Source: an uncultured Janthinobacterium sp. (GTDB taxonomy: Bacteria; Pseudomonadota; Gammaproteobacteria; Burkholderiales; Burkholderiaceae_D). Taken from it: DNA of 61,658 nucleotides. Numbering within the stretch: the first letter of the stretch is position 1; each line of letters opens with the position of its first letter. The notes beneath the pieces were generated by a model, which saw only the letters and a list, made by a program, of their open reading frames with translations, was not told the origin of the DNA and searched no databases. The stretch spans positions 1 to 61,658 of the forward strand of contig CAUSDR010000001.1 in assembly GCA_963530105.1 (NCBI GenBank), given 5' to 3'. The position numbers were made by a program, and so were the translations under genes. Positions 1-61,658 of the stretch are shown here, in pieces.

Positions 1-53
1 GCCGCATCGATATCGCCGAACACTGGCATGCGACGCATCCCTTCCAGGGCTAA
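1..53 (+). CDS. puuE: 3' end of probable allantoinase PuuE (polysaccharide deacetylase family), truncated by window edge
   Basis: Frame from nt 3 reads RIDIAEHWHATHPFQG-stop (TAA 51-53), resembling the recalled PuuE C-terminus (RRxDIAxHWxxxHP); lies directly upstream of xdhA. Only 16 codons visible. Confidence 0.65.
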   Translation, partial: RIDIAEHWHATHPFQG

Positions 54-151
54 GTTTATTGATATAGGATGATAAGTAAAATCAGTCTTTGCATATAGTT
101 GTCCTGTGTGCCGGTGTTAATCTTCACCACTGGGACTATACCGAGGCCAGC

Positions 152-1618
152 ATGTCAGAACCGATTCGCTTTTATTACCGTGGCGCCGTGCAGGAAGTGC
201 ACAATGCAGCCCCCACGCAGACCGTGTTGCAACACCTGCGCGAGGACTTGCATTGCACGGGCACCAAGGAAGGCTGCGCCGAAGGCGATTGCGGCGCCTG
301 CACGGTGGTCATCGGCAGCCTGGTGGATGGCAAGGTGGAAATGAAGGCCGTCAACGCCTGCATCCAGCTCACGCCCACGCTCGATGGCAAGGCCTTGTTT
401 TCCGTGGAAGACTTGCAACAGCCCGCCGGCGCCCTGCACCCGGTGCAGCAGGCGATGGTCGAATGCCACGGTTCCCAGTGCGGTTTCTGCACGCCCGGTT
501 TCGTCATGTCGTTGTGGGGCATGTACCTGGAAAAAAATGGCGCGACGCCGACGCGCTGCGAAATCGACGATACCCTGTCTGGCAACCTGTGCCGCTGCAC
601 CGGTTACCGTCCCATCATTGATGCGGCCAAGCGCATGGTCGAATTGCCGCATGTCGCCTTTGACCGTGATGCCTTGCAGATGCAATTGCAGGCGCTGCAG
701 CGTGGCAGCTTGCTCACCTACGAACATGGCGGCCAGCGCTTCCATGCGCCGCGTACCCTGGACGAACTGGTGGCGCTGCGCGCAGCATCCCCTCAGGCTT
801 GCCTGCTGGCCGGTTCCACCGATATCGGCCTGTGGGTCACCAAGCAACTGCGCGACCTGGGCGACATCATTTATCTTGGCAACGTCGCTGCGCTGAAAAG
901 CATCGCCATTCTTGACGGCAAGCTGCAGATCGGTGCCGGTGCCAGCCTGAACGATGCCTACGGCGCGCTGTGCCAACATTACCCTGATGAACTGTCGGAG
1001 CTGTGGCAGCGCTTCGCTTCCTTGCCGATCCGCAACGCGGGTACCCTGGGCGGCAATGTGGCGAATGGCTCGCCGATCGGCGACTCGATGCCGTGGCTGA
1101 TCGCGCTGGGCAGCGAGGTCGTGCTGCGCGGCCCTTCCGGCCAGCGCAGCATGCCCTTGGAAAACTTTTACCTGGGCTACCAAAAGAAAGATTTGCAGCT
1201 TGGCGAATTCGTCGAAGCCGTGCGCGTGCCGCTGCCACGTGCCGGCGTGCATTTCCGCACGTATAAACTGGCCAAGCGCTTTGATCAGGACATTTCCGCC
1301 GTGTGCGCCGCGTTTGCCTTTGAGCTGGACGGTGAACGCATCGTCGACGCGCGCATCGCTTTTGGCGGCATGGCGGCCACGCCGCAGCGCGCGGCGCAAA
1401 CGGAAGCGTTCCTGCGGGGGCAGGCGTGGAGCGAAGACAATCTCGTCATCGCCATGCGCTTGCTGGCCGACGATTACGCGCCGTTGTCGGACATGCGCGC
1501 CTCGAACACTTACCGCATGACGACGGCGCAAAACCTGCTGCGCCGCTACTGGCTGGAAACACGTCCCGGTGCGCCGTTGTCGCGCACTGCCGTCAACGCC
1601 TACGCTTGCCGCGCCTGA
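152..1618 (+). CDS. xdhA: Xanthine dehydrogenase small (2Fe-2S/FAD) subunit
   Basis: GTKEGCAEGDCGAC, QCGFCTPG and GNLCRCTGY Fe-S motifs; FAD domain (AGSTD, RNAGTLGGN); ATG152 after GAGG. Confidence 0.96.
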   Translation: MSEPIRFYYRGAVQEVHNAAPTQTVLQHLREDLHCTGTKEGCAEGDCGACTVVIGSLVDGKVEMKAVNACIQLTPTLDGKALFSVEDLQQPAGALHPVQQAMVECHGSQCGFCTPGFVMSLWGMYLEKNGATPTRCEIDDTLSGNLCRCTGYRPIIDAAKRMVELPHVAFDRDALQMQLQALQRGSLLTYEHGGQRFHAPRTLDELVALRAASPQACLLAGSTDIGLWVTKQLRDLGDIIYLGNVAALKSIAILDGKLQIGAGASLNDAYGALCQHYPDELSELWQRFASLPIRNAGTLGGNVANGSPIGDSMPWLIALGSEVVLRGPSGQRSMPLENFYLGYQKKDLQLGEFVEAVRVPLPRAGVHFRTYKLAKRFDQDISAVCAAFAFELDGERIVDARIAFGGMAATPQRAAQTEAFLRGQAWSEDNLVIAMRLLADDYAPLSDMRASNTYRMTTAQNLLRRYWLETRPGAPLSRTAVNAYACRA

Positions 1619-1628
1619 AAGGACCAGC

Positions 1629-3977
1629 ATGAACCATCCTGCCACGCCCGAACTGCAAGCGGCCGCCTGGAGCGCCGTGGGCAAACCCCGCCCGCACGAA
1701 TCGGCGCAATTGCATGTGCTGGGGCAAGCCACCTATACGGATGATATTGCCGAACTGCAGGGCACCTTGCACGCGGCGCTGGGCTTGTCGCAAAAGCCGC
1801 ATGCGCGCATCACGGCCATGGACTTGTCTGCCGTGCGCGCGGCCCGCGGCGTTGCCGCCGTCTACACGGCGCAGGACATTCCCGGCACCAATGATTGCGG
1901 CCCCATTATCCACGACGATCCCATCCTGGCGTTTGATCTGGTGCAATACGTGGGCCAGCCCATCTTCATTGTTGTGGCCGATACGCACGACCACGCGCGC
2001 CGCGCCGCCCGCCTGGCGCAAGTGACGTATGACGAATTGCCGGCGATCATGACGCCGCAAGCGGCCAAGGCGGCACAATCGTACGTGCTGCCACCGATGC
2101 GCCTGGCGCGTGGCGATTATCAAGCCGCGTTCGAGCAAGCGCCGCATGTGGTCAAGGGCCAGTTGTATGTGGGCGGGCAGGAACAGTTTTATCTGGAGGG
2201 ACAGATTTCCTACGCGATTCCGAAGGAAGCGCAGGGCATGCTCGTGCTGTGTTCGACCCAGCATCCGAGCGAGATGCAGCACGTGGTGGCGCATGCGCTG
2301 GGCGTGCATTCGCATAACATCACCGTCGAATGCCGGCGCATGGGCGGCGGCTTCGGCGGCAAGGAATCGCAATCGGCCCTGTGGGCCGCCGCCTCGGCCA
2401 TTGCGGCATCGAAACTGAAACGCCCCGTGAAACTGCGCGCCGACCGCGACGACGACATGCTGGTGACGGGCAAGCGCCACTGTTTTTATTATGAATACGA
2501 AGTGGGCTATGACAACGAGGGCAAGATACTCGCCGCCAAGGTCGACATGACCACGCGCGCCGGTTATTCGGCGGACTTGTCCGGCCCCGTCGCCACGCGC
2601 GCCGTCTGCCACTTCGACAATACGTATTACTTGTCCGACGTGGATATCCGCGCCGCCTGCGGCAAGACGAATACCCAGTCGAACACGGCGTTCCGCGGCT
2701 TTGGCGGCCCGCAGGGCGCCATCGCCATCGAATACGTGATCGATGAAATCGCCCGCCACCTGCAGCGCGATGCGCTCGATATCCGCTTGCTCAATTTTTA
2801 TGGCCGCAACGATGGCGAAGGACGCAATGTCACGCCGTATGGGCAGAAAATCGTCGATAACGTCATCCACGAACTAGTGGCCGAACTGGAGCAGAGCAGC
2901 GATTACCGGGCGCGCCGCCGCGCCATCGATGCCTACAACGAAGCCAGCCCGATCCTGAAGAAGGGCCTGGCATTCACGCCCTTGAAGTTTGGCATCGCTT
3001 TCAATGTTACCCATCTGAACCAGGCTGGGGCGCTCGTGCACGTGTATGTCGACGGTTCCGTGCTGGTCAACCATGGCGGCACGGAAATGGGCCAGGGCAT
3101 CAATACCAAGGTGATGCAGGTGGTGGCGCACGAGCTGGGCCTGGACCTCGCATGCGTGCGCGCCACGGCCACCGATACCAGCAAGGTGGCGAATACCTCG
3201 GCGACGGCGGCCTCCACCGGCGCCGACTTGAACGGCAAGGCGGCGCAGGATGCGGCGCGGCAGATCCGGGAACGCCTGGCCGCTTACGCGGTCAAACTGT
3301 ATGGCGGCGAAGATAGCGCCGTGCGCTTCTTCGACAACCATATCCACGTGAATGGCCATGTCGTGCCGTTTGCCGAACTGGTGCAGAAGGCGTACTTGGC
3401 GCGCGTACAACTGTGGTCGGACGGGTTTTATGCCACGCCCGGCCTGTCGTGGGATGCGAAGACGATGACGGGCCATCCGTTTTCGTATTACGCGTATGGC
3501 GCCGCCGTGGCCGAAGTGGTCGTCGATACCCTGACGGGCGAATGGAAGCTGCTGCGTGCCGATGCCCTCTACGATGCAGGTCAGTCGCTCAATCCCGCGA
3601 TTGATCTGGGTCAAGTGGAGGGAGCATTTATCCAGGGCATGGGCTGGCTGACGACGGAGCAGTTGTGGTGGAACGCGGCGGGCAAGCTGATGACGCACGC
3701 GCCATCGACCTACAAAATTCCCGGCATCTCCGATTGTCCGGAAGATTTTCGCGTGAAACTGTTTCAGAATCGCAATGTGGAAGACAGCATCCACCGTTCC
3801 AAAGCCGTGGGTGAACCGCCGCTGCTGCTGCCGTTTTCCGTGTTTTTCGCCATCCGCGACGCCATTTCCAGCGTCGCCGGCCATGCCGTGCAGCCACCGC
3901 TGAATGCGCCCGCCACCAGCGAGGAAATCCTCAAGGCGGTGATGGCGGTGCAGGCAGCCTCCACACTGGCCGCGTGA
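1629..3977 (+). CDS. xdhB: Xanthine dehydrogenase molybdopterin subunit
   Basis: RRMGGGFGGKES, AFRGFGGPQG, GTEMGQG and SKAVGEPP motifs; ATG1629 after AAGGA. Confidence 0.96.
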   Translation: MNHPATPELQAAAWSAVGKPRPHESAQLHVLGQATYTDDIAELQGTLHAALGLSQKPHARITAMDLSAVRAARGVAAVYTAQDIPGTNDCGPIIHDDPILAFDLVQYVGQPIFIVVADTHDHARRAARLAQVTYDELPAIMTPQAAKAAQSYVLPPMRLARGDYQAAFEQAPHVVKGQLYVGGQEQFYLEGQISYAIPKEAQGMLVLCSTQHPSEMQHVVAHALGVHSHNITVECRRMGGGFGGKESQSALWAAASAIAASKLKRPVKLRADRDDDMLVTGKRHCFYYEYEVGYDNEGKILAAKVDMTTRAGYSADLSGPVATRAVCHFDNTYYLSDVDIRAACGKTNTQSNTAFRGFGGPQGAIAIEYVIDEIARHLQRDALDIRLLNFYGRNDGEGRNVTPYGQKIVDNVIHELVAELEQSSDYRARRRAIDAYNEASPILKKGLAFTPLKFGIAFNVTHLNQAGALVHVYVDGSVLVNHGGTEMGQGINTKVMQVVAHELGLDLACVRATATDTSKVANTSATAASTGADLNGKAAQDAARQIRERLAAYAVKLYGGEDSAVRFFDNHIHVNGHVVPFAELVQKAYLARVQLWSDGFYATPGLSWDAKTMTGHPFSYYAYGAAVAEVVVDTLTGEWKLLRADALYDAGQSLNPAIDLGQVEGAFIQGMGWLTTEQLWWNAAGKLMTHAPSTYKIPGISDCPEDFRVKLFQNRNVEDSIHRSKAVGEPPLLLPFSVFFAIRDAISSVAGHAVQPPLNAPATSEEILKAVMAVQAASTLAA

Positions 3978-3987
3978 GGAGCAACAG

Positions 3988-5055
3988 ATGAGCGACTGGC
4001 TGACAGCACTGCCCAATCACAAGACACCCTCGGTACTGGTAACGGTCGCCCTGGTGGAAGGCTCGGGTCCACGCGAAGCGGGCGCCAGGATGCACGTGCA
4101 CAATGAAGGCCAGCTTGATACCATCGGCGGCGGCCACCTGGAATTGCGCGCCGTCGAAATTGCCAAGACCATGCTGGCCACAGGGGAAACGCAGGCGCGG
4201 CTGGAACGTTTCGCGCTGGGACCCAGCCTGGGCCAGTGCTGTGGCGGCGTCGTCTGGCTGGCATTCGAACCCGTCGATGCCAGCCTGGCGGCCGTATTGT
4301 CCGCCTTGCGCGAACGCCGCCAGCAAGACAGCTGGCGGCTGACGGCGCTCGACGGCGCCGCCGCCTCGGCCCTGTTCGATGCGGCGGGCAAGCTGATCGC
4401 CGGCATGGCCGAGCAGGCGCCGGACACCTTTTCGCGTGAACGGGGCACGCATGTGGCGCAGGGCATGGAGGGACGGCGCTGGCTGGTCGACCCCTGCCTG
4501 GCGCCGCGCGCCCACCTGACCCTGTTCGGCGCCGGCCACGTTGGGGCCGCCATCGTGCGCGCGCTGGCGCACTTGCCCTGCAACGTGACCTGGGTCGATG
4601 AACGCGAAGACATGTTTTCCGCGCAACTGCCCGATAATGTGCGTATCGCCGCCACCGACACGCCCGAAGAATTCGTGGCCATGGCGCCGCCGGGCGGCAG
4701 CTTTTTGGTCATGACGCATAGCCATGCGCTGGATCAACGCTTGACGCAAGCCATCATGGCGCGCGAGGATGCGGGCTGGTTCGGGCTGATCGGTTCGCAA
4801 ACCAAGCGCAAGCAGTTCGAGCACCGCTTGCAGGCGCGCGGCGTGCCGGACGAGCGTATCGCCGCCATGGTGTGTCCGATCGGCATGCCCGGTATCCGCA
4901 ACAAGGCGCCGGCCGTGATCGCCGCGTCCGTTGCCTGTCAATTATTGATGGTGTGGGAGGAAGCCGCCAGCGCGGCCCTGGCCGCACCGCTGCGGCTGGT
5001 AACCGCCAGCACGCCGCCGCGCCGCAAGAGCCGCGCGGCCATTCACCCCTTATAG
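3988..5055 (+). CDS. xdhC: Xanthine dehydrogenase accessory protein
   Basis: GSGPRE, TIGGGHLE, LGQCCGG, FGAGHVG, MTHSHALD and GLIGS motifs; follows xdhB. Confidence 0.94.
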   Translation: MSDWLTALPNHKTPSVLVTVALVEGSGPREAGARMHVHNEGQLDTIGGGHLELRAVEIAKTMLATGETQARLERFALGPSLGQCCGGVVWLAFEPVDASLAAVLSALRERRQQDSWRLTALDGAAASALFDAAGKLIAGMAEQAPDTFSRERGTHVAQGMEGRRWLVDPCLAPRAHLTLFGAGHVGAAIVRALAHLPCNVTWVDEREDMFSAQLPDNVRIAATDTPEEFVAMAPPGGSFLVMTHSHALDQRLTQAIMAREDAGWFGLIGSQTKRKQFEHRLQARGVPDERIAAMVCPIGMPGIRNKAPAVIAASVACQLLMVWEEAASAALAAPLRLVTASTPPRRKSRAAIHPL

Positions 5056-5064
5056 AAAGAAGTC

Positions 5065-6381
5065 ATGCCGATTGTTCCTGCCACATTGCAAGCTTACCGT
5101 GCCAGCTTGCTGCACTTTCACGCCGATCCCGCATTCCATGAGGAAGCGCACGCCTGGCATGCGGATGGCTTGCTGATCGTTGCCGATGGAAAAGTCGTGG
5201 CGGCCGGCGATTATGCGCAACTGCTGCCGACCTTGCCGCCAGGAACGGACGTCATCGATTACAGCGGCAAGCTGATCGTGCCGGGCTTCATCGATACGCA
5301 TTTGCACTTCCCGCAGACGGAAATGATCGCCTCGCCCGCGCCCGGTTTGCTGCCGTGGCTGGAAACATACACCTTTCCCACTGAGCGCGCATTTGAGAAT
5401 CCTCAACATGCGCGCGATGTCGCCGAATTCTTCCTCGACGAACTGCTGCGCTGCGGCACCACGACGGCCATGGTGTATGGCAGCGTGCATCCGCAATCCG
5501 TCGACGCCTTCTTTGGCGCCAGCGAGGCGCGCGGCTTGCGCATGGTGGCGGGCAAGGTCATGATGGACCGCAATTGCCCCGAGTTCCTGCGCGATACGGC
5601 CGAGTCTGGCGCGCGTGACAGCGAAGAGCTGATCCGGCGCTGGCACAAGCACGGCCGTTCGCTGTATGCGATCACGCCCCGTTTCGTGCCCACTTCGACG
5701 AATGAACAGATGCACTTGGCGGGCGAACTGGCGCGCGCCTATCCGGATACGTATCTGCAGACGCATGTCTCGGAAAACGAGGACGAGTGCCGCTGGGTGC
5801 GCGAACTGCATCCGCAGGCGCGCAGCTATCTCGATGTGTACGACCAGTACGGCATGCTGCGCCCGCGCGCCATGTTTGGCCACTGCATCTGGCTTGACGA
5901 GCGCGACCGCGCGCGCATGGCGGAAACGCAATCGGCGGCAGCCATCTGCCCGACGTCCAATCTGTTTCTTGGCAGCGGGCTGTTCGATTTCGAGAAGGCT
6001 GATGCGGCGCAAGTGCTGATCTCGCTGGCTACCGACGTGGGCGGCGGCACCTCGTTCTCGATGTTGCAAACCATGAACGAAGCCTATAAAGTAGCACGCT
6101 TGAAAGGCAGCTATCTGCCCGCCTTGCGCATGTTTTACCTGGCAACCCTGGGCGCCGCGCGGGCCATGCAACTGGAGGGTGTCCTGGGCAATTTCACGGC
6201 GGGCACGGAAGCGGACTTCATCGTGCTCGACAAGAAGTCGACGCCGCTGCTGGCACGCCGCACGGCCGCTTGCCTAAGCCTCGAGGAATTGCTGTTTGCC
6301 TTTGCGTTGCTGGGCGATGACCGCGCCGTGGCCGCCACTTATTCAGGCGGACGCTGCGTGCATGCGCGCGAGCAGGGCTGA
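5065..6381 (+). CDS. guaD: Guanine deaminase (amidohydrolase fold)
   Basis: PGFIDTHLHFPQ, LLPWLETYTFPTE, AITPRF, QTHVSEN, CPTSNLFLGSG and TDVGGG motifs. Confidence 0.95.
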   Translation: MPIVPATLQAYRASLLHFHADPAFHEEAHAWHADGLLIVADGKVVAAGDYAQLLPTLPPGTDVIDYSGKLIVPGFIDTHLHFPQTEMIASPAPGLLPWLETYTFPTERAFENPQHARDVAEFFLDELLRCGTTTAMVYGSVHPQSVDAFFGASEARGLRMVAGKVMMDRNCPEFLRDTAESGARDSEELIRRWHKHGRSLYAITPRFVPTSTNEQMHLAGELARAYPDTYLQTHVSENEDECRWVRELHPQARSYLDVYDQYGMLRPRAMFGHCIWLDERDRARMAETQSAAAICPTSNLFLGSGLFDFEKADAAQVLISLATDVGGGTSFSMLQTMNEAYKVARLKGSYLPALRMFYLATLGAARAMQLEGVLGNFTAGTEADFIVLDKKSTPLLARRTAACLSLEELLFAFALLGDDRAVAATYSGGRCVHAREQG

Positions 6382-6450
6382 CCTACCCGATGTTCCACCT
6401 GATTGATCCTGTGCTACTGCCAGGGTCAATCGCTCTGATCGAGAACGCTG

Positions 6451-7965
6451 ATGCAAAAGAATTTCCCGAGCCTGGCGCTGGTCGCCGCACTTGCCGCCGC
6501 ACTGCCACTGGCTGGCACGGCCCACGCCGCCAAGGCCGATGCTACCCCGTCCGCCAATGAAGCGGCCACGGCGCGCCATTTTGCCGCCCTGGTGGCCGGT
6601 GCGCAGCCGAAGATTGCCGAACTGAGCCTGTTCTTTTCCATGATGCCCAAAGGCGGCGACTTGCACCACCATTACTCGGGCGCCATCTACGCCGAGCAAT
6701 TCCTCGACTGGGTCGATAAGGAAAACTATTGCGTCAATAAGACGACTTATCGCATCGAAAGCAACAAGGACGTCGTGGCGGCCGAGCGCGCCAAGCCGGC
6801 GGCGCAGCGCGGCTGCCTGTCGTCCACGGAAGTGTTTGCCGACGCCGGCCTGTATGCGGAATTGCTGCAGCGCTGGTCGACCAAGGATTTTTATAACCAT
6901 GGCGCCATCCAGACGCCACCGGACCGTACTTTCTTCGATACTTTCGGCTACTTCGGCCCCGTTGCGTCGACAAATACGGCCGATGGCCTGAAAACCCTGA
7001 AACAGCGCGCCATCGCGGAAAACCTGAGCTACATCGAGACGATTTTCGAGCTGTCGCCGTTCGTGCAAAACGCCCAGTTCGACCAGCAGGTGCTGGCGCC
7101 AGGCTTGCAGCCCGCTGCCTTGCAAGCCGTGCTGGCGAACTGGAGCCAAACGCTGGAGCAGGACGCCAGCTTCCAGAAAAGCATCAGCGCCTACAACGAT
7201 AACGTGAACAGCAGCAGCGCCGGCATCGATGATACCAATTTCACCATGCGCTACCAGGCGTATGTGCTGCGCTTCCTGTCGCCATCGCAAGTGTTTTCCT
7301 CGATGGCGGCGGCCTTCAAGGCGGCCAGCCTGAATCCGCTGGTGGTGGGGGTGAACATCGTGGGCCAGGAAAGCGTGAATGTTTCCATGCGCGACTACAG
7401 CCTGCACATGGAAATGTTCAAGTTCCTCAAGGCGAAATATCCAAACGTCAAGATTGCCCTGCACGCGGGCGAGCTGGCGCTGGGCATGGTGCCGCCGGAA
7501 GGCATGGCTTTCCACATCGCCGAAGCCGTCGACGTGGCCGGTGCCGACCGTATCGGCCACGGCATGGACATTGCCTACGAGCACAATGCGCTGGCCACCA
7601 TGCAGAAGATGCGCGAGCGGGGCATTCCCGTGGAAGTGAATCTGACGAGCAACGACTATATCCTCGGCATCAAGGGCCAGGCCCATCCGATCACCCTGTA
7701 CCGCAAGTATGGCGTGCCATTCGTGATTTCGACGGACGATGCGGGCGTGTCGCGCAATACCCTGTCAAATGAATACGTGCTGTTTGCCAGCCAATACAAG
7801 ACCGATTATGCGGAATTGAAAAAGCTGTCGTATAACAGCCTGCGTTATTCATTTCTGGCCGAAGCGGACAAACAGCGTTTGCTGAAAGCCCTCGATGCCC
7901 GCTTCAGCCGTTTTGAAGCATTGATCGCGAATAGCGATCGTAAAGCAAGTGTTGTAAAACCGTAA
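6451..7965 (+). CDS. Exported (signal-peptide) adenosine deaminase-family protein
   Basis: Sec signal ending ...TAHA; MPKGGDLHHHYSG, ALHAGE, RIGHG, NLTSN and STDDAG ADA motifs. Confidence 0.88.
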   Translation: MQKNFPSLALVAALAAALPLAGTAHAAKADATPSANEAATARHFAALVAGAQPKIAELSLFFSMMPKGGDLHHHYSGAIYAEQFLDWVDKENYCVNKTTYRIESNKDVVAAERAKPAAQRGCLSSTEVFADAGLYAELLQRWSTKDFYNHGAIQTPPDRTFFDTFGYFGPVASTNTADGLKTLKQRAIAENLSYIETIFELSPFVQNAQFDQQVLAPGLQPAALQAVLANWSQTLEQDASFQKSISAYNDNVNSSSAGIDDTNFTMRYQAYVLRFLSPSQVFSSMAAAFKAASLNPLVVGVNIVGQESVNVSMRDYSLHMEMFKFLKAKYPNVKIALHAGELALGMVPPEGMAFHIAEAVDVAGADRIGHGMDIAYEHNALATMQKMRERGIPVEVNLTSNDYILGIKGQAHPITLYRKYGVPFVISTDDAGVSRNTLSNEYVLFASQYKTDYAELKKLSYNSLRYSFLAEADKQRLLKALDARFSRFEALIANSDRKASVVKP

Positions 7966-7992
7966 AAGTATTTCATCTTCCTTCCGCCTGCC

Positions 7993-8017
7993 ACGCGACC
8001 GCAACTAGCGGTCGCGT
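7993..8017 (+). terminator. GC-rich hairpin after the ADA gene
   Basis: ACGCGACCGC-AACTA-GCGGTCGCGT, perfect 10-bp stem; no U-tract, so terminator function is uncertain. Confidence 0.4.
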
Positions 8018-8214
8018 AGCCTCCATTCCCTCGCAGTTACAAATTGCTATTATCATAATTTTTGTTGTGCCTTTACGACACAAAATGTGATGCGCGTAGT
8101 GCTTTCTTGCAATTATTTTCTGAAACAATTTTCAAGGCATGCCGCTCATCTATAATTTCGCCCCGATGAGGTGAGCTTGCTCGGTTGATACAAAAAATGC
8201 GGCTTCTAGCGGTG

Positions 8215-8284
8215 ATTTATACTTTTTATATATAAATTATTAAAAAAAAACGTATTTGTCAGCCTTCAGACCTTAATGCATAGT
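8215..8284 (+). promoter_or_regulatory. LysR (XapR?) box plus sigma70-like promoter of the TBDR gene (copy 1 of 3)
   Basis: ATTTATA-N9-TATAAAT, 14 nt, GTATTTGTCA; TTGTCA-17-CATAGT; same architecture at 21969-22040(-) and 25345-25416(+). Confidence 0.8.
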
Positions 8285-8497
8285 TGGACGGCGAAGAATT
8301 GAATAAGTCATTTTTGATATCGCTTTTGTGACAATTCACGGTGTCTAGCGGCGCCTGTCATATAGCGGTCATATTCATGTAACGGTTTTGACATATTCGA
8401 TCTTTATACTGCCGTGTCTAGTTGGATAGTTTCCGTATTTCACCACTATAAGCAAGTAAATATGCTTGCAATTAACAACACACTCTAGGGGGTTTAC

Positions 8498-10870
8498 ATG
8501 CAGTTAGTTCAACAACCAAAATTGCGACTAAGTATGATCGCGTTGGCATGCCAATTGGCATGCGTCGGGATCTCTACAGCGCACGCGCAAACCGCGGGCG
8601 AAGCTGCAAGCAAGCCTACTGAAGTCGTCATTACCGCGAAAAAGACGGGTATGGGCTTGATGGTGACGGAAGATGCACCAAAAGCGCGCAGCACGATTAC
8701 GGCTGAAGAGCTGGAAAAGCAGCGCCCGACGGGCAATGCATATGAAGCCCTGGAAATGTTGCCAGCGGTGAATAGCTACAACTACGATGCAACGGGCCTG
8801 TTCGGCGGCGGCATGACACTGCGCGGCTTCAACTCCGACCAGATCGGCGCCACCATCAACGGCGTGCCAGTGAATGACTCCGGCAGTTTCGCCATCTACC
8901 CACAAGAATATGTTGACCAGGAAAATACCTGCTCGCAAACCGTTACCCAGGGTTCCACTGACGCCGACTCGCCGCAAGTGGGCGCGACCGGCGGTAACTT
9001 TGGCATCAACACCTGCAATCCGGAAGACAAGCATCGTCTGCGCATGATGCAGACCATCGGTCAGCTGAACATGAAGAAAACCTTCGTGCGCGTCGATACC
9101 GGCCTGTTCTCGGACAAGCGCACCAAGATGTTCGTCTCCGCTTCGCATGCCGAAGCCGACAAATGGAAAGGCAAGGGCGGCGCCAAGCGCGACCATATCG
9201 ATGCCGGCATCAACTACGACTGGGATCGCTTCAACTACATTCACGCCACCTTGCTGTACAACGAGGCGATGAACAACAACATCAATAACCTGACCTTGGC
9301 TGAAATCAACAAGAACGGTTATTACTTCGACTACGCTGATACCTTCAAGGGCCATCTGACCCCGGTCAAAGGCGTTGCGCAAGTTGAAACGACGCAGTCG
9401 CCAGCCTTCTACAAACTGGGCATCAACCCATTCAAGAACGCGATCGCCTCGGCCACGGCCAAGTTCCGCCTGAACGAGAACCTGGACTTGAAAGTCTTGC
9501 CATACATCTGGTACGGCTATGGTAACGGCGGCGTGCAACAACGCGCCCAGTCGGAAAAGGGTTTCTATGACGCAACCACCGGCCTGCGCAACGGCACGGT
9601 GGACTTGAACGGCGACGGCGATACCCTCGACACCGTCCTGGTCGCCAACGCCAGCGTGACGAAGACGTTCCGCCCGGGCGTGACGGCTTCGCTGAACTGG
9701 ACCTCGGGTAACCACGATGTACTGGGCGGCTTCTGGTACGAGCGCGCGCGCCATCAGCAAACCGGCCCGATGCTGGCGCTGAGCAATGATGGTATCTCGC
9801 AAGATCCTTGGCTGCAAAACGGCCAGATCCTGCGCCCGGACGGCACGCCAGCGCAAAGCCGTAACTGGATGTCGATTTCGACCGCTTACCAGTTCTTCTT
9901 GCAAGACACGATCAGCCTGAATGACGACAAGCTGAAGATCAACATCGGCGTGCGCAGCCCGAACGTGAAGCGTGACTTCACCAACTACGGCGACGAAAAC
10001 AACAACGTCAAGCCGTACAACCTGATCAAGAAGTACAACACGCTGCTGCCGCAACTGGGCGCGCGTTACCGCCTGACCAACGATGACCAGTTGTTCATTT
10101 CCGTTGCCAAGAACGTCAAGGCACCACCTAACTTCGTGTTCGGCAACATCGGCACCAGCGTAAAAGTGGTCAATGGCGTCGCCAACTTCGTCGGTGACGT
10201 GAAACAGGAATCGTCGTGGAATACCGATATCGGCTATCGCCACCAGGATGACAACTTCATCGCGTCGGTAACGGCTTTCATGGTCGATTTCAAGGACCGT
10301 CAGGCAACCACCTTCGATCCGATCACGCAAGCGAGCAGCTACACCAACGTGGGCCGCGTCAGCAACAAGGGTCTGGAATTTGAAATCGGCAATACGCCGA
10401 TCAACGGCTGGGCGATGTACGGTTCGCTGGGTTTCAATAACAGCAAGATCAAGGACGACATGCTGTCGGCCACGAACGTGTACCTTCCAACCGCTGGCAA
10501 GGAAATGATCAACACGCCGAAGAAGAAAGCCGGCTTGTCGGTCGAGTACCAGAACGGTTCGTTCTGGGCCCGCGTCAAGGCGCGTGCCACCGGCCAGCAG
10601 CAAGCTTCGATGGTCAATGATGAAACGGCACCAGGCTACACCACCTTCGGTCTCGATGGCGGCTACACCTTTGCCAACTTCGGTTACATCAAGCGTCCTA
10701 AGCTGACGTTTAACCTGAGCAACATCACGGACAAGCAGTACCGCAATCCGTCCTCGACCACCGTCAAGAACACCAAGCCGATTCCTGGCGTGACGACGTC
10801 GGTGGATACCCAGCGTTACTACCTGGGCGCACCACGCTTCGTATCGGTCACCCTGTCGATCGATATCTAA
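8498..10870 (+). CDS. TonB-dependent outer-membrane receptor
   Basis: Signal peptide (..TAHA), TonB box EVVITA, plug motif LRGF...INGVPVND, C-terminal NLSNITDKQY...GAPRFVSVTLSIDI. Confidence 0.93.
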   Translation: MQLVQQPKLRLSMIALACQLACVGISTAHAQTAGEAASKPTEVVITAKKTGMGLMVTEDAPKARSTITAEELEKQRPTGNAYEALEMLPAVNSYNYDATGLFGGGMTLRGFNSDQIGATINGVPVNDSGSFAIYPQEYVDQENTCSQTVTQGSTDADSPQVGATGGNFGINTCNPEDKHRLRMMQTIGQLNMKKTFVRVDTGLFSDKRTKMFVSASHAEADKWKGKGGAKRDHIDAGINYDWDRFNYIHATLLYNEAMNNNINNLTLAEINKNGYYFDYADTFKGHLTPVKGVAQVETTQSPAFYKLGINPFKNAIASATAKFRLNENLDLKVLPYIWYGYGNGGVQQRAQSEKGFYDATTGLRNGTVDLNGDGDTLDTVLVANASVTKTFRPGVTASLNWTSGNHDVLGGFWYERARHQQTGPMLALSNDGISQDPWLQNGQILRPDGTPAQSRNWMSISTAYQFFLQDTISLNDDKLKINIGVRSPNVKRDFTNYGDENNNVKPYNLIKKYNTLLPQLGARYRLTNDDQLFISVAKNVKAPPNFVFGNIGTSVKVVNGVANFVGDVKQESSWNTDIGYRHQDDNFIASVTAFMVDFKDRQATTFDPITQASSYTNVGRVSNKGLEFEIGNTPINGWAMYGSLGFNNSKIKDDMLSATNVYLPTAGKEMINTPKKKAGLSVEYQNGSFWARVKARATGQQQASMVNDETAPGYTTFGLDGGYTFANFGYIKRPKLTFNLSNITDKQYRNPSSTTVKNTKPIPGVTTSVDTQRYYLGAPRFVSVTLSIDI

Positions 10871-10917
10871 ACGGCGCTTCGCGCAGCCTGCAGGCCAGGC
10901 TGCGCGCGATGTGTCAC

Positions 10918-10945
10918 AACGGGCCTTTGGGCCCGTTTTTCTTTT
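10918..10945 (+). terminator. Rho-independent terminator after the TBDR
   Basis: AACGGGCC-TTTG-GGCCCGTT followed by TTTCTTTT; a second hairpin lies at 10881-10905. Confidence 0.75.
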
Positions 10946-11028
10946 GTGCCGGCAGACCGCGGCCGGACTTTGTTTAACCTGTTTGCGCAATGCCGCTATC
11001 CCGGCAGTTGCGCTATGCTGCGAAGCTT

Positions 11029-12714
11029 ATGAAAACACTGCCCTTATCCCTGATCACAGTGGCCCTCGCCGCCGCCATGTCCGGTTGCGCCACCCATCCC
11101 GTGGCCCCCGTCGACATCAACCTGGTCGCCATGAATGACTTCCACGGCAACCTCGACCGCAGCAAATTTACCTACACCAGCGTCACCGACCCGCTCCGCA
11201 AGACGGTGCAGGCGGGCGGCATCGATACCCTGTCCGGCGCATTGAAAGCGTGGCGCGAGGAAGATGCGCAACTGATTTTTGTCGGCAATGGCGACCTGGT
11301 CGGCGGCAGTCCCGCCATGTCGGCCATGTGGGCTGACGAACCGAGCATCGTGGCCCTGAACATGCTGGGCATGAAGGCCAGTTCCGTGGGCAACCATGAA
11401 TTCGACCAGGGCAAGGCAGAATTGCTGCGCCAGCAGCGCGGCGGCTGCGAGTCGTCGCGCGCCGACAAGGCATGCAAGTTCAGCCCCGACTTCAAGGGCG
11501 CCAGCTATGCCTACATGGCGGCCAACGTGATCGACACGCAGACGGGCAAGCCGCTGCTGCCGGCCTACCGCATCGAAGAGGCGCATGGCGTCAAGGTGGG
11601 CTTGATCGGTGCCGTGCTGAAAGATACGCCCTCCGTGGTCACGGCGGCTGGCGTTGCCGGCCTGCGGTTCGGCGATGAAGCGGACGCCATCAACGCCACC
11701 TTGCCGCAATTGCGCGCACAGGGCGTGGGCGTGTTCGTCGTGCTGCTCCACCAGGGCGGCGAGACCAAGGAAGCCGTCGACCAGGCGGATTGCAGCGGCC
11801 TCAAGGGAGAAGTGGTCGATGTGGTGAAGCGTCTCGACCCGGCCATCCAGCTGGTCATCAGCGGCCATTCGCACCAGGGTTATCTGTGCCGTGTCGATGG
11901 CCGCCTGGTGACGCAGGCGCAAATGGGCGGACATATGTTGACCCGCATCAAGCTCAAGGTCGATCCCGTCAGGAATGCGCTGATCGATGCCACCGCGCAC
12001 AACGTCGTCATGCTGCCAGGCCAGTATGCGCCGGACCCGGCCGTGGCAGCCTACCTGGACTCCGTGAAACAGCGCAGCGAGGTGGAATTGTCGCGTCCCG
12101 TGGCCGTCATCGCCGTGCCCAGCGTGGGCCGCAGCACCAAGGGTGGCGGCGCTTCCGCGCTGGGCGACCTGGTGGCCGACAGCACCCTGTTCGGCGCGCG
12201 CGCCGCTGGGGCGCAAATCGGCCTGATGAACAATGGCGGCATCCGCAAGGACCTGGAAGCGGGCGCCGGCCTGATGACGAACGTGGGCCAGAACCAGGCG
12301 GTTGTGCCGTTTGGAAATACCTTGATCGTCGTCAGCCTGTCCGGTGCGCAAATCCGCAGCCTGCTGGAACAGCAATGGCCGGGCGCCGAAGCGGAAGAGG
12401 GTAATTTGCTGCAAGTGTCCGAAGGTTTTGCTTATCGCTGGGATAGCACGCAGCCGCAGGGCCAGCGCGTCGTGCCTGGCAGCATCATGCTGAACGGTGC
12501 CGCGATTGAGGATGATCAACAATACCGTGTCGCCGCCAACAGTTTTCTCGCTGGCGGCGGCGACCGCTTCACCGTGCTGGCGGCTGGCACGCGCCGGCTC
12601 GACACGGGCGTACGCGACATCGACGCCTTCAGCAATTACCTGATCGACCGCGCGCGCGCCGGCAAGCCGGCCGGCAGCGCCACGGCGGCAGGGCGCATCG
12701 TGCGCGTCAAATAA
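11029..12714 (+). CDS. UshA-like bifunctional metallophosphoesterase / 5'-nucleotidase lipoprotein
   Basis: Lipobox MSGC; NDFHG, GD, GNHEFD and SGHSH motifs; C-terminal 5'-nucleotidase domain (NNGGIR, PFGN, FLAGGGD). Confidence 0.9.
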   Translation: MKTLPLSLITVALAAAMSGCATHPVAPVDINLVAMNDFHGNLDRSKFTYTSVTDPLRKTVQAGGIDTLSGALKAWREEDAQLIFVGNGDLVGGSPAMSAMWADEPSIVALNMLGMKASSVGNHEFDQGKAELLRQQRGGCESSRADKACKFSPDFKGASYAYMAANVIDTQTGKPLLPAYRIEEAHGVKVGLIGAVLKDTPSVVTAAGVAGLRFGDEADAINATLPQLRAQGVGVFVVLLHQGGETKEAVDQADCSGLKGEVVDVVKRLDPAIQLVISGHSHQGYLCRVDGRLVTQAQMGGHMLTRIKLKVDPVRNALIDATAHNVVMLPGQYAPDPAVAAYLDSVKQRSEVELSRPVAVIAVPSVGRSTKGGGASALGDLVADSTLFGARAAGAQIGLMNNGGIRKDLEAGAGLMTNVGQNQAVVPFGNTLIVVSLSGAQIRSLLEQQWPGAEAEEGNLLQVSEGFAYRWDSTQPQGQRVVPGSIMLNGAAIEDDQQYRVAANSFLAGGGDRFTVLAAGTRRLDTGVRDIDAFSNYLIDRARAGKPAGSATAAGRIVRVK

Positions 12715-12732
12715 TATTTATAAGGAAAAAGC

Positions 12733-13962
12733 ATGCGTCGTTTATTTGTTTCCCTGCTCGTCTCTGGCCTGTTCGCGGGCAGCGCCCACGCCGACTTCAC
12801 GATTCCCGGCTACGAGCTGGTGCACACCTCGCCCGTGGAAACCACCTTGACCAATCCCGACCTGCGCGAGCCTGTTGCCGTGTGGACGGAGCTGTTCGAC
12901 GGGGCCAAAAAAGAAATCGTCATCGCCCAGTTCTACGCCGTCAGCAAACCGGGCACGGCCTTTGAAAAGGTCCTGGCCAGCCTGACGGCCGCCGGCCAGC
13001 GCGGCGTGAAGATCCGCTTCCTGCTGGACCAGAAGGGCGTGGGCTTGTCGGATGCGGCGACCATCGCGCAGATCAAGGCCATTCCGAATCTGGACTTGCG
13101 CCTCATCGACTTCAATAAAATCACGGGCAACGGCATCGTGCATGCGAAATACCTGGCCGTCGATGGCCAGGTGGCGTACATCGGCAGCCAGAATTTCGAC
13201 TGGCGCTCGTTCGAACACATCCATGAGACAGGCTTGAAGATCACGGAGCCCGCCATGGTCAGCCAGGTGCAAGCCATCTTTGAACAGGATTGGCAGGCGC
13301 AGGCGCTGACGTCGCAAGGCAGCCGCGCCACGGTGCTCAACAACAAGGTGGTGCCGGCCAATTACGCGCAAAACGCCTTCCTGCTGGCCAGCCCGAATGC
13401 CTACAACCCGGCTGGCGTGGGCGACTCGGAAACGGGCTTGCCAGCCTTGCTGGCGCAAGCGCAAAGCGAAGTGCGCATCCAGCTGCTCGATTATGCGCCC
13501 CTGTCGTACGGCCCGAACCGCACGCGGCCGTACTACGCCGTGATCGACAACGCCGTGCGCGCGGCGGCCCAGCGGGGCGTGAAGATCAAGCTGATGGTGT
13601 CCGCCTGGAACACGGAAGCGCCCGCCATTGCCTATCTGAAAAGCCTGGCCTTGGTGCCGAACGTGGAAATCCGCATCGTCACCTTGCCCACCGCTTCGAC
13701 GGGATTCATCCCGTTCGCGCGCGTGATCCACAGCAAGACCATGAGCATCGACGGCAAGCTGACCTGGGTTGGCACCAGCAATTGGGCCGGCGGCTATTTT
13801 GACCTGTCGCGCAACCTGGAAGTGGTGCTGCGCAACGACGCCATGGCGCAGCGCATCGCCGCCTTGCACGAACAGACGTGGAGCTCGGCGTACGCGCAGC
13901 CGATCGATATCAACAAGCAATATCCAAAACCGGCGAAAGCTGCGCCGCAAGGCAAGGAGTAA
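12733..13962 (+). CDS. Exported phospholipase D-superfamily protein, PLD3/PLD4/vaccinia K4-like (probable nuclease)
   Basis: Signal peptide (..SAHA); two HKD motifs, HAKYLAVD..GSQNFDWRS and HSKTMSID..GTSNW; no transmembrane anchor. Confidence 0.85.
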   Translation: MRRLFVSLLVSGLFAGSAHADFTIPGYELVHTSPVETTLTNPDLREPVAVWTELFDGAKKEIVIAQFYAVSKPGTAFEKVLASLTAAGQRGVKIRFLLDQKGVGLSDAATIAQIKAIPNLDLRLIDFNKITGNGIVHAKYLAVDGQVAYIGSQNFDWRSFEHIHETGLKITEPAMVSQVQAIFEQDWQAQALTSQGSRATVLNNKVVPANYAQNAFLLASPNAYNPAGVGDSETGLPALLAQAQSEVRIQLLDYAPLSYGPNRTRPYYAVIDNAVRAAAQRGVKIKLMVSAWNTEAPAIAYLKSLALVPNVEIRIVTLPTASTGFIPFARVIHSKTMSIDGKLTWVGTSNWAGGYFDLSRNLEVVLRNDAMAQRIAALHEQTWSSAYAQPIDINKQYPKPAKAAPQGKE

Positions 13963-13964
13963 CG

Positions 13965-15038
13965 ATGAACATGCAAAAATTAGTGGGCGTGCTGGCGCTG
14001 GGCGCCGCATTTGCTTCCGGCAATGTGCTAGCCTGGGGCAGTGATGGCCACCGCGCCGTGGGCGCTATCGCCGATCAATTGCTCAAGGGGAGCGCCGCCG
14101 AAGCCTACATCGGCAAGTTGCTGTTGCCGGGCGAAAGCCTGGAAAAGATCGCCAACTGGCCCGATTGCGTGAAAGGCACGTATTGCGGTCCGCAATCGCC
14201 GGAAATGTTGACCTATGTGGCAGCGAACCCCAAGCATGGCGAATACCATTACACGAACGTGCCGTTCCAGAACGCGCATTACCACGACCATGGCGTGGGC
14301 ACGGCCGACGACGATATCGTGCAGACGCTGAAACAGGCGATTCTGGTGTTGCAGGGCAAGGCTGACGCGGCCAGCAATCCGCACGGCTTCAGCCAGCGCG
14401 AAGCCTTGATCCTGATCACGCACCTGGTCGGCGATATCCACCAGCCGCTGCATGTGGGCAATGCCTTCGTCGCCAAGGATGGCCAGTTCTTCGTGCCCGC
14501 CACGCAGGCGCAGATCGATGACGTCACCATTTTCAATGCGCGCGGCGGCAATGACTTGCTGCTCGACGATGCGAAGATGACGGCCTTGTCCGACGCCGTG
14601 ATTCCCGCGCCGCCGCCAGCCGAAGCAGGCGCCAAGCCGGCCAGCGCGTATCCGAAGTCGCCCACCAAGCCCCTGCATTCCTACTGGGATACAACCGTGG
14701 TCGACTACGCCATGCGCCGCCTGAGCACGCGCACGCCGCAGCAGTTTGCCCGCACCGTGATCGCCAGCGCGCCGGACGTGGACCGTAACAGCGGCGACCC
14801 CGCCACCTGGCCGTATCAATGGGCCGACGCCTCGCTGGCGGCATCGAAGATTGCCTTCACGGATGTGGTGGCGGGACCGGCTACCCGCCAAACCAGCCGC
14901 AAGGGCGATGCATACAATGTGTGGGCGCTGACGGTGCCGGACAATTATCCCGTGCCCAGTTCGGCGCTGGCGAAGCAGCAGCTGATCGCCGGTGGCTATC
15001 ACCTGGCTGCCGTGCTGCAGGCGATCTGGCCGCAATAA
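13965..15038 (+). CDS. Exported S1/P1 nuclease
   Basis: Signal peptide followed by mature N-terminal WGSDGH; ANWPD, HLVGDIHQPLH, GGN and LHSYWD Zn motifs; starts 2 nt after the PLD stop. Confidence 0.93.
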   Translation: MNMQKLVGVLALGAAFASGNVLAWGSDGHRAVGAIADQLLKGSAAEAYIGKLLLPGESLEKIANWPDCVKGTYCGPQSPEMLTYVAANPKHGEYHYTNVPFQNAHYHDHGVGTADDDIVQTLKQAILVLQGKADAASNPHGFSQREALILITHLVGDIHQPLHVGNAFVAKDGQFFVPATQAQIDDVTIFNARGGNDLLLDDAKMTALSDAVIPAPPPAEAGAKPASAYPKSPTKPLHSYWDTTVVDYAMRRLSTRTPQQFARTVIASAPDVDRNSGDPATWPYQWADASLAASKIAFTDVVAGPATRQTSRKGDAYNVWALTVPDNYPVPSSALAKQQLIAGGYHLAAVLQAIWPQ

Positions 15039-15050
15039 TCGTCTCGCTTG

Positions 15051-15076
15051 AAAGCGGCCCGTGGGCCGCTTTTTTT
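15051..15076 (+). terminator. Rho-independent terminator
   Basis: AAAGCGGCC-CGTG-GGCCGCTTTTTTT between convergent genes. Confidence 0.8.
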
Positions 15077-15839
15077 ACGCCAGGGTGATGGCGATACCCA
15101 TCTCGCGGTATGGGGCCAGCAGCGCATTGTCCACCTCGCGGTGCGCGACGATATCGTTGACCTGGCTCAAAGGCGCGATTTGGAACGGCGAGGCCGTGTT
15201 GAACTTTTCCGGCGAGGCGAGCACCACGGTGCGGGCGGATGCCTCGCTCAGCGCGCGCTTGACGCAGGCTTCCTCGTAATCTCCCGTGGTAATGCCTGTC
15301 TGCGGATGCAGGCTGGCCACGCCCATGAAATACAGGTCGGCACGGATGCGGCCGATGGCTGCCACGGTGTCGGCGCCGACGCCGACGATGGAGTGTTTAT
15401 ACAGGCGCCCGCCCAGCATCAGCACCTCGATCAGCGGATGGTTCACCAGTTCGACGGCAATCGACGGGCTGTGCGTGACCACGGTGGCGCGCAGGTCCGG
15501 TGGCAGCTGGCGCGCCAGCTGCACGGCCGTGGTGCCGCCGTCGATGAACACGACTTGCCCCGCTTCTATCATGGCCGCCGCGGCGCGGCCAATGGCCGGC
15601 TTGATGTCGGACGAGATCTGTTCGCGCCCCGCAAACGCCACCAGCGCAGGCGAGCGCGGCAGCAGGGGCAGGGCGCCGCCATGCACGCGCTCCAAGCGGC
15701 CTTCCCTGGCCAGTTCGCGCAGGTCGCGGCGTATCGTGTCTTCCGACAGGCCCAGGCTGTCGCTGACGGCCCTGGCGACAATCTGTCCCTCGCGCTGGAG
15801 CAAGTCCAGCAAGTACTGCTTGCGTTGATGTGTTAGCAT
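15075..15839 (-). CDS. DeoR/GlpR-family transcriptional regulator
   Basis: MLTHQRK..., SEDTIRRDLREL, RVHGGA and FIDGGTT motifs; real start is internal to the 417-aa ORF. Confidence 0.92.
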   Translation of the reverse strand: MLTHQRKQYLLDLLQREGQIVARAVSDSLGLSEDTIRRDLRELAREGRLERVHGGALPLLPRSPALVAFAGREQISSDIKPAIGRAAAAMIEAGQVVFIDGGTTAVQLARQLPPDLRATVVTHSPSIAVELVNHPLIEVLMLGGRLYKHSIVGVGADTVAAIGRIRADLYFMGVASLHPQTGITTGDYEEACVKRALSEASARTVVLASPEKFNTASPFQIAPLSQVNDIVAHREVDNALLAPYREMGIAITLA

Positions 15840-15923
15840 GATTTTTCTTGTATTTTCTTGATATTGCACGAGTTTGCATGATAAAGTCGATGAAAGCAAG
15901 CATATGCAAACACAGGAGACACC

Positions 15924-16892
15924 ATGCGCGAAGAAACGACAAAACAGGAACGGGTACGCATCGCTGCGGTGCAGACACTGTCGCACGACTGGTACCTGCT
16001 GCAAAAGACCACGTTCGACTACCTGCGCCGCGACGGCCAGTGGCAGACGCAGACGCGGGAAACCTATGACCGCGGCGATGGCGCCACCATCCTGCTCTAC
16101 AACAAGGCGCGGCGCACGGTGATCCTGATCCGCCAGTTCCGCTTCCCCACCTACCGCGACGGCCATGACGGTTTCCTGATCGAGGCGGCGGCCGGCTTGC
16201 TGGAACAAGCCAGCGCGGAGCAGCGCATCCGCGCCGAGGTGGAAGAAGAAACGGGCTACGCCGTGGGCGATGTGCACAAGGTGTTCGAAGCTTTCATGAG
16301 TCCCGGCTCGGTGACGGAGCGTTTGCATTTCTTTGTCGCCGAATACGATCCTTCAAGCCGCATCGGCGACGGCGGCGGCCTGGCCCACGAGGGCGAAGAT
16401 ATCGAAGTGCTGGAATTGCCGCTGGAACAGGCCATGCGCATGGTGGACGATGGCCGCATCTGCGATGGCAAGACCATTATGTTGCTGCAGCATGCGCAGT
16501 TGCACTTGATGCCGCCAGCGCAAGAGACGCGGCGGGGCATGCAGATTCTGGTGGCCGGCCCTTACCGTTCCGGCACGGGCGACGATCCCGCCCGGATGGC
16601 GGCGAATGTGGCGGCCATGCAAGCCGTCTGCCTGCCTTTGTATGCCAAGGGGCACATGCCGGTGCTCGGTGAATGGCTGGCCTTGCCCATGCTGGCGCTG
16701 GCCGGTTCCACGCAAGTGGGCGATCTTGTGTACGAAGAATTGTTCCACGCGCACGCGACGCGCCTGCTCAGCCATTGCGACGCCGTGCTGCGCATCGGCG
16801 GTGCGTCAGCGGGGGCGGACCAGATGGTGGCGGTGGCGCGCAGCCTGGGGCTGGCGGTGTTTTTCTCGCCGGACGAGATTACCCAGGCGTAA
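15924..16892 (+). CDS. NudK/YffH-like NUDIX hydrolase fused to a C-terminal DUF4406/NDT-like domain
   Basis: RETYDRGDGA, Nudix box GLLE..IRAEVEEETGY, MSPGSVTE, GEDIEV, DGKT; extra domain from M16539 (ILVAGPY...CDAVLRIGGASAGAD). Confidence 0.85.
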   Translation: MREETTKQERVRIAAVQTLSHDWYLLQKTTFDYLRRDGQWQTQTRETYDRGDGATILLYNKARRTVILIRQFRFPTYRDGHDGFLIEAAAGLLEQASAEQRIRAEVEEETGYAVGDVHKVFEAFMSPGSVTERLHFFVAEYDPSSRIGDGGGLAHEGEDIEVLELPLEQAMRMVDDGRICDGKTIMLLQHAQLHLMPPAQETRRGMQILVAGPYRSGTGDDPARMAANVAAMQAVCLPLYAKGHMPVLGEWLALPMLALAGSTQVGDLVYEELFHAHATRLLSHCDAVLRIGGASAGADQMVAVARSLGLAVFFSPDEITQA

Positions 16893-16925
16893 AAAAAAGC
16901 GCAGCCCGCAGGCTGCGCTTTTTTT
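16891..16925. terminator. Bidirectional Rho-independent terminator
   Basis: A8-GCGCAGCC-CGCA-GGCTGCGC-T7 between convergent genes. Confidence 0.88.
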
Positions 16926-16996
16926 ATCATTTTATAGCGTGCCTGAAAAATGCCCAGGGCTAGGCAACGACGCCATGGGTATTTTCTCAGGTGCTC

Positions 16997-17968
16997 CTAG
17001 CGCGACTTGACGAACGGGATACCGATGGCTTTTGGCGCGATGGATTTCGCCATCAAGCCCGCCAGCACGATCACGGTCACCACGTATGGCACCATCTGGA
17101 TCAGCGAACCGGGGATGCGGCCCACGACCGGCAAGTCCACGCCTTCGATCTGGATCTGGATGGCGGCGAAAAAGCCGAACATCAGGCAGCCGAGGAAGGT
17201 ATAGACGGGGCGCCAGTTGCCGAAGACCATGGCCGTCAAGGCCAGGTAGCCGGCGCCGGCCGACATGTCGCGCAGGAAGAAGCCGCTTTGCACGATGGCC
17301 AGGTAGGCGCCCGAGAACGAGCACAGGATGCCGGCCACCAGCATGGCCATGTAGCGCGTCGCTTCCACGCTCACGCCGGCCGAGTCGGCCGCATGCGGAT
17401 TTTCGCCGCAGGCGCGCAGGCGCAGGCCGAAGCGCGTGTGGTACAGCAGCCAGTGCACGAGCGGAATCAGGAGGAACGCCACGTAGACGAGGATGGAATG
17501 GCCGCCGATCAGGTGGGCATACACCCAGCCGATGAAGGGAATGTGTTCCACGTACTGCGTGCCCGGCAAGACGACGTCAAACAGGCGCGCCGAACCGAGG
17601 TCGGGCGTGCGACCGCCTTGCTGGAAGAAGAATTGCGCCAGCACAAACGTCAAGCCGCTCATGGCGATGTTGATCGCCATGCCAGCCACCAGCTGGTTGC
17701 CTTTTTGCGTGATGCTGACATAGGCCTGCAGCAGGGCCAGGGCAACGCACACGAGCATGCCGGCGGCCATGCCGTAATACGGGTTTTGCGTCGTGTAGGC
17801 CACGGCGGCGGAAGCGAAGGCGCTGGCCAGGATCTTGCCTTCCAGGCCAATGTCGATCATGCCGCTGCGTTCGGCAAACAGGCCGGCCATGGCGGCGAAG
17901 ATCAGGACCGGCGCATTGCGCACGGTCGATACCAAGATGCTGGCGAAATGAAAGTCGTCGAGTGTCAT
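16997..17968 (-). CDS. Nucleoside ABC transporter permease (NupC-like)
   Basis: ERSGMIDIGLEG, RLRACGENP..ADSAG, GYLALTAMVFGNW; hydrophobic. Confidence 0.9.
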   Translation of the reverse strand: MTLDDFHFASILVSTVRNAPVLIFAAMAGLFAERSGMIDIGLEGKILASAFASAAVAYTTQNPYYGMAAGMLVCVALALLQAYVSITQKGNQLVAGMAINIAMSGLTFVLAQFFFQQGGRTPDLGSARLFDVVLPGTQYVEHIPFIGWVYAHLIGGHSILVYVAFLLIPLVHWLLYHTRFGLRLRACGENPHAADSAGVSVEATRYMAMLVAGILCSFSGAYLAIVQSGFFLRDMSAGAGYLALTAMVFGNWRPVYTFLGCLMFGFFAAIQIQIEGVDLPVVGRIPGSLIQMVPYVVTVIVLAGLMAKSIAPKAIGIPFVKSR

Positions 17969-17971
17969 GGT

Positions 17972-19051
17972 TTAGCCTTTGGTGCGCTTGAGCAGGGCGG
18001 AAATGGCCGGTGCGTAGAAGTTTTCCATCGCGCCGCAGAACAGGATGATCAAGCCCTGGATAAAGATGAAAGTTTCCGTCGGGATATTCGGTTTTTCCAG
18101 CGACAAGTCGAAGCCGCCCTGGATCAGCGCGCCGAACAGCACGGCCGACAGGAAGATGCCGACCGGATGCTGGCGGCCCATCAGGGCGATGGCGATGCCG
18201 ATGAAGCCGGCGCCGCCGACGAAGTTCAGCGACAGGTAATGCGTCGAGCCCATGATGGAATTGACGGAACCGAGGCCCGCCAGCGCGCCGGAAATCAGCA
18301 TGACGATGATGATCATCTTGCTGATCGACACGCCCGCATAGTGGGCCGCGTGCTTGTTCAAGCCCGTGGCGCGCAGCTTGAAGCCCCACGACGAGCGCCA
18401 CACCATCACGCCGTAGACCACCAGCGCGGCAATTGCCAACAGGAAACTGATGTTCAGCGGCGTGTCGCCCAGCGACGGGAACCAGGTGGACAGGCGCGGC
18501 ATTTCGCCGCTTTCCGCGAAGACGCGGCTGGCCGTGTTCTGCTCGCCTGGCGGAATCAGGTATTTGACGATCACGAAGTTCATCAGGCTGGCGGCGATGA
18601 AGTTGAACATGATGGTGGTGACGACGATATGGCTGCCGCGCTTGGCTTGCAGGTAGCCGGGCAAAAAGCCCCACAGCGCGCCGAACAGGGCCGCGCCGAT
18701 CATGGCCGCCGGAATCAAGAGCCAGGCGGGCAGGGTCTGGTCGAAGGCCAGCATGGCCACCGTCAGGCCCAGGCCGCCGATATACATCTGGCCTTCGGAA
18801 CCGATATTGAACAGGCCGGCCTGCATCGCCACCGAGACCGACAGGCCCGTGAAGATGAAGGTGCTGGCGTAGAACAGGGTGTAGCTCAGGCCTTCCGGAT
18901 TGAGGATGGCGCTGTTGACGAGGATGCCCAGCGATTCGGCCGGATCTTCGCCCAGCATATAAATCACCAGGGCTGCGACCAGCATGGCCGACAGCAGGTT
19001 TAACATGGGCATGACAAAGGCTGTCGCCCAGCGTGGCAAGTCGTTATTCAT
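17972..19051 (-). CDS. Nucleoside ABC transporter permease (NupB-like)
   Basis: GLFNIGSEGQ, LRATGLN..AHYAG, GFIGIAIALMG; hydrophobic. Confidence 0.9.
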   Translation of the reverse strand: MNNDLPRWATAFVMPMLNLLSAMLVAALVIYMLGEDPAESLGILVNSAILNPEGLSYTLFYASTFIFTGLSVSVAMQAGLFNIGSEGQMYIGGLGLTVAMLAFDQTLPAWLLIPAAMIGAALFGALWGFLPGYLQAKRGSHIVVTTIMFNFIAASLMNFVIVKYLIPPGEQNTASRVFAESGEMPRLSTWFPSLGDTPLNISFLLAIAALVVYGVMVWRSSWGFKLRATGLNKHAAHYAGVSISKMIIIVMLISGALAGLGSVNSIMGSTHYLSLNFVGGAGFIGIAIALMGRQHPVGIFLSAVLFGALIQGGFDLSLEKPNIPTETFIFIQGLIILFCGAMENFYAPAISALLKRTKG

Positions 19052-20601
19052 GATTTATGCATTCCCCCCATCAGCAGACCGATGCGGGTGGTATCGAATT
19101 CTTCAATTTTCAGTTCGCCGGTGATGCGTCCACCGCACATGACGAGAATGCGGTCGGCCAGCGCCCGCACTTCTTCCAGTTCGACCGACACCAGCAGGAT
19201 CGCCACGCCTGCGTCGCGCAGGGCCAGCAATTGCGTATGGATGCTTTCGATGGTGCCGATGTCGACGCCGCGCGTGGGCTGGCCCACCAGCATCAGTTTC
19301 GGCTGCGCCAGCACTTCGCGCGCGATCACTACCTTTTGCTGGTTACCGCCAGACAACAATCCGATGCGCAGGTCCGGATTGGCCGGGCGCACATCGAAGG
19401 TCTTCAGCAGTTCCGCGCAGCGCGCGCCGATGGCCTTGAAGTTGAACAGGCCCCAGCGGTTCTTCAGGCGGTCCTGGTAACCGAGGATGGTGTTCTGCAT
19501 GACGGAGAAATTCTTCACCACGCCATCGCGCAAGCGGTCTTCCGGGATGTGGGCGATGCCCAGTTCGCGGAACGCCAGCGGCAAGCCGTCGGCATCGTGG
19601 CGCTTGGCAAACGGCAAGTCCTTGTCCAGGAAGCGCAGCGTGCCGGACGTCGGCAAACGCATGCCCGAGAGAATTTCCAGCAGCTCGCTCTGGCCATTGC
19701 CCGAAACCCCCGCGATGGCGACGATCTCGCCGGCGCGCAGATTGAAACCGATATCGGCCAGCAATTTGACTTGCTGCTCGTCAGCCAGTTGCAAACCATC
19801 CACTTCCAGCACCGTGGCGCCCGGATTGTACGGTGCGCGCGGCAAGTGGCTCTGGATGGGGCGGCCGACCATCATGTTGGCCAGTTCCTCTTTCGAGGTG
19901 CCGGCCGTCGCCACGGCGCCCACCACCGTGCCGCCGCGCATGACGGTGACGTTGTCGGTGATTTCCAGGATCTCTTGCAGTTTGTGCGTGATCAAGATGA
20001 TGGTCTTGCCCTGTTCCTTGAACAGGCGCAGGATTTCAAACAGCGATGCCGTTTCCTGTGCCGTCAGCACGGCCGTCGGCTCGTCGAGGATCAGGATGTT
20101 GGCGCTGCGGTAAATCTGCTTGAGGATTTCCACGCGCTGCTGCGCGCCGACGGACAAGTCTTCGATCTTCGCCAGCGGGTCGACGTCGAGGCGGTAGCGC
20201 GCGCAAATTTCGCGCAGCTGGGCTTCCGCCTCGGCACGATGGCTGGCCAAACGAAAGCCGCCTTCCGTGCCCAGCATGATATTGTCGAGGACGGTGAAGT
20301 TCTCGACCAGCATGAAATGCTGGTGCACCATGCCAATGCCGAGGTTGATCGCCTCCTGGCTGTTGCGGATAGGCTGTACTTTTCCGTCGAGCAGGATTTC
20401 TCCGCCGTCGGCACGGTAGTATCCGTACAGGATGCTCATCAAGGTCGACTTGCCGGCGCCGTTTTCCCCCACCAGGCCATGGATACTGCCCTTGGCGATG
20501 GAGAAGCTGACGTCGGCGTTCGCCTTCACATGTCCAAATTGCTTGGAAATGCTGCGAAATTCTACTGCTGGCTGCATAGGTTCATAACTGGATAGTTTCA
20601 T
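19048..20601 (-). CDS. Nucleoside ABC transporter ATPase (tandem-domain, NupA-like)
   Basis: GENGAGKST, LILDEPT, LSGGNQQK and QPTRGVD motifs; alternative start at 20577. Confidence 0.93.
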   Translation of the reverse strand: MKLSSYEPMQPAVEFRSISKQFGHVKANADVSFSIAKGSIHGLVGENGAGKSTLMSILYGYYRADGGEILLDGKVQPIRNSQEAINLGIGMVHQHFMLVENFTVLDNIMLGTEGGFRLASHRAEAEAQLREICARYRLDVDPLAKIEDLSVGAQQRVEILKQIYRSANILILDEPTAVLTAQETASLFEILRLFKEQGKTIILITHKLQEILEITDNVTVMRGGTVVGAVATAGTSKEELANMMVGRPIQSHLPRAPYNPGATVLEVDGLQLADEQQVKLLADIGFNLRAGEIVAIAGVSGNGQSELLEILSGMRLPTSGTLRFLDKDLPFAKRHDADGLPLAFRELGIAHIPEDRLRDGVVKNFSVMQNTILGYQDRLKNRWGLFNFKAIGARCAELLKTFDVRPANPDLRIGLLSGGNQQKVVIAREVLAQPKLMLVGQPTRGVDIGTIESIHTQLLALRDAGVAILLVSVELEEVRALADRILVMCGGRITGELKIEEFDTTRIGLLMGGMHKS

Positions 20602-20658
20602 GGAAACGCGCCGCGCGGGGACTGGCCCCGGCGGCGCGCTAAAAGATACGGAGAAAAA

Positions 20659-21654
20659 TTAAACCGGGCAGCTGCTGCCGACGCGGTAATCGATCACTTT
20701 GATCTTGCCATCGATAATGTCCTTACGCGCACCCAACACGCGCTTTTCGATTTCCGGCGTGATCAGCTTGCGGTTGTTGGCGTCGAGCGCCCAGTCCACG
20801 CCGCCTTCTTTCAAGCCTTTATAGCTGACGCCGCCCTTCCAGGTGCCGTTCTTGACTTGCATGAAGCTGTCGTAGACCGTGTTGTCGACGCGCTTGACCA
20901 TCGAGGTCAGGATGCTGCCTGGATACAGGTGATTCTGGTTCGAATCGACGCCGATCGCCAGCTTGCCTTTTTCCTTGGCCATCTGCAGGGTACCCATGCC
21001 GCTGCCGCCGGCGACGGCGAAGACGACATCGACGCCGCGCTCGAATTGCGAGCGGGCCAGTTCGCCACCCTTGGCCGGATCATTCCAGGCGCCGGACGTG
21101 GTGCCGACCATGTTTTGCGTGATTTCCGCCTTCGTGTTGACGGCCTTGACGCCTTGCGCGTAGCCGCAGGCGAAGTTGCGGATCAGGGGAATATCGATGC
21201 CGCCGATGAAACCGACTTTCTTGCTCTTGCTGGCCATGGCCGCGGCCACGCCCACCAGGTAGGAGCCTTCTTCTTCCTTGAAGACGACGGAATTGACGTT
21301 GCTGCCGGCGGCCTGGCCGTCGATCAGCACGAATTTCACGTTCGGGAATTCCTTGGCGACTTTTTGCACGGCTTGCGTTTGCGCAAAGCCGATGGCGGCG
21401 ATCATGTCGAGTTTCTTGCGGGCCAGGCCACGCATGACTTGTTCAGCCTGCGTATCGCTCGATGCCTGCACTTCGATGAAGGAAATGCCCGTGTCTTTTT
21501 TGAAGCGCGAGGCGCCTTCGAAAGCGGATTGGTTGAACGACTTGTCGAACTTGCCGCCCGCGTCATACACGACACCCAGTTTTGGGGTAGCCGCGGACGC
21601 TTGAGCAGTCAGAAAAACGGCTGCGATCGTCAAACTAAATTGTGTAAGTTTCAT
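20659..21654 (-). CDS. BMP/PnrA-family nucleoside-binding protein
   Basis: Signal peptide; DKSFNQSA, FKEEEGSYLVG, AIGVDSNQ and TSMVKRVD motifs. Confidence 0.92.
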   Translation of the reverse strand: MKLTQFSLTIAAVFLTAQASAATPKLGVVYDAGGKFDKSFNQSAFEGASRFKKDTGISFIEVQASSDTQAEQVMRGLARKKLDMIAAIGFAQTQAVQKVAKEFPNVKFVLIDGQAAGSNVNSVVFKEEEGSYLVGVAAAMASKSKKVGFIGGIDIPLIRNFACGYAQGVKAVNTKAEITQNMVGTTSGAWNDPAKGGELARSQFERGVDVVFAVAGGSGMGTLQMAKEKGKLAIGVDSNQNHLYPGSILTSMVKRVDNTVYDSFMQVKNGTWKGGVSYKGLKEGGVDWALDANNRKLITPEIEKRVLGARKDIIDGKIKVIDYRVGSSCPV

Positions 21655-21968
21655 GAATTGGCTCCTGGAAGATCGATATTGTATATTTTTTATAGGTGAA
21701 ACATATAATTTGGGGCCGATTTAGCCTGTTTTTCATGCACGAGGTGATGGTTCCTTATCAACATTGCACCGTATTGCACAAGATCATGCACAAGATCATT
21801 GCTGACCTTGTATGCTTTTGTGTCTACAGTGTGATGCTCATGCAACAGTTGAGCCCCGTCTCTTTTATAGTTACAACATCGAATGGGGCGGCCGGAGCGG
21901 GCAGGGATGCGCCGTCGTCAGGACGGGCAAGGCAAGCACGGGACCGGCGCCGCGATGGGCGTCCGAAT

Positions 21969-22040
21969 CACTATGCATCATGCCAGATATGTATGACAAA
22001 TACGTTTTTGTTTAACTATTTATATGAAAGCCATATAAAT
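21969..22040 (-). promoter_or_regulatory. LysR (XapR?) box plus promoter of the nucleoside ABC operon (copy 2 of 3)
   Basis: Minus strand reads ATTTATA-TGGCTTTCA-TATAAAT-N14-GTATTTGTCATACATAT-N6-TGATGCATAGTG. Confidence 0.85.
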
Positions 22041-22046
22041 AACTTG

Positions 22047-22949
22047 TCAAGCCGCAGGGGGATTCAGGATATTCAAAAACGCCCGCACCACGGGCGCATC
22101 GTCGAGCGTGGTGTAACTGATATATAGATTCGCCGACGGCGGATTGGTCTTGATGGGCAGGAACACGACGCCGGGCCAGCCGATGCGGCTCGTCGTTTCC
22201 GGCACCAGGGTCACGCCCAGTCCGGCACCCACCATGGCCAGCAAGGTTTGCGGCTCGCTTGCTTCCTGGAAAATCACCGGTTCGAAACCGGCATTGATGC
22301 AACACTGCACCAGGTAGCGGGGGAACGCGGATTTATCCAGGTTGAGCGTGAGCATGGGCTCGTGGGCGATGTCGATCAGCTCGATGGCCGTGTTTTTCGC
22401 CAGCGGATGGTGTTCGTTGACGGCCACGCAGACGTTTTCGCGGAAGCACAGTTCCTGGCGCAGGTTGTCATGGCGCAAATCGTCGTCGTTGAGCTTGGGC
22501 TCGCGCCAGAAGCCCACGTCGATCTGCTTGGCGCGCAAGGCTTCGTATTGCACCGTGGGACCGAATTCATGGATGGTCCAGGTGACGCGGGGGAACTTGG
22601 TCTGGAATTCTTCCAGCAGGCTGGGAATGGGGCCCCACATGGCCGAACCGACGATGCCCACGCGCAAGCGGCCCACTTCGCCGCGGTCGATCTGGCGGAT
22701 GGTATCGATGGTCATGCGCATCTTGGCCAGCAAGTCGGCTGCCTCGTTCATCAGCGCCTTGCCCGCCACGGTCAGCTCGAAGGTGCGCGTGGTGCGCGCG
22801 AACAGGCGTACGCCCAGTTCGCTTTCCAGTTTCATGATCTGCTGGCTCAAGGGCGGCTGCGAGATATGCAGGCGCTCGGCGGCGCGGCTGAAGCTTTTCT
22901 CCTCGGCAACGGCAAGAAAATACTTTAACTGTTTCAGATCGATGGACAT
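22047..22949 (-). CDS. xapR: LysR regulator, XapR-like
   Basis: LysR HTH; GRLRVGIVGSAMWG and DVGFWR resemble recalled E. coli XapR (GRIELGVVGTAMWG, DAGIWR); xapA is nearby. Confidence 0.8.
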   Translation of the reverse strand: MSIDLKQLKYFLAVAEEKSFSRAAERLHISQPPLSQQIMKLESELGVRLFARTTRTFELTVAGKALMNEAADLLAKMRMTIDTIRQIDRGEVGRLRVGIVGSAMWGPIPSLLEEFQTKFPRVTWTIHEFGPTVQYEALRAKQIDVGFWREPKLNDDDLRHDNLRQELCFRENVCVAVNEHHPLAKNTAIELIDIAHEPMLTLNLDKSAFPRYLVQCCINAGFEPVIFQEASEPQTLLAMVGAGLGVTLVPETTSRIGWPGVVFLPIKTNPPSANLYISYTTLDDAPVVRAFLNILNPPAA

Positions 22950-23034
22950 GCTTTCCTTGGCGTTGCGTGGTGCTTGGCGATGGAACGGCGCGCGGACCGG
23001 TGAAGGCGCGCGCGCTTTCTTTACAGCAGTCGTA

Positions 23035-23976
23035 TTATCGTGCCACCACTGCCTGCATGGCAATGGCCAGCGCCGTGCCGACTTGTGCATTGTGCTTGAC
23101 GAGGGCGATATTCGTCGCCAGGCTGCGGCCATCCGTCAGCTGCTTGATGCGCGACAGCAGGAATGGCGTGACTTGCTTGCCTTTCACGCCGCCCGCGTCC
23201 GCTTCCTGCAGCGCCTGCGTGGTGATCGCATCGATCTCTTCCTTCGGCATGGCTTGCGCGGCTGGCACGGGGTTGCTGACGACCACGCCGCCTTTCAAGC
23301 CCAGCTGCCATTTGGTGCCGATGAAGGCCGCCTGTTCGGCTGGCGTATCGAGGCGGAAATCGGCCTTGAAGCCGCTTTCGCGCGTGAAGAAGGCGGGAAA
23401 GCCTTCCTGGCCCACGCTGATGACGGGCACGCCGTGCGTTTCCAGGTATTCCAGCGTCAGGCCGATGTCGAGGATGGATTTCACGCCGGCGCAGACGACG
23501 GCCACCGAGGTGTGCGCCAATTCCTGCAAGTCGGCGGAAATGTCGAAGCTGGTTTCCGCGCCGCGGTGCACGCCGCCGATGCCGCCCGTGACGAACACGG
23601 CGATGCCCGCCAGTTCCGCGCAGATCATGGTGGCGGCCACGGTGGTGGCGCCCAGCTTGCCTTGCGACAGCACGAACGGCAAGTCGCGGCGGCTGACCTT
23701 CATGGCGTCGGGCGAGGTGCCCAGCAGTTCCAGCTGCTCGGGCGACAGGCCCACGCAAATCTTGCCGTCGATGATGGCGATGGTGGCCGGCACGGCGCCG
23801 CCGTCACGGATGATCTGTTCCACTTCGCGTGCCATTTCCACGTTTTGCGGATATGGCATGCCGTGCGAAATGATGGTCGATTCCAGCGCCACGATGGCCT
23901 TGCCGGCGGCGCGCGCGTCGAGGACTTCTTGCGAGAACGAGAGGAAGTTGGCGAGTTGAGTAGTGCGTTGTGTCAT
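23035..23976 (-). CDS. psuG: Pseudouridine-5'-phosphate glycosidase
   Basis: [39 protein letters not shown] and VTPFLL motifs. Confidence 0.96.
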
Positions 23977-23979
23977 GGT

Positions 23980-25149
23980 TCAGTCCTGTTGAAAGAGGGT
24001 AGGAGGGAGCGGTGCCAGGTCGGCGTCGTCGATATCGTCGAGCGCGCCGGCGGAAATCAGGGGCGAGACGGTGGCGGCCGATTCCAGGGTCATGGCGGCC
24101 AGTTTCAGGCCGCGCCGGCAAGCCAGTTTCAAGTCGCTGCTGTCGTGGTACAGCGACCAGCAGACGGCGGCGGAAAACGCGTCGCCGGCGCCCGTCACGT
24201 CGACGGCGTCCACTTCGCGCGCGGCCAGGTGCTCGATCGGCGCCTCCGGCGTGTCGCCATCGGTGAAGTACACGCCTTCGCCGCCGCAGGTGACGATCAC
24301 CTGGCGCGCGCCCTGGCGCTGCACCTCGCGGCAGGCGGCGCGCACGTCAAACGCCGTGGGCAGGGCGCGCGCCACGCGCGTTTCCAGCTCGCCGCGGTTG
24401 AGGATCAGCAGGCGCAGGCCCGTCAGGTCTTGCGGCAAGTGCGCCATCTTTGGCTGCGAGACGGCGATGATGACCAGTGGCGCCACCTGGCTGCTGCCCG
24501 GGCTGGCGTCCTGGCGCGCATCGGCCAGCAGGGCTTGCACGCTGTCGTGGCCCAGGTTCAGGTCGCACACGGTGAGGGCGGCGGCCGCGCGCTGCGGCTG
24601 GCGGCTGTGCAGAAAGGCGGGCGTCAGCTGTTCGTACAGTTGCATGTTGGCCATCGCCAGCAGCATTTCGCCATGCTCGTCGAGTACGGCGGTGTAGGTG
24701 CCGCTGCTGGTATTGCTCAAATGCAAGCTGCCGCGCATGTCGATGCCGGCCTCTTCCGCATGGGTTTGCAGGGCATGGCCGGCCGCGTCATCGCCCAGCG
24801 CCGTCAGCAAGGCGACGGGCAGCGACAGGCGGGCCAGGTTTTCCGCGATATTGCGGCCCACGCCGCCAAACACCTCTTCCGAGCGCACGGGATTGGATGT
24901 ACCCATCTGCAAAGTGGAGAGGGTGCGCATCTTGCGGTCCAGGTTGGCGGCGCCGATGCACAGCACGGGGCGGCTGTCGGGCAGCACATAGGCGCGACCC
25001 AGCAGGCGGCGTTCACGGATCAGTCCGGCGATATGGCCGGCGACGGCCGAGCGCGACAAGCCCAGTTCGCTCGCCAGTTCCTGCTGCGAGATGAAGGGGT
25101 TGTTGCGGATCAGCGTATATAACTGGTCTTTTTTATTGGTATCGGTCAC
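23980..25149 (-). CDS. psuK: HTH-fused PfkB kinase, probable pseudouridine kinase
   Basis: N-terminal HTH (NPFISQQELA..LSRSAVAGHI), GGVGRNIAENL and DVTGAGDAF; adjacent to psuG; start uncertain (GTG 25149 chosen). Confidence 0.85.
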   Translation of the reverse strand: MTDTNKKDQLYTLIRNNPFISQQELASELGLSRSAVAGHIAGLIRERRLLGRAYVLPDSRPVLCIGAANLDRKMRTLSTLQMGTSNPVRSEEVFGGVGRNIAENLARLSLPVALLTALGDDAAGHALQTHAEEAGIDMRGSLHLSNTSSGTYTAVLDEHGEMLLAMANMQLYEQLTPAFLHSRQPQRAAAALTVCDLNLGHDSVQALLADARQDASPGSSQVAPLVIIAVSQPKMAHLPQDLTGLRLLILNRGELETRVARALPTAFDVRAACREVQRQGARQVIVTCGGEGVYFTDGDTPEAPIEHLAAREVDAVDVTGAGDAFSAAVCWSLYHDSSDLKLACRRGLKLAAMTLESAATVSPLISAGALDDIDDADLAPLPPTLFQQD

Positions 25150-25167
25150 AAGGTTTTCGCTGAGGGT

Positions 25168-25200
25168 TAAACATTTGTTTGTGACTGTAAACATTTGTCT
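25168..25200. promoter_or_regulatory. Tandem palindromic operator candidate upstream of psuK
   Basis: TAAACATTTGTTT and TAAACATTTGTCT, 20-bp period; core AAACA-TT-TGTTT is palindromic. Confidence 0.6.
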
Positions 25201-25344
25201 TCGGCGTGTCAAGTTCGTCTCGCGTCCGTGTCAGGCGCGCGCGGCGTCTTCGGCGCGGGGCGTGGAATCCATACATTTTCCGGGCATTGCAGCGCAAAGG
25301 CTGCCTCTGGCAGGCAAGGGCTTGCCTGGACTATAATATCGGCC

Positions 25345-25416
25345 ATTTATATTTGAATTGTATAAATGGGCAAGAAAAATGGTATTTGCCATACATATTC
25401 CGTTTGATGCATAGTG
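25345..25416 (+). promoter_or_regulatory. LysR (XapR?) box plus promoter of the xapA-deo operon (copy 3 of 3)
   Basis: ATTTATA-TTTGAATTG-TATAAAT-N14-GTATTTGCCATACATAT-N6-TGATGCATAGTG; aligns without gaps to copy 2. Confidence 0.85.
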
Positions 25417-25548
25417 GCGGCAAATAGAGTTAATACGCATTTGGATATACCCGTAACACCCTGCATACCCGATACCTGGGCCGTGGTCCTTCACCGGACA
25501 GCGCCGCGCAGGCAGCAACCATCATCATTAGTCAATCAGAGGATAACC

Positions 25549-26388
25549 ATGTCGAACAACGCCCCTTTCCACGCCGCCGAAATCATCCGTGCCCGCGCCC
25601 CTGAAAATTTCAAGCCGCGCGTGGCGATGATCCTCGGTTCCGGCCTGGGCGTGTTGGCCGAGCAGATGACGGACGCCGTCAGCATCAGCTTTGACGAATT
25701 GCCGGGCTTCCCGATCAGCACCGTGCATGGCCATGCGGGCGAACTGGTGGTCGGCACCCTGTCGGGCGTCGCCGTCGTCTGCATGAAGGGCCGCGGCCAC
25801 TTTTACGAAGGCTATGGCATGGGCGTGATGACGAGCGCCATCCGCACCCTGAAACTGCTGGGTTGCGAAATGCTGTTCGTTACCAACGCCGCCGGTTCGC
25901 TGCGCCCTGAAGTGGACGCGGGCAGCCTGGTCGCCATCAGCGACCATATCAACCTGCTGCCAGGCACGCCGATGGTCGGCCCGAACGACGACCGCTTCGG
26001 CCCGCGCTTCTTCAGCATGGCCAACGCCTACGATGCGGACTTGCGCAACCTGGTCAAAGAAACGGCCGCCTCGAACGGCATCACCCTGCACGAAGGCGTG
26101 TTCGTCGCCTACCCTGGCCCGAACTTCGAGACGGCCGCCGAAATCCGCATGATGGCCCGCCTGGGCGCCGACACGGTCGGCATGTCGGTGGTGCCGGAAG
26201 TGGTGTCGGCGCGTCATTGCGACCTGAAGGTGGTGGGCGTGTCCGTCATCACCAACCTGGCCGAAGGCATGTCGCCATTCGCCCTGTCGCACGAACAAAC
26301 CCTGAAGTACGCGGCCATCGGCGCGAAAGACCTGGTCAAGCTGATCCTGGCTTTCCTGGCGACCGTCTCGGCCACGCCGCAAGCCTAA
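25549..26388 (+). CDS. xapA: Xanthosine phosphorylase (PNP II)
   Basis: ILGSGLG, STVHGHAGEL, MKGRGHFYEG, YPGPNFETAAEIRM and GMSVVPEV closely match recalled E. coli XapA. Confidence 0.9.
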   Translation: MSNNAPFHAAEIIRARAPENFKPRVAMILGSGLGVLAEQMTDAVSISFDELPGFPISTVHGHAGELVVGTLSGVAVVCMKGRGHFYEGYGMGVMTSAIRTLKLLGCEMLFVTNAAGSLRPEVDAGSLVAISDHINLLPGTPMVGPNDDRFGPRFFSMANAYDADLRNLVKETAASNGITLHEGVFVAYPGPNFETAAEIRMMARLGADTVGMSVVPEVVSARHCDLKVVGVSVITNLAEGMSPFALSHEQTLKYAAIGAKDLVKLILAFLATVSATPQA

Positions 26389-26508
26389 GCCCCCTTCTTG
26401 ACGCAGCAGCGGCGCGCCAATCACGGGCGCTGCCGCGCGGCAGGCCGGGAAAATCCGGCCTACACTGACCGCATCATCTTTGCATCACTCCATAAAGCGA
26501 GCCTTATC

Positions 26509-27702
26509 ATGTCACGCGCATTTATCCTCCTGCTTGATTCCTTCGGCCTTGGCGCGACGCCAGACGCCGCCAAGTATGGCGACGCAGGTGCCAATACCTT
26601 TGGCCATATTGCCAGCACTGTCGCCAAAAGCGGCAAGACCTTGAAACTCCCGAACATGGAACGCCTGGGCCTGGGCGCCGCCGCCCACCTTGCCAGCGGC
26701 GAATGGGCCACCGGCTTCGACCAGCGCGACGGTTTTACGGGTGCCTACGGCGCGGCGCGCGAGCGCTCCACCGGCAAGGACACGCAGAGCGGCCACTGGG
26801 AAATCGCCGGCGTGCCCGTCGAATTCGACTGGGGCTACTTCCCCCGCACCACGCCATCGTTCCCGGCCGACCTGACCGACAAGCTGAAAGCCATGTCGGG
26901 CGTGCCGGGCTTCCTCGGCGACTGCCACGCTTCGGGCACGGACATCATCAACAAGCATGGCGATGAACACGTCGCCACGGGCAAGCTGATTATCTATACC
27001 TCGGGCGATTCGGTGATGCAGATCGCCGCGCACGAAGAATCGTTCGGCCTCGAACGCCTGTACGCAGTGTGCGAAATGGCCTTCAAGCTGGTCGAACCGT
27101 ACAACATCGGCCGCGTCATCGCCCGCCCGTTCAAGGGCAGCAACGGCAACTACACGCGCACCTCCAACCGCCACGACTACGCCGTCGCGCCACCCGCGCC
27201 GACCCTGCTCGACCACGTCAAGAATGCGGGCGGCGAAGTCGTCGGCCTGGGCAAGATCAGCGACATTTTCGCTACCCAGGGCATCTCGCGCGTCGTGAAG
27301 GGCGTCGACAACATGGCGCTGTTCGAAGCGCTGTTGAAGACGGCCGATGAAGTGCAGGACAAGTCGCTCACCTTTGTCAACTTCGTCGATTTCGACCAGG
27401 CCTTCGGCCACCGCCGCAACACCGAAGGCTACGCCGACGCGCTGCGCGAAATGGATGCGCGCCTGCCGGAATTCATGGCCAAGCTCAAGGAAGGCGACCT
27501 GGTCGTCATCACCGCCGACCATGGCTGCGACCCTACCTGGCACGGCTCCGACCACACCCGCGAACACATTCCGATGATCTTCTTCGGCCCCGGCGTCGCT
27601 CCGCGCGCACTGGGTATTTCCGAGACGTTCTCCGATATTGGCCAAACCCTCGCCAAGCACCTTGGCGTACCACCACTTGCTAATGGAACCAGCTTGTTAT
27701 GA
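26509..27702 (+). CDS. deoB: Phosphopentomutase
   Basis: LDSFGLG, STGKDTQSGHWE, YTSGDSV, NFVDFD..GHRR and TADHGCDPT motifs. Confidence 0.96.
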   Translation: MSRAFILLLDSFGLGATPDAAKYGDAGANTFGHIASTVAKSGKTLKLPNMERLGLGAAAHLASGEWATGFDQRDGFTGAYGAARERSTGKDTQSGHWEIAGVPVEFDWGYFPRTTPSFPADLTDKLKAMSGVPGFLGDCHASGTDIINKHGDEHVATGKLIIYTSGDSVMQIAAHEESFGLERLYAVCEMAFKLVEPYNIGRVIARPFKGSNGNYTRTSNRHDYAVAPPAPTLLDHVKNAGGEVVGLGKISDIFATQGISRVVKGVDNMALFEALLKTADEVQDKSLTFVNFVDFDQAFGHRRNTEGYADALREMDARLPEFMAKLKEGDLVVITADHGCDPTWHGSDHTREHIPMIFFGPGVAPRALGISETFSDIGQTLAKHLGVPPLANGTSLL

Positions 27703-28658
27703 CACTCATGCACCCCGAATTCAAGCGTAACGAGGCCATTGGCCTCGACCTGGGCTGGATCAACCAGATCCGCGTCAACCGCGCCGCGACGGACCGCCGC
27801 GCGGCCAGCCTGGCGAACCGCCGCACGGTGAAGAAAGAATACCAGGCCGCCTGGCTGGTGAAAGCCATCCAGATGATCGACCTGACCACCCTGGGCGGCG
27901 ACGATACGCCTGGCCGCGTGGAGCGCCTGTGCATGAAGGCCATGCGCCCGCTGCGCGCCGACCTGATGGCTGCGCTGGGCCTGACCGACTTGAGCACCGG
28001 CGCCGTGTGCGTGTACCACGAAATGATCGCCCCGGCCGTGAAAGTCATCCAGGGCCGCCTGCCCATCGCCGCCGTGTCGACGGGTTTCCCGGCCGGCCTG
28101 ACGAGCATGGAAACGAAGCTGCGCGAAATCGAACTGTCGGTCGCCGCGGGCGCCACTGAAATTGATATCGTCATCACGCGCCAGCACGTTTTGAACGGCA
28201 ACTGGCAAGTGCTGTACGACGAAATGCTGGCCTACCGCAAGGCCTGCGGCGAAGCGCACGTGAAGGCGATTCTCGCCACCGGCGACTTGCTGACCCTGGA
28301 AAACGTGGCCAAGGCGTCGTGGGTGTGCATGATGGCGGGCGCCGATTTCATCAAGACTTCCACCGGCAAGGAAGGCGTGAACGCCACCATTCCCGTGGCC
28401 CTGACGATGGTGCGCACGATCCGTGAATACCACGAGCAGACGGGCTTCCAGGTGGGCTTCAAGCCGGCCGGCGGCGTCAGCTCGGCCAAGAGCGCCCTGC
28501 AATACCTGACCCTGATGAAGGAAGAACTGGGCAACGAATGGCTGCAGCCGCACCTGTTCCGCATCGGCGCTTCCAGCCTGCTGACCGACATCGAGCGCCA
28601 GCTCGAGCACTACGTCACCGGCAGCTACTCGGCCAATCATCGTCACGCACAACCTTAA
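27699..28658 (+). CDS. deoC: Deoxyribose-phosphate aldolase (long, eukaryote-like type)
   Basis: IDLTTLGGDDT, GFPAG, GADFIKTSTGK, GFKPAGG and FRIGASSLL motifs. Confidence 0.95.
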   Translation: MTLMHPEFKRNEAIGLDLGWINQIRVNRAATDRRAASLANRRTVKKEYQAAWLVKAIQMIDLTTLGGDDTPGRVERLCMKAMRPLRADLMAALGLTDLSTGAVCVYHEMIAPAVKVIQGRLPIAAVSTGFPAGLTSMETKLREIELSVAAGATEIDIVITRQHVLNGNWQVLYDEMLAYRKACGEAHVKAILATGDLLTLENVAKASWVCMMAGADFIKTSTGKEGVNATIPVALTMVRTIREYHEQTGFQVGFKPAGGVSSAKSALQYLTLMKEELGNEWLQPHLFRIGASSLLTDIERQLEHYVTGSYSANHRHAQP

Positions 28659-28670
28659 AGAACAATCGTC

Positions 28671-31052
28671 ATGCCAACAATTAACGAGATTCTCAATACT
28701 ATGGACTACGGCCCTGCTCCCGAAAGTCAAAAAGAAGCACAGGCGTGGCTCGATGGCCACCAGCGCAAGTTCGGCCTGTTCATCGACAATTCCTGGAGCG
28801 AGCCGGCCGAGCTGTTCGCCTCGACCAATCCTGCCGACGGCACGCAGCTGGCCGAACTGACGCAAGCTTCCGACGCGGACGTCGAACGCGCCGTGGCAGC
28901 GGCGCGCCGCGCGCTGCCGGTGTGGCAAGGCATGGGCGGCCATGGCCGCGCCAAAGTCATGTACGCGCTGGCCCGATTGCTGCAAAAGCATGCGCGCCTG
29001 TTCGCCGTGCTGGAAACCCTGGACAACGGCAAGACCATCCGCGAAACGCGCGATATCGACTTGCCGCTGGCCGCGCGCCACTTCTACCATCACGCCGGCT
29101 GGGCGCAGCTGCAGTCGGAAGAATTCGCCGACTACCGCGCCGTGGGCGTGGTGGGCCAGATCGTGCCGTGGAATTTCCCCCTGCTGATGCTGTCGTGGAA
29201 AATCGCCCCGGCCCTGGCGGCCGGTAACACGGTGGTCTTCAAGCCGGCCGAATTCACCTCGCTCACCGCCATGCTGTTCGCCGAACTGTGCCTGCAGGCG
29301 GGCGTGCCGGCCGGCGTCGTCAACATCGTCACCGGCGACGGCCGCGTGGGCTCGGCCATCGTCAACCATCCTGGCGTCGACAAGATCGCGTTTACGGGGT
29401 CGACGGAAGTGGGCCGCTTGATCCGCGAAGCGACGGCCGGCAGCGGCAAGAAGCTGTCCCTCGAATTGGGCGGCAAGTCGCCCTTCATCGTTTTCGAAGA
29501 CGCAGACCTGGACGGCGCCGTGGAAGGCCTGGTCGACTCCATCTGGTTCAACCAGGGGCAAGTGTGCTGCGCCGGTTCGCGCCTGCTGGTGCAGGAATCG
29601 ATCCAGGAGCGCTTCCTGAACAAAGTGCGCGCGCGCATGGAAAACCTGCGCCTCGGCTCGCCTCTGGACAAATCGATGGACGTGGGCGCGCTGGTCGACC
29701 CCGTGCAGCGCCAGCGCATCGCCGCGCTGGTCGATTCGGCCCGTGCCGAAGGCTGCGACGTCTGGCAGCCGGCGTGCGAACTGCCGGCGGACGGCTCCTG
29801 GTTCCCGCCGACCCTGATCACGGGCGCGTCGACGTCGGCGGCCGTGGCGCAGGCTGAAATCTTCGGCCCCGTGCTGGTGGCCATGAGCTTCCGCACGCCG
29901 CCTGAAGCGGTGCAGCTGGCGAACAACACGGTCTACGGCCTGGCCGCCAGCGTGTGGACCGAGTCGATCAGCCTGGCGCTGGACATCGCGCCCGCCATCA
30001 AGGCTGGCGTGGTATGGATCAACAGCGCCAACCAGTTCGACGCGGCATGCGGCTTTGGCGGCTACCGCGAATCGGGCTTCGGCCGCGAAGGCGGCCGCGA
30101 AGGCATGCTGGAATACATGACGGCCCTGGCCGAAGATGCGCGCCCGGCCTTGCCGGTGGTGGAAGCGAAAGCCAAGGCGGCAGCGAAGCCGGCGGCAGCC
30201 GACCCGTTCGCCATCGACCGCACGGCCAAGATGTACATCGGCGGCAAGCAGGCGCGCCCTGACAGCGCCTACAGCGCGCCCGTATTTGGCGCGAATGGCG
30301 CCCTGCTGGCCGAAGTGGGCGTGGGCAGCCGCAAGGACATCCGCAACGCCGTCGAAGCGGCGCATAAAGCGTCCGGCTGGACCGGCGCCACCGCGCACAA
30401 CCGCGCGCAAGTGCTGTACTACATCGCCGAAAACCTGGCGGCGCGCGCCGACGAATTCGCCGCCCGCATCGCCGCCATGACGGGCAACAAGAACCCGGAG
30501 AAGGAAGTGCAGGCATCGATCGAACGCCTGTTCTACTACGCTGCCTGGGCCGACAAGTACGACGGCCTGGCGCACCAGCCGCCGACCAAGGGCATCACCG
30601 TGGCGCTGAACGAAGCGGTCGGCGTGATCGGCATCGTCTGCCCGAACGAAGCGCCTTTGCTGGGCTTCATTTCGCTGGTGGCGCCGGCCATCGCGCTGGG
30701 CAACCGCGTGGTGGTGGTGCCGTCCGAAGCGCATCCGCTCTCCGCGCTGGACCTGTACCAGGTGTTCGACACGTCCGACTTGCCGGGCGGCGTCGTCAAC
30801 ATCATCAGCGGCAATGCCGATGAACTGGCGCGCACGCTGGCCACGCATGCCGACATTGACGCCGTCTGGCGCCATGACGGTTCGGCGGAAGGCTGCGCGG
30901 AAGTCGAGCGCCTGTCGGCCGGTACCCTGAAGCGCACCTGGGTTGGCGGCGCCAAGGGCCGCGACTGGTACAGTGCGGCCCAAAGCGGCGGCCGCGCCGT
31001 GCTGGCGCATGCGTCGCAGGTGAAAAACGTGTGGATTCCTTACGGCGTCTAA
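28671..31052 (+). CDS. ALDH16-family aldehyde dehydrogenase (ALDH plus second partial ALDH domain)
   Basis: PWNFP, FTGSTEVG, LELGGKS, NQGQVCCAG, EIFGP and FGGYRESG; ~290-aa C-terminal repeat (KMYIGGKQARPD...). Confidence 0.9.
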   Translation: MPTINEILNTMDYGPAPESQKEAQAWLDGHQRKFGLFIDNSWSEPAELFASTNPADGTQLAELTQASDADVERAVAAARRALPVWQGMGGHGRAKVMYALARLLQKHARLFAVLETLDNGKTIRETRDIDLPLAARHFYHHAGWAQLQSEEFADYRAVGVVGQIVPWNFPLLMLSWKIAPALAAGNTVVFKPAEFTSLTAMLFAELCLQAGVPAGVVNIVTGDGRVGSAIVNHPGVDKIAFTGSTEVGRLIREATAGSGKKLSLELGGKSPFIVFEDADLDGAVEGLVDSIWFNQGQVCCAGSRLLVQESIQERFLNKVRARMENLRLGSPLDKSMDVGALVDPVQRQRIAALVDSARAEGCDVWQPACELPADGSWFPPTLITGASTSAAVAQAEIFGPVLVAMSFRTPPEAVQLANNTVYGLAASVWTESISLALDIAPAIKAGVVWINSANQFDAACGFGGYRESGFGREGGREGMLEYMTALAEDARPALPVVEAKAKAAAKPAAADPFAIDRTAKMYIGGKQARPDSAYSAPVFGANGALLAEVGVGSRKDIRNAVEAAHKASGWTGATAHNRAQVLYYIAENLAARADEFAARIAAMTGNKNPEKEVQASIERLFYYAAWADKYDGLAHQPPTKGITVALNEAVGVIGIVCPNEAPLLGFISLVAPAIALGNRVVVVPSEAHPLSALDLYQVFDTSDLPGGVVNIISGNADELARTLATHADIDAVWRHDGSAEGCAEVERLSAGTLKRTWVGGAKGRDWYSAAQSGGRAVLAHASQVKNVWIPYGV

Positions 31053-31189
31053 GGTTATAGAGCAGGACAGTGGGGCCGGATCTTTCGCGCAGCGATGCGC
31101 CGGGGCGCCGGCCCCAAGTTGCTTTCACCAGCAGCGCGCAGGCATCGGGCGCCGCTGGATTGGAACAGTACTTCATATCGGGAGCTATC

Positions 31190-32512
31190 ATGTTTTTAAC
31201 CCAAGAAATCATCCGCAAGAAGCGTGACAAGGGCGTGCTGAGCGCCGAGGAAATCCAGTTTTTCGTGCGCGGCATTACTGACGGCAGCGTCAGCGAAGGC
31301 CAGATCGCGGCGCTGGGCATGGCCGTCTATTTCAACGACATGAACATGGACGAACGCGTCGCGTTCACCCTGGCCATGCGCGATTCCGGCCACGTGCTGG
31401 ACTGGCGCGCGCTGAACCTGCCGGGCCCCGTCGTCGACAAGCATTCGACGGGCGGCGTGGGCGACGTGGTGTCGCTGCTGCTGGGGCCCATGGTGGCCGC
31501 GTGCGGCGGCTACGTGCCGATGATCTCGGGCCGCGGCCTGGGCCACACGGGCGGCACCTTGGACAAGTTCGACGCCATTCCCGGCTACTGCACGGTGCCG
31601 GACAATGAACTGTTCCGCAAGGTGGTGCAGGAAATCGGCGTGGCCATCATCGGCCAGACGGCGCAGCTGGCGCCGGCCGACAAGCGCTTCTACAGCATCC
31701 GCGACGTCACCGCCACGGTGGAATCGGTGGCCATGATCACCGGCTCCATCCTGTCGAAGAAGCTCTCGGCCGGCCTGGACGCGCTGGTGATGGACGTCAA
31801 AGTGGGCACCGGCGCCTTCATGCCGACCTACGACAAATCGGTGGAACTGGCCGAGAGCATCGTCGCCGTCGGCAATGGCGCGGGCATGCAGACGTCGGCC
31901 ATTTTGACGGACATGAACGAATCGCTGGCGCCATATGCCGGCAATGCGCTGGAAGTGCGCGGCGCCATGGATTACCTGACGGGCCGTTCGCGTCCCGCGC
32001 GCCTGCATGAAGTGACGCTGGCGCTGTGTGCCGAGATGCTGGTGCTGGGCGGCCTGGCCGCTACCGAGGAAGAGGCGCGCGCCAAGCTGATGGCGGCCCT
32101 CGATTCGGGCGAAGCGGCCGAGCGCTTCGCGCGCATGGTGTCCGCCCTGGGCGGCCCGGCCGACCTGGTCGAGAACCCGGACAAGCACCTGGAAACAGCG
32201 CCGTTCATCGTGCCGGCGCCAGCGCTTTCCGCCGGTTTTGCCAATGTGCGCGATTGCCGCGCCATCGGCCTGGCCGTCGTCGCCCTCGGTGGCGGCCGCC
32301 GCCGCCCGACCGACAGCATCGACTTCGCCGTCGGCCTGACGAACCTGGTGGGACTGGGCGAGCAAGTGAGCATAGGCCAGCCGCTGGCCATGGTCCACGC
32401 GCGCACGGAAGCGGCGGCGCAGCAAGCCGTCAAGGAAATCCAGGAAGCGTATGCCATCAGCGCCGTGGCGTTGACGGCCAATCCGGTGATTTACCGTACC
32501 ATCCGACCGTAG
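31190..32512 (+). CDS. deoA: Thymidine phosphorylase
   Basis: [43 protein letters not shown] and SILSKKL motifs; ATG31190 after GGAG. Confidence 0.96.
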
Positions 32513-32521
32513 TTGACAACT

Positions 32522-34414
<1,893 letters not shown>

Positions 34415-34418
<4 letters not shown>

Positions 34419-35578
34419 GCGTCATCGTCCGGCAGGTTCTTGAGTAAAAAGTCGCGCACGTTCTCGCCGGCGACGCGGCGGATCTGCGCTTCCGACAGGC
34501 CGGCGTCGAGCAGCGCCTGCGTCAGGCGCGGCAGGCCGGCCGCGTCGATGGCGGTGGTGACGGCGCCGTCGAAGTCCGAGCCATAGGCCACGTGCTCGGC
34601 GCCGACCAGCTTTACCGTGTACTTGATGGCGCGCGCGATCGCCGCCACGTCCTTGCCGCAGACGGCCGTGTTCCAGAAGCCGATGCCCACCAGGCCACCC
34701 TGGGCGGCGATGCGCTTCAATTGTGCGTCGCTGAGATTGCGCCCATTGGCGCAGGTGCCGCGCACGCCCGTGTGCGAGACCATCACGGGCCGTTTCGCCA
34801 TGCTTAATACGTCATCGATGGTGGCCGGCGAGGCGTGCGCCAGGTCGACGATCATCTTGCGCTGTTCCATGGCGCGCAGCCATTGCTTGCCCAGTGGCGT
34901 CAGGCCGCCTTTTTTCATGCCGTGCTGGGAGCCGGACAATTCGGTATCGAAGAAATGCGTGGGCGCGGCCATGCGGAAGCCGGCCCGGTACAAGGTATCG
35001 AGGTTGTCCAGCTTGCCCTCCAGCGCATGCGCGCCTTCCAGTGTCAGCCAGCCGGCCAGCAGGCTCGGATCTTTCTCGCGCGCCGCGATGAAGCTGCGCA
35101 GCTGCGCGCGGCTGCCGATGACGCGCAGCTTGCCATGGCTCTTGCCCGCTTGCTGGCGCAGTTCGTCGGCCTGGTAGGTGGCGCGCGCCAGCAGGCTGTT
35201 CCAGGTGGCGGGCGGCAAGCCCTGTGCCACGACCAGGGCCGTGATGTTGTCCGTATCGCTGCCATTGCGTTCGATATTCATCTTGCGCGGCGTCTTGGTG
35301 ACGACGGAAAACGCTTGCAGGGCCACGTTGCCCCGCTGCAGGCGGGGCAGATCGGCATGGCCGCGCTGGCTGTCGCGATTCAGGTCGCGCTGCCACAGCA
35401 GGCTGTCCGCGTGCAGGTCGGCGACCCACAGGTTCTGGTGCAAGGCCATGGCGGTGGCCGATGGCGGCTTGCCGGACGGCGGATGGACGCGGTTGAGGTG
35501 ATCGTCGACGAGGACGGGAGCGGACAGCAAGCCGCCCACCAGCGCAAGGCTGGCGGCGGCGATGGTACTGATGATCAT
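34415..35578 (-). CDS. Membrane dipeptidase (peptidase M19 family)
   Basis: N-terminal hydrophobic anchor; DLHADS, TLEGAH, DLAHAS, SHTG and GSDFDG motifs; GGAG RBS. Confidence 0.88.
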
Positions 35579-35595
35579 TGTTCTCCGTTTCAGTT

Positions 35596-36018
35596 TCACC
35601 ATGGGTCGTAGGTGCCCAGGCTCCAGATGTGGCCTTCCGGATCGCGGCACGTAAAGCCGCGGCCGCCGTAATCTTCATCCTTGATGTCGAGCACGATCTC
35701 GGCGCCGGCTGCGCGCGCCTGGCGGTAGACGGCATCGGCGTCGTCGACGACCAGGTAGCAGCTTTGCGTATTCGCATTGCCGATCTCGCCCGGCTGCTTC
35801 ATCAGGCGGCCATACTCGCTGTCGACCACGGAACCAAGCATGATCATGCCGTTTCCAAAGCTGAGTTGCGCATGGGCGATGCCGCCGTCGCTGTCGGGGA
35901 CGACCAGCTGTTTTTCAAAACCGAGTGCCTTGCATAGCCAATCGATGGCCGCTGGCGCATCGCGGTAGCGCAGGCAGGGAATGGTGGTAGCCCTCGTGGC
36001 TTTTGCTGTCGTGGTCAT
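35596..36018 (-). CDS. VOC/glyoxalase/bleomycin-resistance family protein
   Basis: IPCLRYRDAPAAIDWL..FGFE-like start, HAQLSFG, YGGRGFTCRDPEGHIW; AGGAG RBS. Confidence 0.88.
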   Translation of the reverse strand: MTTTAKATRATTIPCLRYRDAPAAIDWLCKALGFEKQLVVPDSDGGIAHAQLSFGNGMIMLGSVVDSEYGRLMKQPGEIGNANTQSCYLVVDDADAVYRQARAAGAEIVLDIKDEDYGGRGFTCRDPEGHIWSLGTYDPW

Positions 36019-36162
36019 ATGGAAACTCCTGTAGGCGAATGGAGTAGTTTCGATCGTGAATGCTGCGCGGCGTTCACCATGACGGGGTTTCATGGCCAGG
36101 GTATTGATACCTGTCATGGCCGCGCTTCACTATATGCCACTCTCATCGGCCCTGCAAGAGCG

Positions 36163-36435
36163 TCACGCCTGGGGTGGCTGTTCCGGTTGCGCCGCTTTTT
36201 TGTCCCAGCTGAAGCCGCCCGCATTGCCGGCCCATTTCAGCAGCAGGAAGATGACGAACAGCGTGATGGCCAGCGGCAGGATGGTGATGACGAAGGCCAG
36301 GCCGATGGCGCAGGCCAGCAGCATGGGCCAGGACATGTCCGCCAGCGCATCCATGCCCTGGCGCGCATAGCCGCACAGCTCGTTCCAGAAGGTGGAGAAG
36401 GATGTGCTGCCCGGTGCCGAATTGATGTCTTTCAT
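36163..36435 (-). CDS. Small predicted membrane protein (90 aa)
   Basis: AGGAG RBS; long hydrophobic stretch WPMLLACAIGLAFVITILPLAITLFVIFLLL. Confidence 0.7.
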   Translation of the reverse strand: MKDINSAPGSTSFSTFWNELCGYARQGMDALADMSWPMLLACAIGLAFVITILPLAITLFVIFLLLKWAGNAGGFSWDKKAAQPEQPPQA

Positions 36436-36581
36436 GCTGCTCTCCTGTCGTCGTTGAGTGCCGTTGCCGTCGTGATGGCCTGGCGATGAAGCAACTATAG
36501 CCAGGCTTTACCCGGTCGGCATGCTGTCTGCGACGAATTGCAGGCTGGGCGGAACGAACGACGACAGGCCGCGACAGGCCG

Positions 36582-37064
36582 TTACTCGAAGACTTTCAGC
36601 TTGAGCTGGAAACTGAGCGCGCCATACAGCCGGTCTTTATACGAGGGCACGATGGCGATATTCACGCCCACGCGCTGGTATTCATAGCTGATGGTGGGCA
36701 CCAGGGCGGGGAACCAGCCGCCGTCGCGCATCTTTGGATAGCCGCTGAAACCGCCAACGACGGCGCCTACGCGGAACGGCCCCATCTGGATAGGCTGATA
36801 GTACACGCCCAGGTAGTTCGAATAGGCGCGGTCGCTATTGTAGAAGCGGCCGGCCGTGGCCGAGGCAACGGTGGAAAAACGGTATTCGGCGCCCAGGCCC
36901 GGGTTACTGTCGTTCAAGTTCTTGTCGCGCTGGAAATGATACGAGTAAAAGCCCGCATTGAGCCAGGTTTCGCTGAGCGGCTGGTTGTCGATCATGTTGA
37001 ACACATCGGCTTGCGCACCGCAGGCATATGCCAGCATCAGTGCGCCTAGTGACAATCGTTTCAT
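36582..37064 (-). CDS. Small exported beta-barrel protein, PagP-like
   Basis: Signal peptide (..AQA), alternating aromatic/Gly strands, SYHF..NDSNPGLG..FYNS, ends LKLKVFE. Confidence 0.6.
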   Translation of the reverse strand: MKRLSLGALMLAYACGAQADVFNMIDNQPLSETWLNAGFYSYHFQRDKNLNDSNPGLGAEYRFSTVASATAGRFYNSDRAYSNYLGVYYQPIQMGPFRVGAVVGGFSGYPKMRDGGWFPALVPTISYEYQRVGVNIAIVPSYKDRLYGALSFQLKLKVFE

Positions 37065-37239
37065 GCGTGCTGCATCCTTTATCTGGAGATCTGTTGGCTT
37101 GCCTGGTCTGGCGCTGCCGCGATCGTATCACCAAGTCAGGCTGGCTTCTAAGCAATATTGCAAACGCTGAACAGGCGGGTGTTTGCCTGCCTGTTCGGGA
37201 GGGCAGCCTGCGGGCGCATGCGGTCCCCGGGCGGCAATA

Positions 37240-37256
37240 GGAGAATGATTCTCATT
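37240..37256. promoter_or_regulatory. Fur-box-like palindrome
   Basis: GGAGAAT-G-ATTCTCATT, close to the 7-1-7 TGA(T/G)AAT-n-ATT(A/C)TCA Fur pattern. Confidence 0.5.
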
Positions 37257-37364
37257 GTGCAACTAAGTTTGCATAATTATTATAAAAGTTGTTGGTATGC
37301 GACATCTAAAATCCGATGGATATGATATTCTGGCGTCAAGTTAATTTTCTTTTTGGAAATAAAA

Positions 37365-38309
37365 ATGTCAAGCATGCCTAAATTGCCATTCGTTCTCGTC
37401 CTGTCGACCGTGTTTGCTGCCGGCGCCGCGCAAGCGGGCGTGGTGGATCTGGGCATCGGCGGCGCTAATTTGTATTCCCTGAGCAACTTCAGCGCGTCCG
37501 GCAGCGATGTCGAAGGCGGCGTGCTGGTCGCCGGCAATCTCACTGCATCGAGCTATTCGATCAATGACAAGAACAAGGATGCCTACGTCACGCATGGCAA
37601 TAGCGGCTATGCGCTGGTCGTCGGCGGCAACCTGAACTACAGCTCCGGTTCGATCAAGAACGGCAACTATTATGTGGGCGGCAGCACGACGACGAGCAGC
37701 GTTGGCCTGAACAATGCCACCAAGACGACGGCGTCGCCCGTGTCGTTCGCCTCGACGTCGGCCCAGCTGAAAAGCACCTCGACATCGCTGTCGAAAGTGG
37801 CAGCCACGGGCAGCAGCTCCGTCGCCTACGGCGGCATGACCTTGAAGGGCGGCACGGGCAGCGTGCAAGTGTTCGACCTGACGTCCGCGGCGCTGGGTTC
37901 GGTGAACAACTTCAAGTTCAGCAATCTGCACACGAACGATACCCTGATCCTCAATATCAGCGGCACGAACGTGACCCTGAGTGGCGGCTATGATGGTTTC
38001 AAGAACTACAATGTGCTGTACAACTTCTACGAAGCGAAGAACTTGACTTTGAGCAATGTTGGCCTGTATGGCAGCGTGCTGGCGCCATTGGCGACCCTGG
38101 CCGGCGGTGGTGGCCAGATCAATGGCAACGTGGTGGTGGGCAACTGGGCCTCGAACATCCAGGTCAATGCCAATCATTATTTCAACGCCACCAACGTGGC
38201 AGCTTATGTCTCGGCCGTGCCGGAACCGGAAACCTATGCGATGCTGCTGGCAGGCCTGGGCCTGGTCGGTTTCATGGCGCGCCGCCGCAAGCACAAGATG
38301 GCAGCGTAA
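37365..38309 (+). CDS. PEP-CTERM surface protein with choice-of-anchor-A-like domain
   Basis: Signal peptide; SDVEGGVLVAGN, ILNISG, NVLYNFYEA and GSVLAPLA motifs; C-terminal VPEPETYAMLLAGLGLVGFMARRRK. Confidence 0.88.
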   Translation: MSSMPKLPFVLVLSTVFAAGAAQAGVVDLGIGGANLYSLSNFSASGSDVEGGVLVAGNLTASSYSINDKNKDAYVTHGNSGYALVVGGNLNYSSGSIKNGNYYVGGSTTTSSVGLNNATKTTASPVSFASTSAQLKSTSTSLSKVAATGSSSVAYGGMTLKGGTGSVQVFDLTSAALGSVNNFKFSNLHTNDTLILNISGTNVTLSGGYDGFKNYNVLYNFYEAKNLTLSNVGLYGSVLAPLATLAGGGGQINGNVVVGNWASNIQVNANHYFNATNVAAYVSAVPEPETYAMLLAGLGLVGFMARRRKHKMAA

Positions 38310-38327
38310 GCGTTCGCGCCGTTCAGG

Positions 38328-38353
38328 AAACCGCCTTCAGGGCGGTTTTTTTT
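38328..38353 (+). terminator. Rho-independent terminator overlapping the rutR stop
   Basis: AAACCGCC-TTCAG-GGCGG followed by T8. Confidence 0.8.
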
Positions 38354-39020
38354 CGCCTGCCGGCGGCAGGGAGACGGCCGCCAGCACCATGTGCGTGATC
38401 AGGTTTTCCGCCTCCTCGTAATCTTTGCGCGTGAGTTGCTTGCGCTCCAGCACCAGGGTCATCTGCGCTGAAAAATCCGCATATGATTGCGTCATGGCCC
38501 AGATGGCGAACATCAGGTGCGTGGCATTCACGGGTGCGATCTTGCCGGCGGCGATCCACGCTTCGAAGACGGCGATATCCTTGCGCAGCAGCGGCACGAC
38601 CCGGTCGCGTATCTGCGCGCCGTACAGGGGCGCGCCATTGATCACTTCCAGCGCATACACGCGCGACGCCCACGGCTGTTCGCGCGAAAAGCGCAGCTTG
38701 GCGCCGATGTAGGCGCGCAGCACGTCGGCCGGTTCATCTTGTCCGTTGGCCAGCATGTCCATGCGCGCCAGCCAGTCGTCGAGCACATCGTCAAGCACGC
38801 GCTGGTACAGCAGCTGCTTGGACGGGAAGTAATACATCAGGTTCTGTTTCGACAGGCCGGCCCGCTCGGCGATGGCGGCGATCGATGCGCCTTCGTAGCC
38901 GCTTTCGGCGAATACGCGCACGGCCTGTTCCAGGATGTCCGCTTCCAGGCGGTCGCGGTTCTGCAGGCGCCGGCCGCCGGCGTTTTTCACGGGAAGGGCA
39001 GGGGATTTGTCGCTGGCCAT
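38337..39020 (-). CDS. rutR: RutR/PydR-like TetR regulator of pyrimidine utilisation
   Basis: TetR HTH (SKQNLMYYFPSK), YIGAKLRFSR, EVINGAP and IWAMTQSYADF; adjacent to the pyd operon. Confidence 0.82.
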   Translation of the reverse strand: MASDKSPALPVKNAGGRRLQNRDRLEADILEQAVRVFAESGYEGASIAAIAERAGLSKQNLMYYFPSKQLLYQRVLDDVLDDWLARMDMLANGQDEPADVLRAYIGAKLRFSREQPWASRVYALEVINGAPLYGAQIRDRVVPLLRKDIAVFEAWIAAGKIAPVNATHLMFAIWAMTQSYADFSAQMTLVLERKQLTRKDYEEAENLITHMVLAAVSLPPAGEKKPP

Positions 39021-39030
39021 GGTGGGTTCT

Positions 39031-40500
39031 CTAGCGTGGGCGGATCGATTGCAGGAAGGCGTGCAGCACTGGCGTATCGGTGTAGGCCACGTTGAAACGG
39101 AACCACACCGTCTCGGGCGCGCGCAGCATGAAAAACTCGTTCGGCGACAGCAGGATGCCCGCCTTCAAGGCCATGTCGGCGATGATTTTTCCATTCCATT
39201 CCGGCGTCTGGACATCAGGCCAGCCGGCGCTGACGAACATGCCGCCACGCGGCCGCGCCACGGGCTTCATGCCCGCCTGCGCCAGGCAGTCGATGCTGCG
39301 TTCGCGTGCCGCGTCGAGCTGCGCCACCAGCCGTTCCACCATGCGCTTGTAGGGGCGCGCGGAAACGGCGTGGTAGACGGCGCGCTCGTTGATTTCCGAC
39401 GTCGTCAGGCCCGCCAGCATTTTCACGCGTACCAGTTCGGCCACCAGCGACGGCGAAGCGCAAATCGACCCGACGCGCAGCACGGGCGACAAGGTCTTGG
39501 AAAAGCTGCCCACGCGGATCACGCGGCGCAAGCCGTCCATGGCCGCCAGCGATGCGTCGCCGCGCGCCGCCAGTTCGCGGTAGATATCGTCCTCCACCAG
39601 CCAGAAATCGAATTGTTCCGCCAGGGCCAGCAAGCGGTGCGTTTGCGCCTGGTTCAAGGATGTGCCCAGCGGATTTTGCAGCACCGTGTTGACGAACATC
39701 AGCTTCGGCTGCGTGCGCGCCGCTTCCAGCGCCAGCGCCTCGAGATCGAGGCCCGCCTCGCCGCGCGCGATGCCGACGGGGATGCAGCCATGGTGGCGTA
39801 TCAGCGACTGCAGGTTGCTGTAGCCGGGGTCCTCCACCAGCACCGTGTCGCCCGGCTTGGTCAGGCTGCGCAGGATCAGGTCAAACGCATGCGTGGCGCC
39901 ATGCGTCAGCAGGACCTGGTCCGGCTCGACCTGGAACAGGTCTTCGGACAGGGTGGCGGCCAGGTGCTGGCGCAGCGAGGGAAAACCAAGCGGGTGGCCA
40001 TAGCCGCGCAGGCGGCTGGCGGGAATGCGCATGGCCTGGCGTACGGCGTCGAGCACCGTCGCCTCGCCATACAGCTCCGGCGGCAGCCAGCCCGCGCCCA
40101 CGGGCAGCGCTTCCGACACGCCCGAATACAGGTCCGGCGTGAGGGCGTCGATGGCGGTGGGATTGACAACGATATTGGCATGCAGGGCCGCCTGGGGCGA
40201 AGCGGCGATATCGTGGCGCGCGACAAAATAGCCGGAACCGCGCCGCGACGACAGCAGACCCAGGTTGACCAGGCGGTCATACGACTCGACGACGGTGAAC
40301 GTCGACACGCCATTGCAGCGGGCGAACTGGCGCACGGACGGCATGCGCGTACCGATGCGCAGGGCGCGGCTGCCCACCATGACGCTGATGGCGATGACGA
40401 TCTGCTCGACGAGGCCGCCCTTTTTCTGGCGGTCGATGTCCAGCACGGGCCAGCCACTGGCTTGCTCGGGGGCATCGTCTGTGCTGTCGCTGTGCTTCAC
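39031..40500 (-). CDS. MocR/GabR-family regulator (GntR HTH plus PLP aminotransferase-like domain)
   Basis: MPSVRQFA..VSTFTVVESY, RRGSGYFV, QNPLG, VEDDIY and GSFSKTLSP motifs. Confidence 0.92.
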   Translation of the reverse strand: MKHSDSTDDAPEQASGWPVLDIDRQKKGGLVEQIVIAISVMVGSRALRIGTRMPSVRQFARCNGVSTFTVVESYDRLVNLGLLSSRRGSGYFVARHDIAASPQAALHANIVVNPTAIDALTPDLYSGVSEALPVGAGWLPPELYGEATVLDAVRQAMRIPASRLRGYGHPLGFPSLRQHLAATLSEDLFQVEPDQVLLTHGATHAFDLILRSLTKPGDTVLVEDPGYSNLQSLIRHHGCIPVGIARGEAGLDLEALALEAARTQPKLMFVNTVLQNPLGTSLNQAQTHRLLALAEQFDFWLVEDDIYRELAARGDASLAAMDGLRRVIRVGSFSKTLSPVLRVGSICASPSLVAELVRVKMLAGLTTSEINERAVYHAVSARPYKRMVERLVAQLDAARERSIDCLAQAGMKPVARPRGGMFVSAGWPDVQTPEWNGKIIADMALKAGILLSPNEFFMLRAPETVWFRFNVAYTDTPVLHAFLQSIRPR

Positions 40501-40781
40501 GGTGGCTCCTTATGCTGCTCAAGTAACCCCCAATAAATTCTTGTGATTTCTGACTTCCATAACCGGCGCTCTGCAGCGTTGCCTGCTGCTAGCAGTGCTC
40601 ACACTGCGTCGCAACATGCGCCTTGCATAGCATCCGGTTCTGCTCGTCATAAATTAACAATAATTTCCCGAGAATTACCTAACACAAAACTGTAGTGGTT
40701 TTTTGACCTGTACGGTTGGGATACTTTGCCGTTTGTGTATCTGTGCCTTCCGGGGTGGCCTGACTATTATTACATCAGCTT

Positions 40782-40797
40782 TTTGCCAACTGGTAAA
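40782..40797. promoter_or_regulatory. RutR-like operator
   Basis: TTTGCCA-AC-TGGTAAA resembles the RutR consensus TTGACCAnnTGGTCAA; ~60 bp upstream of the pyd operon. Confidence 0.65.
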
Positions 40798-40858
40798 TTA
40801 TTTTACGCTTCGTCAAAAATGATCTGGCGCGGCGGCAGCCCATCCCAAGGAGAAGGTC

Positions 40859-42175
40859 ATGAACGAAACCAGACCGGAATCGATGTCGGCATTCTGGATG
40901 CCGTTTACGAACAACCGTGATTTCAAGGCCAACCCGCGCTTGCTGGTATCGGCCGAAGGCATGTACTACAAGGATGTCGATGGCAACGCCATCCTCGATG
41001 GCACGGCCGGCCTGTGGTGCGTGCCGTGCGGCCATGCGCAGCCGAAGATCGTCGGCGCGATCCGCGAAATGGTGGGCCAGCTGGATTTCGCGCCCACCTT
41101 CCAGATGGGCCATCCTGCCGCTTTCGAGCTGGCGGAAAAACTGATGGATTACACGGGGCATAAATTCGGCCACGTCTTTTATACCAACTCCGGTTCCGAG
41201 GCGGTGGACACGGCCTTGAAAATCGCGCTGGCGTATCACCGGGCGCGCGGCGAGGGGGCGCGCACGCGTTTGATCGGCCGCGAACGCGGCTACCACGGCG
41301 TGGGCTTTGGCGGCATTTCCGTGGGCGGCATCGGCGGCAACCGCAAGACCTTTGGCCCGCTGCTGCCGGGCGTGGACCATTTGCCGCACACGCATAACCT
41401 CGACAGGAACGCCTACACGGTGGGCGAGCCGGAATACGGCACCCACCTGGCCGACGAACTGGAGCGCATCGTCGCCCTGCACGACGCCTCCACCATTGCC
41501 GCCGTCATCGTCGAACCCGTGGCCGGTTCCACGGGCGTGCTGATCCCGCCGAAAGGCTATCTGAAACGCTTGCGCGAACTGTGCACAAAACACGGCATCC
41601 TGCTCATTTTCGATGAAGTCATCACGGGTTTCGGCCGCATGACGACACCGTTTGCCGCCGACTATTTCGACGTCGAGCCAGACCTGATGACGACGGCCAA
41701 GGGCCTGACCAATGGCATGGTGCCGATGGGCGCCGTGTTCAGCAAACAGTACATCCACGACGCCTTCATGGATGCGCCAGCCGGCATCGAACTGTTCCAC
41801 GGCTACACGTATTCCGGCCACCCGCTGGCTTGCGCCGCCTCGCTGGCGACCCTGCAAGTGTTCGAGGAACAGGACATCCTCGGTCACGCCAAAGCGATGC
41901 AGGCATATTGGAGCGACGCCGTGCACTCGTTGAAGGGCTTGCCGCACGTGATCGACTTGCGCAGCATCGGTTTGATCGCCGGCATCGAACTCGATCCCAT
42001 CGTGGGCAAGCCGGGCACGCGCGCCTTTTCCGCCTTCAAGCAGGCGTTTGCCGACGGCGTGCTGATACGCACGACAGGCGACATCATCGCCCTGTCGCCG
42101 CCGCTGGTGCTGGAAAAACAGCATGTCGACGAGCTGTTCGGCAAGCTGGCCAAGGTAGTAAAGAATCTCGACTGA
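40859..42175 (+). CDS. Beta-alanine/omega-amino acid:pyruvate aminotransferase (class III)
   Basis: FWMPFTNNR, DGTAGLWC, NSGSE, GYHG, FDEVITGFGR, TTAKG and HGYTYSGHP motifs. Confidence 0.92.
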   Translation: MNETRPESMSAFWMPFTNNRDFKANPRLLVSAEGMYYKDVDGNAILDGTAGLWCVPCGHAQPKIVGAIREMVGQLDFAPTFQMGHPAAFELAEKLMDYTGHKFGHVFYTNSGSEAVDTALKIALAYHRARGEGARTRLIGRERGYHGVGFGGISVGGIGGNRKTFGPLLPGVDHLPHTHNLDRNAYTVGEPEYGTHLADELERIVALHDASTIAAVIVEPVAGSTGVLIPPKGYLKRLRELCTKHGILLIFDEVITGFGRMTTPFAADYFDVEPDLMTTAKGLTNGMVPMGAVFSKQYIHDAFMDAPAGIELFHGYTYSGHPLACAASLATLQVFEEQDILGHAKAMQAYWSDAVHSLKGLPHVIDLRSIGLIAGIELDPIVGKPGTRAFSAFKQAFADGVLIRTTGDIIALSPPLVLEKQHVDELFGKLAKVVKNLD

Positions 42176-42194
42176 ACTACACACCCAGGAAAAC

Positions 42195-42239
42195 CTGGGG
42201 TCGGACCCTGAGGGACTCGGCGTCCCCGTCCGACCCCGG
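42195..42239. repeat. REP-like inverted repeat
   Basis: CTGGGGTCGGAC...GTCCGACCCCGG; same GGGGTCnGACCC core as 32522. Confidence 0.65.
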
Positions 42240-42273
42240 CGGTTGATTCGGGTTTAACAATAGAAAGTGCATC

Positions 42274-43776
42274 ATGAACACTCTCGACACCATCACTCAC
42301 TACATCAACGGCGCCAAGGTCGACACCACCAGCGGCCGCTACGGCGATGTCTACAATCCCGCCCTGGGCGAACCCGTGGCCCGGGTGGCGCTTGGCACCA
42401 GCGAAGAAGTCGACGCGGCCGTGCAGGCGGCCGCCGCCGCCTTTCCTTCCTGGTCCGCCACACCGCCCTTGACGCGCGCGAGGGTGCTGTTCCGCTACCT
42501 GCAGCTGTGCAAGCAGCACACGGACGACTTTGCCGCCATGCTCACGCGCGAACATGGCAAGACCTTTGCCGATGCCCAGGGCGAAGTGGCGCGCGGCATC
42601 GAGATGGTGGAATTTGCCGTCGGCATCCCGCAATTGTTGAAAGGCGAATTCACGGACCAGATTTCGCGCGGCATCGACGCCTGGTCCATGCGCCAGGCGC
42701 TGGGCGTGGTGGCCGGCATCACGCCATTCAACTTCCCCGTGATGGTGCCGATGTGGATGTTCCCCGTCGCCATCGCTTGCGGCAATACCTTCGTGCTGAA
42801 ACCGTCCGAGCGCGATCCCTCGGCTTCCCTGCTGCACGCCAAACTGCTGAAGGATGCGGGCTTGCCGGACGGCGTCTTCAACGTGGTGCAGGGCGACAAG
42901 GTCACGGTCGACGCCTTGCTCGACCATCCCGTGGTGCAGGCCATCAGCTTCGTCGGCTCCACGCCGATCGCCGAATACATCTATGCGCGCGGCAGCGCCA
43001 GCGGCAAGCGCGTGCAGGCGCTGGGCGGCGCCAAGAACCACATGGTGGTGATGCCCGACGCCGACATGGACATGACGGTCGATGCCCTGATCGGCGCGGC
43101 CTACGGTTCGGCGGGCGAGCGCTGCATGGCCATTTCCGTCGTCGTGGCCGTGGGCGACGCGGGCGACAAATTGATCGATGCACTGGCAAAGCGCACGGCC
43201 GCACTGAAAGTGCGCGACGGCATGGCCGATGGTGCGGAAATGGGGCCGGTGGTGTCGCTGGCGGCGAAGCAGCGCATCGAAAAATTGATCGCATCGGGCG
43301 TGGAGCAGGGCGCCACCTTGCTCGTCGATGGCCGCAACCATGTGGTGGCCGGGCGCGAGAATGGCTTTTTCGTCGGCGGTACCCTGTTCGACCATGTGAC
43401 GCCCGACATGCGCATCTACAAGGAAGAAATTTTCGGTCCCGTGCTGTGCGTGATGCGCGCGCCCGACGTGGTGCACGCGGTGAACCTGATCAACGCCAAC
43501 GAGTATGGCAATGGCGTGGCCATCTACACGCGCGACGGCGGCGTGGCGCGCGAATTCGTGCGCCAGATCCAGGTCGGCATGGTGGGCGTCAACGTGCCGC
43601 TGCCCGTGCCGATGGCTTTCAACAGCTTCGGCGGCTGGAAGCGCAGCCTGTTCGGCGACCACCACGCCTACGGCCCCGAAGGCGTGCGCTTTTACACGCG
43701 CCACAAGGCCGTGATGCAGCGCTGGCCCAACACGGCCAGCGCTGGTGTGGAATTTGCTTTTCCCCAGATGAAGTAA
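42274..43776 (+). CDS. mmsA: CoA-acylating (methyl)malonate-semialdehyde dehydrogenase
   Basis: [31 protein letters not shown] and GVNVPLPVP motifs. Confidence 0.93.
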
Positions 43777-43822
43777 GGGTTTCAGACGACAAATTGGCCG
43801 CACATAAAAAGAGGAATACGCG

Positions 43823-45190
43823 ATGATCGAGTCTTTGAACTATTTGCCGCATCCCGCCCTGCCCAACGAGGAACTGGCAGGCCATTTCACGGACCTGGCG
43901 CCGCCCTTGAACGCGCGCCAGGCGGCCATCGAAAGCGCCCGCTGCCTGTATTGCTACGACGCGCCGTGCAGCCGTATCTGCCCGTCGGAAATCGACGTGG
44001 CCAGCTTCATTCGCAACATTCACGACAAGAACATCAACGGCGCCGCCGCCGGTATCCTGAAACAGAATATCCTGGGCGGCAGCTGCGCCCGTGTCTGTCC
44101 GACGGAAATCCTGTGCGAGGACGTCTGCGTGCGCAACCACGACGCCGAAGGCCAGCCGGTGAAAATCGGTTTGCTGCAGCGCTATGCCGTCGACCACATG
44201 CACTTCGCCAGCCACCCGTTCAAGCGCGCGGCGTCGACCGGCAAGACGATCGCTGTCGTCGGCGCGGGGCCGGCCGGCCTGTCGTGCGCACACCGTCTGG
44301 CCATGCTGGGACACGACGTCGTGATTTTTGAAAAGGAAGACAAGGCGGGCGGCCTGAATGAATACGGCATCGCCAAGTACAAGCTGACGGATGACTTCGC
44401 GCAAAAGGAGGTGGAATTCCTGCTTGGCATCGGCGGCATTGAGATCCGATGTCGCCAGGTGTTGGGCGAGAACGTGCAGCTGCGCGACCTGCACGCGCAG
44501 TACGACGCCGTGTTTCTGGGCCTGGGACTGGGCGCCAGCCGCAAGCTGGGCTTGACGGGCGAGGATGCGCCGGGCCTGCTGGCCGCCGTCGATTACATCG
44601 CCGCGCTGCGCCAGGCCGCTGACCTCGCCGCGCTGCCCGTGCCGAAACGCGCCATCGTCATCGGCGCCGGCAATACGGCCATCGACATGGCCGTGCAAAT
44701 CCAGCGCCTGGGCGCCGAGGAAGTCACGCTGGTCTACCGGCGCGGCTTCGACGCCATGACGGCCACCCACCATGAACAGGACATCGCCAAGGCCAACCAG
44801 GTGCGCATGCTGACGTGGGCCCAGCCGCAGCAGGTGCTGCTCGATGGCGAGGGCAAGGTGGCCGGCATGCGCTTTGAAAAAACGTCCATGCAAGGCACGC
44901 GTCTGGCGGGCACGGGCGAGACGTTCGACGTGGCGGCCGACGCCATCTTCAAGGCCATCGGCCAGAGCCTCGACACCGAAGTGCTGCATGACCCGATGGC
45001 GTCGCTCCTGAAGCGCGAGGGCGACAAGATCGCCGTCGATGCGGGCTTTCGCACGGTGCTGCCGGGGATTTACGCGGGCGGGGACTGCGTGGCGCCCGGG
45101 CAGGACTTGACGGTGCAGGCCGTCCAGCATGGCAAGCTGGCCGCGCTGGCCATCCATTCCGATATTCTTTCCAAAGTGGAGGCTGCATAA
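43823..45190 (+). CDS. preT: Dihydropyrimidine dehydrogenase subunit PreT/PydX
   Basis: RCLYCYDAPC, CARVCP, GAGPAG, GAGNTAID and AGGD motifs. Confidence 0.92.
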   Translation: MIESLNYLPHPALPNEELAGHFTDLAPPLNARQAAIESARCLYCYDAPCSRICPSEIDVASFIRNIHDKNINGAAAGILKQNILGGSCARVCPTEILCEDVCVRNHDAEGQPVKIGLLQRYAVDHMHFASHPFKRAASTGKTIAVVGAGPAGLSCAHRLAMLGHDVVIFEKEDKAGGLNEYGIAKYKLTDDFAQKEVEFLLGIGGIEIRCRQVLGENVQLRDLHAQYDAVFLGLGLGASRKLGLTGEDAPGLLAAVDYIAALRQAADLAALPVPKRAIVIGAGNTAIDMAVQIQRLGAEEVTLVYRRGFDAMTATHHEQDIAKANQVRMLTWAQPQQVLLDGEGKVAGMRFEKTSMQGTRLAGTGETFDVAADAIFKAIGQSLDTEVLHDPMASLLKREGDKIAVDAGFRTVLPGIYAGGDCVAPGQDLTVQAVQHGKLAALAIHSDILSKVEAA

Positions 45191-46470
45191 TGGCTGATCT
45201 CAGCATCGAATTTTGCGGCATCAAGTCGCCGAACCCTTTCTGGCTGGCCTCCGCGCCACCCACCGACAAGGCGTATAACGTGGTGCGCGCGTTTGAAGCG
45301 GGGTGGGGCGGCGTGGTGTGGAAAACCCTGGGCGAGGACCCGGCCGCCGTCAACGTCTCGTCGCGCTATTCCGCCCTGTATGGCAAGAACCGCGAAGTGG
45401 TGGGCTTCAATAATATCGAGCTGATTACCGACCGTTCGCTGGAGATCAACCTGCGCGAAATCACGCAGGTGAAAAAGGACTGGCCCGACCGCGCCATCGT
45501 CGTCTCGCTGATGCTGCCGTGCGAAGAGCACTACTGGGCCGACATCCTGCCCAAGGTCGAGGCGACGGGGGCGGACGGCATCGAGCTCAATTTCGGCTGC
45601 CCGCACGGCATGCCGGAGCGGGGCATGGGCGCGGCCGTGGGCCAGGTGCCCGAGTACGTGCAGATGGTCACCGCCTGGTGCAAGAAGCACAGCCGCCTGC
45701 CCGTCATCGTCAAGCTGACGCCGAACATCACCGACGTGCGCATGCCGGCGCGCGCGGCCAAGGCGGGCGGCGCCGACGCCGTCTCGCTGATCAACACCAT
45801 CAATTCCATCACCTCGCTGGACCTGGACCGCATGGTGGCCTTGCCCATCGTCGGCGGCGCGAGCACGCACGGCGGCTATTGCGGCGCGGCCGTGAAACCC
45901 ATCGCCCTGAACATGGTGGCGGAAATCGCCCGCGATCCGCAGACGCAGGGCTTGCCCATTTCCGGCATCGGCGGCATTGGCAACTGGCGCGACGCGGCCG
46001 AATTCATCGCCCTGGGTGCCGGCTGCGTGCAGGTGTGCACGGCCGCCATGTTGCATGGTTTCCGCATCGTCGAAGAGATGAAGGATGGCCTGTCGCGCTG
46101 GATGGACGAGAAGGGTTATGAACGCATCAGCGATTTTTCCGGCAAGGCCGTGGCCAACACGACGGACTGGAAATACCTGGACATGAATTACCAGGTCATC
46201 GCGCACATCAACCAGGATGACTGCATCAAGTGCGGCAAGTGCTACGTGGCCTGCGAAGATACTTCGCACCAGGCCATTGCGCAGCTGATCGACGCCGCCG
46301 GCACGCGCAGCTATGAAGTCATCCAGGACGAATGCGTGGGCTGCAACCTGTGCGAAATCACCTGTCCGGTGCAGGGCTGCATCACGATGGTGCCGCAGAC
46401 CACGGGCAAGCCGTACATGAACTGGACGCAGGATCCTCGAAATCCCCGCGCGCTGGCGGAGACGGCATAG
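45190..46470 (+). CDS. preA: Dihydropyrimidine dehydrogenase subunit PreA/PydA
   Basis: FWLASAPPT, NNIELI, NFGCPHG, KLTPN; two C-terminal 4Fe-4S motifs. Confidence 0.95.
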   Translation: MADLSIEFCGIKSPNPFWLASAPPTDKAYNVVRAFEAGWGGVVWKTLGEDPAAVNVSSRYSALYGKNREVVGFNNIELITDRSLEINLREITQVKKDWPDRAIVVSLMLPCEEHYWADILPKVEATGADGIELNFGCPHGMPERGMGAAVGQVPEYVQMVTAWCKKHSRLPVIVKLTPNITDVRMPARAAKAGGADAVSLINTINSITSLDLDRMVALPIVGGASTHGGYCGAAVKPIALNMVAEIARDPQTQGLPISGIGGIGNWRDAAEFIALGAGCVQVCTAAMLHGFRIVEEMKDGLSRWMDEKGYERISDFSGKAVANTTDWKYLDMNYQVIAHINQDDCIKCGKCYVACEDTSHQAIAQLIDAAGTRSYEVIQDECVGCNLCEITCPVQGCITMVPQTTGKPYMNWTQDPRNPRALAETA

Positions 46471-46612
46471 GGCACGCTTATTGCGTGCGTTTATTTTATA
46501 AACAGCGGCGCGTCTTTGCAGTAAGCTAGATTACTTAAAAGCCGAGCCGTTTCCACATTGCCGTATCCCTGGCGCCTTTGCGCGCCAGCGGTCTCACCGA
46601 TGGAGCAACCCT

Positions 46613-48097
46613 GTGAACCACGACTACTCAGGCAACACGCAACTCTGGAATGAAGACCTGGCGCCCACCACGGCGGCGCAGCGCACCTGGCGCTGGTACC
46701 ACTTTGCCGCGCTGTGGGTCGGCATGGTGATGTGCATTCCCGCCTACACCCTGTCGGCCAGCCTGATCGACAGCGGCATGTCCGGCTACCAGGCCGTGCT
46801 CACGGTCTTTCTCGCCAACGCCATCGTGCTCCTGCCGATGCTGTTGATCGGCCATGCGGGCACCAAGTACGGCATCCCGTATGCCGTGCTGGCGCGCGCC
46901 TCGTTCGGCACGGCGGGAGCGCGCCTGCCTGCCCTGATGCGCGCCATCGTCGCCTGCGGCTGGTACGGCATTCAGACCTGGTTCGGCGGCCAGATGATCT
47001 ATACCCTGATGGGGGTGCTGATGGGCCATGAGCTGGGCGGCGAGAAGATCGCCGGCCTCGGGATCAACGGCAGCCAGCTGCTGTGCTTCCTGGCGTTCTG
47101 GGCCATCCAGTTCTATTACATCCTGCACGGCATGGAATCGATCCGCAAGCTGGAAACCTATACGGCGCCGCTGAAAATCCTCATCTGCTTCGTGCTGCTG
47201 TACTGGGTGCACAGCAAGGCTGGCGGCGTGGGCAGCCTGCTGGACCAGCCATCGCAATTCATCCCCGGCGGTAAAAAGGCGGGCCAGTTCTGGAGCGTCT
47301 TCTGGCCCTCGCTCACGGCCATGGTGGGCTTCTGGGCCACGCTGGCGCTGAACATTCCCGACTTCACCCGCTTTGCCAAGACCCAGCGCGACCAGGTGAT
47401 CGGCCAGTCGATCGGCTTGCCCGTGCCCATGGGATTGCTCGCCATGCTGGCCGTGATCGTCACGGCAGGCTCCGTCGTCATGTACGGCAAGGCCATCTGG
47501 GACCCCGTCGACCTGGCCAGCCGCATGACGGGCGCCGCCGTGCTGATCGCCCTGATCATCCTGCTGATCGACACCGTCAGCGTCAACCTGGCGGCCAACC
47601 TGGTGGGACCCGCGTATGACTTTTCCGCGCTGGCGCCGAAACAGATTTCGTACAAGATGGGCGGCTACATTACGGCCTTCATCGCCATCGTCATGATGCC
47701 GTGGAAGGTGCTCGAATCGACGCAGGGTTATATCTTCACCTGGCTGATCGGCTATTCTGCCCTGCTGGGGCCCATCGCCGGCATCCTGATCGTCGACTAT
47801 TATTTCGTGCGCAAGACGCAGCTGGACGTCAGGCAGCTGTACCGCGACGACGGCATTTATTCGTATGGCAAGGGCTGGAACATGGCGGCGCTGATCGCCT
47901 TCATCATCGCCGTGCTGCCGAACATTCCGGGATTTTTGAATGCCGCCTTTCCCGCGTCCTTCCCGGACGTGGCCGAAGGTTTTAAAACCATCTATACCTA
48001 CGCCTGGTTCGTGGGCGTGGCCATCGCCGCCGTCGTCTACGGCGTCATGATGAAGGGCAAGGTGGCGGCGCACGTGCAGCAGGCGCCGCAATCCTGA
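46613..48097 (+). CDS. NCS1 nucleobase:cation symporter (PydP-like)
   Basis: NEDLAP, GTKYGIPY, GWYGIQTW, ALNIPDFTRF; GTG start after GGAG. Confidence 0.92.
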   Translation: MNHDYSGNTQLWNEDLAPTTAAQRTWRWYHFAALWVGMVMCIPAYTLSASLIDSGMSGYQAVLTVFLANAIVLLPMLLIGHAGTKYGIPYAVLARASFGTAGARLPALMRAIVACGWYGIQTWFGGQMIYTLMGVLMGHELGGEKIAGLGINGSQLLCFLAFWAIQFYYILHGMESIRKLETYTAPLKILICFVLLYWVHSKAGGVGSLLDQPSQFIPGGKKAGQFWSVFWPSLTAMVGFWATLALNIPDFTRFAKTQRDQVIGQSIGLPVPMGLLAMLAVIVTAGSVVMYGKAIWDPVDLASRMTGAAVLIALIILLIDTVSVNLAANLVGPAYDFSALAPKQISYKMGGYITAFIAIVMMPWKVLESTQGYIFTWLIGYSALLGPIAGILIVDYYFVRKTQLDVRQLYRDDGIYSYGKGWNMAALIAFIIAVLPNIPGFLNAAFPASFPDVAEGFKTIYTYAWFVGVAIAAVVYGVMMKGKVAAHVQQAPQS

Positions 48098-48110
48098 TCT
48101 TCCCGCATAA

Positions 48111-49514
<1,404 letters not shown>

Positions 49515-49527
49515 CTAGGAGAACGGC

Positions 49528-50763
49528 ATGAGTGAACTGAGGATCAATGGCGAGCGCCTGTGGGCTGCCCTGATGGAACTGGCGCGCATCGGCGCGACGG
49601 CGAAAGGCGGCGTCAAGCGCCTGGCCCTGACGGACCTCGACAAAGAAGGACGCGACCTGGTGGTGGGCTGGGGACGGGAGGCCGGCATGAGCATCACCGT
49701 CGACCAGATCGGCAATGTCTTCATGCGCCGCGACGGCACGGACAACAGCCTGCCGCCCGTGATGACGGGCAGCCATATCGACACGCAGCCCACGGGCGGC
49801 AAATTCGATGGCAATTATGGCGTGCTGGCGGGCCTGGAAGTGGTGCGCACCCTGAACGATCTGAAAATCAAGACGCAGGCGCCCATCGAGGTGGCCTTCT
49901 GGACCAACGAGGAAGGCTCGCGCTTCGTGCCGGTGATGATGGGTTCCGGGGTATTCTGCGGCGCCTTTTCGCTTGAAACCGCCTATGCGGCGAAAGACAC
50001 GGAAGGCAAAACGGTGGGCGAGGAACTGGCGCGCATTGGATACAAGGGCGAACAGGTGCCGGGCGATCATCCGATCGGCGCCTACTTCGAGACGCACATC
50101 GAGCAGGGGCCTGTGCTGGAAGACGCGGACAAGATCATCGGCGTGGTGCCGGCCGTGATGGGCCTGTCGTGGTATGACTGCGTGGTGACGGGCATGGAAG
50201 CGCACGCGGGTCCCACGCCCATGGGCTTGCGCAAGGATGCGCTGCAGGTCGCCACCACCATCATGCAGGAGGTGGTGGCCATTGCCAACCGCTACCCGCC
50301 GTACGGGCGCGGCACGGTGGGCATGGTGCAGGTGTTTCCGAACAGCCGCAACGTGATTCCCGGCGAAGTCAAGTTCAGCATCGACCTGCGCAACGTGAAC
50401 GATGAACTGCTCAATACCATGCATGGCGAGATCACGGCCTTCATCGATGCCACGCGTGAAAAGACTGGACTGGGCATTACGCTGGAGCGCGTCTCCTACT
50501 ACCCGCCTTGCCCGTTCCATCCCGACTGCGTGGGGGCCGTGCGCAATGCCACGGAAAAGCTGGGCTACTCCGTGATGGACGTGGTCTCCGGCGCCGGCCA
50601 CGACGCCATCTATGCGGCCCGGCTGGCGCCGGCCGGCATGATCTTCGTGCCCTGCAAGGACGGCATCAGCCACAATGAAATCGAGGATGCCAAGCCCGAA
50701 CACCTGGAAGCGGGCTGCAATGTGCTGCTGCACGCGATGCTGGAGCGGGCCGTCGCCGTGTAG
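49528..50763 (+). CDS. pydC: Beta-ureidopropionase / N-carbamoyl-amino-acid hydrolase (M20)
   Basis: GSHIDTQP, DGNYG, NEEG, HIEQG, GAGHD and SHN motifs; last gene of the pyd operon. Confidence 0.85.
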   Translation: MSELRINGERLWAALMELARIGATAKGGVKRLALTDLDKEGRDLVVGWGREAGMSITVDQIGNVFMRRDGTDNSLPPVMTGSHIDTQPTGGKFDGNYGVLAGLEVVRTLNDLKIKTQAPIEVAFWTNEEGSRFVPVMMGSGVFCGAFSLETAYAAKDTEGKTVGEELARIGYKGEQVPGDHPIGAYFETHIEQGPVLEDADKIIGVVPAVMGLSWYDCVVTGMEAHAGPTPMGLRKDALQVATTIMQEVVAIANRYPPYGRGTVGMVQVFPNSRNVIPGEVKFSIDLRNVNDELLNTMHGEITAFIDATREKTGLGITLERVSYYPPCPFHPDCVGAVRNATEKLGYSVMDVVSGAGHDAIYAARLAPAGMIFVPCKDGISHNEIEDAKPEHLEAGCNVLLHAMLERAVAV

Positions 50764-50783
50764 CCGCGCCGGCCCGGGTCCGC

Positions 50784-52544
50784 TCAGGGCTGGGGCTGTG
50801 GCTGGAAGTTGCGCAAAAATGCCAGCAGGGCGCGCGCCGCGATGTCGGCGTCGTCCGCCGTCATGGTTTCCAGCGGGTTGTGGCTGATGCCGCCATTGCC
50901 GCAGCGGACAAACAGCATTGCCACGTCGGTGATGGCGGCCATGGCCATGGCGTCGTGGCCCGCGCCCGACAGCAGCGCATACGGTTCGATGCCGACCGCT
51001 GCCACGGCCTGCGCCAGCTGCGCCATCAGCCATGGCGCACAGGGTGCCGCGCTGATCGACAGCAGCAATTCCAGCTGATAGTCGATCTGGCGCCGCGCGC
51101 AGATGGCGGCGATACCGTCCAGAATATCCTCGACGGCCGCCTGGCGTACGGTGTCGCTGGCGGCGCGGATATCGAGCGACAGGGCGCAGGCGCCGGCGAT
51201 CACGTTGACGGAACCATTGGGCACGTGCAGCTGGCCCACCGTGCCCACCAGCGCCTCGCCCTGGTTGCAGCGCTGTTCCACCAGCAGGATGATTTCGGCG
51301 GCCGCGCTGGCCGCGTCCTTGCGCATGGTCATGGGCGTGGTGCCCGCGTGGCTGGCCACGCCGCCCAGTGTCACCAGGTAGCGCGAGCTGCCGGCGATTG
51401 CCGTGACGATCCCCAGCGGCAGATCGCGCTCCAGCAGCACGGGACCCTGCTCGATATGCACTTCCACATAGCCCAGCAAATCGGCCGGATCGCGCGCGAT
51501 GGCGCCAATGTCGGTCGCTTCGTGACCGGCGGCGGCCAGCGCCTCGCGCATGCTCGTACCGTCCGTGTCAATCTTTTCCAGCAGCGACACGTCGAACTTG
51601 CCCGTGACGGCCGTGCTGCCCAGGAACGTGCTTTTGAAGCGCACGCCTTCTTCCTCGGCGAAGCCGACGACCTCGAAGTGGAAAGGCAGTTTTTCGCCCT
51701 GCTCATGCAGGTGGCGCACGACGGCGATCGGCAGTACGATGCCCAGGCGGCCATCGTACTTGCCGCCATTGCGCACCGTGTCGTAGTGCGATCCCGTCAT
51801 CAGGGTCTTGGCGCCGGGCGTGTCGGACAGGTAGCGCCCGACCACGTTGCCGACGGCGTCGATATGCACCTGCATGCCCGCGTCCCGCATCCAGTCGGCC
51901 AGCTGCGCGGCCGTTTTCTGGTGCGCCGGCGTCAGGTAGGCACAGGTGAGGTTGTAATCGGAGTCGCTCCAGCCGGCCAGCGTTTCGGCGTGCTGCATGA
52001 TGGCCGGGCCAAAATCGAGGCGCACGTCGAACAGGTCGTTCAGGCGCAGCTCGGCGATGCGCTTGATCTGCCGCAGCGATTCGGCCAGTTCGTCGGCGCG
52101 GCGGTTTTTCAGGCGCCGCGCAAATGTGGCGATGATGTCCTGGCGCGTCAAGCCTTCGCCCGTCGGTCCCTTGACGGCGAGGATGAAGGGAAAGCCGAAC
52201 TTGGCGTTGTAATCGTCGTTCAGGCGCTGCAGGGTGGAAAATTCATCGGGGCTGCACAGGTTCAGGCCGGACTTGGCCTGCTCGCGCGTCGATTCCGCCG
52301 TCAGCTGCCCGGCGATGGCGGCCTTGCCGGCCAGCTCCGGGTGGGCGCGGATGAGGCCCAGCTGTTCTTCCGGCGAAGCCAGGGCCAGCACGCGCTGCAG
52401 TTCCGTCTTCAGCGCCGTCAGGCTGGCAAACGGCATGGCGGCGGCAGCCCGCTGGGCGATCCAGGGCGAGTGTTCATAGATGCCATGCAGCCGTGCGATA
52501 AAGTCAGCCGGGCTGCCGGCGTTCAGGTCTGAAAGGGTGGTCAT
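50784..52544 (-). CDS. OHCU decarboxylase (UraD) - allantoate amidohydrolase fusion
   Basis: N-terminal IYEHSPW, AHPELAG, ESTREQ, YNAKFGFPFI; C-terminal GSHYDTV, EEEG, HIEQG, GAGHD, SHNP; start M52544. Confidence 0.9.
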   Translation of the reverse strand: MTTLSDLNAGSPADFIARLHGIYEHSPWIAQRAAAAMPFASLTALKTELQRVLALASPEEQLGLIRAHPELAGKAAIAGQLTAESTREQAKSGLNLCSPDEFSTLQRLNDDYNAKFGFPFILAVKGPTGEGLTRQDIIATFARRLKNRRADELAESLRQIKRIAELRLNDLFDVRLDFGPAIMQHAETLAGWSDSDYNLTCAYLTPAHQKTAAQLADWMRDAGMQVHIDAVGNVVGRYLSDTPGAKTLMTGSHYDTVRNGGKYDGRLGIVLPIAVVRHLHEQGEKLPFHFEVVGFAEEEGVRFKSTFLGSTAVTGKFDVSLLEKIDTDGTSMREALAAAGHEATDIGAIARDPADLLGYVEVHIEQGPVLLERDLPLGIVTAIAGSSRYLVTLGGVASHAGTTPMTMRKDAASAAAEIILLVEQRCNQGEALVGTVGQLHVPNGSVNVIAGACALSLDIRAASDTVRQAAVEDILDGIAAICARRQIDYQLELLLSISAAPCAPWLMAQLAQAVAAVGIEPYALLSGAGHDAMAMAAITDVAMLFVRCGNGGISHNPLETMTADDADIAARALLAFLRNFQPQPQP

Positions 52545-52617
52545 GGTTTTCCGATCATGCAAGCGGTGATGATAGCGCCCCGTCCTGGCGTCCATTATAT
52601 GCGCGCGCTGATAGCGC

Positions 52618-53556
52618 CTATCGCTGCACCAGCGCCTTGGCCGCGGCGCTGACCTGATCGCGCAGCCATTTGTGCTCGGGCGCCTGGTGCACACGCTGGT
52701 GCCACAGCTGGTAAAAACGCATCGGCGGGAATTTCAATGGCACGGTATACGTTTTCAGCGCCAGCGTCTTTTCATAGAAGCGCATGAACTGGCGGCCCGT
52801 GGTCAGCACCAGGTCGGTCTGCGTCAGCATGTAGGGGATCAGGCCGAAATACGCCGATTCCACCACCACGTTGCGCTGCAGGTTTTGCCGCTCCAGGAAG
52901 GAGTCGATCACGCCGTGGTAGCCGGGCATCATCTGCGACGGCGCCACGTGGGGCAGGCTCAGATAGTCGTCCAGGGTCATGGCGTCGCTGGCCGTGCGCC
53001 GCGCGTAGGCGTTCTCCGCATGCATGGCGCAGATGATCGGGTCCTCGAACAGCTTCGAAATATGCAGATGCGCGGGCGGCTCGTCCCAGTTGGCGATCAC
53101 CAGGTCCAGGCCACCGTCGGACAACTGGCGGATATGGTCGATGCCCGGCCCCAGGCTGTGCAGCACCACGCGGCTTTTCGGCGAGCCGCGGCGCAGCAGC
53201 GCCACCACGTTCGGCAGGAACTGGCTGTCCAGATAGTCGGGCGCGGCGATATGGAAGGTGCGCGCCTCTTCCTGCGCCACGAAGGGCGTCTTCTTGACGA
53301 ACAGGCTTTCCGTCTGGTCGAGGATGCGCTTGGCCGGATTGAGCAGGCTTTCGCCATGCTGGGTGGGCACCATGCCGCGCGCGCCGCGCACCAGCAGCGG
53401 ATCGCCCGTCAGTTCGCGCAGCTTGCGCAGGGAGGCGGAAATCGAGGGCTGCGGCTGGTTCAGTTTCAGCGCCACGCGCGAGACGTTTTTTTCCACCAGC
53501 AGCAGGTAGAGGATGCGGATCAGGTGCAAATCAAGGTGTTGCGGCAGGCTGGACAT
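52618..53556 (-). CDS. LysR-family regulator divergent from puuD
   Basis: LDLHLIR..NVSRVA..QPSISASLRKLR HTH plus substrate-binding domain. Confidence 0.92.
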   Translation of the reverse strand: MSSLPQHLDLHLIRILYLLLVEKNVSRVALKLNQPQPSISASLRKLRELTGDPLLVRGARGMVPTQHGESLLNPAKRILDQTESLFVKKTPFVAQEEARTFHIAAPDYLDSQFLPNVVALLRRGSPKSRVVLHSLGPGIDHIRQLSDGGLDLVIANWDEPPAHLHISKLFEDPIICAMHAENAYARRTASDAMTLDDYLSLPHVAPSQMMPGYHGVIDSFLERQNLQRNVVVESAYFGLIPYMLTQTDLVLTTGRQFMRFYEKTLALKTYTVPLKFPPMRFYQLWHQRVHQAPEHKWLRDQVSAAAKALVQR

Positions 53557-53687
53557 GGGGCGGTGGCTCTGTTGTATATCGAATCGAATATGTCAAATAT
53601 ACGATATTTTTCATGTGAGAGGCGGTAAATCCGTTTATCTTGTGTAGATTGGCACGAATAATGGTTCGGTCTGACTAGAGGAAATTT

Positions 53688-54920
53688 ATGGAAGTATTTG
53701 CCTACCTGATTCCGTACGGCCTTGAATGGCTTAACCTGATCGTCCGCTGGCTGCACGTCATCACGGGCATCGCCTGGATCGGTGCTTCCTTTTATTTTGT
53801 CTGGCTCGATAACTCGATCCGTCCGCCGGCGCCCGGTTCCGAGCTGGCGAAGAAGGGCGTGTCGGGCGAGCTGTGGGCCGTGCATGGCGGCGGCTTTTAT
53901 AACCCGCAAAAATACCTGGTGGCGCCGGCCGCACTGCCGAAGGAGCTGCACTGGTTCAAGTGGGAAGCGTATTCCACCTGGCTGTCCGGCTTTGCCCTGC
54001 TGACCATCGCCTACTACTTCAATGCGCAGGCCATGATGATCGACAAATCCGTGGCGGACATTTCCAGCGGCCAGGCCGTCGGCATCGGCATCGCCACCCT
54101 CGTCATCGGCTGGACCGTGTACGATTTGCTGTGCCGCTCGAAGCTGGCGCAATATGAACTGTGGTTCGGCGTGACGGTGTTCGCGCTGATCGTCGGCGCC
54201 GCGTATGTGCTCACGCATCTGCTCAGCGGACGCGCCGCCTACATCCACGTGGGTGCCATGATCGGCACCATCATGGTGGCCAATGTGCTGATGCTGATCA
54301 TTCCCGGCCAGCGCAAGATGGTCGAGGCCATGGCCGCCGGCAAGCTGCCCGACCCCAAGCACGGGCTGAAGGCCAAGCAGCGCAGCGTGCATAACAATTA
54401 TTTTACTTTGCCGGTGCTGTTCATCATGATCAGCAACCACTACGCAATGACCTACCGCAACGATCACGCCTGGCTGGTGCTGGCGCTGATCATGGCGGCC
54501 GGCGTGGTCATCCGCCACTTCTTCAACCTGCGTCACAAGGGCCGTGTCGAGTGGCGCTATCCGGCCCTTGGCGTCGCCCTGCTGGTGGCCGTGGCCGTGG
54601 CCATCGCGCCGAAAGCGCCCGTGGCCGTGGCGGCCGCGCCGGCCGTGGATCCGGCCGCCCAGTTCAAGGCAGTGCATGCCATCATTGCCCAGCGCTGCGC
54701 CACCTGCCATTCGGCCCAGCCCACGCAGCCGGGTTTCGCCACGGCGCCAGCCGGCATGATGCTGGATAATGAGGCGGAAATTCGCCAGCACGTGGCGCAG
54801 ATCTACAAGCAGGCCATCGAGCTCAAGGCCATGCCGATCGGGAACCTGACCAATATGACCGACGCCGAGCGCAGTGAGCTGGGCGTCTGGCTGCAACAGA
54901 CCATGCAAGGAAAAAAATGA
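53688..54920 (+). CDS. puuD: Membrane urate hydroxylase with cytochrome c domain
   Basis: RWLHVITGIAWIGASFYF, HGGGFY, HWFKWEAY, RSVHNNY, MISNHY; C-terminal CATCH. Confidence 0.93.
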   Translation: MEVFAYLIPYGLEWLNLIVRWLHVITGIAWIGASFYFVWLDNSIRPPAPGSELAKKGVSGELWAVHGGGFYNPQKYLVAPAALPKELHWFKWEAYSTWLSGFALLTIAYYFNAQAMMIDKSVADISSGQAVGIGIATLVIGWTVYDLLCRSKLAQYELWFGVTVFALIVGAAYVLTHLLSGRAAYIHVGAMIGTIMVANVLMLIIPGQRKMVEAMAAGKLPDPKHGLKAKQRSVHNNYFTLPVLFIMISNHYAMTYRNDHAWLVLALIMAAGVVIRHFFNLRHKGRVEWRYPALGVALLVAVAVAIAPKAPVAVAAAPAVDPAAQFKAVHAIIAQRCATCHSAQPTQPGFATAPAGMMLDNEAEIRQHVAQIYKQAIELKAMPIGNLTNMTDAERSELGVWLQQTMQGKK

Positions 54921-56152
54921 CGACGCACGCAGAACAAATCACGACCTGGATCGACAGCCACTTCGACGAGGAAGTCGAATTTCTACAGAAAGTGGTGCAG
55001 CAGCCGACGGATACGCCACCCGGCAATAACGCGCCGCACGCGGAACTGGTGGCGCAGCTGCTGCAGGCGTACGGCTGGCACGCTGAAAAGCATGCCGTCC
55101 CGGCGGAGCAGGTGGCAGCGTACGGCATGCAGAGCATCACCAACCTGATCGTGCGCCGCCCGTATGCGGTGGGCGGGCCGACGGTGGCCCTGAATGCGCA
55201 TGGCGACGTGGTGCCGCCCGGCGACAACTGGACGTATCCGCCGTACGGCGGGCAGATCGACAACGGCTATATGTATGGCCGCGCGACGGCCGTGTCGAAA
55301 GGCGACTTCGCCACCTATGTGTTTGCCGCGCGCGCGCTCGAAGCGCTGGGTATTCCCTTGAAAGGCCAGCTGGAACTGCATTTCACCTACGACGAGGAAT
55401 TCGGCGGCTTGCTGGGGCCGGGCTGGCTGCTGGAGCAGGAACTGACGAAGCCTGATTTCGTCATCGCGGCCGGTTTCAGCTATGGCATCGTCACCGCGCA
55501 CAACGCCTGCCTGCAGCTGGAAATCACCGTGCATGGCAAGTCGGGTCACGGTTCCATGCCGGAGACGGGACATGACGCGCTGCAGGCGGCCAACAAGATC
55601 CTCAACGCCATCTACGGCCAGTTGCCGGAGCTGAAAAAGATCAAGTCCAAGGTCGCGGGCATCGACTCGCCCACCATGCTGGTGGGGCGCATTGACGGCG
55701 GCACGAATACCAATGTGGTGCCGGGAAAAGTCGTCATGAAAATGGACCGCCGCATGATTCCGGAAGAAGACCCGGTGGCGGTGGAAGCGCAGGTGCGCGC
55801 GTTGATCGAGGACGCCGTGCGGGGCGAGCCGGGCATCCGCATCGAGATCCGCCGCCTGCTGCTGTCGCATGCGCTGCGCCCCTTGCCCGGTTCCGAGCAG
55901 CTGGTGGGCAGCCTGCAAAAAAATGCGCAAGCCATCCTCGGCGAAAGCATCCCCGCCGTCGGCACGCCCCTGTATGCGGATGCGCGCCTGTATGGCGAGC
56001 GGGGCATCCCCGCCGTGCTGTATGGCGCCGGCCCGCGCACGGTGCCCGAGTCGAATGCGAAGAAGGCCGATGAACGCCTGGCGCTGGACGATTTGCGCAA
56101 GGCCAGCAAGATCGTCGCCCTGACCTTGCTGGACTTCCTGGCGCAGAAATAG
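54917..56152 (+). CDS. M20 (ArgE/DapE-like) family protein with atypical metal site
   Basis: NAHGDVVP, DEEFGG, GKSGHG and GGTNTNVVP; ATGA overlap with puuD. Confidence 0.85.
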   Translation: MTTHAEQITTWIDSHFDEEVEFLQKVVQQPTDTPPGNNAPHAELVAQLLQAYGWHAEKHAVPAEQVAAYGMQSITNLIVRRPYAVGGPTVALNAHGDVVPPGDNWTYPPYGGQIDNGYMYGRATAVSKGDFATYVFAARALEALGIPLKGQLELHFTYDEEFGGLLGPGWLLEQELTKPDFVIAAGFSYGIVTAHNACLQLEITVHGKSGHGSMPETGHDALQAANKILNAIYGQLPELKKIKSKVAGIDSPTMLVGRIDGGTNTNVVPGKVVMKMDRRMIPEEDPVAVEAQVRALIEDAVRGEPGIRIEIRRLLLSHALRPLPGSEQLVGSLQKNAQAILGESIPAVGTPLYADARLYGERGIPAVLYGAGPRTVPESNAKKADERLALDDLRKASKIVALTLLDFLAQK

Positions 56153-56226
56153 GGCGGGGCGCTTTGGCTTACAATGGGGCGCACGCACCATCCGTGAAGA
56201 AGACCCCCATTGATTGAAGAGCCAAA

Positions 56227-57144
56227 TTGAATACCCGTTTTCTCGAAGCGTTTGTCTGGGCCGCGCGTCTGGGCAGTTTCCGCACGGCGGCCGACAAGCT
56301 GCACATCACGCAGGCGGCCATCTCTAACCGCATCGCTTCGCTGGAGCAGGACTTCGGCACGCGTCTGTTCGACCGCGACGCGCGTGAAATCCGCCTGACC
56401 TTCGCCGGGCGCAACCTGCTCGTGTACGCCGAGCGCATGCTGGAACTGTGCCGCGACATGTATGCGGCCAATTCCTCGCCCGCGCAGATCACGGGCGAAG
56501 TGCGCATCGGCGTCATCGAAACCATCGTGCATACCTGGCTGATTCCCTTTTTGCAGCGCGTGCAGGAACGCTATCCCGGCATCGAGATCCAGCTGACGTC
56601 CGAATCGACGCGCCGCCTGCATGAACAGCTGCAGCAGGGCGAGCTTGATATCGCGCTGCAGACGGACATGCTGACGGGCGACCATATCCGCAGCACGGGC
56701 AGCGGCGCCATCGCCATGGGCTGGGCCGGCAGGAAGGCCGACTGGCCCGATACGGGCACGCCCTACACGGTGGCGCAGCTGGCGCAGCACCCCATCATCA
56801 CCATGAACCGCGGCTCGCAGCCGCATTCCGCATTGAAAGCGCTGTGCCAGGACGAGGGCGTGCAGCTGGGCCGCGTGCATTGCGTCAGCTCGATTTCGGC
56901 CATCGTGCGCCTGGTCAAAGCCGGCTTCGGCATCGCCGTGCTGCCGCTGGCGCCCCTGCGCGAGGAAATCGAGCAGGGCAACATCGCCCTGATCCCCTGC
57001 GCCAGCAAGCTGGCGCCGCAGCGCATCGTCATCAGCTACAGCGAAGACATCACCACGGAAGCGATTCAATTGGTGGCCATGCTGGCGTGCGAGGAGGCGG
57101 CCCGGTTTACCTTGGCGCTGAGTGAGGAATATGGGGCTGGGTGA
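56227..57144 (+). CDS. LysR-family regulator
   Basis: FLEAF..GSFRTAADKLHITQAAISNRIASLE HTH; TTG start. Confidence 0.9.
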   Translation: MNTRFLEAFVWAARLGSFRTAADKLHITQAAISNRIASLEQDFGTRLFDRDAREIRLTFAGRNLLVYAERMLELCRDMYAANSSPAQITGEVRIGVIETIVHTWLIPFLQRVQERYPGIEIQLTSESTRRLHEQLQQGELDIALQTDMLTGDHIRSTGSGAIAMGWAGRKADWPDTGTPYTVAQLAQHPIITMNRGSQPHSALKALCQDEGVQLGRVHCVSSISAIVRLVKAGFGIAVLPLAPLREEIEQGNIALIPCASKLAPQRIVISYSEDITTEAIQLVAMLACEEAARFTLALSEEYGAG

Positions 57145-57264
57145 TGTCGGCTTACGCTTGCGCTAAGCCGACCTACGATGCCGTGGTCGAGGTAAGACGC
57201 ACAGGCCGGATGAGCGCTCTGGCGCGTCATCCGACAGCATTCCTGCTGCCAGTATTCCCGATCC

Positions 57265-57279
57265 ACAAGAAAAACTTAT
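57265..57279. promoter_or_regulatory. Possible LysR site upstream of the EthD-like/MFS operon
   Basis: ACAAG-AAAAA-CTTAT imperfect dyad. Confidence 0.35.
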
Positions 57280-57369
57280 CAGTCGCGTTCAGAATAACCC
57301 GTTTGCCAAGTGATGGCGTGCCACCTATTCTGGGTTGGCACACCACCCATAACGCAGAACGGAACCATC

Positions 57370-58041
57370 ATGACGACGTCCCCCACCTTGCCCGGCATCC
57401 TGTTTGTCTGGACCAGCGCCGACCCGGAACACGAACTTGATTTCAACCGCTGGTACGACCGCGAACACGTGGAAGAGCGCGTGCGCATTCCCGGCTTCGT
57501 CAGCGGCACGCGCTACCAGAGCGTGCGCGGTCCCCGCAAATACCTGGGCCTGTACCGCACCGTCTCGCTCGACGCTTTCCAGACAGCGGATTACTTCAAG
57601 GCCTTCGGCCAGCAGACGCCATGGTCGGTGACGAACTTGCAGCGCATGGTGGACCCGATGCGCCGCGTCTGCGTCATCGAGGCGGAGACGGGCATGGGCA
57701 CGGGCGCCTGGCTGGCCGTGCTGCGCCTGGGCGCGCCAGCCATCGGGCAGGATGCCGAAGCGAAGGCTGGCTTGGCGGCACTGGGTGAAGAACTGCTGCG
57801 CATCGACGGCGTGATCGCCACACGGCTGCTGACACCTGACGCGACGCTGTCCGGCCCCCTGCCGGCGGAGCAAAAGGAAGGCCGCGTGCTCGATCCGATC
57901 TTCCTGATCGACGCCTCGTCGGAAAGCGCCGCCGTGGCGGCCGCCGAAGCGGCCAGCGCGGCGCTGGGACTGAATCCGGCCGAAGCCGCCATCCTGCAGC
58001 TGTCCTGGCAATTGCGCGAGGCCGACCTGCAGGCCGCCTGA
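57370..58041 (+). CDS. EthD/DUF4286-like dimeric alpha-beta barrel protein
   Basis: FNRWYDREHVEERVRIPGF...RY...KYLGLY pattern. Confidence 0.7.
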   Translation: MTTSPTLPGILFVWTSADPEHELDFNRWYDREHVEERVRIPGFVSGTRYQSVRGPRKYLGLYRTVSLDAFQTADYFKAFGQQTPWSVTNLQRMVDPMRRVCVIEAETGMGTGAWLAVLRLGAPAIGQDAEAKAGLAALGEELLRIDGVIATRLLTPDATLSGPLPAEQKEGRVLDPIFLIDASSESAAVAAAEAASAALGLNPAEAAILQLSWQLREADLQAA

Positions 58042-58149
58042 CACGGCCGCGCGCATCTTGCCGGCACCGATAACACGAGACACGGGCGACGGCGCAGGGC
58101 AAAGCATCCTGCGCCGCGCCTGCAATAAAACTGACGAGAGAGGTAGGCT

Positions 58150-59496
58150 ATGACCACACACACACCAGCGCACACCAGCGCGCAGGGCCGCACGGACGCC
58201 AGCACGCACGCGGGCGCACCCGGCGCAAAGCCCAAGACGGGCCGCCTGGCCACGGCCAGCATGGTCGGCACGACCCTGGAATGGTATGACTTCACCGTCT
58301 ACAACACCATGGCCGCGCTGATCTTCAATCACCTGTTCTTCCCCTCGTTCGACCCGCTGACGGGCACCATCCTGGCCTTTTCCACGTATGCGGTGGGGTA
58401 TATTTCGCGCCCGATCGGCGGCGTGATCTTCGGCCACCTGGGCGACAAGCTGGGACGCCGCTGGGTGCTCGTGGTGACCCTGATGCTGATGGGCGTGACG
58501 ACGGGCCTGATGGGCCTTTTGCCCACCTACGCCACGGCCGGCATCTGGAGCCCCATCCTGCTGGTGGCGCTGCGCTTCGTGCAGGGCATCGCGCTGGGTG
58601 GCGAATGGGCGGGCGCCGTGCTGATCTCCGTCGAACACGGAGCGGCGGACAAACGGGGCCGCAACGCTTCGTGGACGCAGGTGGGACCGTCGTTCGGCAC
58701 CTTGCTGGCGACGGGCTGCATCGGCCTGATCACGTATCTGCTGCCGCATGAAGCCTTCATGGACTGGGGCTGGCGCATGCCGTTCATCGCCAGCCTGCTG
58801 CTGGTGGCGTTTGGCATGTGGATACGCAGCGGCATCGATGAAACTCCGCTGTTCAAGGAACTCGACAAGAAAGACGCGAAGGCGGAAGCGCCGATCGGCG
58901 ACGTGCTGCGCGTCTACTGGCGCCGTCTGCTGATCGCCGGCGGCGTGCGCATCGGCTCGGACGTGCTGTATGCGCTGGTGGTGGTGTTTACCCTGACGTA
59001 TGTGACGACGGTGCTGCATCTGTCGTCGACACTGGCGCTGACCGCCATCATGATCGGCACGGCCTGCAATGCGCTGGCGGTACCCGTGTTCGGCGCGCTG
59101 TCGGACAAGATCGGCCGCCGTCCCGTGTATGCGCTGGGCGCGGTCCTGGGACTCGTGTGGACGTTTGCCTTCTTTACCCTGCTCGACACGGCCAGTCCGG
59201 CCGCCATCGTCACGGCCGTCGTCGTGGGCCTGGTCATCCACGCCATCATGTATGGCCCGCAAGCGGCTTTCGTCATCGAGCAATTTCCCACCAAGGTGCG
59301 CTATGCGGGGTCCTCGCTGGCCTACACCCTGGCCGGTGTCATCGGCGGCGGCTTCGCACCGCTCGTCATCGCCAGCCTGTACCGCTCGTATAACAGCACC
59401 ATGGCCGTCTCGCTGTACGTGGCGGCGGCCCTGGTGATCACCGGCGCCGCCGTCTTCGCGGCCAGAGAAACGGGCCGCGGCCCCCTCGAGGAGTAA
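58150..59496 (+). CDS. MFS transporter, metabolite:H+ symporter (MHS) family
   Basis: GTTLEWYDF, RPIGG..FGHLGDKLGRR, QGIALGGEW and WGWRMPF motifs. Confidence 0.92.
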   Translation: MTTHTPAHTSAQGRTDASTHAGAPGAKPKTGRLATASMVGTTLEWYDFTVYNTMAALIFNHLFFPSFDPLTGTILAFSTYAVGYISRPIGGVIFGHLGDKLGRRWVLVVTLMLMGVTTGLMGLLPTYATAGIWSPILLVALRFVQGIALGGEWAGAVLISVEHGAADKRGRNASWTQVGPSFGTLLATGCIGLITYLLPHEAFMDWGWRMPFIASLLLVAFGMWIRSGIDETPLFKELDKKDAKAEAPIGDVLRVYWRRLLIAGGVRIGSDVLYALVVVFTLTYVTTVLHLSSTLALTAIMIGTACNALAVPVFGALSDKIGRRPVYALGAVLGLVWTFAFFTLLDTASPAAIVTAVVVGLVIHAIMYGPQAAFVIEQFPTKVRYAGSSLAYTLAGVIGGGFAPLVIASLYRSYNSTMAVSLYVAAALVITGAAVFAARETGRGPLEE

Positions 59497-59505
59497 ACAA
59501 AAACC

Positions 59506-60183
59506 ATGACTACCCATACCTTCAACCTGGCCGGCCACGGCCCCGTCACCTTCGACATCGACAACCTCATCATCGCCGGCTGGACGGGCCGCGACATGGC
59601 GATGGTGGAGCATCATATCGCCGAACTGGAAGCCATCGGCGTGGCGCGCCCGAAAAGCGTGCCGACCTTTTACCGCGTGGCGGCGGCGCTGCTGTCCAGC
59701 GATGCGGCCATCGAAGTGCCTGGCGGCGATTCGTCCGGCGAGGCCGAATTCGTGCTGTTCTCCACCGAATACGGCCTGCTGGTGGGCATCGGCTCCGACC
59801 ATACGGACCGCAAGGTGGAAAGCTATGGCGTGACGGTATCGAAGCAGATGTGCGGCAAGCCCGTGGGCGACACCCTGTGGCGCTATGCGGACGTGGCGGG
59901 CCACTGGGACCAGCTGCAGATGCGCTCCTGGCGCGAACGGGCCGGCGTGCCGGCCCTGTACCAGGACGGTCCCGTGACGCGCATGCTGTCGCCGGAAGAC
60001 CTGATCGCGCGCTACACGGGCCAGGCCAGCCTGCCCGTGGGCAGCGCCATGTTCTGCGGCACGCAGCCCATCATCGGCGAGATGGGCCACGGCGACGCTT
60101 TCGAGCTGGAGCTGTATGATCCTGCCTTGCAGCGCCGCCTGCAGCACCGCTATGCCGTGCAAACCCTGCCCGTGGAAGGATAA
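59506..60183 (+). CDS. DUF2848 family protein
   Basis: IAGWTGRD..HHIAEL, SSGEAE, GSDHTDR, SKQMCGKP and FCGT motifs. Confidence 0.82.
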   Translation: MTTHTFNLAGHGPVTFDIDNLIIAGWTGRDMAMVEHHIAELEAIGVARPKSVPTFYRVAAALLSSDAAIEVPGGDSSGEAEFVLFSTEYGLLVGIGSDHTDRKVESYGVTVSKQMCGKPVGDTLWRYADVAGHWDQLQMRSWRERAGVPALYQDGPVTRMLSPEDLIARYTGQASLPVGSAMFCGTQPIIGEMGHGDAFELELYDPALQRRLQHRYAVQTLPVEG

Positions 60184-60187
60184 GGCA

Positions 60188-61531
60188 ATGAACAAGACCA
60201 TCCGTGAACTGGCGGCCGACCTGGCCGCCGGCCGCATCACCAGCGTGGAACTGACGCAGCGCATGCTGGCGCGCGCCGAGGCGCACCGGGCGCAGGGCGG
60301 CCATGCCTATGTCAGCCTTGATGGCGAACAGGCGCTGGCCGAGGCCCGCGCCAGCGACGCGGCGCGTGCCGCCGGCTGGGTGCCGTCGCCGCTGGCCGGC
60401 ATTCCGCTGTCCATCAAGGACCTGTTCGACGTCAAGGGACAAACCAGCAGCGCCGCCTCGCTGGCACTGGCCGAGGCGCCGCCCGCCGCCGCCGATGCCG
60501 GTGCCGTGGCGCGCCTGCGCGCGGCCGGCGCTGTCCTGCTGGGACGCACCAACATGAGCGAATTCGCCTTTTCCGGCCTGGGCCTGAATCCCCATTACGG
60601 CACGCCGCGCAATCCGCTGGACCGCGACAGAGTGGCGGGCGGTTCCACTTCGGGCGGCGCCGTGACGGTGGCGCTGGACATGGCGGCCGGCGCGCTGGGC
60701 ACGGACACGGGCGGCTCGATCCGCATCCCGTCCGCCTTTTGCGGCCTGACCGGCTTCAAGCCGACGGCGGCTTCCGTCCCGCTGGCTGGCACGGTGCCGC
60801 TGTCGCGCTCCCTCGATTCGGCCGGTCCCCTCGCGCGCAGCGTCGATTGCTGCGCGATCGTCTACGCGGCGCTGTCGGGCCAGGAGATCGGCGTTGACGC
60901 GCCGGCAGTGAAAGGGCTGCGCTTTGGCTTTACCGCCGATTACGTCGGCGCCCATGTCGAGCCGCAGGTGCAGCAGGCGTTTGACCGCGCGCTGGAGCAG
61001 TTGCGCGCGGCCGGCGCGCAAGTTCAGCAGTTCGATTTCCCCGAGCTGCTGGAACTGCCGACCATCAATGGCGGCGGCGGGATGGTGGCCGCCGAGGCGT
61101 GGCACTGGCACCGCGCGCTGCTGGAAGAGCAGGGCGCACAGTACGACCAGCGCGTGGCGGCGCGCATCCGCCGCGGCCAGCAGCAGGGCGCGGCCGACTA
61201 CATCGACCTGCTCGACGCACGCGCGCGCCTGATCGAGGTTGCAGAGCGGCGCCTGGCGCCATTCGACGCCTGGCTGATGCCCAGCGTGGCCATCGTGGCG
61301 CCGCAGGTCGCGCCGCTGGAAGCCGATGACGCCACCTTCTTCGCCACGAATGGCCTGGTGCTGCGCAACGCCAGCGTGATCAACTTCCTGGACGGCTGCG
61401 CCTTGTCACTGCCTTGCCATGCCGAGGGTGAACTGCCCGTGGGGCTGGGCATCTGCGGCCTGGCGGGCGCCGATGCAAGCGTGTTGCGGATCGGCCGGGC
61501 AGTGGAGGCATTGTTGGGGGCACAAGAATAA
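60188..61531 (+). CDS. Amidase-signature family enzyme
   Basis: SIKDLFD, GRTNMSEFA, GGSTSGGA and GTDTGGSIRIP (Ser-cisSer-Lys triad). Confidence 0.93.
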   Translation: MNKTIRELAADLAAGRITSVELTQRMLARAEAHRAQGGHAYVSLDGEQALAEARASDAARAAGWVPSPLAGIPLSIKDLFDVKGQTSSAASLALAEAPPAAADAGAVARLRAAGAVLLGRTNMSEFAFSGLGLNPHYGTPRNPLDRDRVAGGSTSGGAVTVALDMAAGALGTDTGGSIRIPSAFCGLTGFKPTAASVPLAGTVPLSRSLDSAGPLARSVDCCAIVYAALSGQEIGVDAPAVKGLRFGFTADYVGAHVEPQVQQAFDRALEQLRAAGAQVQQFDFPELLELPTINGGGGMVAAEAWHWHRALLEEQGAQYDQRVAARIRRGQQQGAADYIDLLDARARLIEVAERRLAPFDAWLMPSVAIVAPQVAPLEADDATFFATNGLVLRNASVINFLDGCALSLPCHAEGELPVGLGICGLAGADASVLRIGRAVEALLGAQE

Positions 61532-61658
61532 ATAGTGCTGCAGTGCAGGAAAATGCCAACTCTGTAATATGATGGCTGGCATTGACATGGGATCGGCGCG
61601 CTTTGCCGCGCCGGCAAACATCACACTGTGCACCGATACGACCTGATTAGCTGTCATG

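Follow-up and report, generated by a model that had tools for sequence, protein, structure and literature searches.

An XapR-type operator-promoter likely joins nucleic-acid uptake to nucleoside breakdown in Janthinobacterium

A 70-base element repeated in the 61,658-nucleotide stretch of Janthinobacterium DNA analysed here (the window) is, with high probability, a conserved operator-promoter. Comparison of sequences points to its being bound and activated by the adjacent XapR-family LysR regulator when nucleoside is present, which would induce in concert uptake across the outer membrane, nucleases, import across the inner membrane and the breakdown of nucleosides. The features of the window, followed by the two copies found elsewhere in the genome, are listed below.

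8215-8284, plus strand: XapR-type operator-promoter, copy 1, exact match; dyad 8215-8237, -35-overlapping box 8252-8261, -10 CATAGT
8355-8410, plus strand: Pho-box promoter; four heptamers with an 11-bp period (8355, 8366, 8377, 8388), then 10 nt, then TATACT
8498-10870, plus strand: TBDR1, a TonB-dependent receptor of 790 aa (Pfam PF00593 and PF07715), substrate predicted
10990-12714, plus strand: 5'-nucleotidase, UshA-like (PF02872 and PF00149)
12733-13962, plus strand: PLD-family protein, likely a nuclease (PF13091; weak NucT/DrmC matches below cut-off)
13878-15038, plus strand: S1/P1 nuclease (PF02265)
15075-15836: DeoR-type regulator
16997-20601, minus strand: ATPase and two permeases of the BMP ABC transporter (PF00005, PF02653)
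20659-21654, minus strand: BMP/PnrA-like binding protein, likely for nucleosides (PF02608; PDB relatives include TmpC)
21970-22040, minus strand: XapR-type operator-promoter, copy 2, exact match
22047-22949, minus strand: XapR-family LysR regulator, 300 aa (NF007439, identity to E. coli XapR, tree)
23035-25152, minus strand: psuK (HTH and PfkB) and psuG (PF00294/PF13412, PF04227); psuK start codon read from the sequence
25333-25338, minus strand: candidate -10 TATTAT of a putative divergent promoter toward psuK-psuG-xapR, 6 nt outside the dyad
25345-25415, plus strand: XapR-type operator-promoter, copy 3, exact match
25549-26388, plus strand: xapA, xanthosine phosphorylase (TIGR01699, 418 bits against 370.9)
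26398-33026, plus strand: deoB, deoC, aldehyde dehydrogenase, deoA and cdd (NCBIfam; the dehydrogenase by Pfam PF00171)
G000:C241 463-394, minus strand: XapR-type copy outside the window, from the genome scan
G000:C163 5227-5158, minus strand: XapR-type copy outside the window, from the genome scan

The pattern ATTTATA-N9-TATAAAT-N14-GTATTTGYCA-N14/15-ATGCATAGT has three exact matches in the window and none in 100 dinucleotide shuffles of it, in accordance with the three copies given in a preliminary description of this DNA. The gapless 72-nt alignment of copies 2 and 3 reported there was also reproduced, with 52 of 72 bases identical, as were the genes downstream, namely the TBDR-nuclease operon, the BMP ABC transporter and xapA-deo (Pfam, NCBIfam). 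Scanning the whole genome with a matrix gave five sites (scores 44.5-71.7) and no further site above 12, so that the count of three holds for the window and falls two short for the genome. The fourth copy lies upstream of the genes for a PhoB paralog and an EpsA-like regulator, and the dyad of the fifth is common to a second TonB receptor (TBDR2). The genome scan found no box at the xdh/guaD/add genes adjoining the cluster. An Rfam search of the window and two loci revealed no RNA element in the leaders, and viral contigs contained no exact motif. psuK and psuG are likely co-transcribed with xapR. TBDR1 falls only into generic TBDR clusters in the ESM Atlas. The assignment of 33048-34259 as upp was dropped, since Pfam shows only a deaminase domain.

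The layout of the element is that of a LysR-activated sigma70 promoter. The T-N11-A core and the TTGYCA-17/18-CATAGT spacing noted previously are present in the sequence and, if transcription starts 7 nt after CATAGT, the dyad is centred at about -66. In LysR-regulated promoters the T-N11-A dyad is typically centred near -65. Of four RNA runs considered for start sites, the two with raw reads did not contain the organism and the other two were contigs, in which starts leave no mark. A second conserved site, AAAA-N-GTATT, follows the dyad after 14 nt with fixed spacing and overlaps the -35. Column conservation over 72 distinct xapA copies and 54 BMP copies showed that the boxes are fixed while the spacers are free.

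The LysR protein encoded beside copy 2 passes the NCBIfam model for XapR (NF007439/PRK09986) with 318.1 bits against a cut-off of 290; E. coli XapR itself scores 531.4 and YnfL 213.7. It is 40% identical to E. coli XapR, compared with 31% to YnfL, and its effector domain is 32% identical to that of E. coli XapR. A quick tree places it on one branch with enteric XapR (support 95), a branch that also holds the long-branch YfeR. The motifs G-[ST]-AMWG, D-G-WR, EPQT and WPGV are common to the XapR group and absent from the other rows of the tree. xapA is found in 77 of 80 xapR loci, and a class-wide search detected no XapR in 399 other genomes.

We examined co-occurrence in 251 family genomes, from Janthinobacterium and relatives. 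The motif is present in 66/66 genomes with an XapR ortholog and in 2/185 without, and the reversed pattern used as a control gave no match. Because these genomes are kin, largely from one clade, the 66 do not count as 66 independent events. All 77 loci with xapA have a site, as do all 69 loci with BMP (at most 2.5 kb upstream of it), and the element of copy 1 is kept in 30/30 distinct add-downstream regions, most of them retrieved through the motif itself. The one match in genome G180 lacks a -10 and precedes the gene of a LysR that is unrelated and 30% identical; it was set aside as chance or another LysR's site.

When a pattern made from these sites alone is run against the chromosome of E. 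coli K-12, it matches a single place, position 2524989 (dyad 2524989-2525011), in the region that separates xapA from yfeN, the gene of a Tsx-family channel. Enteric xapA promoters keep the same geometry, dyad-N14-GTATTGGTAA-N15-TATAA. Taken together, the co-occurrence, the single match and the shared geometry indicate that the element is likely the XapR operator-promoter. The likeness of the E. coli element directed toward xapA is one of geometry, its matrix score being poor (-23.7). Passages of PMC7205307 describe two sites as required by E. coli XapR at xapAB, one of them overlapping the -35. The best K-12 match points at yfeN, so the E. coli regulon of XapR probably extends beyond xapAB, to which the earlier statement confined it.

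We weighed three other explanations of the repeat. It is quite unlikely that the operator belongs to another regulator (the DeoR-type protein, the HTH of PsuK, RutR or a different LysR) and that XapR merely travels with the cluster. The candidate regulators do all lie in or near the same cluster, and G280, a genome 99% complete, keeps three boxes without a match to xapR or xapA. Its contig terminates at the expected xapR start, so an assembly gap is possible, and in G280 psuK, psuG and the DeoR type are likewise without a match. Genome G099 also has no match to these three, yet it carries XapR and two perfect boxes, with a box 33 nt from the start of the divergent xapR; in G003, which bears the motif and has no psuK match, xapR is directly divergent from the box. 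The DeoR type occurs in only 29 of 80 xapR loci, PsuK has a candidate repeat of its own, and the RutR box is unlike the XapR-type element. As to a different LysR, HusR (YnfL) also binds the homologous xapA-yfeN region of E. coli, according to sections of PMC12844172, but at a different box, CnGnnnAnnTnnnCnG, which does not resemble the motif, and the identities given above set the window LysR nearer to XapR than to YnfL. Moreover, two 42%-identical LysRs, in G080 and G184, are found without xapA or motif and fall outside the XapR group in the tree.

We regard it as very unlikely that XapR binds the element mainly as a repressor released by inducer, TACATAT and divergent promoters under the dyad then being the main function. 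Such a role would account for the near-invariance of TACATAT in the -35/-10 spacer of xapA and BMP copies. The dyad also overlaps the candidate divergent promoter toward xapR (56 of 77 loci have a TAnnAT hexamer 6-7 nt beyond the dyad), and at TBDR2 only 18 nt separate the dyad from the TG of an extended -10 in 6 loci. On the other hand, a poor -10 such as CATAGT, held at 17/18 bp from the -35, is what an activated promoter would be expected to have. E. coli XapR is an activator according to text from PMC7205307, and the promoter on which it acts shares the geometry of the element. It is scarcely credible that a single constitutive promoter was recently duplicated to give these copies, no regulator being involved: the 52 shared bases of copies 2 and 3 would fit, but across at least 10 genera the spacers diverge while the boxes are kept, the element persists where the downstream TBDR is replaced by a different type of about 1140 aa, and it is absent from 183 of the 185 genomes without an XapR ortholog.

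Activation by XapR is the likely reading. Its assignment in the preliminary description is backed by the family cut-off and tree, by co-occurrence, by boxes present without rival regulators and by the unique xapA-yfeN match; what had been called direct sequence evidence is comparative support instead. By the rules of the LysR family, XapR would sit on the dyad ATTTATA-N9-TATAAAT and, with inducer, would also occupy AAAA-N2/3-GTATT 22 bp downstream, overlapping the -35, from where it could recruit sigma70 to the weak CATAGT -10. The predicted targets are the operon of TBDR1, nucleotidase and two nucleases, which would also be under PhoB via a second promoter; the BMP ABC importer; xapA-deoB-deoC-deoA-cdd; the PhoB paralog and EpsA-like regulator; and the second TonB receptor sharing a dyad. 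By analogy, xanthosine or inosine-type nucleosides may be the first inducers to consider. The term master activator overstates this role, because xdh/guaD/add carry no box and a separate Pho promoter precedes the TBDR operon.

That Pho-box promoter, between copy 1 and the TBDR, had been overlooked. Its pattern, fitted to TBDR-type leaders, matches 29/29 distinct leaders of this type, 0/77 xapA leaders and 0/57 BMP leaders. A matrix built from the TBDR-type leaders finds the pstS promoter at C3:27404 (minus strand), upstream of pstS (C3:26307-27233). The PhoB paralog at site 4 scores below the TIGR02154 cut-off (251.8 against 296.2), as does, just, the genome's own best PhoB (294.5), and a quick tree groups it with that protein and E. 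coli PhoB (support 96). Asp10 is lost in 29/29 sequences and Asp53 is Glu in 26/29, so that the paralog departs from the phosphorylatable Asp53 and acidic pocket of PhoB proper. Among the base-contacting residues of PhoB listed in a portion of PMC3973317 (Thr194, Val197, Arg201, Arg219), it keeps Thr194, Arg201 and Arg219, and Val197 of the recognition helix becomes Ala or Thr. In the PDB its receiver domain matches 2JB9 best, ahead of wild-type PhoB (117.8 against 113.7 bits). Extracts of PMC3978041 (PDB 2JB9) describe E. coli PhoB Asp10Ala/Asp53Glu as constitutively active, and aspartate-less receivers, treated in parts of PMC4395418, offer a comparison system. The paralog is thus predicted to be an always-on copy of the phosphate regulator PhoB. 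It carries the same two changes in kind as the E. coli mutant, although it is natural and the mutant engineered; it differs from E. coli PhoB in adjoining an EpsA-like gene rather than phoR and in residue 197.

A joint reading, offered tentatively and doubtful as a whole, is that XapR links the phosphate regulon to the sensing of nucleosides. XapR would induce the natural D10x/D53E PhoB copy, predicted to be independent of phosphorylation, and this copy would turn on Pho-box genes, among them those of the TBDR-nuclease operon and of the ExeM nuclease, even when phosphate is not scarce, in a feed-forward loop leading from trace nucleoside to full extracellular DNA scavenging; in E. coli K-12 the same box would add yfeN to the targets of XapR, where it has gone unrecognised. 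Should the paralog prove active with no kinase, nature would here have converted a two-component regulator into a relay under transcriptional control. Through shared regulation, nucleic acids are the likely substrate class of two orphan TonB receptors. In Oxalobacteraceae common in soil and water, the scavenging of DNA and RNA as sources of carbon and nitrogen, through XapR, and scavenging for phosphate, through PhoB, are likely coupled on one operon.

The system is likely the known XapR regulon in expanded form. According to passages of PMC7205307, PMC7567609 and PMC2395238, E. coli XapR activates xapAB locally, does not regulate its own gene and has two sites, both of low evidence; the present sites supply a defined, predicted binding motif. 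The regulator family, the linkage to xapA and the promoter geometry (dyad-N9, N14 with an A-run, GTATT over the -35, N15, -10) are the same. In contrast to E. coli, there are five sites here and an ABC importer replaces XapB. The predicted targets extend to TonB receptors, nucleases, a pair of downstream regulators and the catabolism of pyrimidines and deoxyribose, and a candidate promoter for autoregulation is present as well. BenM, CatM and AlsR promoters have an ATAY-N7-RTAT dyad with T-N11-A, a second site two helical turns downstream over the -35 and divergent promoters sharing the dyad. The element shares this dyad, the second site and, with its candidate divergent promoter, the divergent arrangement, whereas the predicted inducer and targets differ and the regulator scores below the NCBIfam cut-offs for BenM, CatM and AlsR. 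In E. coli, deoCABD, cdd and tsx are controlled by CytR and DeoR, repressors of the LacI and DeoR types. Here too one regulon would span outer-membrane uptake, import and deo/cdd genes, but a LysR activator likely replaces the two repressors and nucleases are included.

The pattern ATTTATA-N9-TATAAAT-N14-GTATTTGYCA-N14/15-ATGCATAGT has, as claimed in the preliminary description, three exact matches in the window; 100 shuffles gave none. Copies 2 and 3 do align without gaps over 72 nt, with 52/72 bases identical.

8215-8284, forward strand: promoter copy 1, exact pattern match
21970-22040, reverse strand: promoter copy 2, exact pattern match
25345-25415, forward strand: promoter copy 3, exact pattern match

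The unit behind copy 1 encodes a TonB receptor (TBDR1), a 5'-nucleotidase, a PLD-family protein and an S1/P1 nuclease. Copy 2 precedes a BMP-type ABC transporter, and copy 3 the genes xapA-deoB-deoC-aldehyde dehydrogenase-deoA-cdd. The box is absent from xdh, guaD and add at the window start. Scanning the own genome with a matrix of the three copies revealed two more, site 4 on contig C241 and the weak site 5 on C163. A richer matrix, built from 133 orthologous xapA, BMP and TBDR sites, picked out five sites and no more in the assembly of 5.9 Mb (scores 71.7, 69.0, 67.9, 46.4 and 44.5; all others 12 or below), a count that could miss a site as the assembly consists of 622 contigs. The element described as three-copy is thus present three times in the window but five times in the whole assembly.

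In relatives, the boxes are almost invariant while the spacers vary (72 distinct xapA and 54 distinct BMP copies), and the A-run ahead of GTATT and the TACATAT past the -35 are also conserved. Among the best 80 xapR loci, the site was found in 77/77 holding xapA and 69/69 holding BMP. It also follows add in 30/30 distinct regions, including ones with another TBDR type of ~1140 aa, a count biased upward because most loci were retrieved via the motif. The slot after add is occupied by either a 790-aa or a ~1140-aa receptor, with both promoters retained (loci L037, L205, L207 and L212 versus window 8498-10870). Of the genus's 58 genomes, 50 carry the strict pattern, as do 49 of the 52 good ones; a reversed-pattern control gave 0.

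The LysR protein of the window has its nearest named relatives in Janthinobacterium, Duganella, Pseudoduganella, Massilia and Rugamonas (88-100% identity). It scores 318.1 against the XapR model NF007439 (cut-off 290; E. coli XapR 531.4, YnfL 213.7) and is 40% identical to E. coli XapR and 31% to YnfL. In a quick tree its clade and enteric XapR are joined with a support of 95, the long-branch YfeR falling inside; among the tree's sequences, four effector-domain motifs are common to these two groups only. A close xapR ortholog (at least 68% identity) occurs in 66 of 251 family genomes, one of which (G144) is unpublished; two further LysR matches at 42% identity were discarded as XapR on the basis of the tree. 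The motif occurs in 68 of the 251, namely all 66 plus G180 and G280, but as the genomes are kin this co-occurrence is no statistical test. The G180 match was rejected as a XapR site because the adjoining downstream LysR is unrelated. G280 is a real exception: it has three boxes, and no match to xapR, xapA, psuK, psuG or the DeoR type was found in it. Since its contig stops ~200 nt from the place of xapR in relatives, an assembly gap could possibly account for the missing gene.

Could the boxes belong instead to the helix-turn-helix (HTH) domain of PsuK or to the DeoR-type regulator? The genome G099 (98% complete) carries XapR and two perfect boxes, and neither psuK, psuG nor the DeoR type was matched in it; G003 keeps boxes without a psuK match. 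Both cases argue against these rivals. Both genomes have xapR immediately beside a box and divergent from it, as is usual for a LysR regulator. We are largely confident, from sequence comparison, that the element is a real, conserved operator-promoter, most likely that of XapR. The XapR regulon first proposed stands as to its probable regulator; with five sites, however, its predicted extent goes beyond the earlier description.

The mechanism proposed here follows the general rules of LysR promoters. With +1 seven bases past CATAGT, the dyad would be centred at about -66, and a second half-site, 22 bp downstream of it, would lie over the -35; inducer-bound XapR on both sites would recruit sigma70 to the weak -10. 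The dyads face outward as well. A TAnnAT hexamer located 6-7 nt outside the xapA dyad, toward psuK-psuG-xapR, in 56/77 loci suggests autorepression of the xapR unit. In 45 of the best 80 xapR loci, a second TonB-dependent receptor, TBDR2, is encoded divergently from the BMP operon. Among 71 distinct sequences, 56 have an extended -10 toward TBDR2 at a distance of 39-40 nt from the shared dyad; in others it is whole helical turns closer (18 nt in 6, 28-29 nt in 2). In the own genome TBDR2 has relocated out of the xap cluster to C163 (L002 3456-7637) with the shared dyad, which explains site 5; the TBDR2 site is retained in 29/30 examined loci. On the side of the outward promoter of site 5 an HD-GYP gene lies ~300 nt away, and relatives have other sequence there.

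Several other features accompany the cluster. Just 5' of psuK, TAAACATTTGT forms a direct repeat of two copies at a 20-bp period (window 25168-25198), with at least one copy in 73/77 loci and two in 50/77; it is a candidate operator for the N-terminal HTH of PsuK, which would form a separate small circuit. The aldehyde dehydrogenase between deoC and deoA (28671-31052) is 793 aa long, has two Aldedh stretches and may oxidise acetaldehyde released by DeoC. A 403-aa protein after cdd (33048-34259), whose N-terminal part is a deaminase domain and whose C-terminal part has no Pfam match, is conserved at the end of the xapA-deo operon. The BMP leader (21654-21970; ~300 nt, 220-550 nt in relatives) gave no Rfam match. 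Between box and BMP, G280 has an inserted transaldolase gene (L198 7347-8534), which would bring pentose recycling into the regulon. A RutR-type regulator, an aminotransferase and a methylmalonate-semialdehyde dehydrogenase are encoded nearby (38337-43776), without a box.

A promoter of a second type lies downstream of copy 1.

8355-8410, between copy 1 and TBDR1: Pho-type promoter, heptamers at 8355, 8366, 8377 and 8388, then 10 nt, then TATACT

This promoter is conserved across genera: a pattern fitted to 29 such leaders matches 29/29 of them, 0/77 xapA and 0/57 BMP leaders and 0.2% of shuffles. As an independent check, a matrix built on these leaders recovers the pstS promoter. The nuclease operon thus likely responds both to nucleosides and to phosphate starvation. 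The matrix also finds further Pho-type promoters on C383, C446, C165, C39, C3, C424 and C132, the 19 above threshold outlining the Pho regulon of the own genome.

Site 4 precedes two genes, one for a PhoB-like regulator and the other for an EpsA-like protein of the LuxR type (C241 1-463; L035 6837-8361), read in the relative G006 because the own contig breaks off inside the gene. The pair lies just downstream of an ExeM/NucH nuclease gene and a PEP-CTERM gene, and exeM has a Pho-type promoter in 3/3 loci checked. An S8 peptidase, PEP-CTERM genes and a type II secretion cluster are also found in the surroundings. Among the 30 best loci from the 37 genomes carrying the paralog, 29 come from the XapR clade, including G280 and G144; the box precedes the paralog in 26 of these, is shifted in 1 and missing in 2. 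Asp10 is lost in 29/29 and Asp53 is Glu in 26/29. In three genomes without XapR the pair retains both aspartates and has no box. The paralog groups within the PhoB clade; it retains Thr194, Arg201 and Arg219, and Val197 is replaced. The best match of its receiver is PDB 2JB9, a chain with Asp10Ala/Asp53Glu, and E. coli PhoB with these two changes is constitutively active (PMC3978041). A XapR-driven, kinase-independent PhoB paralog might switch on Pho-box genes in a feed-forward loop, a rather doubtful reading of the sequences. Val197 is a base contact, Asp53 is kept in three orthologs, and replacing Asp by Glu is not always activating (PMC4395418). The Pho promoter also occurs in the genome G241, where the pair has no match, so ordinary PhoB is sufficient. 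The EpsA-like partner suggests PEP-CTERM or secretion targets instead.

In E. coli K-12, the best match to a matrix of the own-genome sites within 8 kb is the xapA-yfeN gap. On the 4.64-Mb chromosome, the pattern in Oxalobacteraceae letters, allowing up to 3 mismatches, has a single match, at 2524989 in this same gap (control 0); a variant loosened toward E. coli agrees. This match is oriented toward yfeN, whose product belongs to the Tsx family of nucleoside channels (Pfam, 149.8 bits), and a weaker element of the same geometry toward xapA. The two boxes are back to back (2524916-2525059; L034 5417-5560), the yfeN-ward one being stronger. In 64 enteric loci with a xapA start (38 distinct), the core 5' of xapA is ATCnATA-N9-TAT-N18-GTATTGGTAA-N15-CGYTATAA; the outward copy is present in 14/14 distinct sequences with yfeN and in 0/24 without. 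A XapR regulon beyond xapAB, XapR control of yfeN, or this system in Oxalobacteraceae was not found in the open literature searched; an earlier in-silico prediction may exist in a regulon database, a subscription paper or a bioRxiv supplement. HusR/YnfL also binds in the same gap, with another consensus sequence, and acts as an activator of xapA during stationary phase (PMC12844172). At xapAB, two XapR sites have been described, one over the -35 and one upstream, deletion of the latter cutting induction (PMC7205307); they are rated low-evidence in PMC7567609. We infer that these two published sites correspond to the two inverted GTATTGG boxes.

Follow-up and report, generated by a model that had tools for sequence, protein, structure and literature searches.

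Described counterparts of the locus reported here include the ddbABCDEF DNA-utilisation loci of gut Bacteroidales, which are PUL-like and combine a TonB-dependent transporter with nucleases (PNAS 2025, PMC12478041). Their function was established by genetics and biochemistry, and their authors propose cleavage outside the cell, import, and then cleavage in the periplasm, with the output passing into nucleobase/nucleoside metabolism (as set out in PMC12478041). The ribose utilisation systems (RUS) of Bacteroidetes are likewise PUL-type and serve nucleic-acid-derived nutrients, but they differ in their ribose/nucleoside targets, their SusC/D proteins and their other enzymes (bioRxiv 10.1101/574913). 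In the mammalian lysosome, DNase II or RNase T2 acts first, followed by PLD3/PLD4 and then by acid phosphatases (PMC12749308). Vibrio cholerae uses Xds, Dns, UshA and CpdB, i.e., secreted nucleases and periplasmic nucleotidases, to obtain phosphate and nucleosides from eDNA/nucleotides under phosphate limitation, and the part of the source on which we draw mentions no dedicated TonB-dependent transporter, PLD3-like or S1/P1 enzyme (PMC4714964).

Here we describe a locus on the forward strand of a 61,658-nt stretch of Janthinobacterium DNA (hereafter the window), where positions 8498-15038 encode a TonB-dependent receptor (TBDR), a lipoprotein 5'-nucleotidase (5'-NT), a PLD3/PLD4-like HKD enzyme (PLD) and an S1/P1 nuclease. 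Pfam calls show the window as a whole to be a catabolic supercluster, a ~60-kb nucleoside and nucleobase island. The locus resembles the V. cholerae system in its predicted chemistry, and scavenging genes of that xds/dns/ushA/cpdB type are scattered in V. cholerae and are not known to be clustered. A sequence-only reading had proposed that the locus is an undescribed system. Because the PUL-like ddbABCDEF loci were published for Bacteroidales in 2025 (PMC12478041), it belongs to a known category, and the word 'undescribed' has to be toned down. Our literature search found no description of a proteobacterial TBDR/5'-NT/PLD/S1-P1 gene set. The two kinds of locus also differ in make-up: in the ddb loci, which come from another phylum, the transporter is of SusC type and has DdbD (DUF5689) as its lid partner. 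Compared by description, the Janthinobacterium enzymes are PLD3-like HKD, S1/P1 and UshA-type, and phospholipase D goes unmentioned in the ddb account that we cite. There is no gene at all between the TBDR and the 5'-NT start at 11029, nor any ORF of at least 80 aa in the 530 bp upstream of the TBDR; by Pfam the TBDR's neighbours are enzymes only, and the PUL-type pairing of a SusC-type transporter with a SusD-like or DdbD-like lid lipoprotein is absent.

The TBDR (8498..10870, forward strand, 790 aa) is of the classic Plug plus 22-strand-barrel type, with an N-terminal plug (Plug, 1.2e-12) and a C-terminal beta-barrel (TonB_dep_Rec_b-barrel, 2.8e-36); it has no NCBIfam equivalog and no close PDB relative. 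Upstream lies an adenosine-deaminase-like gene (6451..7965, forward strand, 504 aa; Pfam A_deaminase 1.2e-24), whose NCBIfam aden_deam and ADGF-related matches fall under their cut-offs and which is kept 5' of the transporter in the loci that we class as type A. We judged export signals by eye from the translations, with no predictor. They end in STAHA|QT (TBDR), GSAHA|DF (PLD), GNVLA|WGSDGH (S1/P1) and GTAHA|AK (adenosine-deaminase-like protein), and the 5'-NT carries the lipobox AAMSG-C. The four co-oriented genes with export signals that the sequence-only reading had described are thus borne out by Pfam calls and translations, as is the exported deaminase upstream (A_deaminase match and signal-peptide-like N-terminus). 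Its spacing of the enzyme genes is also correct when read from the DNA: 18 nt from the 5'-NT stop to the PLD ATG and 2 nt from the PLD stop to the S1/P1 ATG.

The 5'-NT (11029..12714, forward strand; alternative start 10990) begins at 11029, the start common to its relatives, and has the two-domain UshA-type architecture, Metallophos plus 5_nucleotid_C (9.6e-36). Against the UshA equivalog NF007109, however, it scores 130 bits where the cut-off is 600, and its best NCBIfam matches, all below cut-off, are to models for Gram-positive surface 5'-nucleotidases and for CpdB-type multifunctional enzymes. It is best treated as a predicted member of the UshA/CpdB superfamily, with activity on 5' or on 2',3'-cyclic or 3' substrates as candidate specificities. 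The Ala at position +2 of its lipobox suggests an outer-membrane lipoprotein. By the E. coli +2 rule, an outer-membrane lipoprotein with +2 Ala fits a location on the periplasmic face.

The PLD (12733..13962, forward strand, 409 aa) is an exported two-HKD enzyme with two PLDc_2 stretches plus PLDc_3. Its closest solved relative is SpPLD of Serratia plymuthica (PDB 7E0M; E 1.8e-152 over residues 19-401), named a phospholipase by its depositors and studied by structure alone (PMC8004604). The account of that crystal structure which we cite gives no activity, describes loops like those of nucleases and a positive patch that does not suit acyl chains, and has its authors raising the question of a nuclease role (PMC8004604). 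Our PLD matched PLD3 and PLD4 with E values of 3e-35 to 1e-31, and its family profile reached 2.6e-82 against PLD3 (positions 29-394), 5e-72 against PLD4 and 3.8e-74 against poxvirus K4, compared with partial matches of only ~1e-11 to true Streptomyces phospholipases D. The HKD residues (H137, K139, D144, N154 and H333, K335, D340, N350) are invariant in all 53 family members. PLD3 holds the 5'-OH nucleotide with Tyr126 and Tyr411 (PMC12749308), which we matched by hand from the profile alignment to Y68 (Tyr in 51/53) and F328 (Phe or Tyr in 52/53). The protein is therefore most likely a 5'-to-3' exonuclease/phosphodiesterase acting on 5'-OH single-stranded oligonucleotides and releasing 3'-NMPs, to judge from its residues and profile. 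Against this reading, a lipid-synthesis role has also been assigned to PLD3 and PLD4. Likewise against it, a luminal PLD of Dictyostelium attacks bacterial membranes, in a paper which mentions PLD3 (PMC12242099).

The S1/P1 nuclease (13965..15038, forward strand, 357 aa precursor, single copy in the genome) matches PF02265 in two stretches, model positions 1-137 and 148-256 (98.1 bits, cut-off 29.5). Its signal peptide ends directly before W24, giving a mature N-terminal Trp which corresponds to W1 of mature SmNuc1 (8QJL), and the GH, conserved D, HY.N, HLVGDIHQPxH and LHSxWD elements that follow are all identical; our reference list for the His/Asp check was what we take to be the nine zinc ligands of P1 nuclease. 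The 3'-nucleotidase activity of SmNuc1 is very high (PMC11705217), and we infer that the Janthinobacterium enzyme would cut RNA and ssDNA to 5'-NMPs and strip phosphate from 3'-NMPs. A GTG at 13878 was considered as its start and is unlikely, since the ATG at 13965 places the signal peptide end before the SmNuc1-matching Trp.

These enzymes invite comparison with the mammalian lysosomal route. The Janthinobacterium PLD is homologous to PLD3 and PLD4 over its full length and keeps their catalytic and 5'-OH pocket residues, and in both settings the PLD is paired with enzymes that can, or here are predicted to be able to, dephosphorylate 3'-NMPs. In one bacterial relative (genome G093) the PLD gene even shares a same-strand gene run with those for DNase II and an acid phosphatase. 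However, PLD3 and PLD4 carry an N-terminal membrane anchor and a lysosomal luminal domain, whereas the bacterial PLD has a short, cleavable signal-peptide-like N-terminus and no N-terminal transmembrane anchor. In cell-biological terms it therefore counts as a homologue rather than an orthologue, and it would act in the periplasm or in the medium.

The sequence-only reading had grouped the four genes in one locus and had likened the TBDR promoter to those of the nucleoside ABC and xapA-deo operons; the likeness of the promoters holds, but the four genes are not one operon. Upstream of the TBDR (8215..8284, forward strand) is a promoter/operator module comprising the palindrome ATTTATA-N9-TATAAAT (8215-8237), a -35-like TTGTCA (8256-8261) and a -10-like CATAGT (8279-8284). 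Its 47-nt core, ATTTATA-N9-TATAAAT-N14-GTATTTGYCA, is followed 15-16 nt downstream by TGCATAGT in three copies: 5' of the TBDR (8215-8261, forward), 5' of bmp (21994..22040, reverse) and 5' of xapA-deoB-deoC-aldehyde dehydrogenase-deoA (25345..25391, forward). The 5.9-Mb genome has only four matches to the module (up to 3 mismatches) and none to a reversed control pattern; the palindrome alone has four matches in the window (up to 2 mismatches, three exact) where 0.00 are expected. Among type A loci, the module precedes the transporter in 38/44, whichever transporter type is present, which supports the proposed link of the TBDR to nucleoside uptake and catabolism.

The candidate binder of the palindrome is a LysR-family protein (22047..22950, reverse strand) which scores 318 bits against NCBIfam NF007439 (PRK09986; cut-off 290), a model that we take to be XapR. 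The match begins at ORF residue 62, so the true start lies near 22950. A PRK09986-family LysR gene close to promoters that carry a T-N11-A dyad, here ATTTATA-N9-TATAAAT 5' of three operons, is in keeping with a XapR-type regulon. The TBDR leader also holds a Pho-box-like direct repeat, CTGTCATATAGCGGTCAT (8355..8372, forward strand), with one mismatch to CTGTCAT-N4-CTGTCAT, which we presume to be the Pho-box consensus. It is the sole match in the window (0.01 expected), and 11 related loci have similar sites at the corresponding position.

Downstream of the TBDR, a terminator scan found an intrinsic terminator-like hairpin and T-run (10918..10947, forward strand; 8-bp stem, 10918-10937), with an equivalent 3' of the transporter gene in 41/44 type A loci. 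The TBDR is therefore its own transcription unit, and the enzyme genes (5'-NT-PLD-S1/P1) form a second one, which has no copy of the common module in the genome-wide pattern search or in type A loci. A second hairpin and T-run follows S1/P1 (15050..15078, forward strand); it was identified by eye and is absent from the terminator scan. Transporter and enzymes keep their synteny, yet they are separated by a strong terminator and the module is found only on the transporter side. Both points count against the main reading given below, in which co-expression of the two units is presumed.

The conserved core of the locus is the transporter plus the PLD-like enzyme: a TonB-dependent transporter lies 5' of the PLD on the same strand in 65/71 assessable PLD loci, and the other six have no nearby transporter. 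Because related loci share ancestry, these counts overstate the independent support. The expectation that the gene association is conserved holds for this pair, while only one Oxalobacteraceae clade has all four genes together; outside that clade, none of 20 sampled S1/P1 loci adjoins a TBDR, 5'-NT or PLD. The transporter slot is filled in all 23 PLD-bearing Janthinobacterium genomes by one of two unrelated types, the classic TBDR (4) or an Oar-like protein with CarboxypepD_reg and OMP_b-brl_4 (19); no genome belongs to both sets, and jointly they cover all 23. Collimonas has the arrangement TonB-TBDR-ExbB-5'NT-PLD, its genes being 7 to 84 nt apart, and Herbaspirillum and Pseudomonas have (TonB-)TBDR-ExbB-PLD. 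TBDR-ExbB-..-PLD reappears, with a class B acid phosphatase alongside, in a genome that has a PLD of just 32% identity. The pairing recurs with at least three kinds of transporter, also in genomes without the catabolic island. Other neighbours of PLD orthologues are PhoD (adjoining in Pseudomonas), PhoX (an Oxalobacteraceae MAG) and PhoA (Shewanella); outside the clade, these general phosphatases would fit any phosphodiester.

On balance, we consider it more likely than not that the locus scavenges nucleic acids and, as a front end, feeds the surrounding nucleoside catabolic island. The transporter would be made from the promoter type that also serves the nucleoside ABC importer and the xapA-deo operon, probably under a XapR-like LysR activator with PhoB as a likely second input, and the separate three-gene operon would supply the exported PLD-like, S1/P1 and 5'-nucleotidase enzymes. 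The PLD-like enzyme would convert 5'-OH oligonucleotides to 3'-NMPs, S1/P1 would convert RNA/ssDNA to 5'-NMPs and dephosphorylate 3'-NMPs, and the lipoprotein would dephosphorylate 5'-NMPs, so all routes would end in nucleoside plus Pi; the gene identities (by Pfam calls) and this predicted complementary chemistry, both already in the sequence-only reading, are supported. The exported deaminase may turn adenosine into inosine, and the BMP/PnrA-type ABC system (two permeases, ATPase and binding protein; 16997..21654, reverse strand) would take nucleosides in for catabolism by neighbouring genes. As for what the TBDR carries, oligonucleotides or nucleotides are a tentative guess and nucleosides one that is nearly as good, while some other substrate seems rather unlikely. 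Oligonucleotide import with periplasmic digestion, as proposed in the sequence-only reading, is a step that we infer; the regulation is just as compatible with digestion outside the cell and subsequent import of nucleosides or nucleotides.

That second arrangement, in which secreted or surface enzymes digest nucleic acids outside and the transporter is a high-affinity outer-membrane route for nucleosides or NMPs in place of a missing Tsx, is the strongest alternative, although we think it unlikely as a whole. We found no Tsx channel in the genome (98.96% complete), which fits the main reading too, the transporter's promoter is that of the nucleoside ABC and xapA-deo operons and unlike that of the enzyme operon, the terminator uncouples transporter from enzymes, and the genome has further candidate secreted nucleases (Endonuclease_NS on contig C132 and an Exo_endo_phos ORF on contig C241). 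However, general porins admit nucleosides owing to their small size, and the +2 Ala of the 5'-NT suggests an outer-membrane lipoprotein, which fits the periplasmic face. Moreover, the PLD gene of Collimonas, Herbaspirillum and Pseudomonas is embedded in a TonB-TBDR-ExbB string that has no nucleoside genes around it, so that the transporter is linked to what the PLD consumes or makes and not to nucleosides.

It is also conceivable, but improbable, that the locus scavenges phosphate from phosphodiesters in general, with the nucleic-acid flavour being secondary in Janthinobacterium. The PLD would then be a phospholipase or a phosphodiesterase of broad range, and the transporter would bring in its substrates, such as lipid head groups or glycerophosphodiesters. 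The PhoD, PhoX and PhoA neighbours, the Pho-box-like sites in the transporter leader and the depositors' name for SpPLD all point this way, as does a Burkholderia glumae PLD-like protein, a candidate member of the family, which is strongly induced by phosphate limitation (PMC13700237). Yet lipid PLDs are far more distant from the family profile than the PLD3/PLD4/K4 nucleases are, the residues of the 5'-nucleotide pocket are kept, SpPLD as described lacks acyl-chain-binding features (PMC8004604), and the PLD lies near nucleases in two independent lineages (S1/P1 here, DNase II in G093).

We give very little credence to the outer-membrane protein being an exporter which helps the nucleases reach the medium. 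An Oar-like protein does fill the slot in 19/23 Janthinobacterium genomes, and by analogy it might act like the Myxococcus TonB-dependent transporter Oar, which is reported to take part in export of the protease PopC (PMC6434023). However, the slot holds a classic TBDR in the window and in three further Janthinobacterium genomes, the transporters of the Collimonas, Herbaspirillum and Pseudomonas loci are of that type too, and the transporter here is co-regulated with importers through the common module. We know of no export precedent for the classic TBDR type. Already disfavoured, and just as hard to credit, is a juxtaposition without functional link in a region that merely gathers nucleotide-metabolism genes: the window is a catabolic supercluster and the transporter and enzymes are separate transcription units, but the transporter-PLD pairing extends to genomes without the island and the slot is filled in 23/23 PLD-bearing Janthinobacterium.

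Convergent with the enzyme operon lies a gene for a DeoR/GlpR-family regulator (15075..15839, reverse strand), divergent from a NudK-like NUDIX gene (15924-16892, forward strand), and this pair is kept in many type A loci.

The locus is built as the sequence-only reading had described it. Open reading frames and Pfam domains place four co-oriented genes on the plus strand: a 790-aa TonB-dependent receptor (TBDR) with plug and barrel domains (8498-10870), a lipoprotein 5'-nucleotidase (5'-NT) with Metallophos and 5_nucleotid_C domains, a lipobox AAMSG-C and a conserved start at 11029, a 409-aa two-HKD protein of the PLD family (12733-13962) and an S1/P1 nuclease (13965-15038). Intergenic spacings of 18 nt (5'-NT/PLD) and 2 nt (PLD/S1/P1) agree with the DNA, each of the four proteins has a signal-peptide-like N-terminus when read by eye, and the exported adenosine-deaminase-like protein (ADA) expected upstream of TBDR is found at 6451-7965. 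The interpretation placed on these genes is, as a whole, partly supported. The best-supported reading, which we hold with modest confidence, is of a nucleic-acid scavenging module that supplies the catabolic island around it.

The TBDR promoter had been said to match those of the nucleoside ABC and xapA-deo operons, and this is true in a stronger form than claimed. A 47-nt module, ATTTATA-N9-TATAAAT-N14-GTATTTGYCA followed after 15-16 nt by TGCATAGT, stands upstream of TBDR, the bmp operon (the nucleoside ABC transporter) and xapA, its -35 to -10 spacing varying by 1 nt among copies. At up to 3 mismatches the 5.9-Mb genome holds four matches, three of them exact and all three in the window, against 0 for a reversed control pattern. 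The module dyad encloses a T-N11-A core, and the LysR protein beside the module scores 318 bits (cut-off 290) with NCBIfam PRK09986, which we take to be the XapR model. We infer a nucleoside-responsive regulon that joins the outer-membrane transporter to the ABC importer and the phosphorylase/deo operon. The fourth copy (2 mismatches) is on contig C241 of the source genome (417-463, minus strand), upstream of a response-regulator gene that the end of the contig truncates; next to it lie a PEP-CTERM-like ORF and the C-terminal portion of an Exo_endo_phos-family protein, possibly a secreted nuclease. A degenerate second dyad, TTTTATA-N9-TATAATT, lies directly upstream of bmp at 21688-21710.

Upstream of 5'-NT the shared module is absent, and a search there for a conserved promoter or operator found just a loosely conserved GTAAC..GTTTC and a TACAAT or GCTATG -10-like element. 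TBDR is followed by a terminator (an 8-bp stem and a T-run), which has an equivalent 3' of the transporter gene in 41/44 comparable loci. Because of this terminator and the missing module, the transporter and the three-enzyme set are probably two transcription units. The module-driven operons have long leaders (~215 nt for TBDR and ~315 nt for bmp; 7966-8497, 21655-21993 and 25392-25550), for which an Rfam scan of the window gave 0 riboswitch matches at gathering thresholds. Between the module promoter and the TBDR start, a Pho-box-like repeat, CTGTCATATAGCGGTCAT, occupies 8355-8372; scored against the consensus CTGTCAT-N4-CTGTCAT, it is the sole match in the window at up to 1 mismatch, where 0.01 are expected. 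With up to 2 mismatches allowed, 1.52 Mb of related loci give 19 matches, of which 13, in 11 loci, occupy this same leader position. In an Oxalobacteraceae MAG (L070), a perfect Pho-box consensus, CTGTCATGCGGCTGTCAT, occupies 17328-17345 (minus strand), with the shared module on one side and bmp on the other, so the nucleoside ABC operon may also be phosphate-responsive in some relatives.

The cargo that crosses the outer membrane is quite possibly oligonucleotides or nucleotides, a view to which we give slightly less than even credence. It is favoured because other genera have the PLD gene inside strings of Ton-system genes, because genes for nucleases with plain signal peptides adjoin the transporter gene, and because oligonucleotides are too large for porins. 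The main rival, that the cargo is nucleosides, is only somewhat less likely; it draws on the promoter, which the transporter has in common with the nucleoside importers and not with the enzymes, and on the absence of Tsx from a search of the genome.

Among solved structures, the one closest to the PLD-like enzyme is SpPLD of Serratia plymuthica (7E0M, E 1.8e-152), followed by the 5'-3' exonucleases PLD3 and PLD4 and the poxvirus nicking-joining enzyme. The family keeps both HKD motifs without exception, and a profile of 53 diverse members matches PLD3 over its full length at 2.6e-82, versus only ~1e-11 for genuine Streptomyces phospholipases D. In PLD3, Tyr126 and Tyr411 are described as forming the pocket that holds the terminal 5'-OH nucleotide (PMC12749308); the family has Tyr at the first matching position in 51/53 members and Phe or Tyr at the second in 52/53. 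The SpPLD paper presents a structure without a reported activity, describes loops like those of nucleases and a positive surface that does not suit acyl chains, and raises the question of whether the protein is a nuclease (PMC8004604).

PLD3 and PLD4 are reported to convert 5'-OH substrates to 3'-NMPs (PMC12749308), and SmNuc1, an S1/P1 enzyme, is reported to be a very fast 3'-nucleotidase (PMC11705217), so the 2-nt PLD/S1/P1 junction makes biochemical sense: the PLD-like enzyme would release 3'-NMPs and the S1/P1 nuclease would dephosphorylate them. The S1/P1 signal peptide stops directly ahead of a Trp whose counterpart in the alignment with mature SmNuc1 is residue 1. At 357 aa the S1/P1 nuclease is ~90 aa longer than the canonical form (254-277 aa in solved members), and an Ala/Pro-rich insertion (14553-14666) splits its Pfam match into two stretches. 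Two close relatives from the same order (G438 and G317) have this divergent form in a different neighbourhood.

A PLD orthologue is present in 22/24 other Janthinobacterium genomes (the two without it are 82% complete) and in 0/16 genomes that represent 16 other families in the order; the 120 homologue matches listed are all from Janthinobacterium. A search of representative sequences gave 372 PLD3-like clusters at E<=1e-30. Across the class, only 4/399 other scored genomes have it at E<=1e-40, and the distribution is therefore patchy. We surveyed the neighbours of the best 80 PLD loci in a species-representative collection (10-kb flanks, tblastn and Pfam), taking the 71 with at least 4.5 kb upstream as assessable. 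A TonB-dependent transporter gene lies upstream on the same strand in 65/71, a count in which related loci have ancestry in common and are not independent trials. The order ADA - transporter - 5'-NT - PLD - S1/P1 occurs in Janthinobacterium, Massilia, Duganella, Pseudoduganella, Rugamonas and Telluria, with an Oar-like transporter (CarboxypepD_reg and OMP_b-brl_4 domains) at 28 loci and a classic TBDR at 14. Collimonas and Glaciimonas have TonB - TBDR - ExbB - 5'-NT - PLD (4 loci; gaps of 7-84 nt in L060), Herbaspirillum and some Collimonas have TBDR - ExbB - PLD with or without TonB in front (8 loci), and Pseudomonas has a divergent PhoD gene followed by TBDR - ExbB - PLD (10 loci and 1 cut short, counting Symbiopectobacterium, which gave no PhoD match).

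Six loci are transporter-less. They include Shewanella, where PhoA adjoins PLD, and an Oxalobacteraceae MAG in which PhoX lies four genes upstream; in Pelomonas, Roseateles, Paludibacterium and Chromobacterium the neighbours are uninformative. Among the four class-level genomes, one repeats the Pseudomonas pattern and one encodes a PLD of only 32% identity in a TBDR-ExbB-..-PLD string beside a class B acid phosphatase. In G093, a gammaproteobacterial genome of 2.2 Mb and low GC, contig C9 has a run of genes on one strand (L116, ~7954-16509, minus strand) for class B acid phosphatase, DNase II, an SDR, a Dyp/PFL-like fusion, a PLD3-like protein and LtrA, which resembles the enzyme set of lysosomal DNA degradation; the second PLD copy of G093 and the locus of the fourth genome have no relevant neighbours. 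A general phosphodiester or phospholipid role for PLD would fit PhoD, PhoX and PhoA as neighbours, and we rate it lower than the nucleic-acid readings.

The conserved core is the transporter plus the PLD-like enzyme. The sequence-only reading had named conservation of the four-gene association as a check, and it holds for the transporter-PLD pair and fails for S1/P1: these nucleases are found in 51/400 other class genomes, and a sample of 20 of their loci, each from another family, shows 0 with a gene for a TBDR, a 5'-nucleotidase or a PLD within 7 kb. The four-gene set is therefore a lineage-specific elaboration. The shared module stands upstream of the transporter gene of either type in 38/44 loci of the ADA-to-S1/P1 kind and in 0/23 of the TBDR-ExbB-PLD kind; Pho boxes were also sought ahead of the TBDR-ExbB-PLD genes in Collimonas, Herbaspirillum and Pseudomonas, with none convincing at up to 3 mismatches.

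Two unrelated transporter types fill the slot in Janthinobacterium. The classic TBDR adjoins PLD in the window's genome and three others (96%, 61% and 60% identity), and the Oar-like protein (1140-1150 aa, 68-100% identical to the reference) is encoded in 19 genomes, in 18 of them on the same contig as PLD. The sets of 4 and 19 do not overlap and add up to all 23 PLD-bearing genomes. Either type stands behind the same module and between conserved flanks, which argues that both do the same job. Flanking genes are 81-95% identical where the transporter is 59% identical or replaced, which shows that it is the fast-evolving, exchangeable part of the locus. Among Janthinobacterium species its alleles share 59-61% or 68-82% identity and the flanking genes 81-98%: either its gene has been replaced repeatedly or the surface protein is under diversifying selection. 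At 2 of the 28 Oar-like loci (L079, Massilia sp. SR12; L085, a Pseudoduganella MAG), ~5 kb between transporter and 5'-NT encodes a C39-peptidase ABC exporter, a HlyD-type protein and a RimK-like ATP-grasp protein, a bacteriocin-export-like insert. Export through the Oar-like protein has a reported precedent (PMC6434023) and is rated lower than import. Mere juxtaposition of the genes is also rated lower; the transporter-PLD pairing recurs with at least three distinct transporter kinds.

We put forward, tentatively and with some doubt, a broader form of the scavenging reading. The TonB-dependent transporter and a periplasmic PLD3-like 5'-3' exonuclease would form the conserved core of a system, so far undescribed, that imports and digests oligonucleotides. 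The system would be widespread in Proteobacteria, though patchily so, with transporter families swappable in the slot, and would be a bacterial counterpart of the lysosomal pathway of DNase II, PLD3/4 and acid phosphatase. It would range over Oxalobacteraceae, Pseudomonas, Symbiopectobacterium and at least one distant family, and the UshA-like 5'-NT, S1/P1, PhoD, PhoX, PhoA, class B acid phosphatase and DNase II would be lineage-specific add-ons.

The suggestion of an undescribed PUL-like system stands in part. A PUL-like DNA-utilisation locus, ddbABCDEF, is reported as demonstrated in gut Bacteroidales in 2025, with a SusC-type transporter, a lid protein and three nucleases (PMC12478041), and PULs for ribose and nucleosides are reported as well (bioRxiv 10.1101/574913), so a TonB-dependent-transporter locus for nucleic acids is no new idea. 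The Janthinobacterium locus would work like a PUL or the ddb locus, yet it has no SusD- or DdbD-type partner, and its transporter and enzymes, probably two transcription units, may or may not be regulated as one. What stands is the proteobacterial gene set: in the literature covered (with few subscription journals), we found no description of it, of a TBDR paired with a PLD3-like enzyme, of a TBDR-ExbB-PLD module or of what PLD3-like enzymes do in bacteria.

In soil and water, large stocks of P, N and C are tied up in extracellular DNA and RNA. Oxalobacteraceae are reported to respond quickly to microbial necromass (PMC11843093). If the scavenging reading is true, bacterial PLD3-like enzymes, known from a crystal structure without a reported activity, would gain a first physiological role, and so would bacterial S1/P1 nucleases, for which a 2024 paper states that definite answers are still missing (PMC11705217). 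Nucleic-acid fragments would join the substrates of proteobacterial TonB-dependent transporters, and two unrelated transporter families interchangeable in one slot would offer a ready-made specificity experiment.

The whole window (1-61658, G+C ~63%) is a dense catabolic supercluster for nucleosides and nucleobases. Its further genes include xdhABC and those for a guanine-deaminase-like amidohydrolase, a DeoR regulator and a NudK-like NUDIX protein, together with the BMP-type nucleoside ABC transporter, the LysR regulator, psuG/psuK, cdd, an operon in the order xapA-deoB-deoC-aldehyde dehydrogenase-deoA, a reductive pyrimidine pathway with a RutR-like TetR regulator, a PuuD-type urate oxidase and M20 amidohydrolases. 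The low G+C of TBDR was ruled out as a sign of horizontal transfer: its GC3 is 0.76, versus 0.76-0.84 in its neighbours, and the dip comes from amino-acid composition and a 40%-GC intergenic region. The aldehyde dehydrogenase between deoC and deoA (28671-31052) is 793 aa long; its Aldedh domain stops near residue 484, leaving ~300 residues with no domain assignment.
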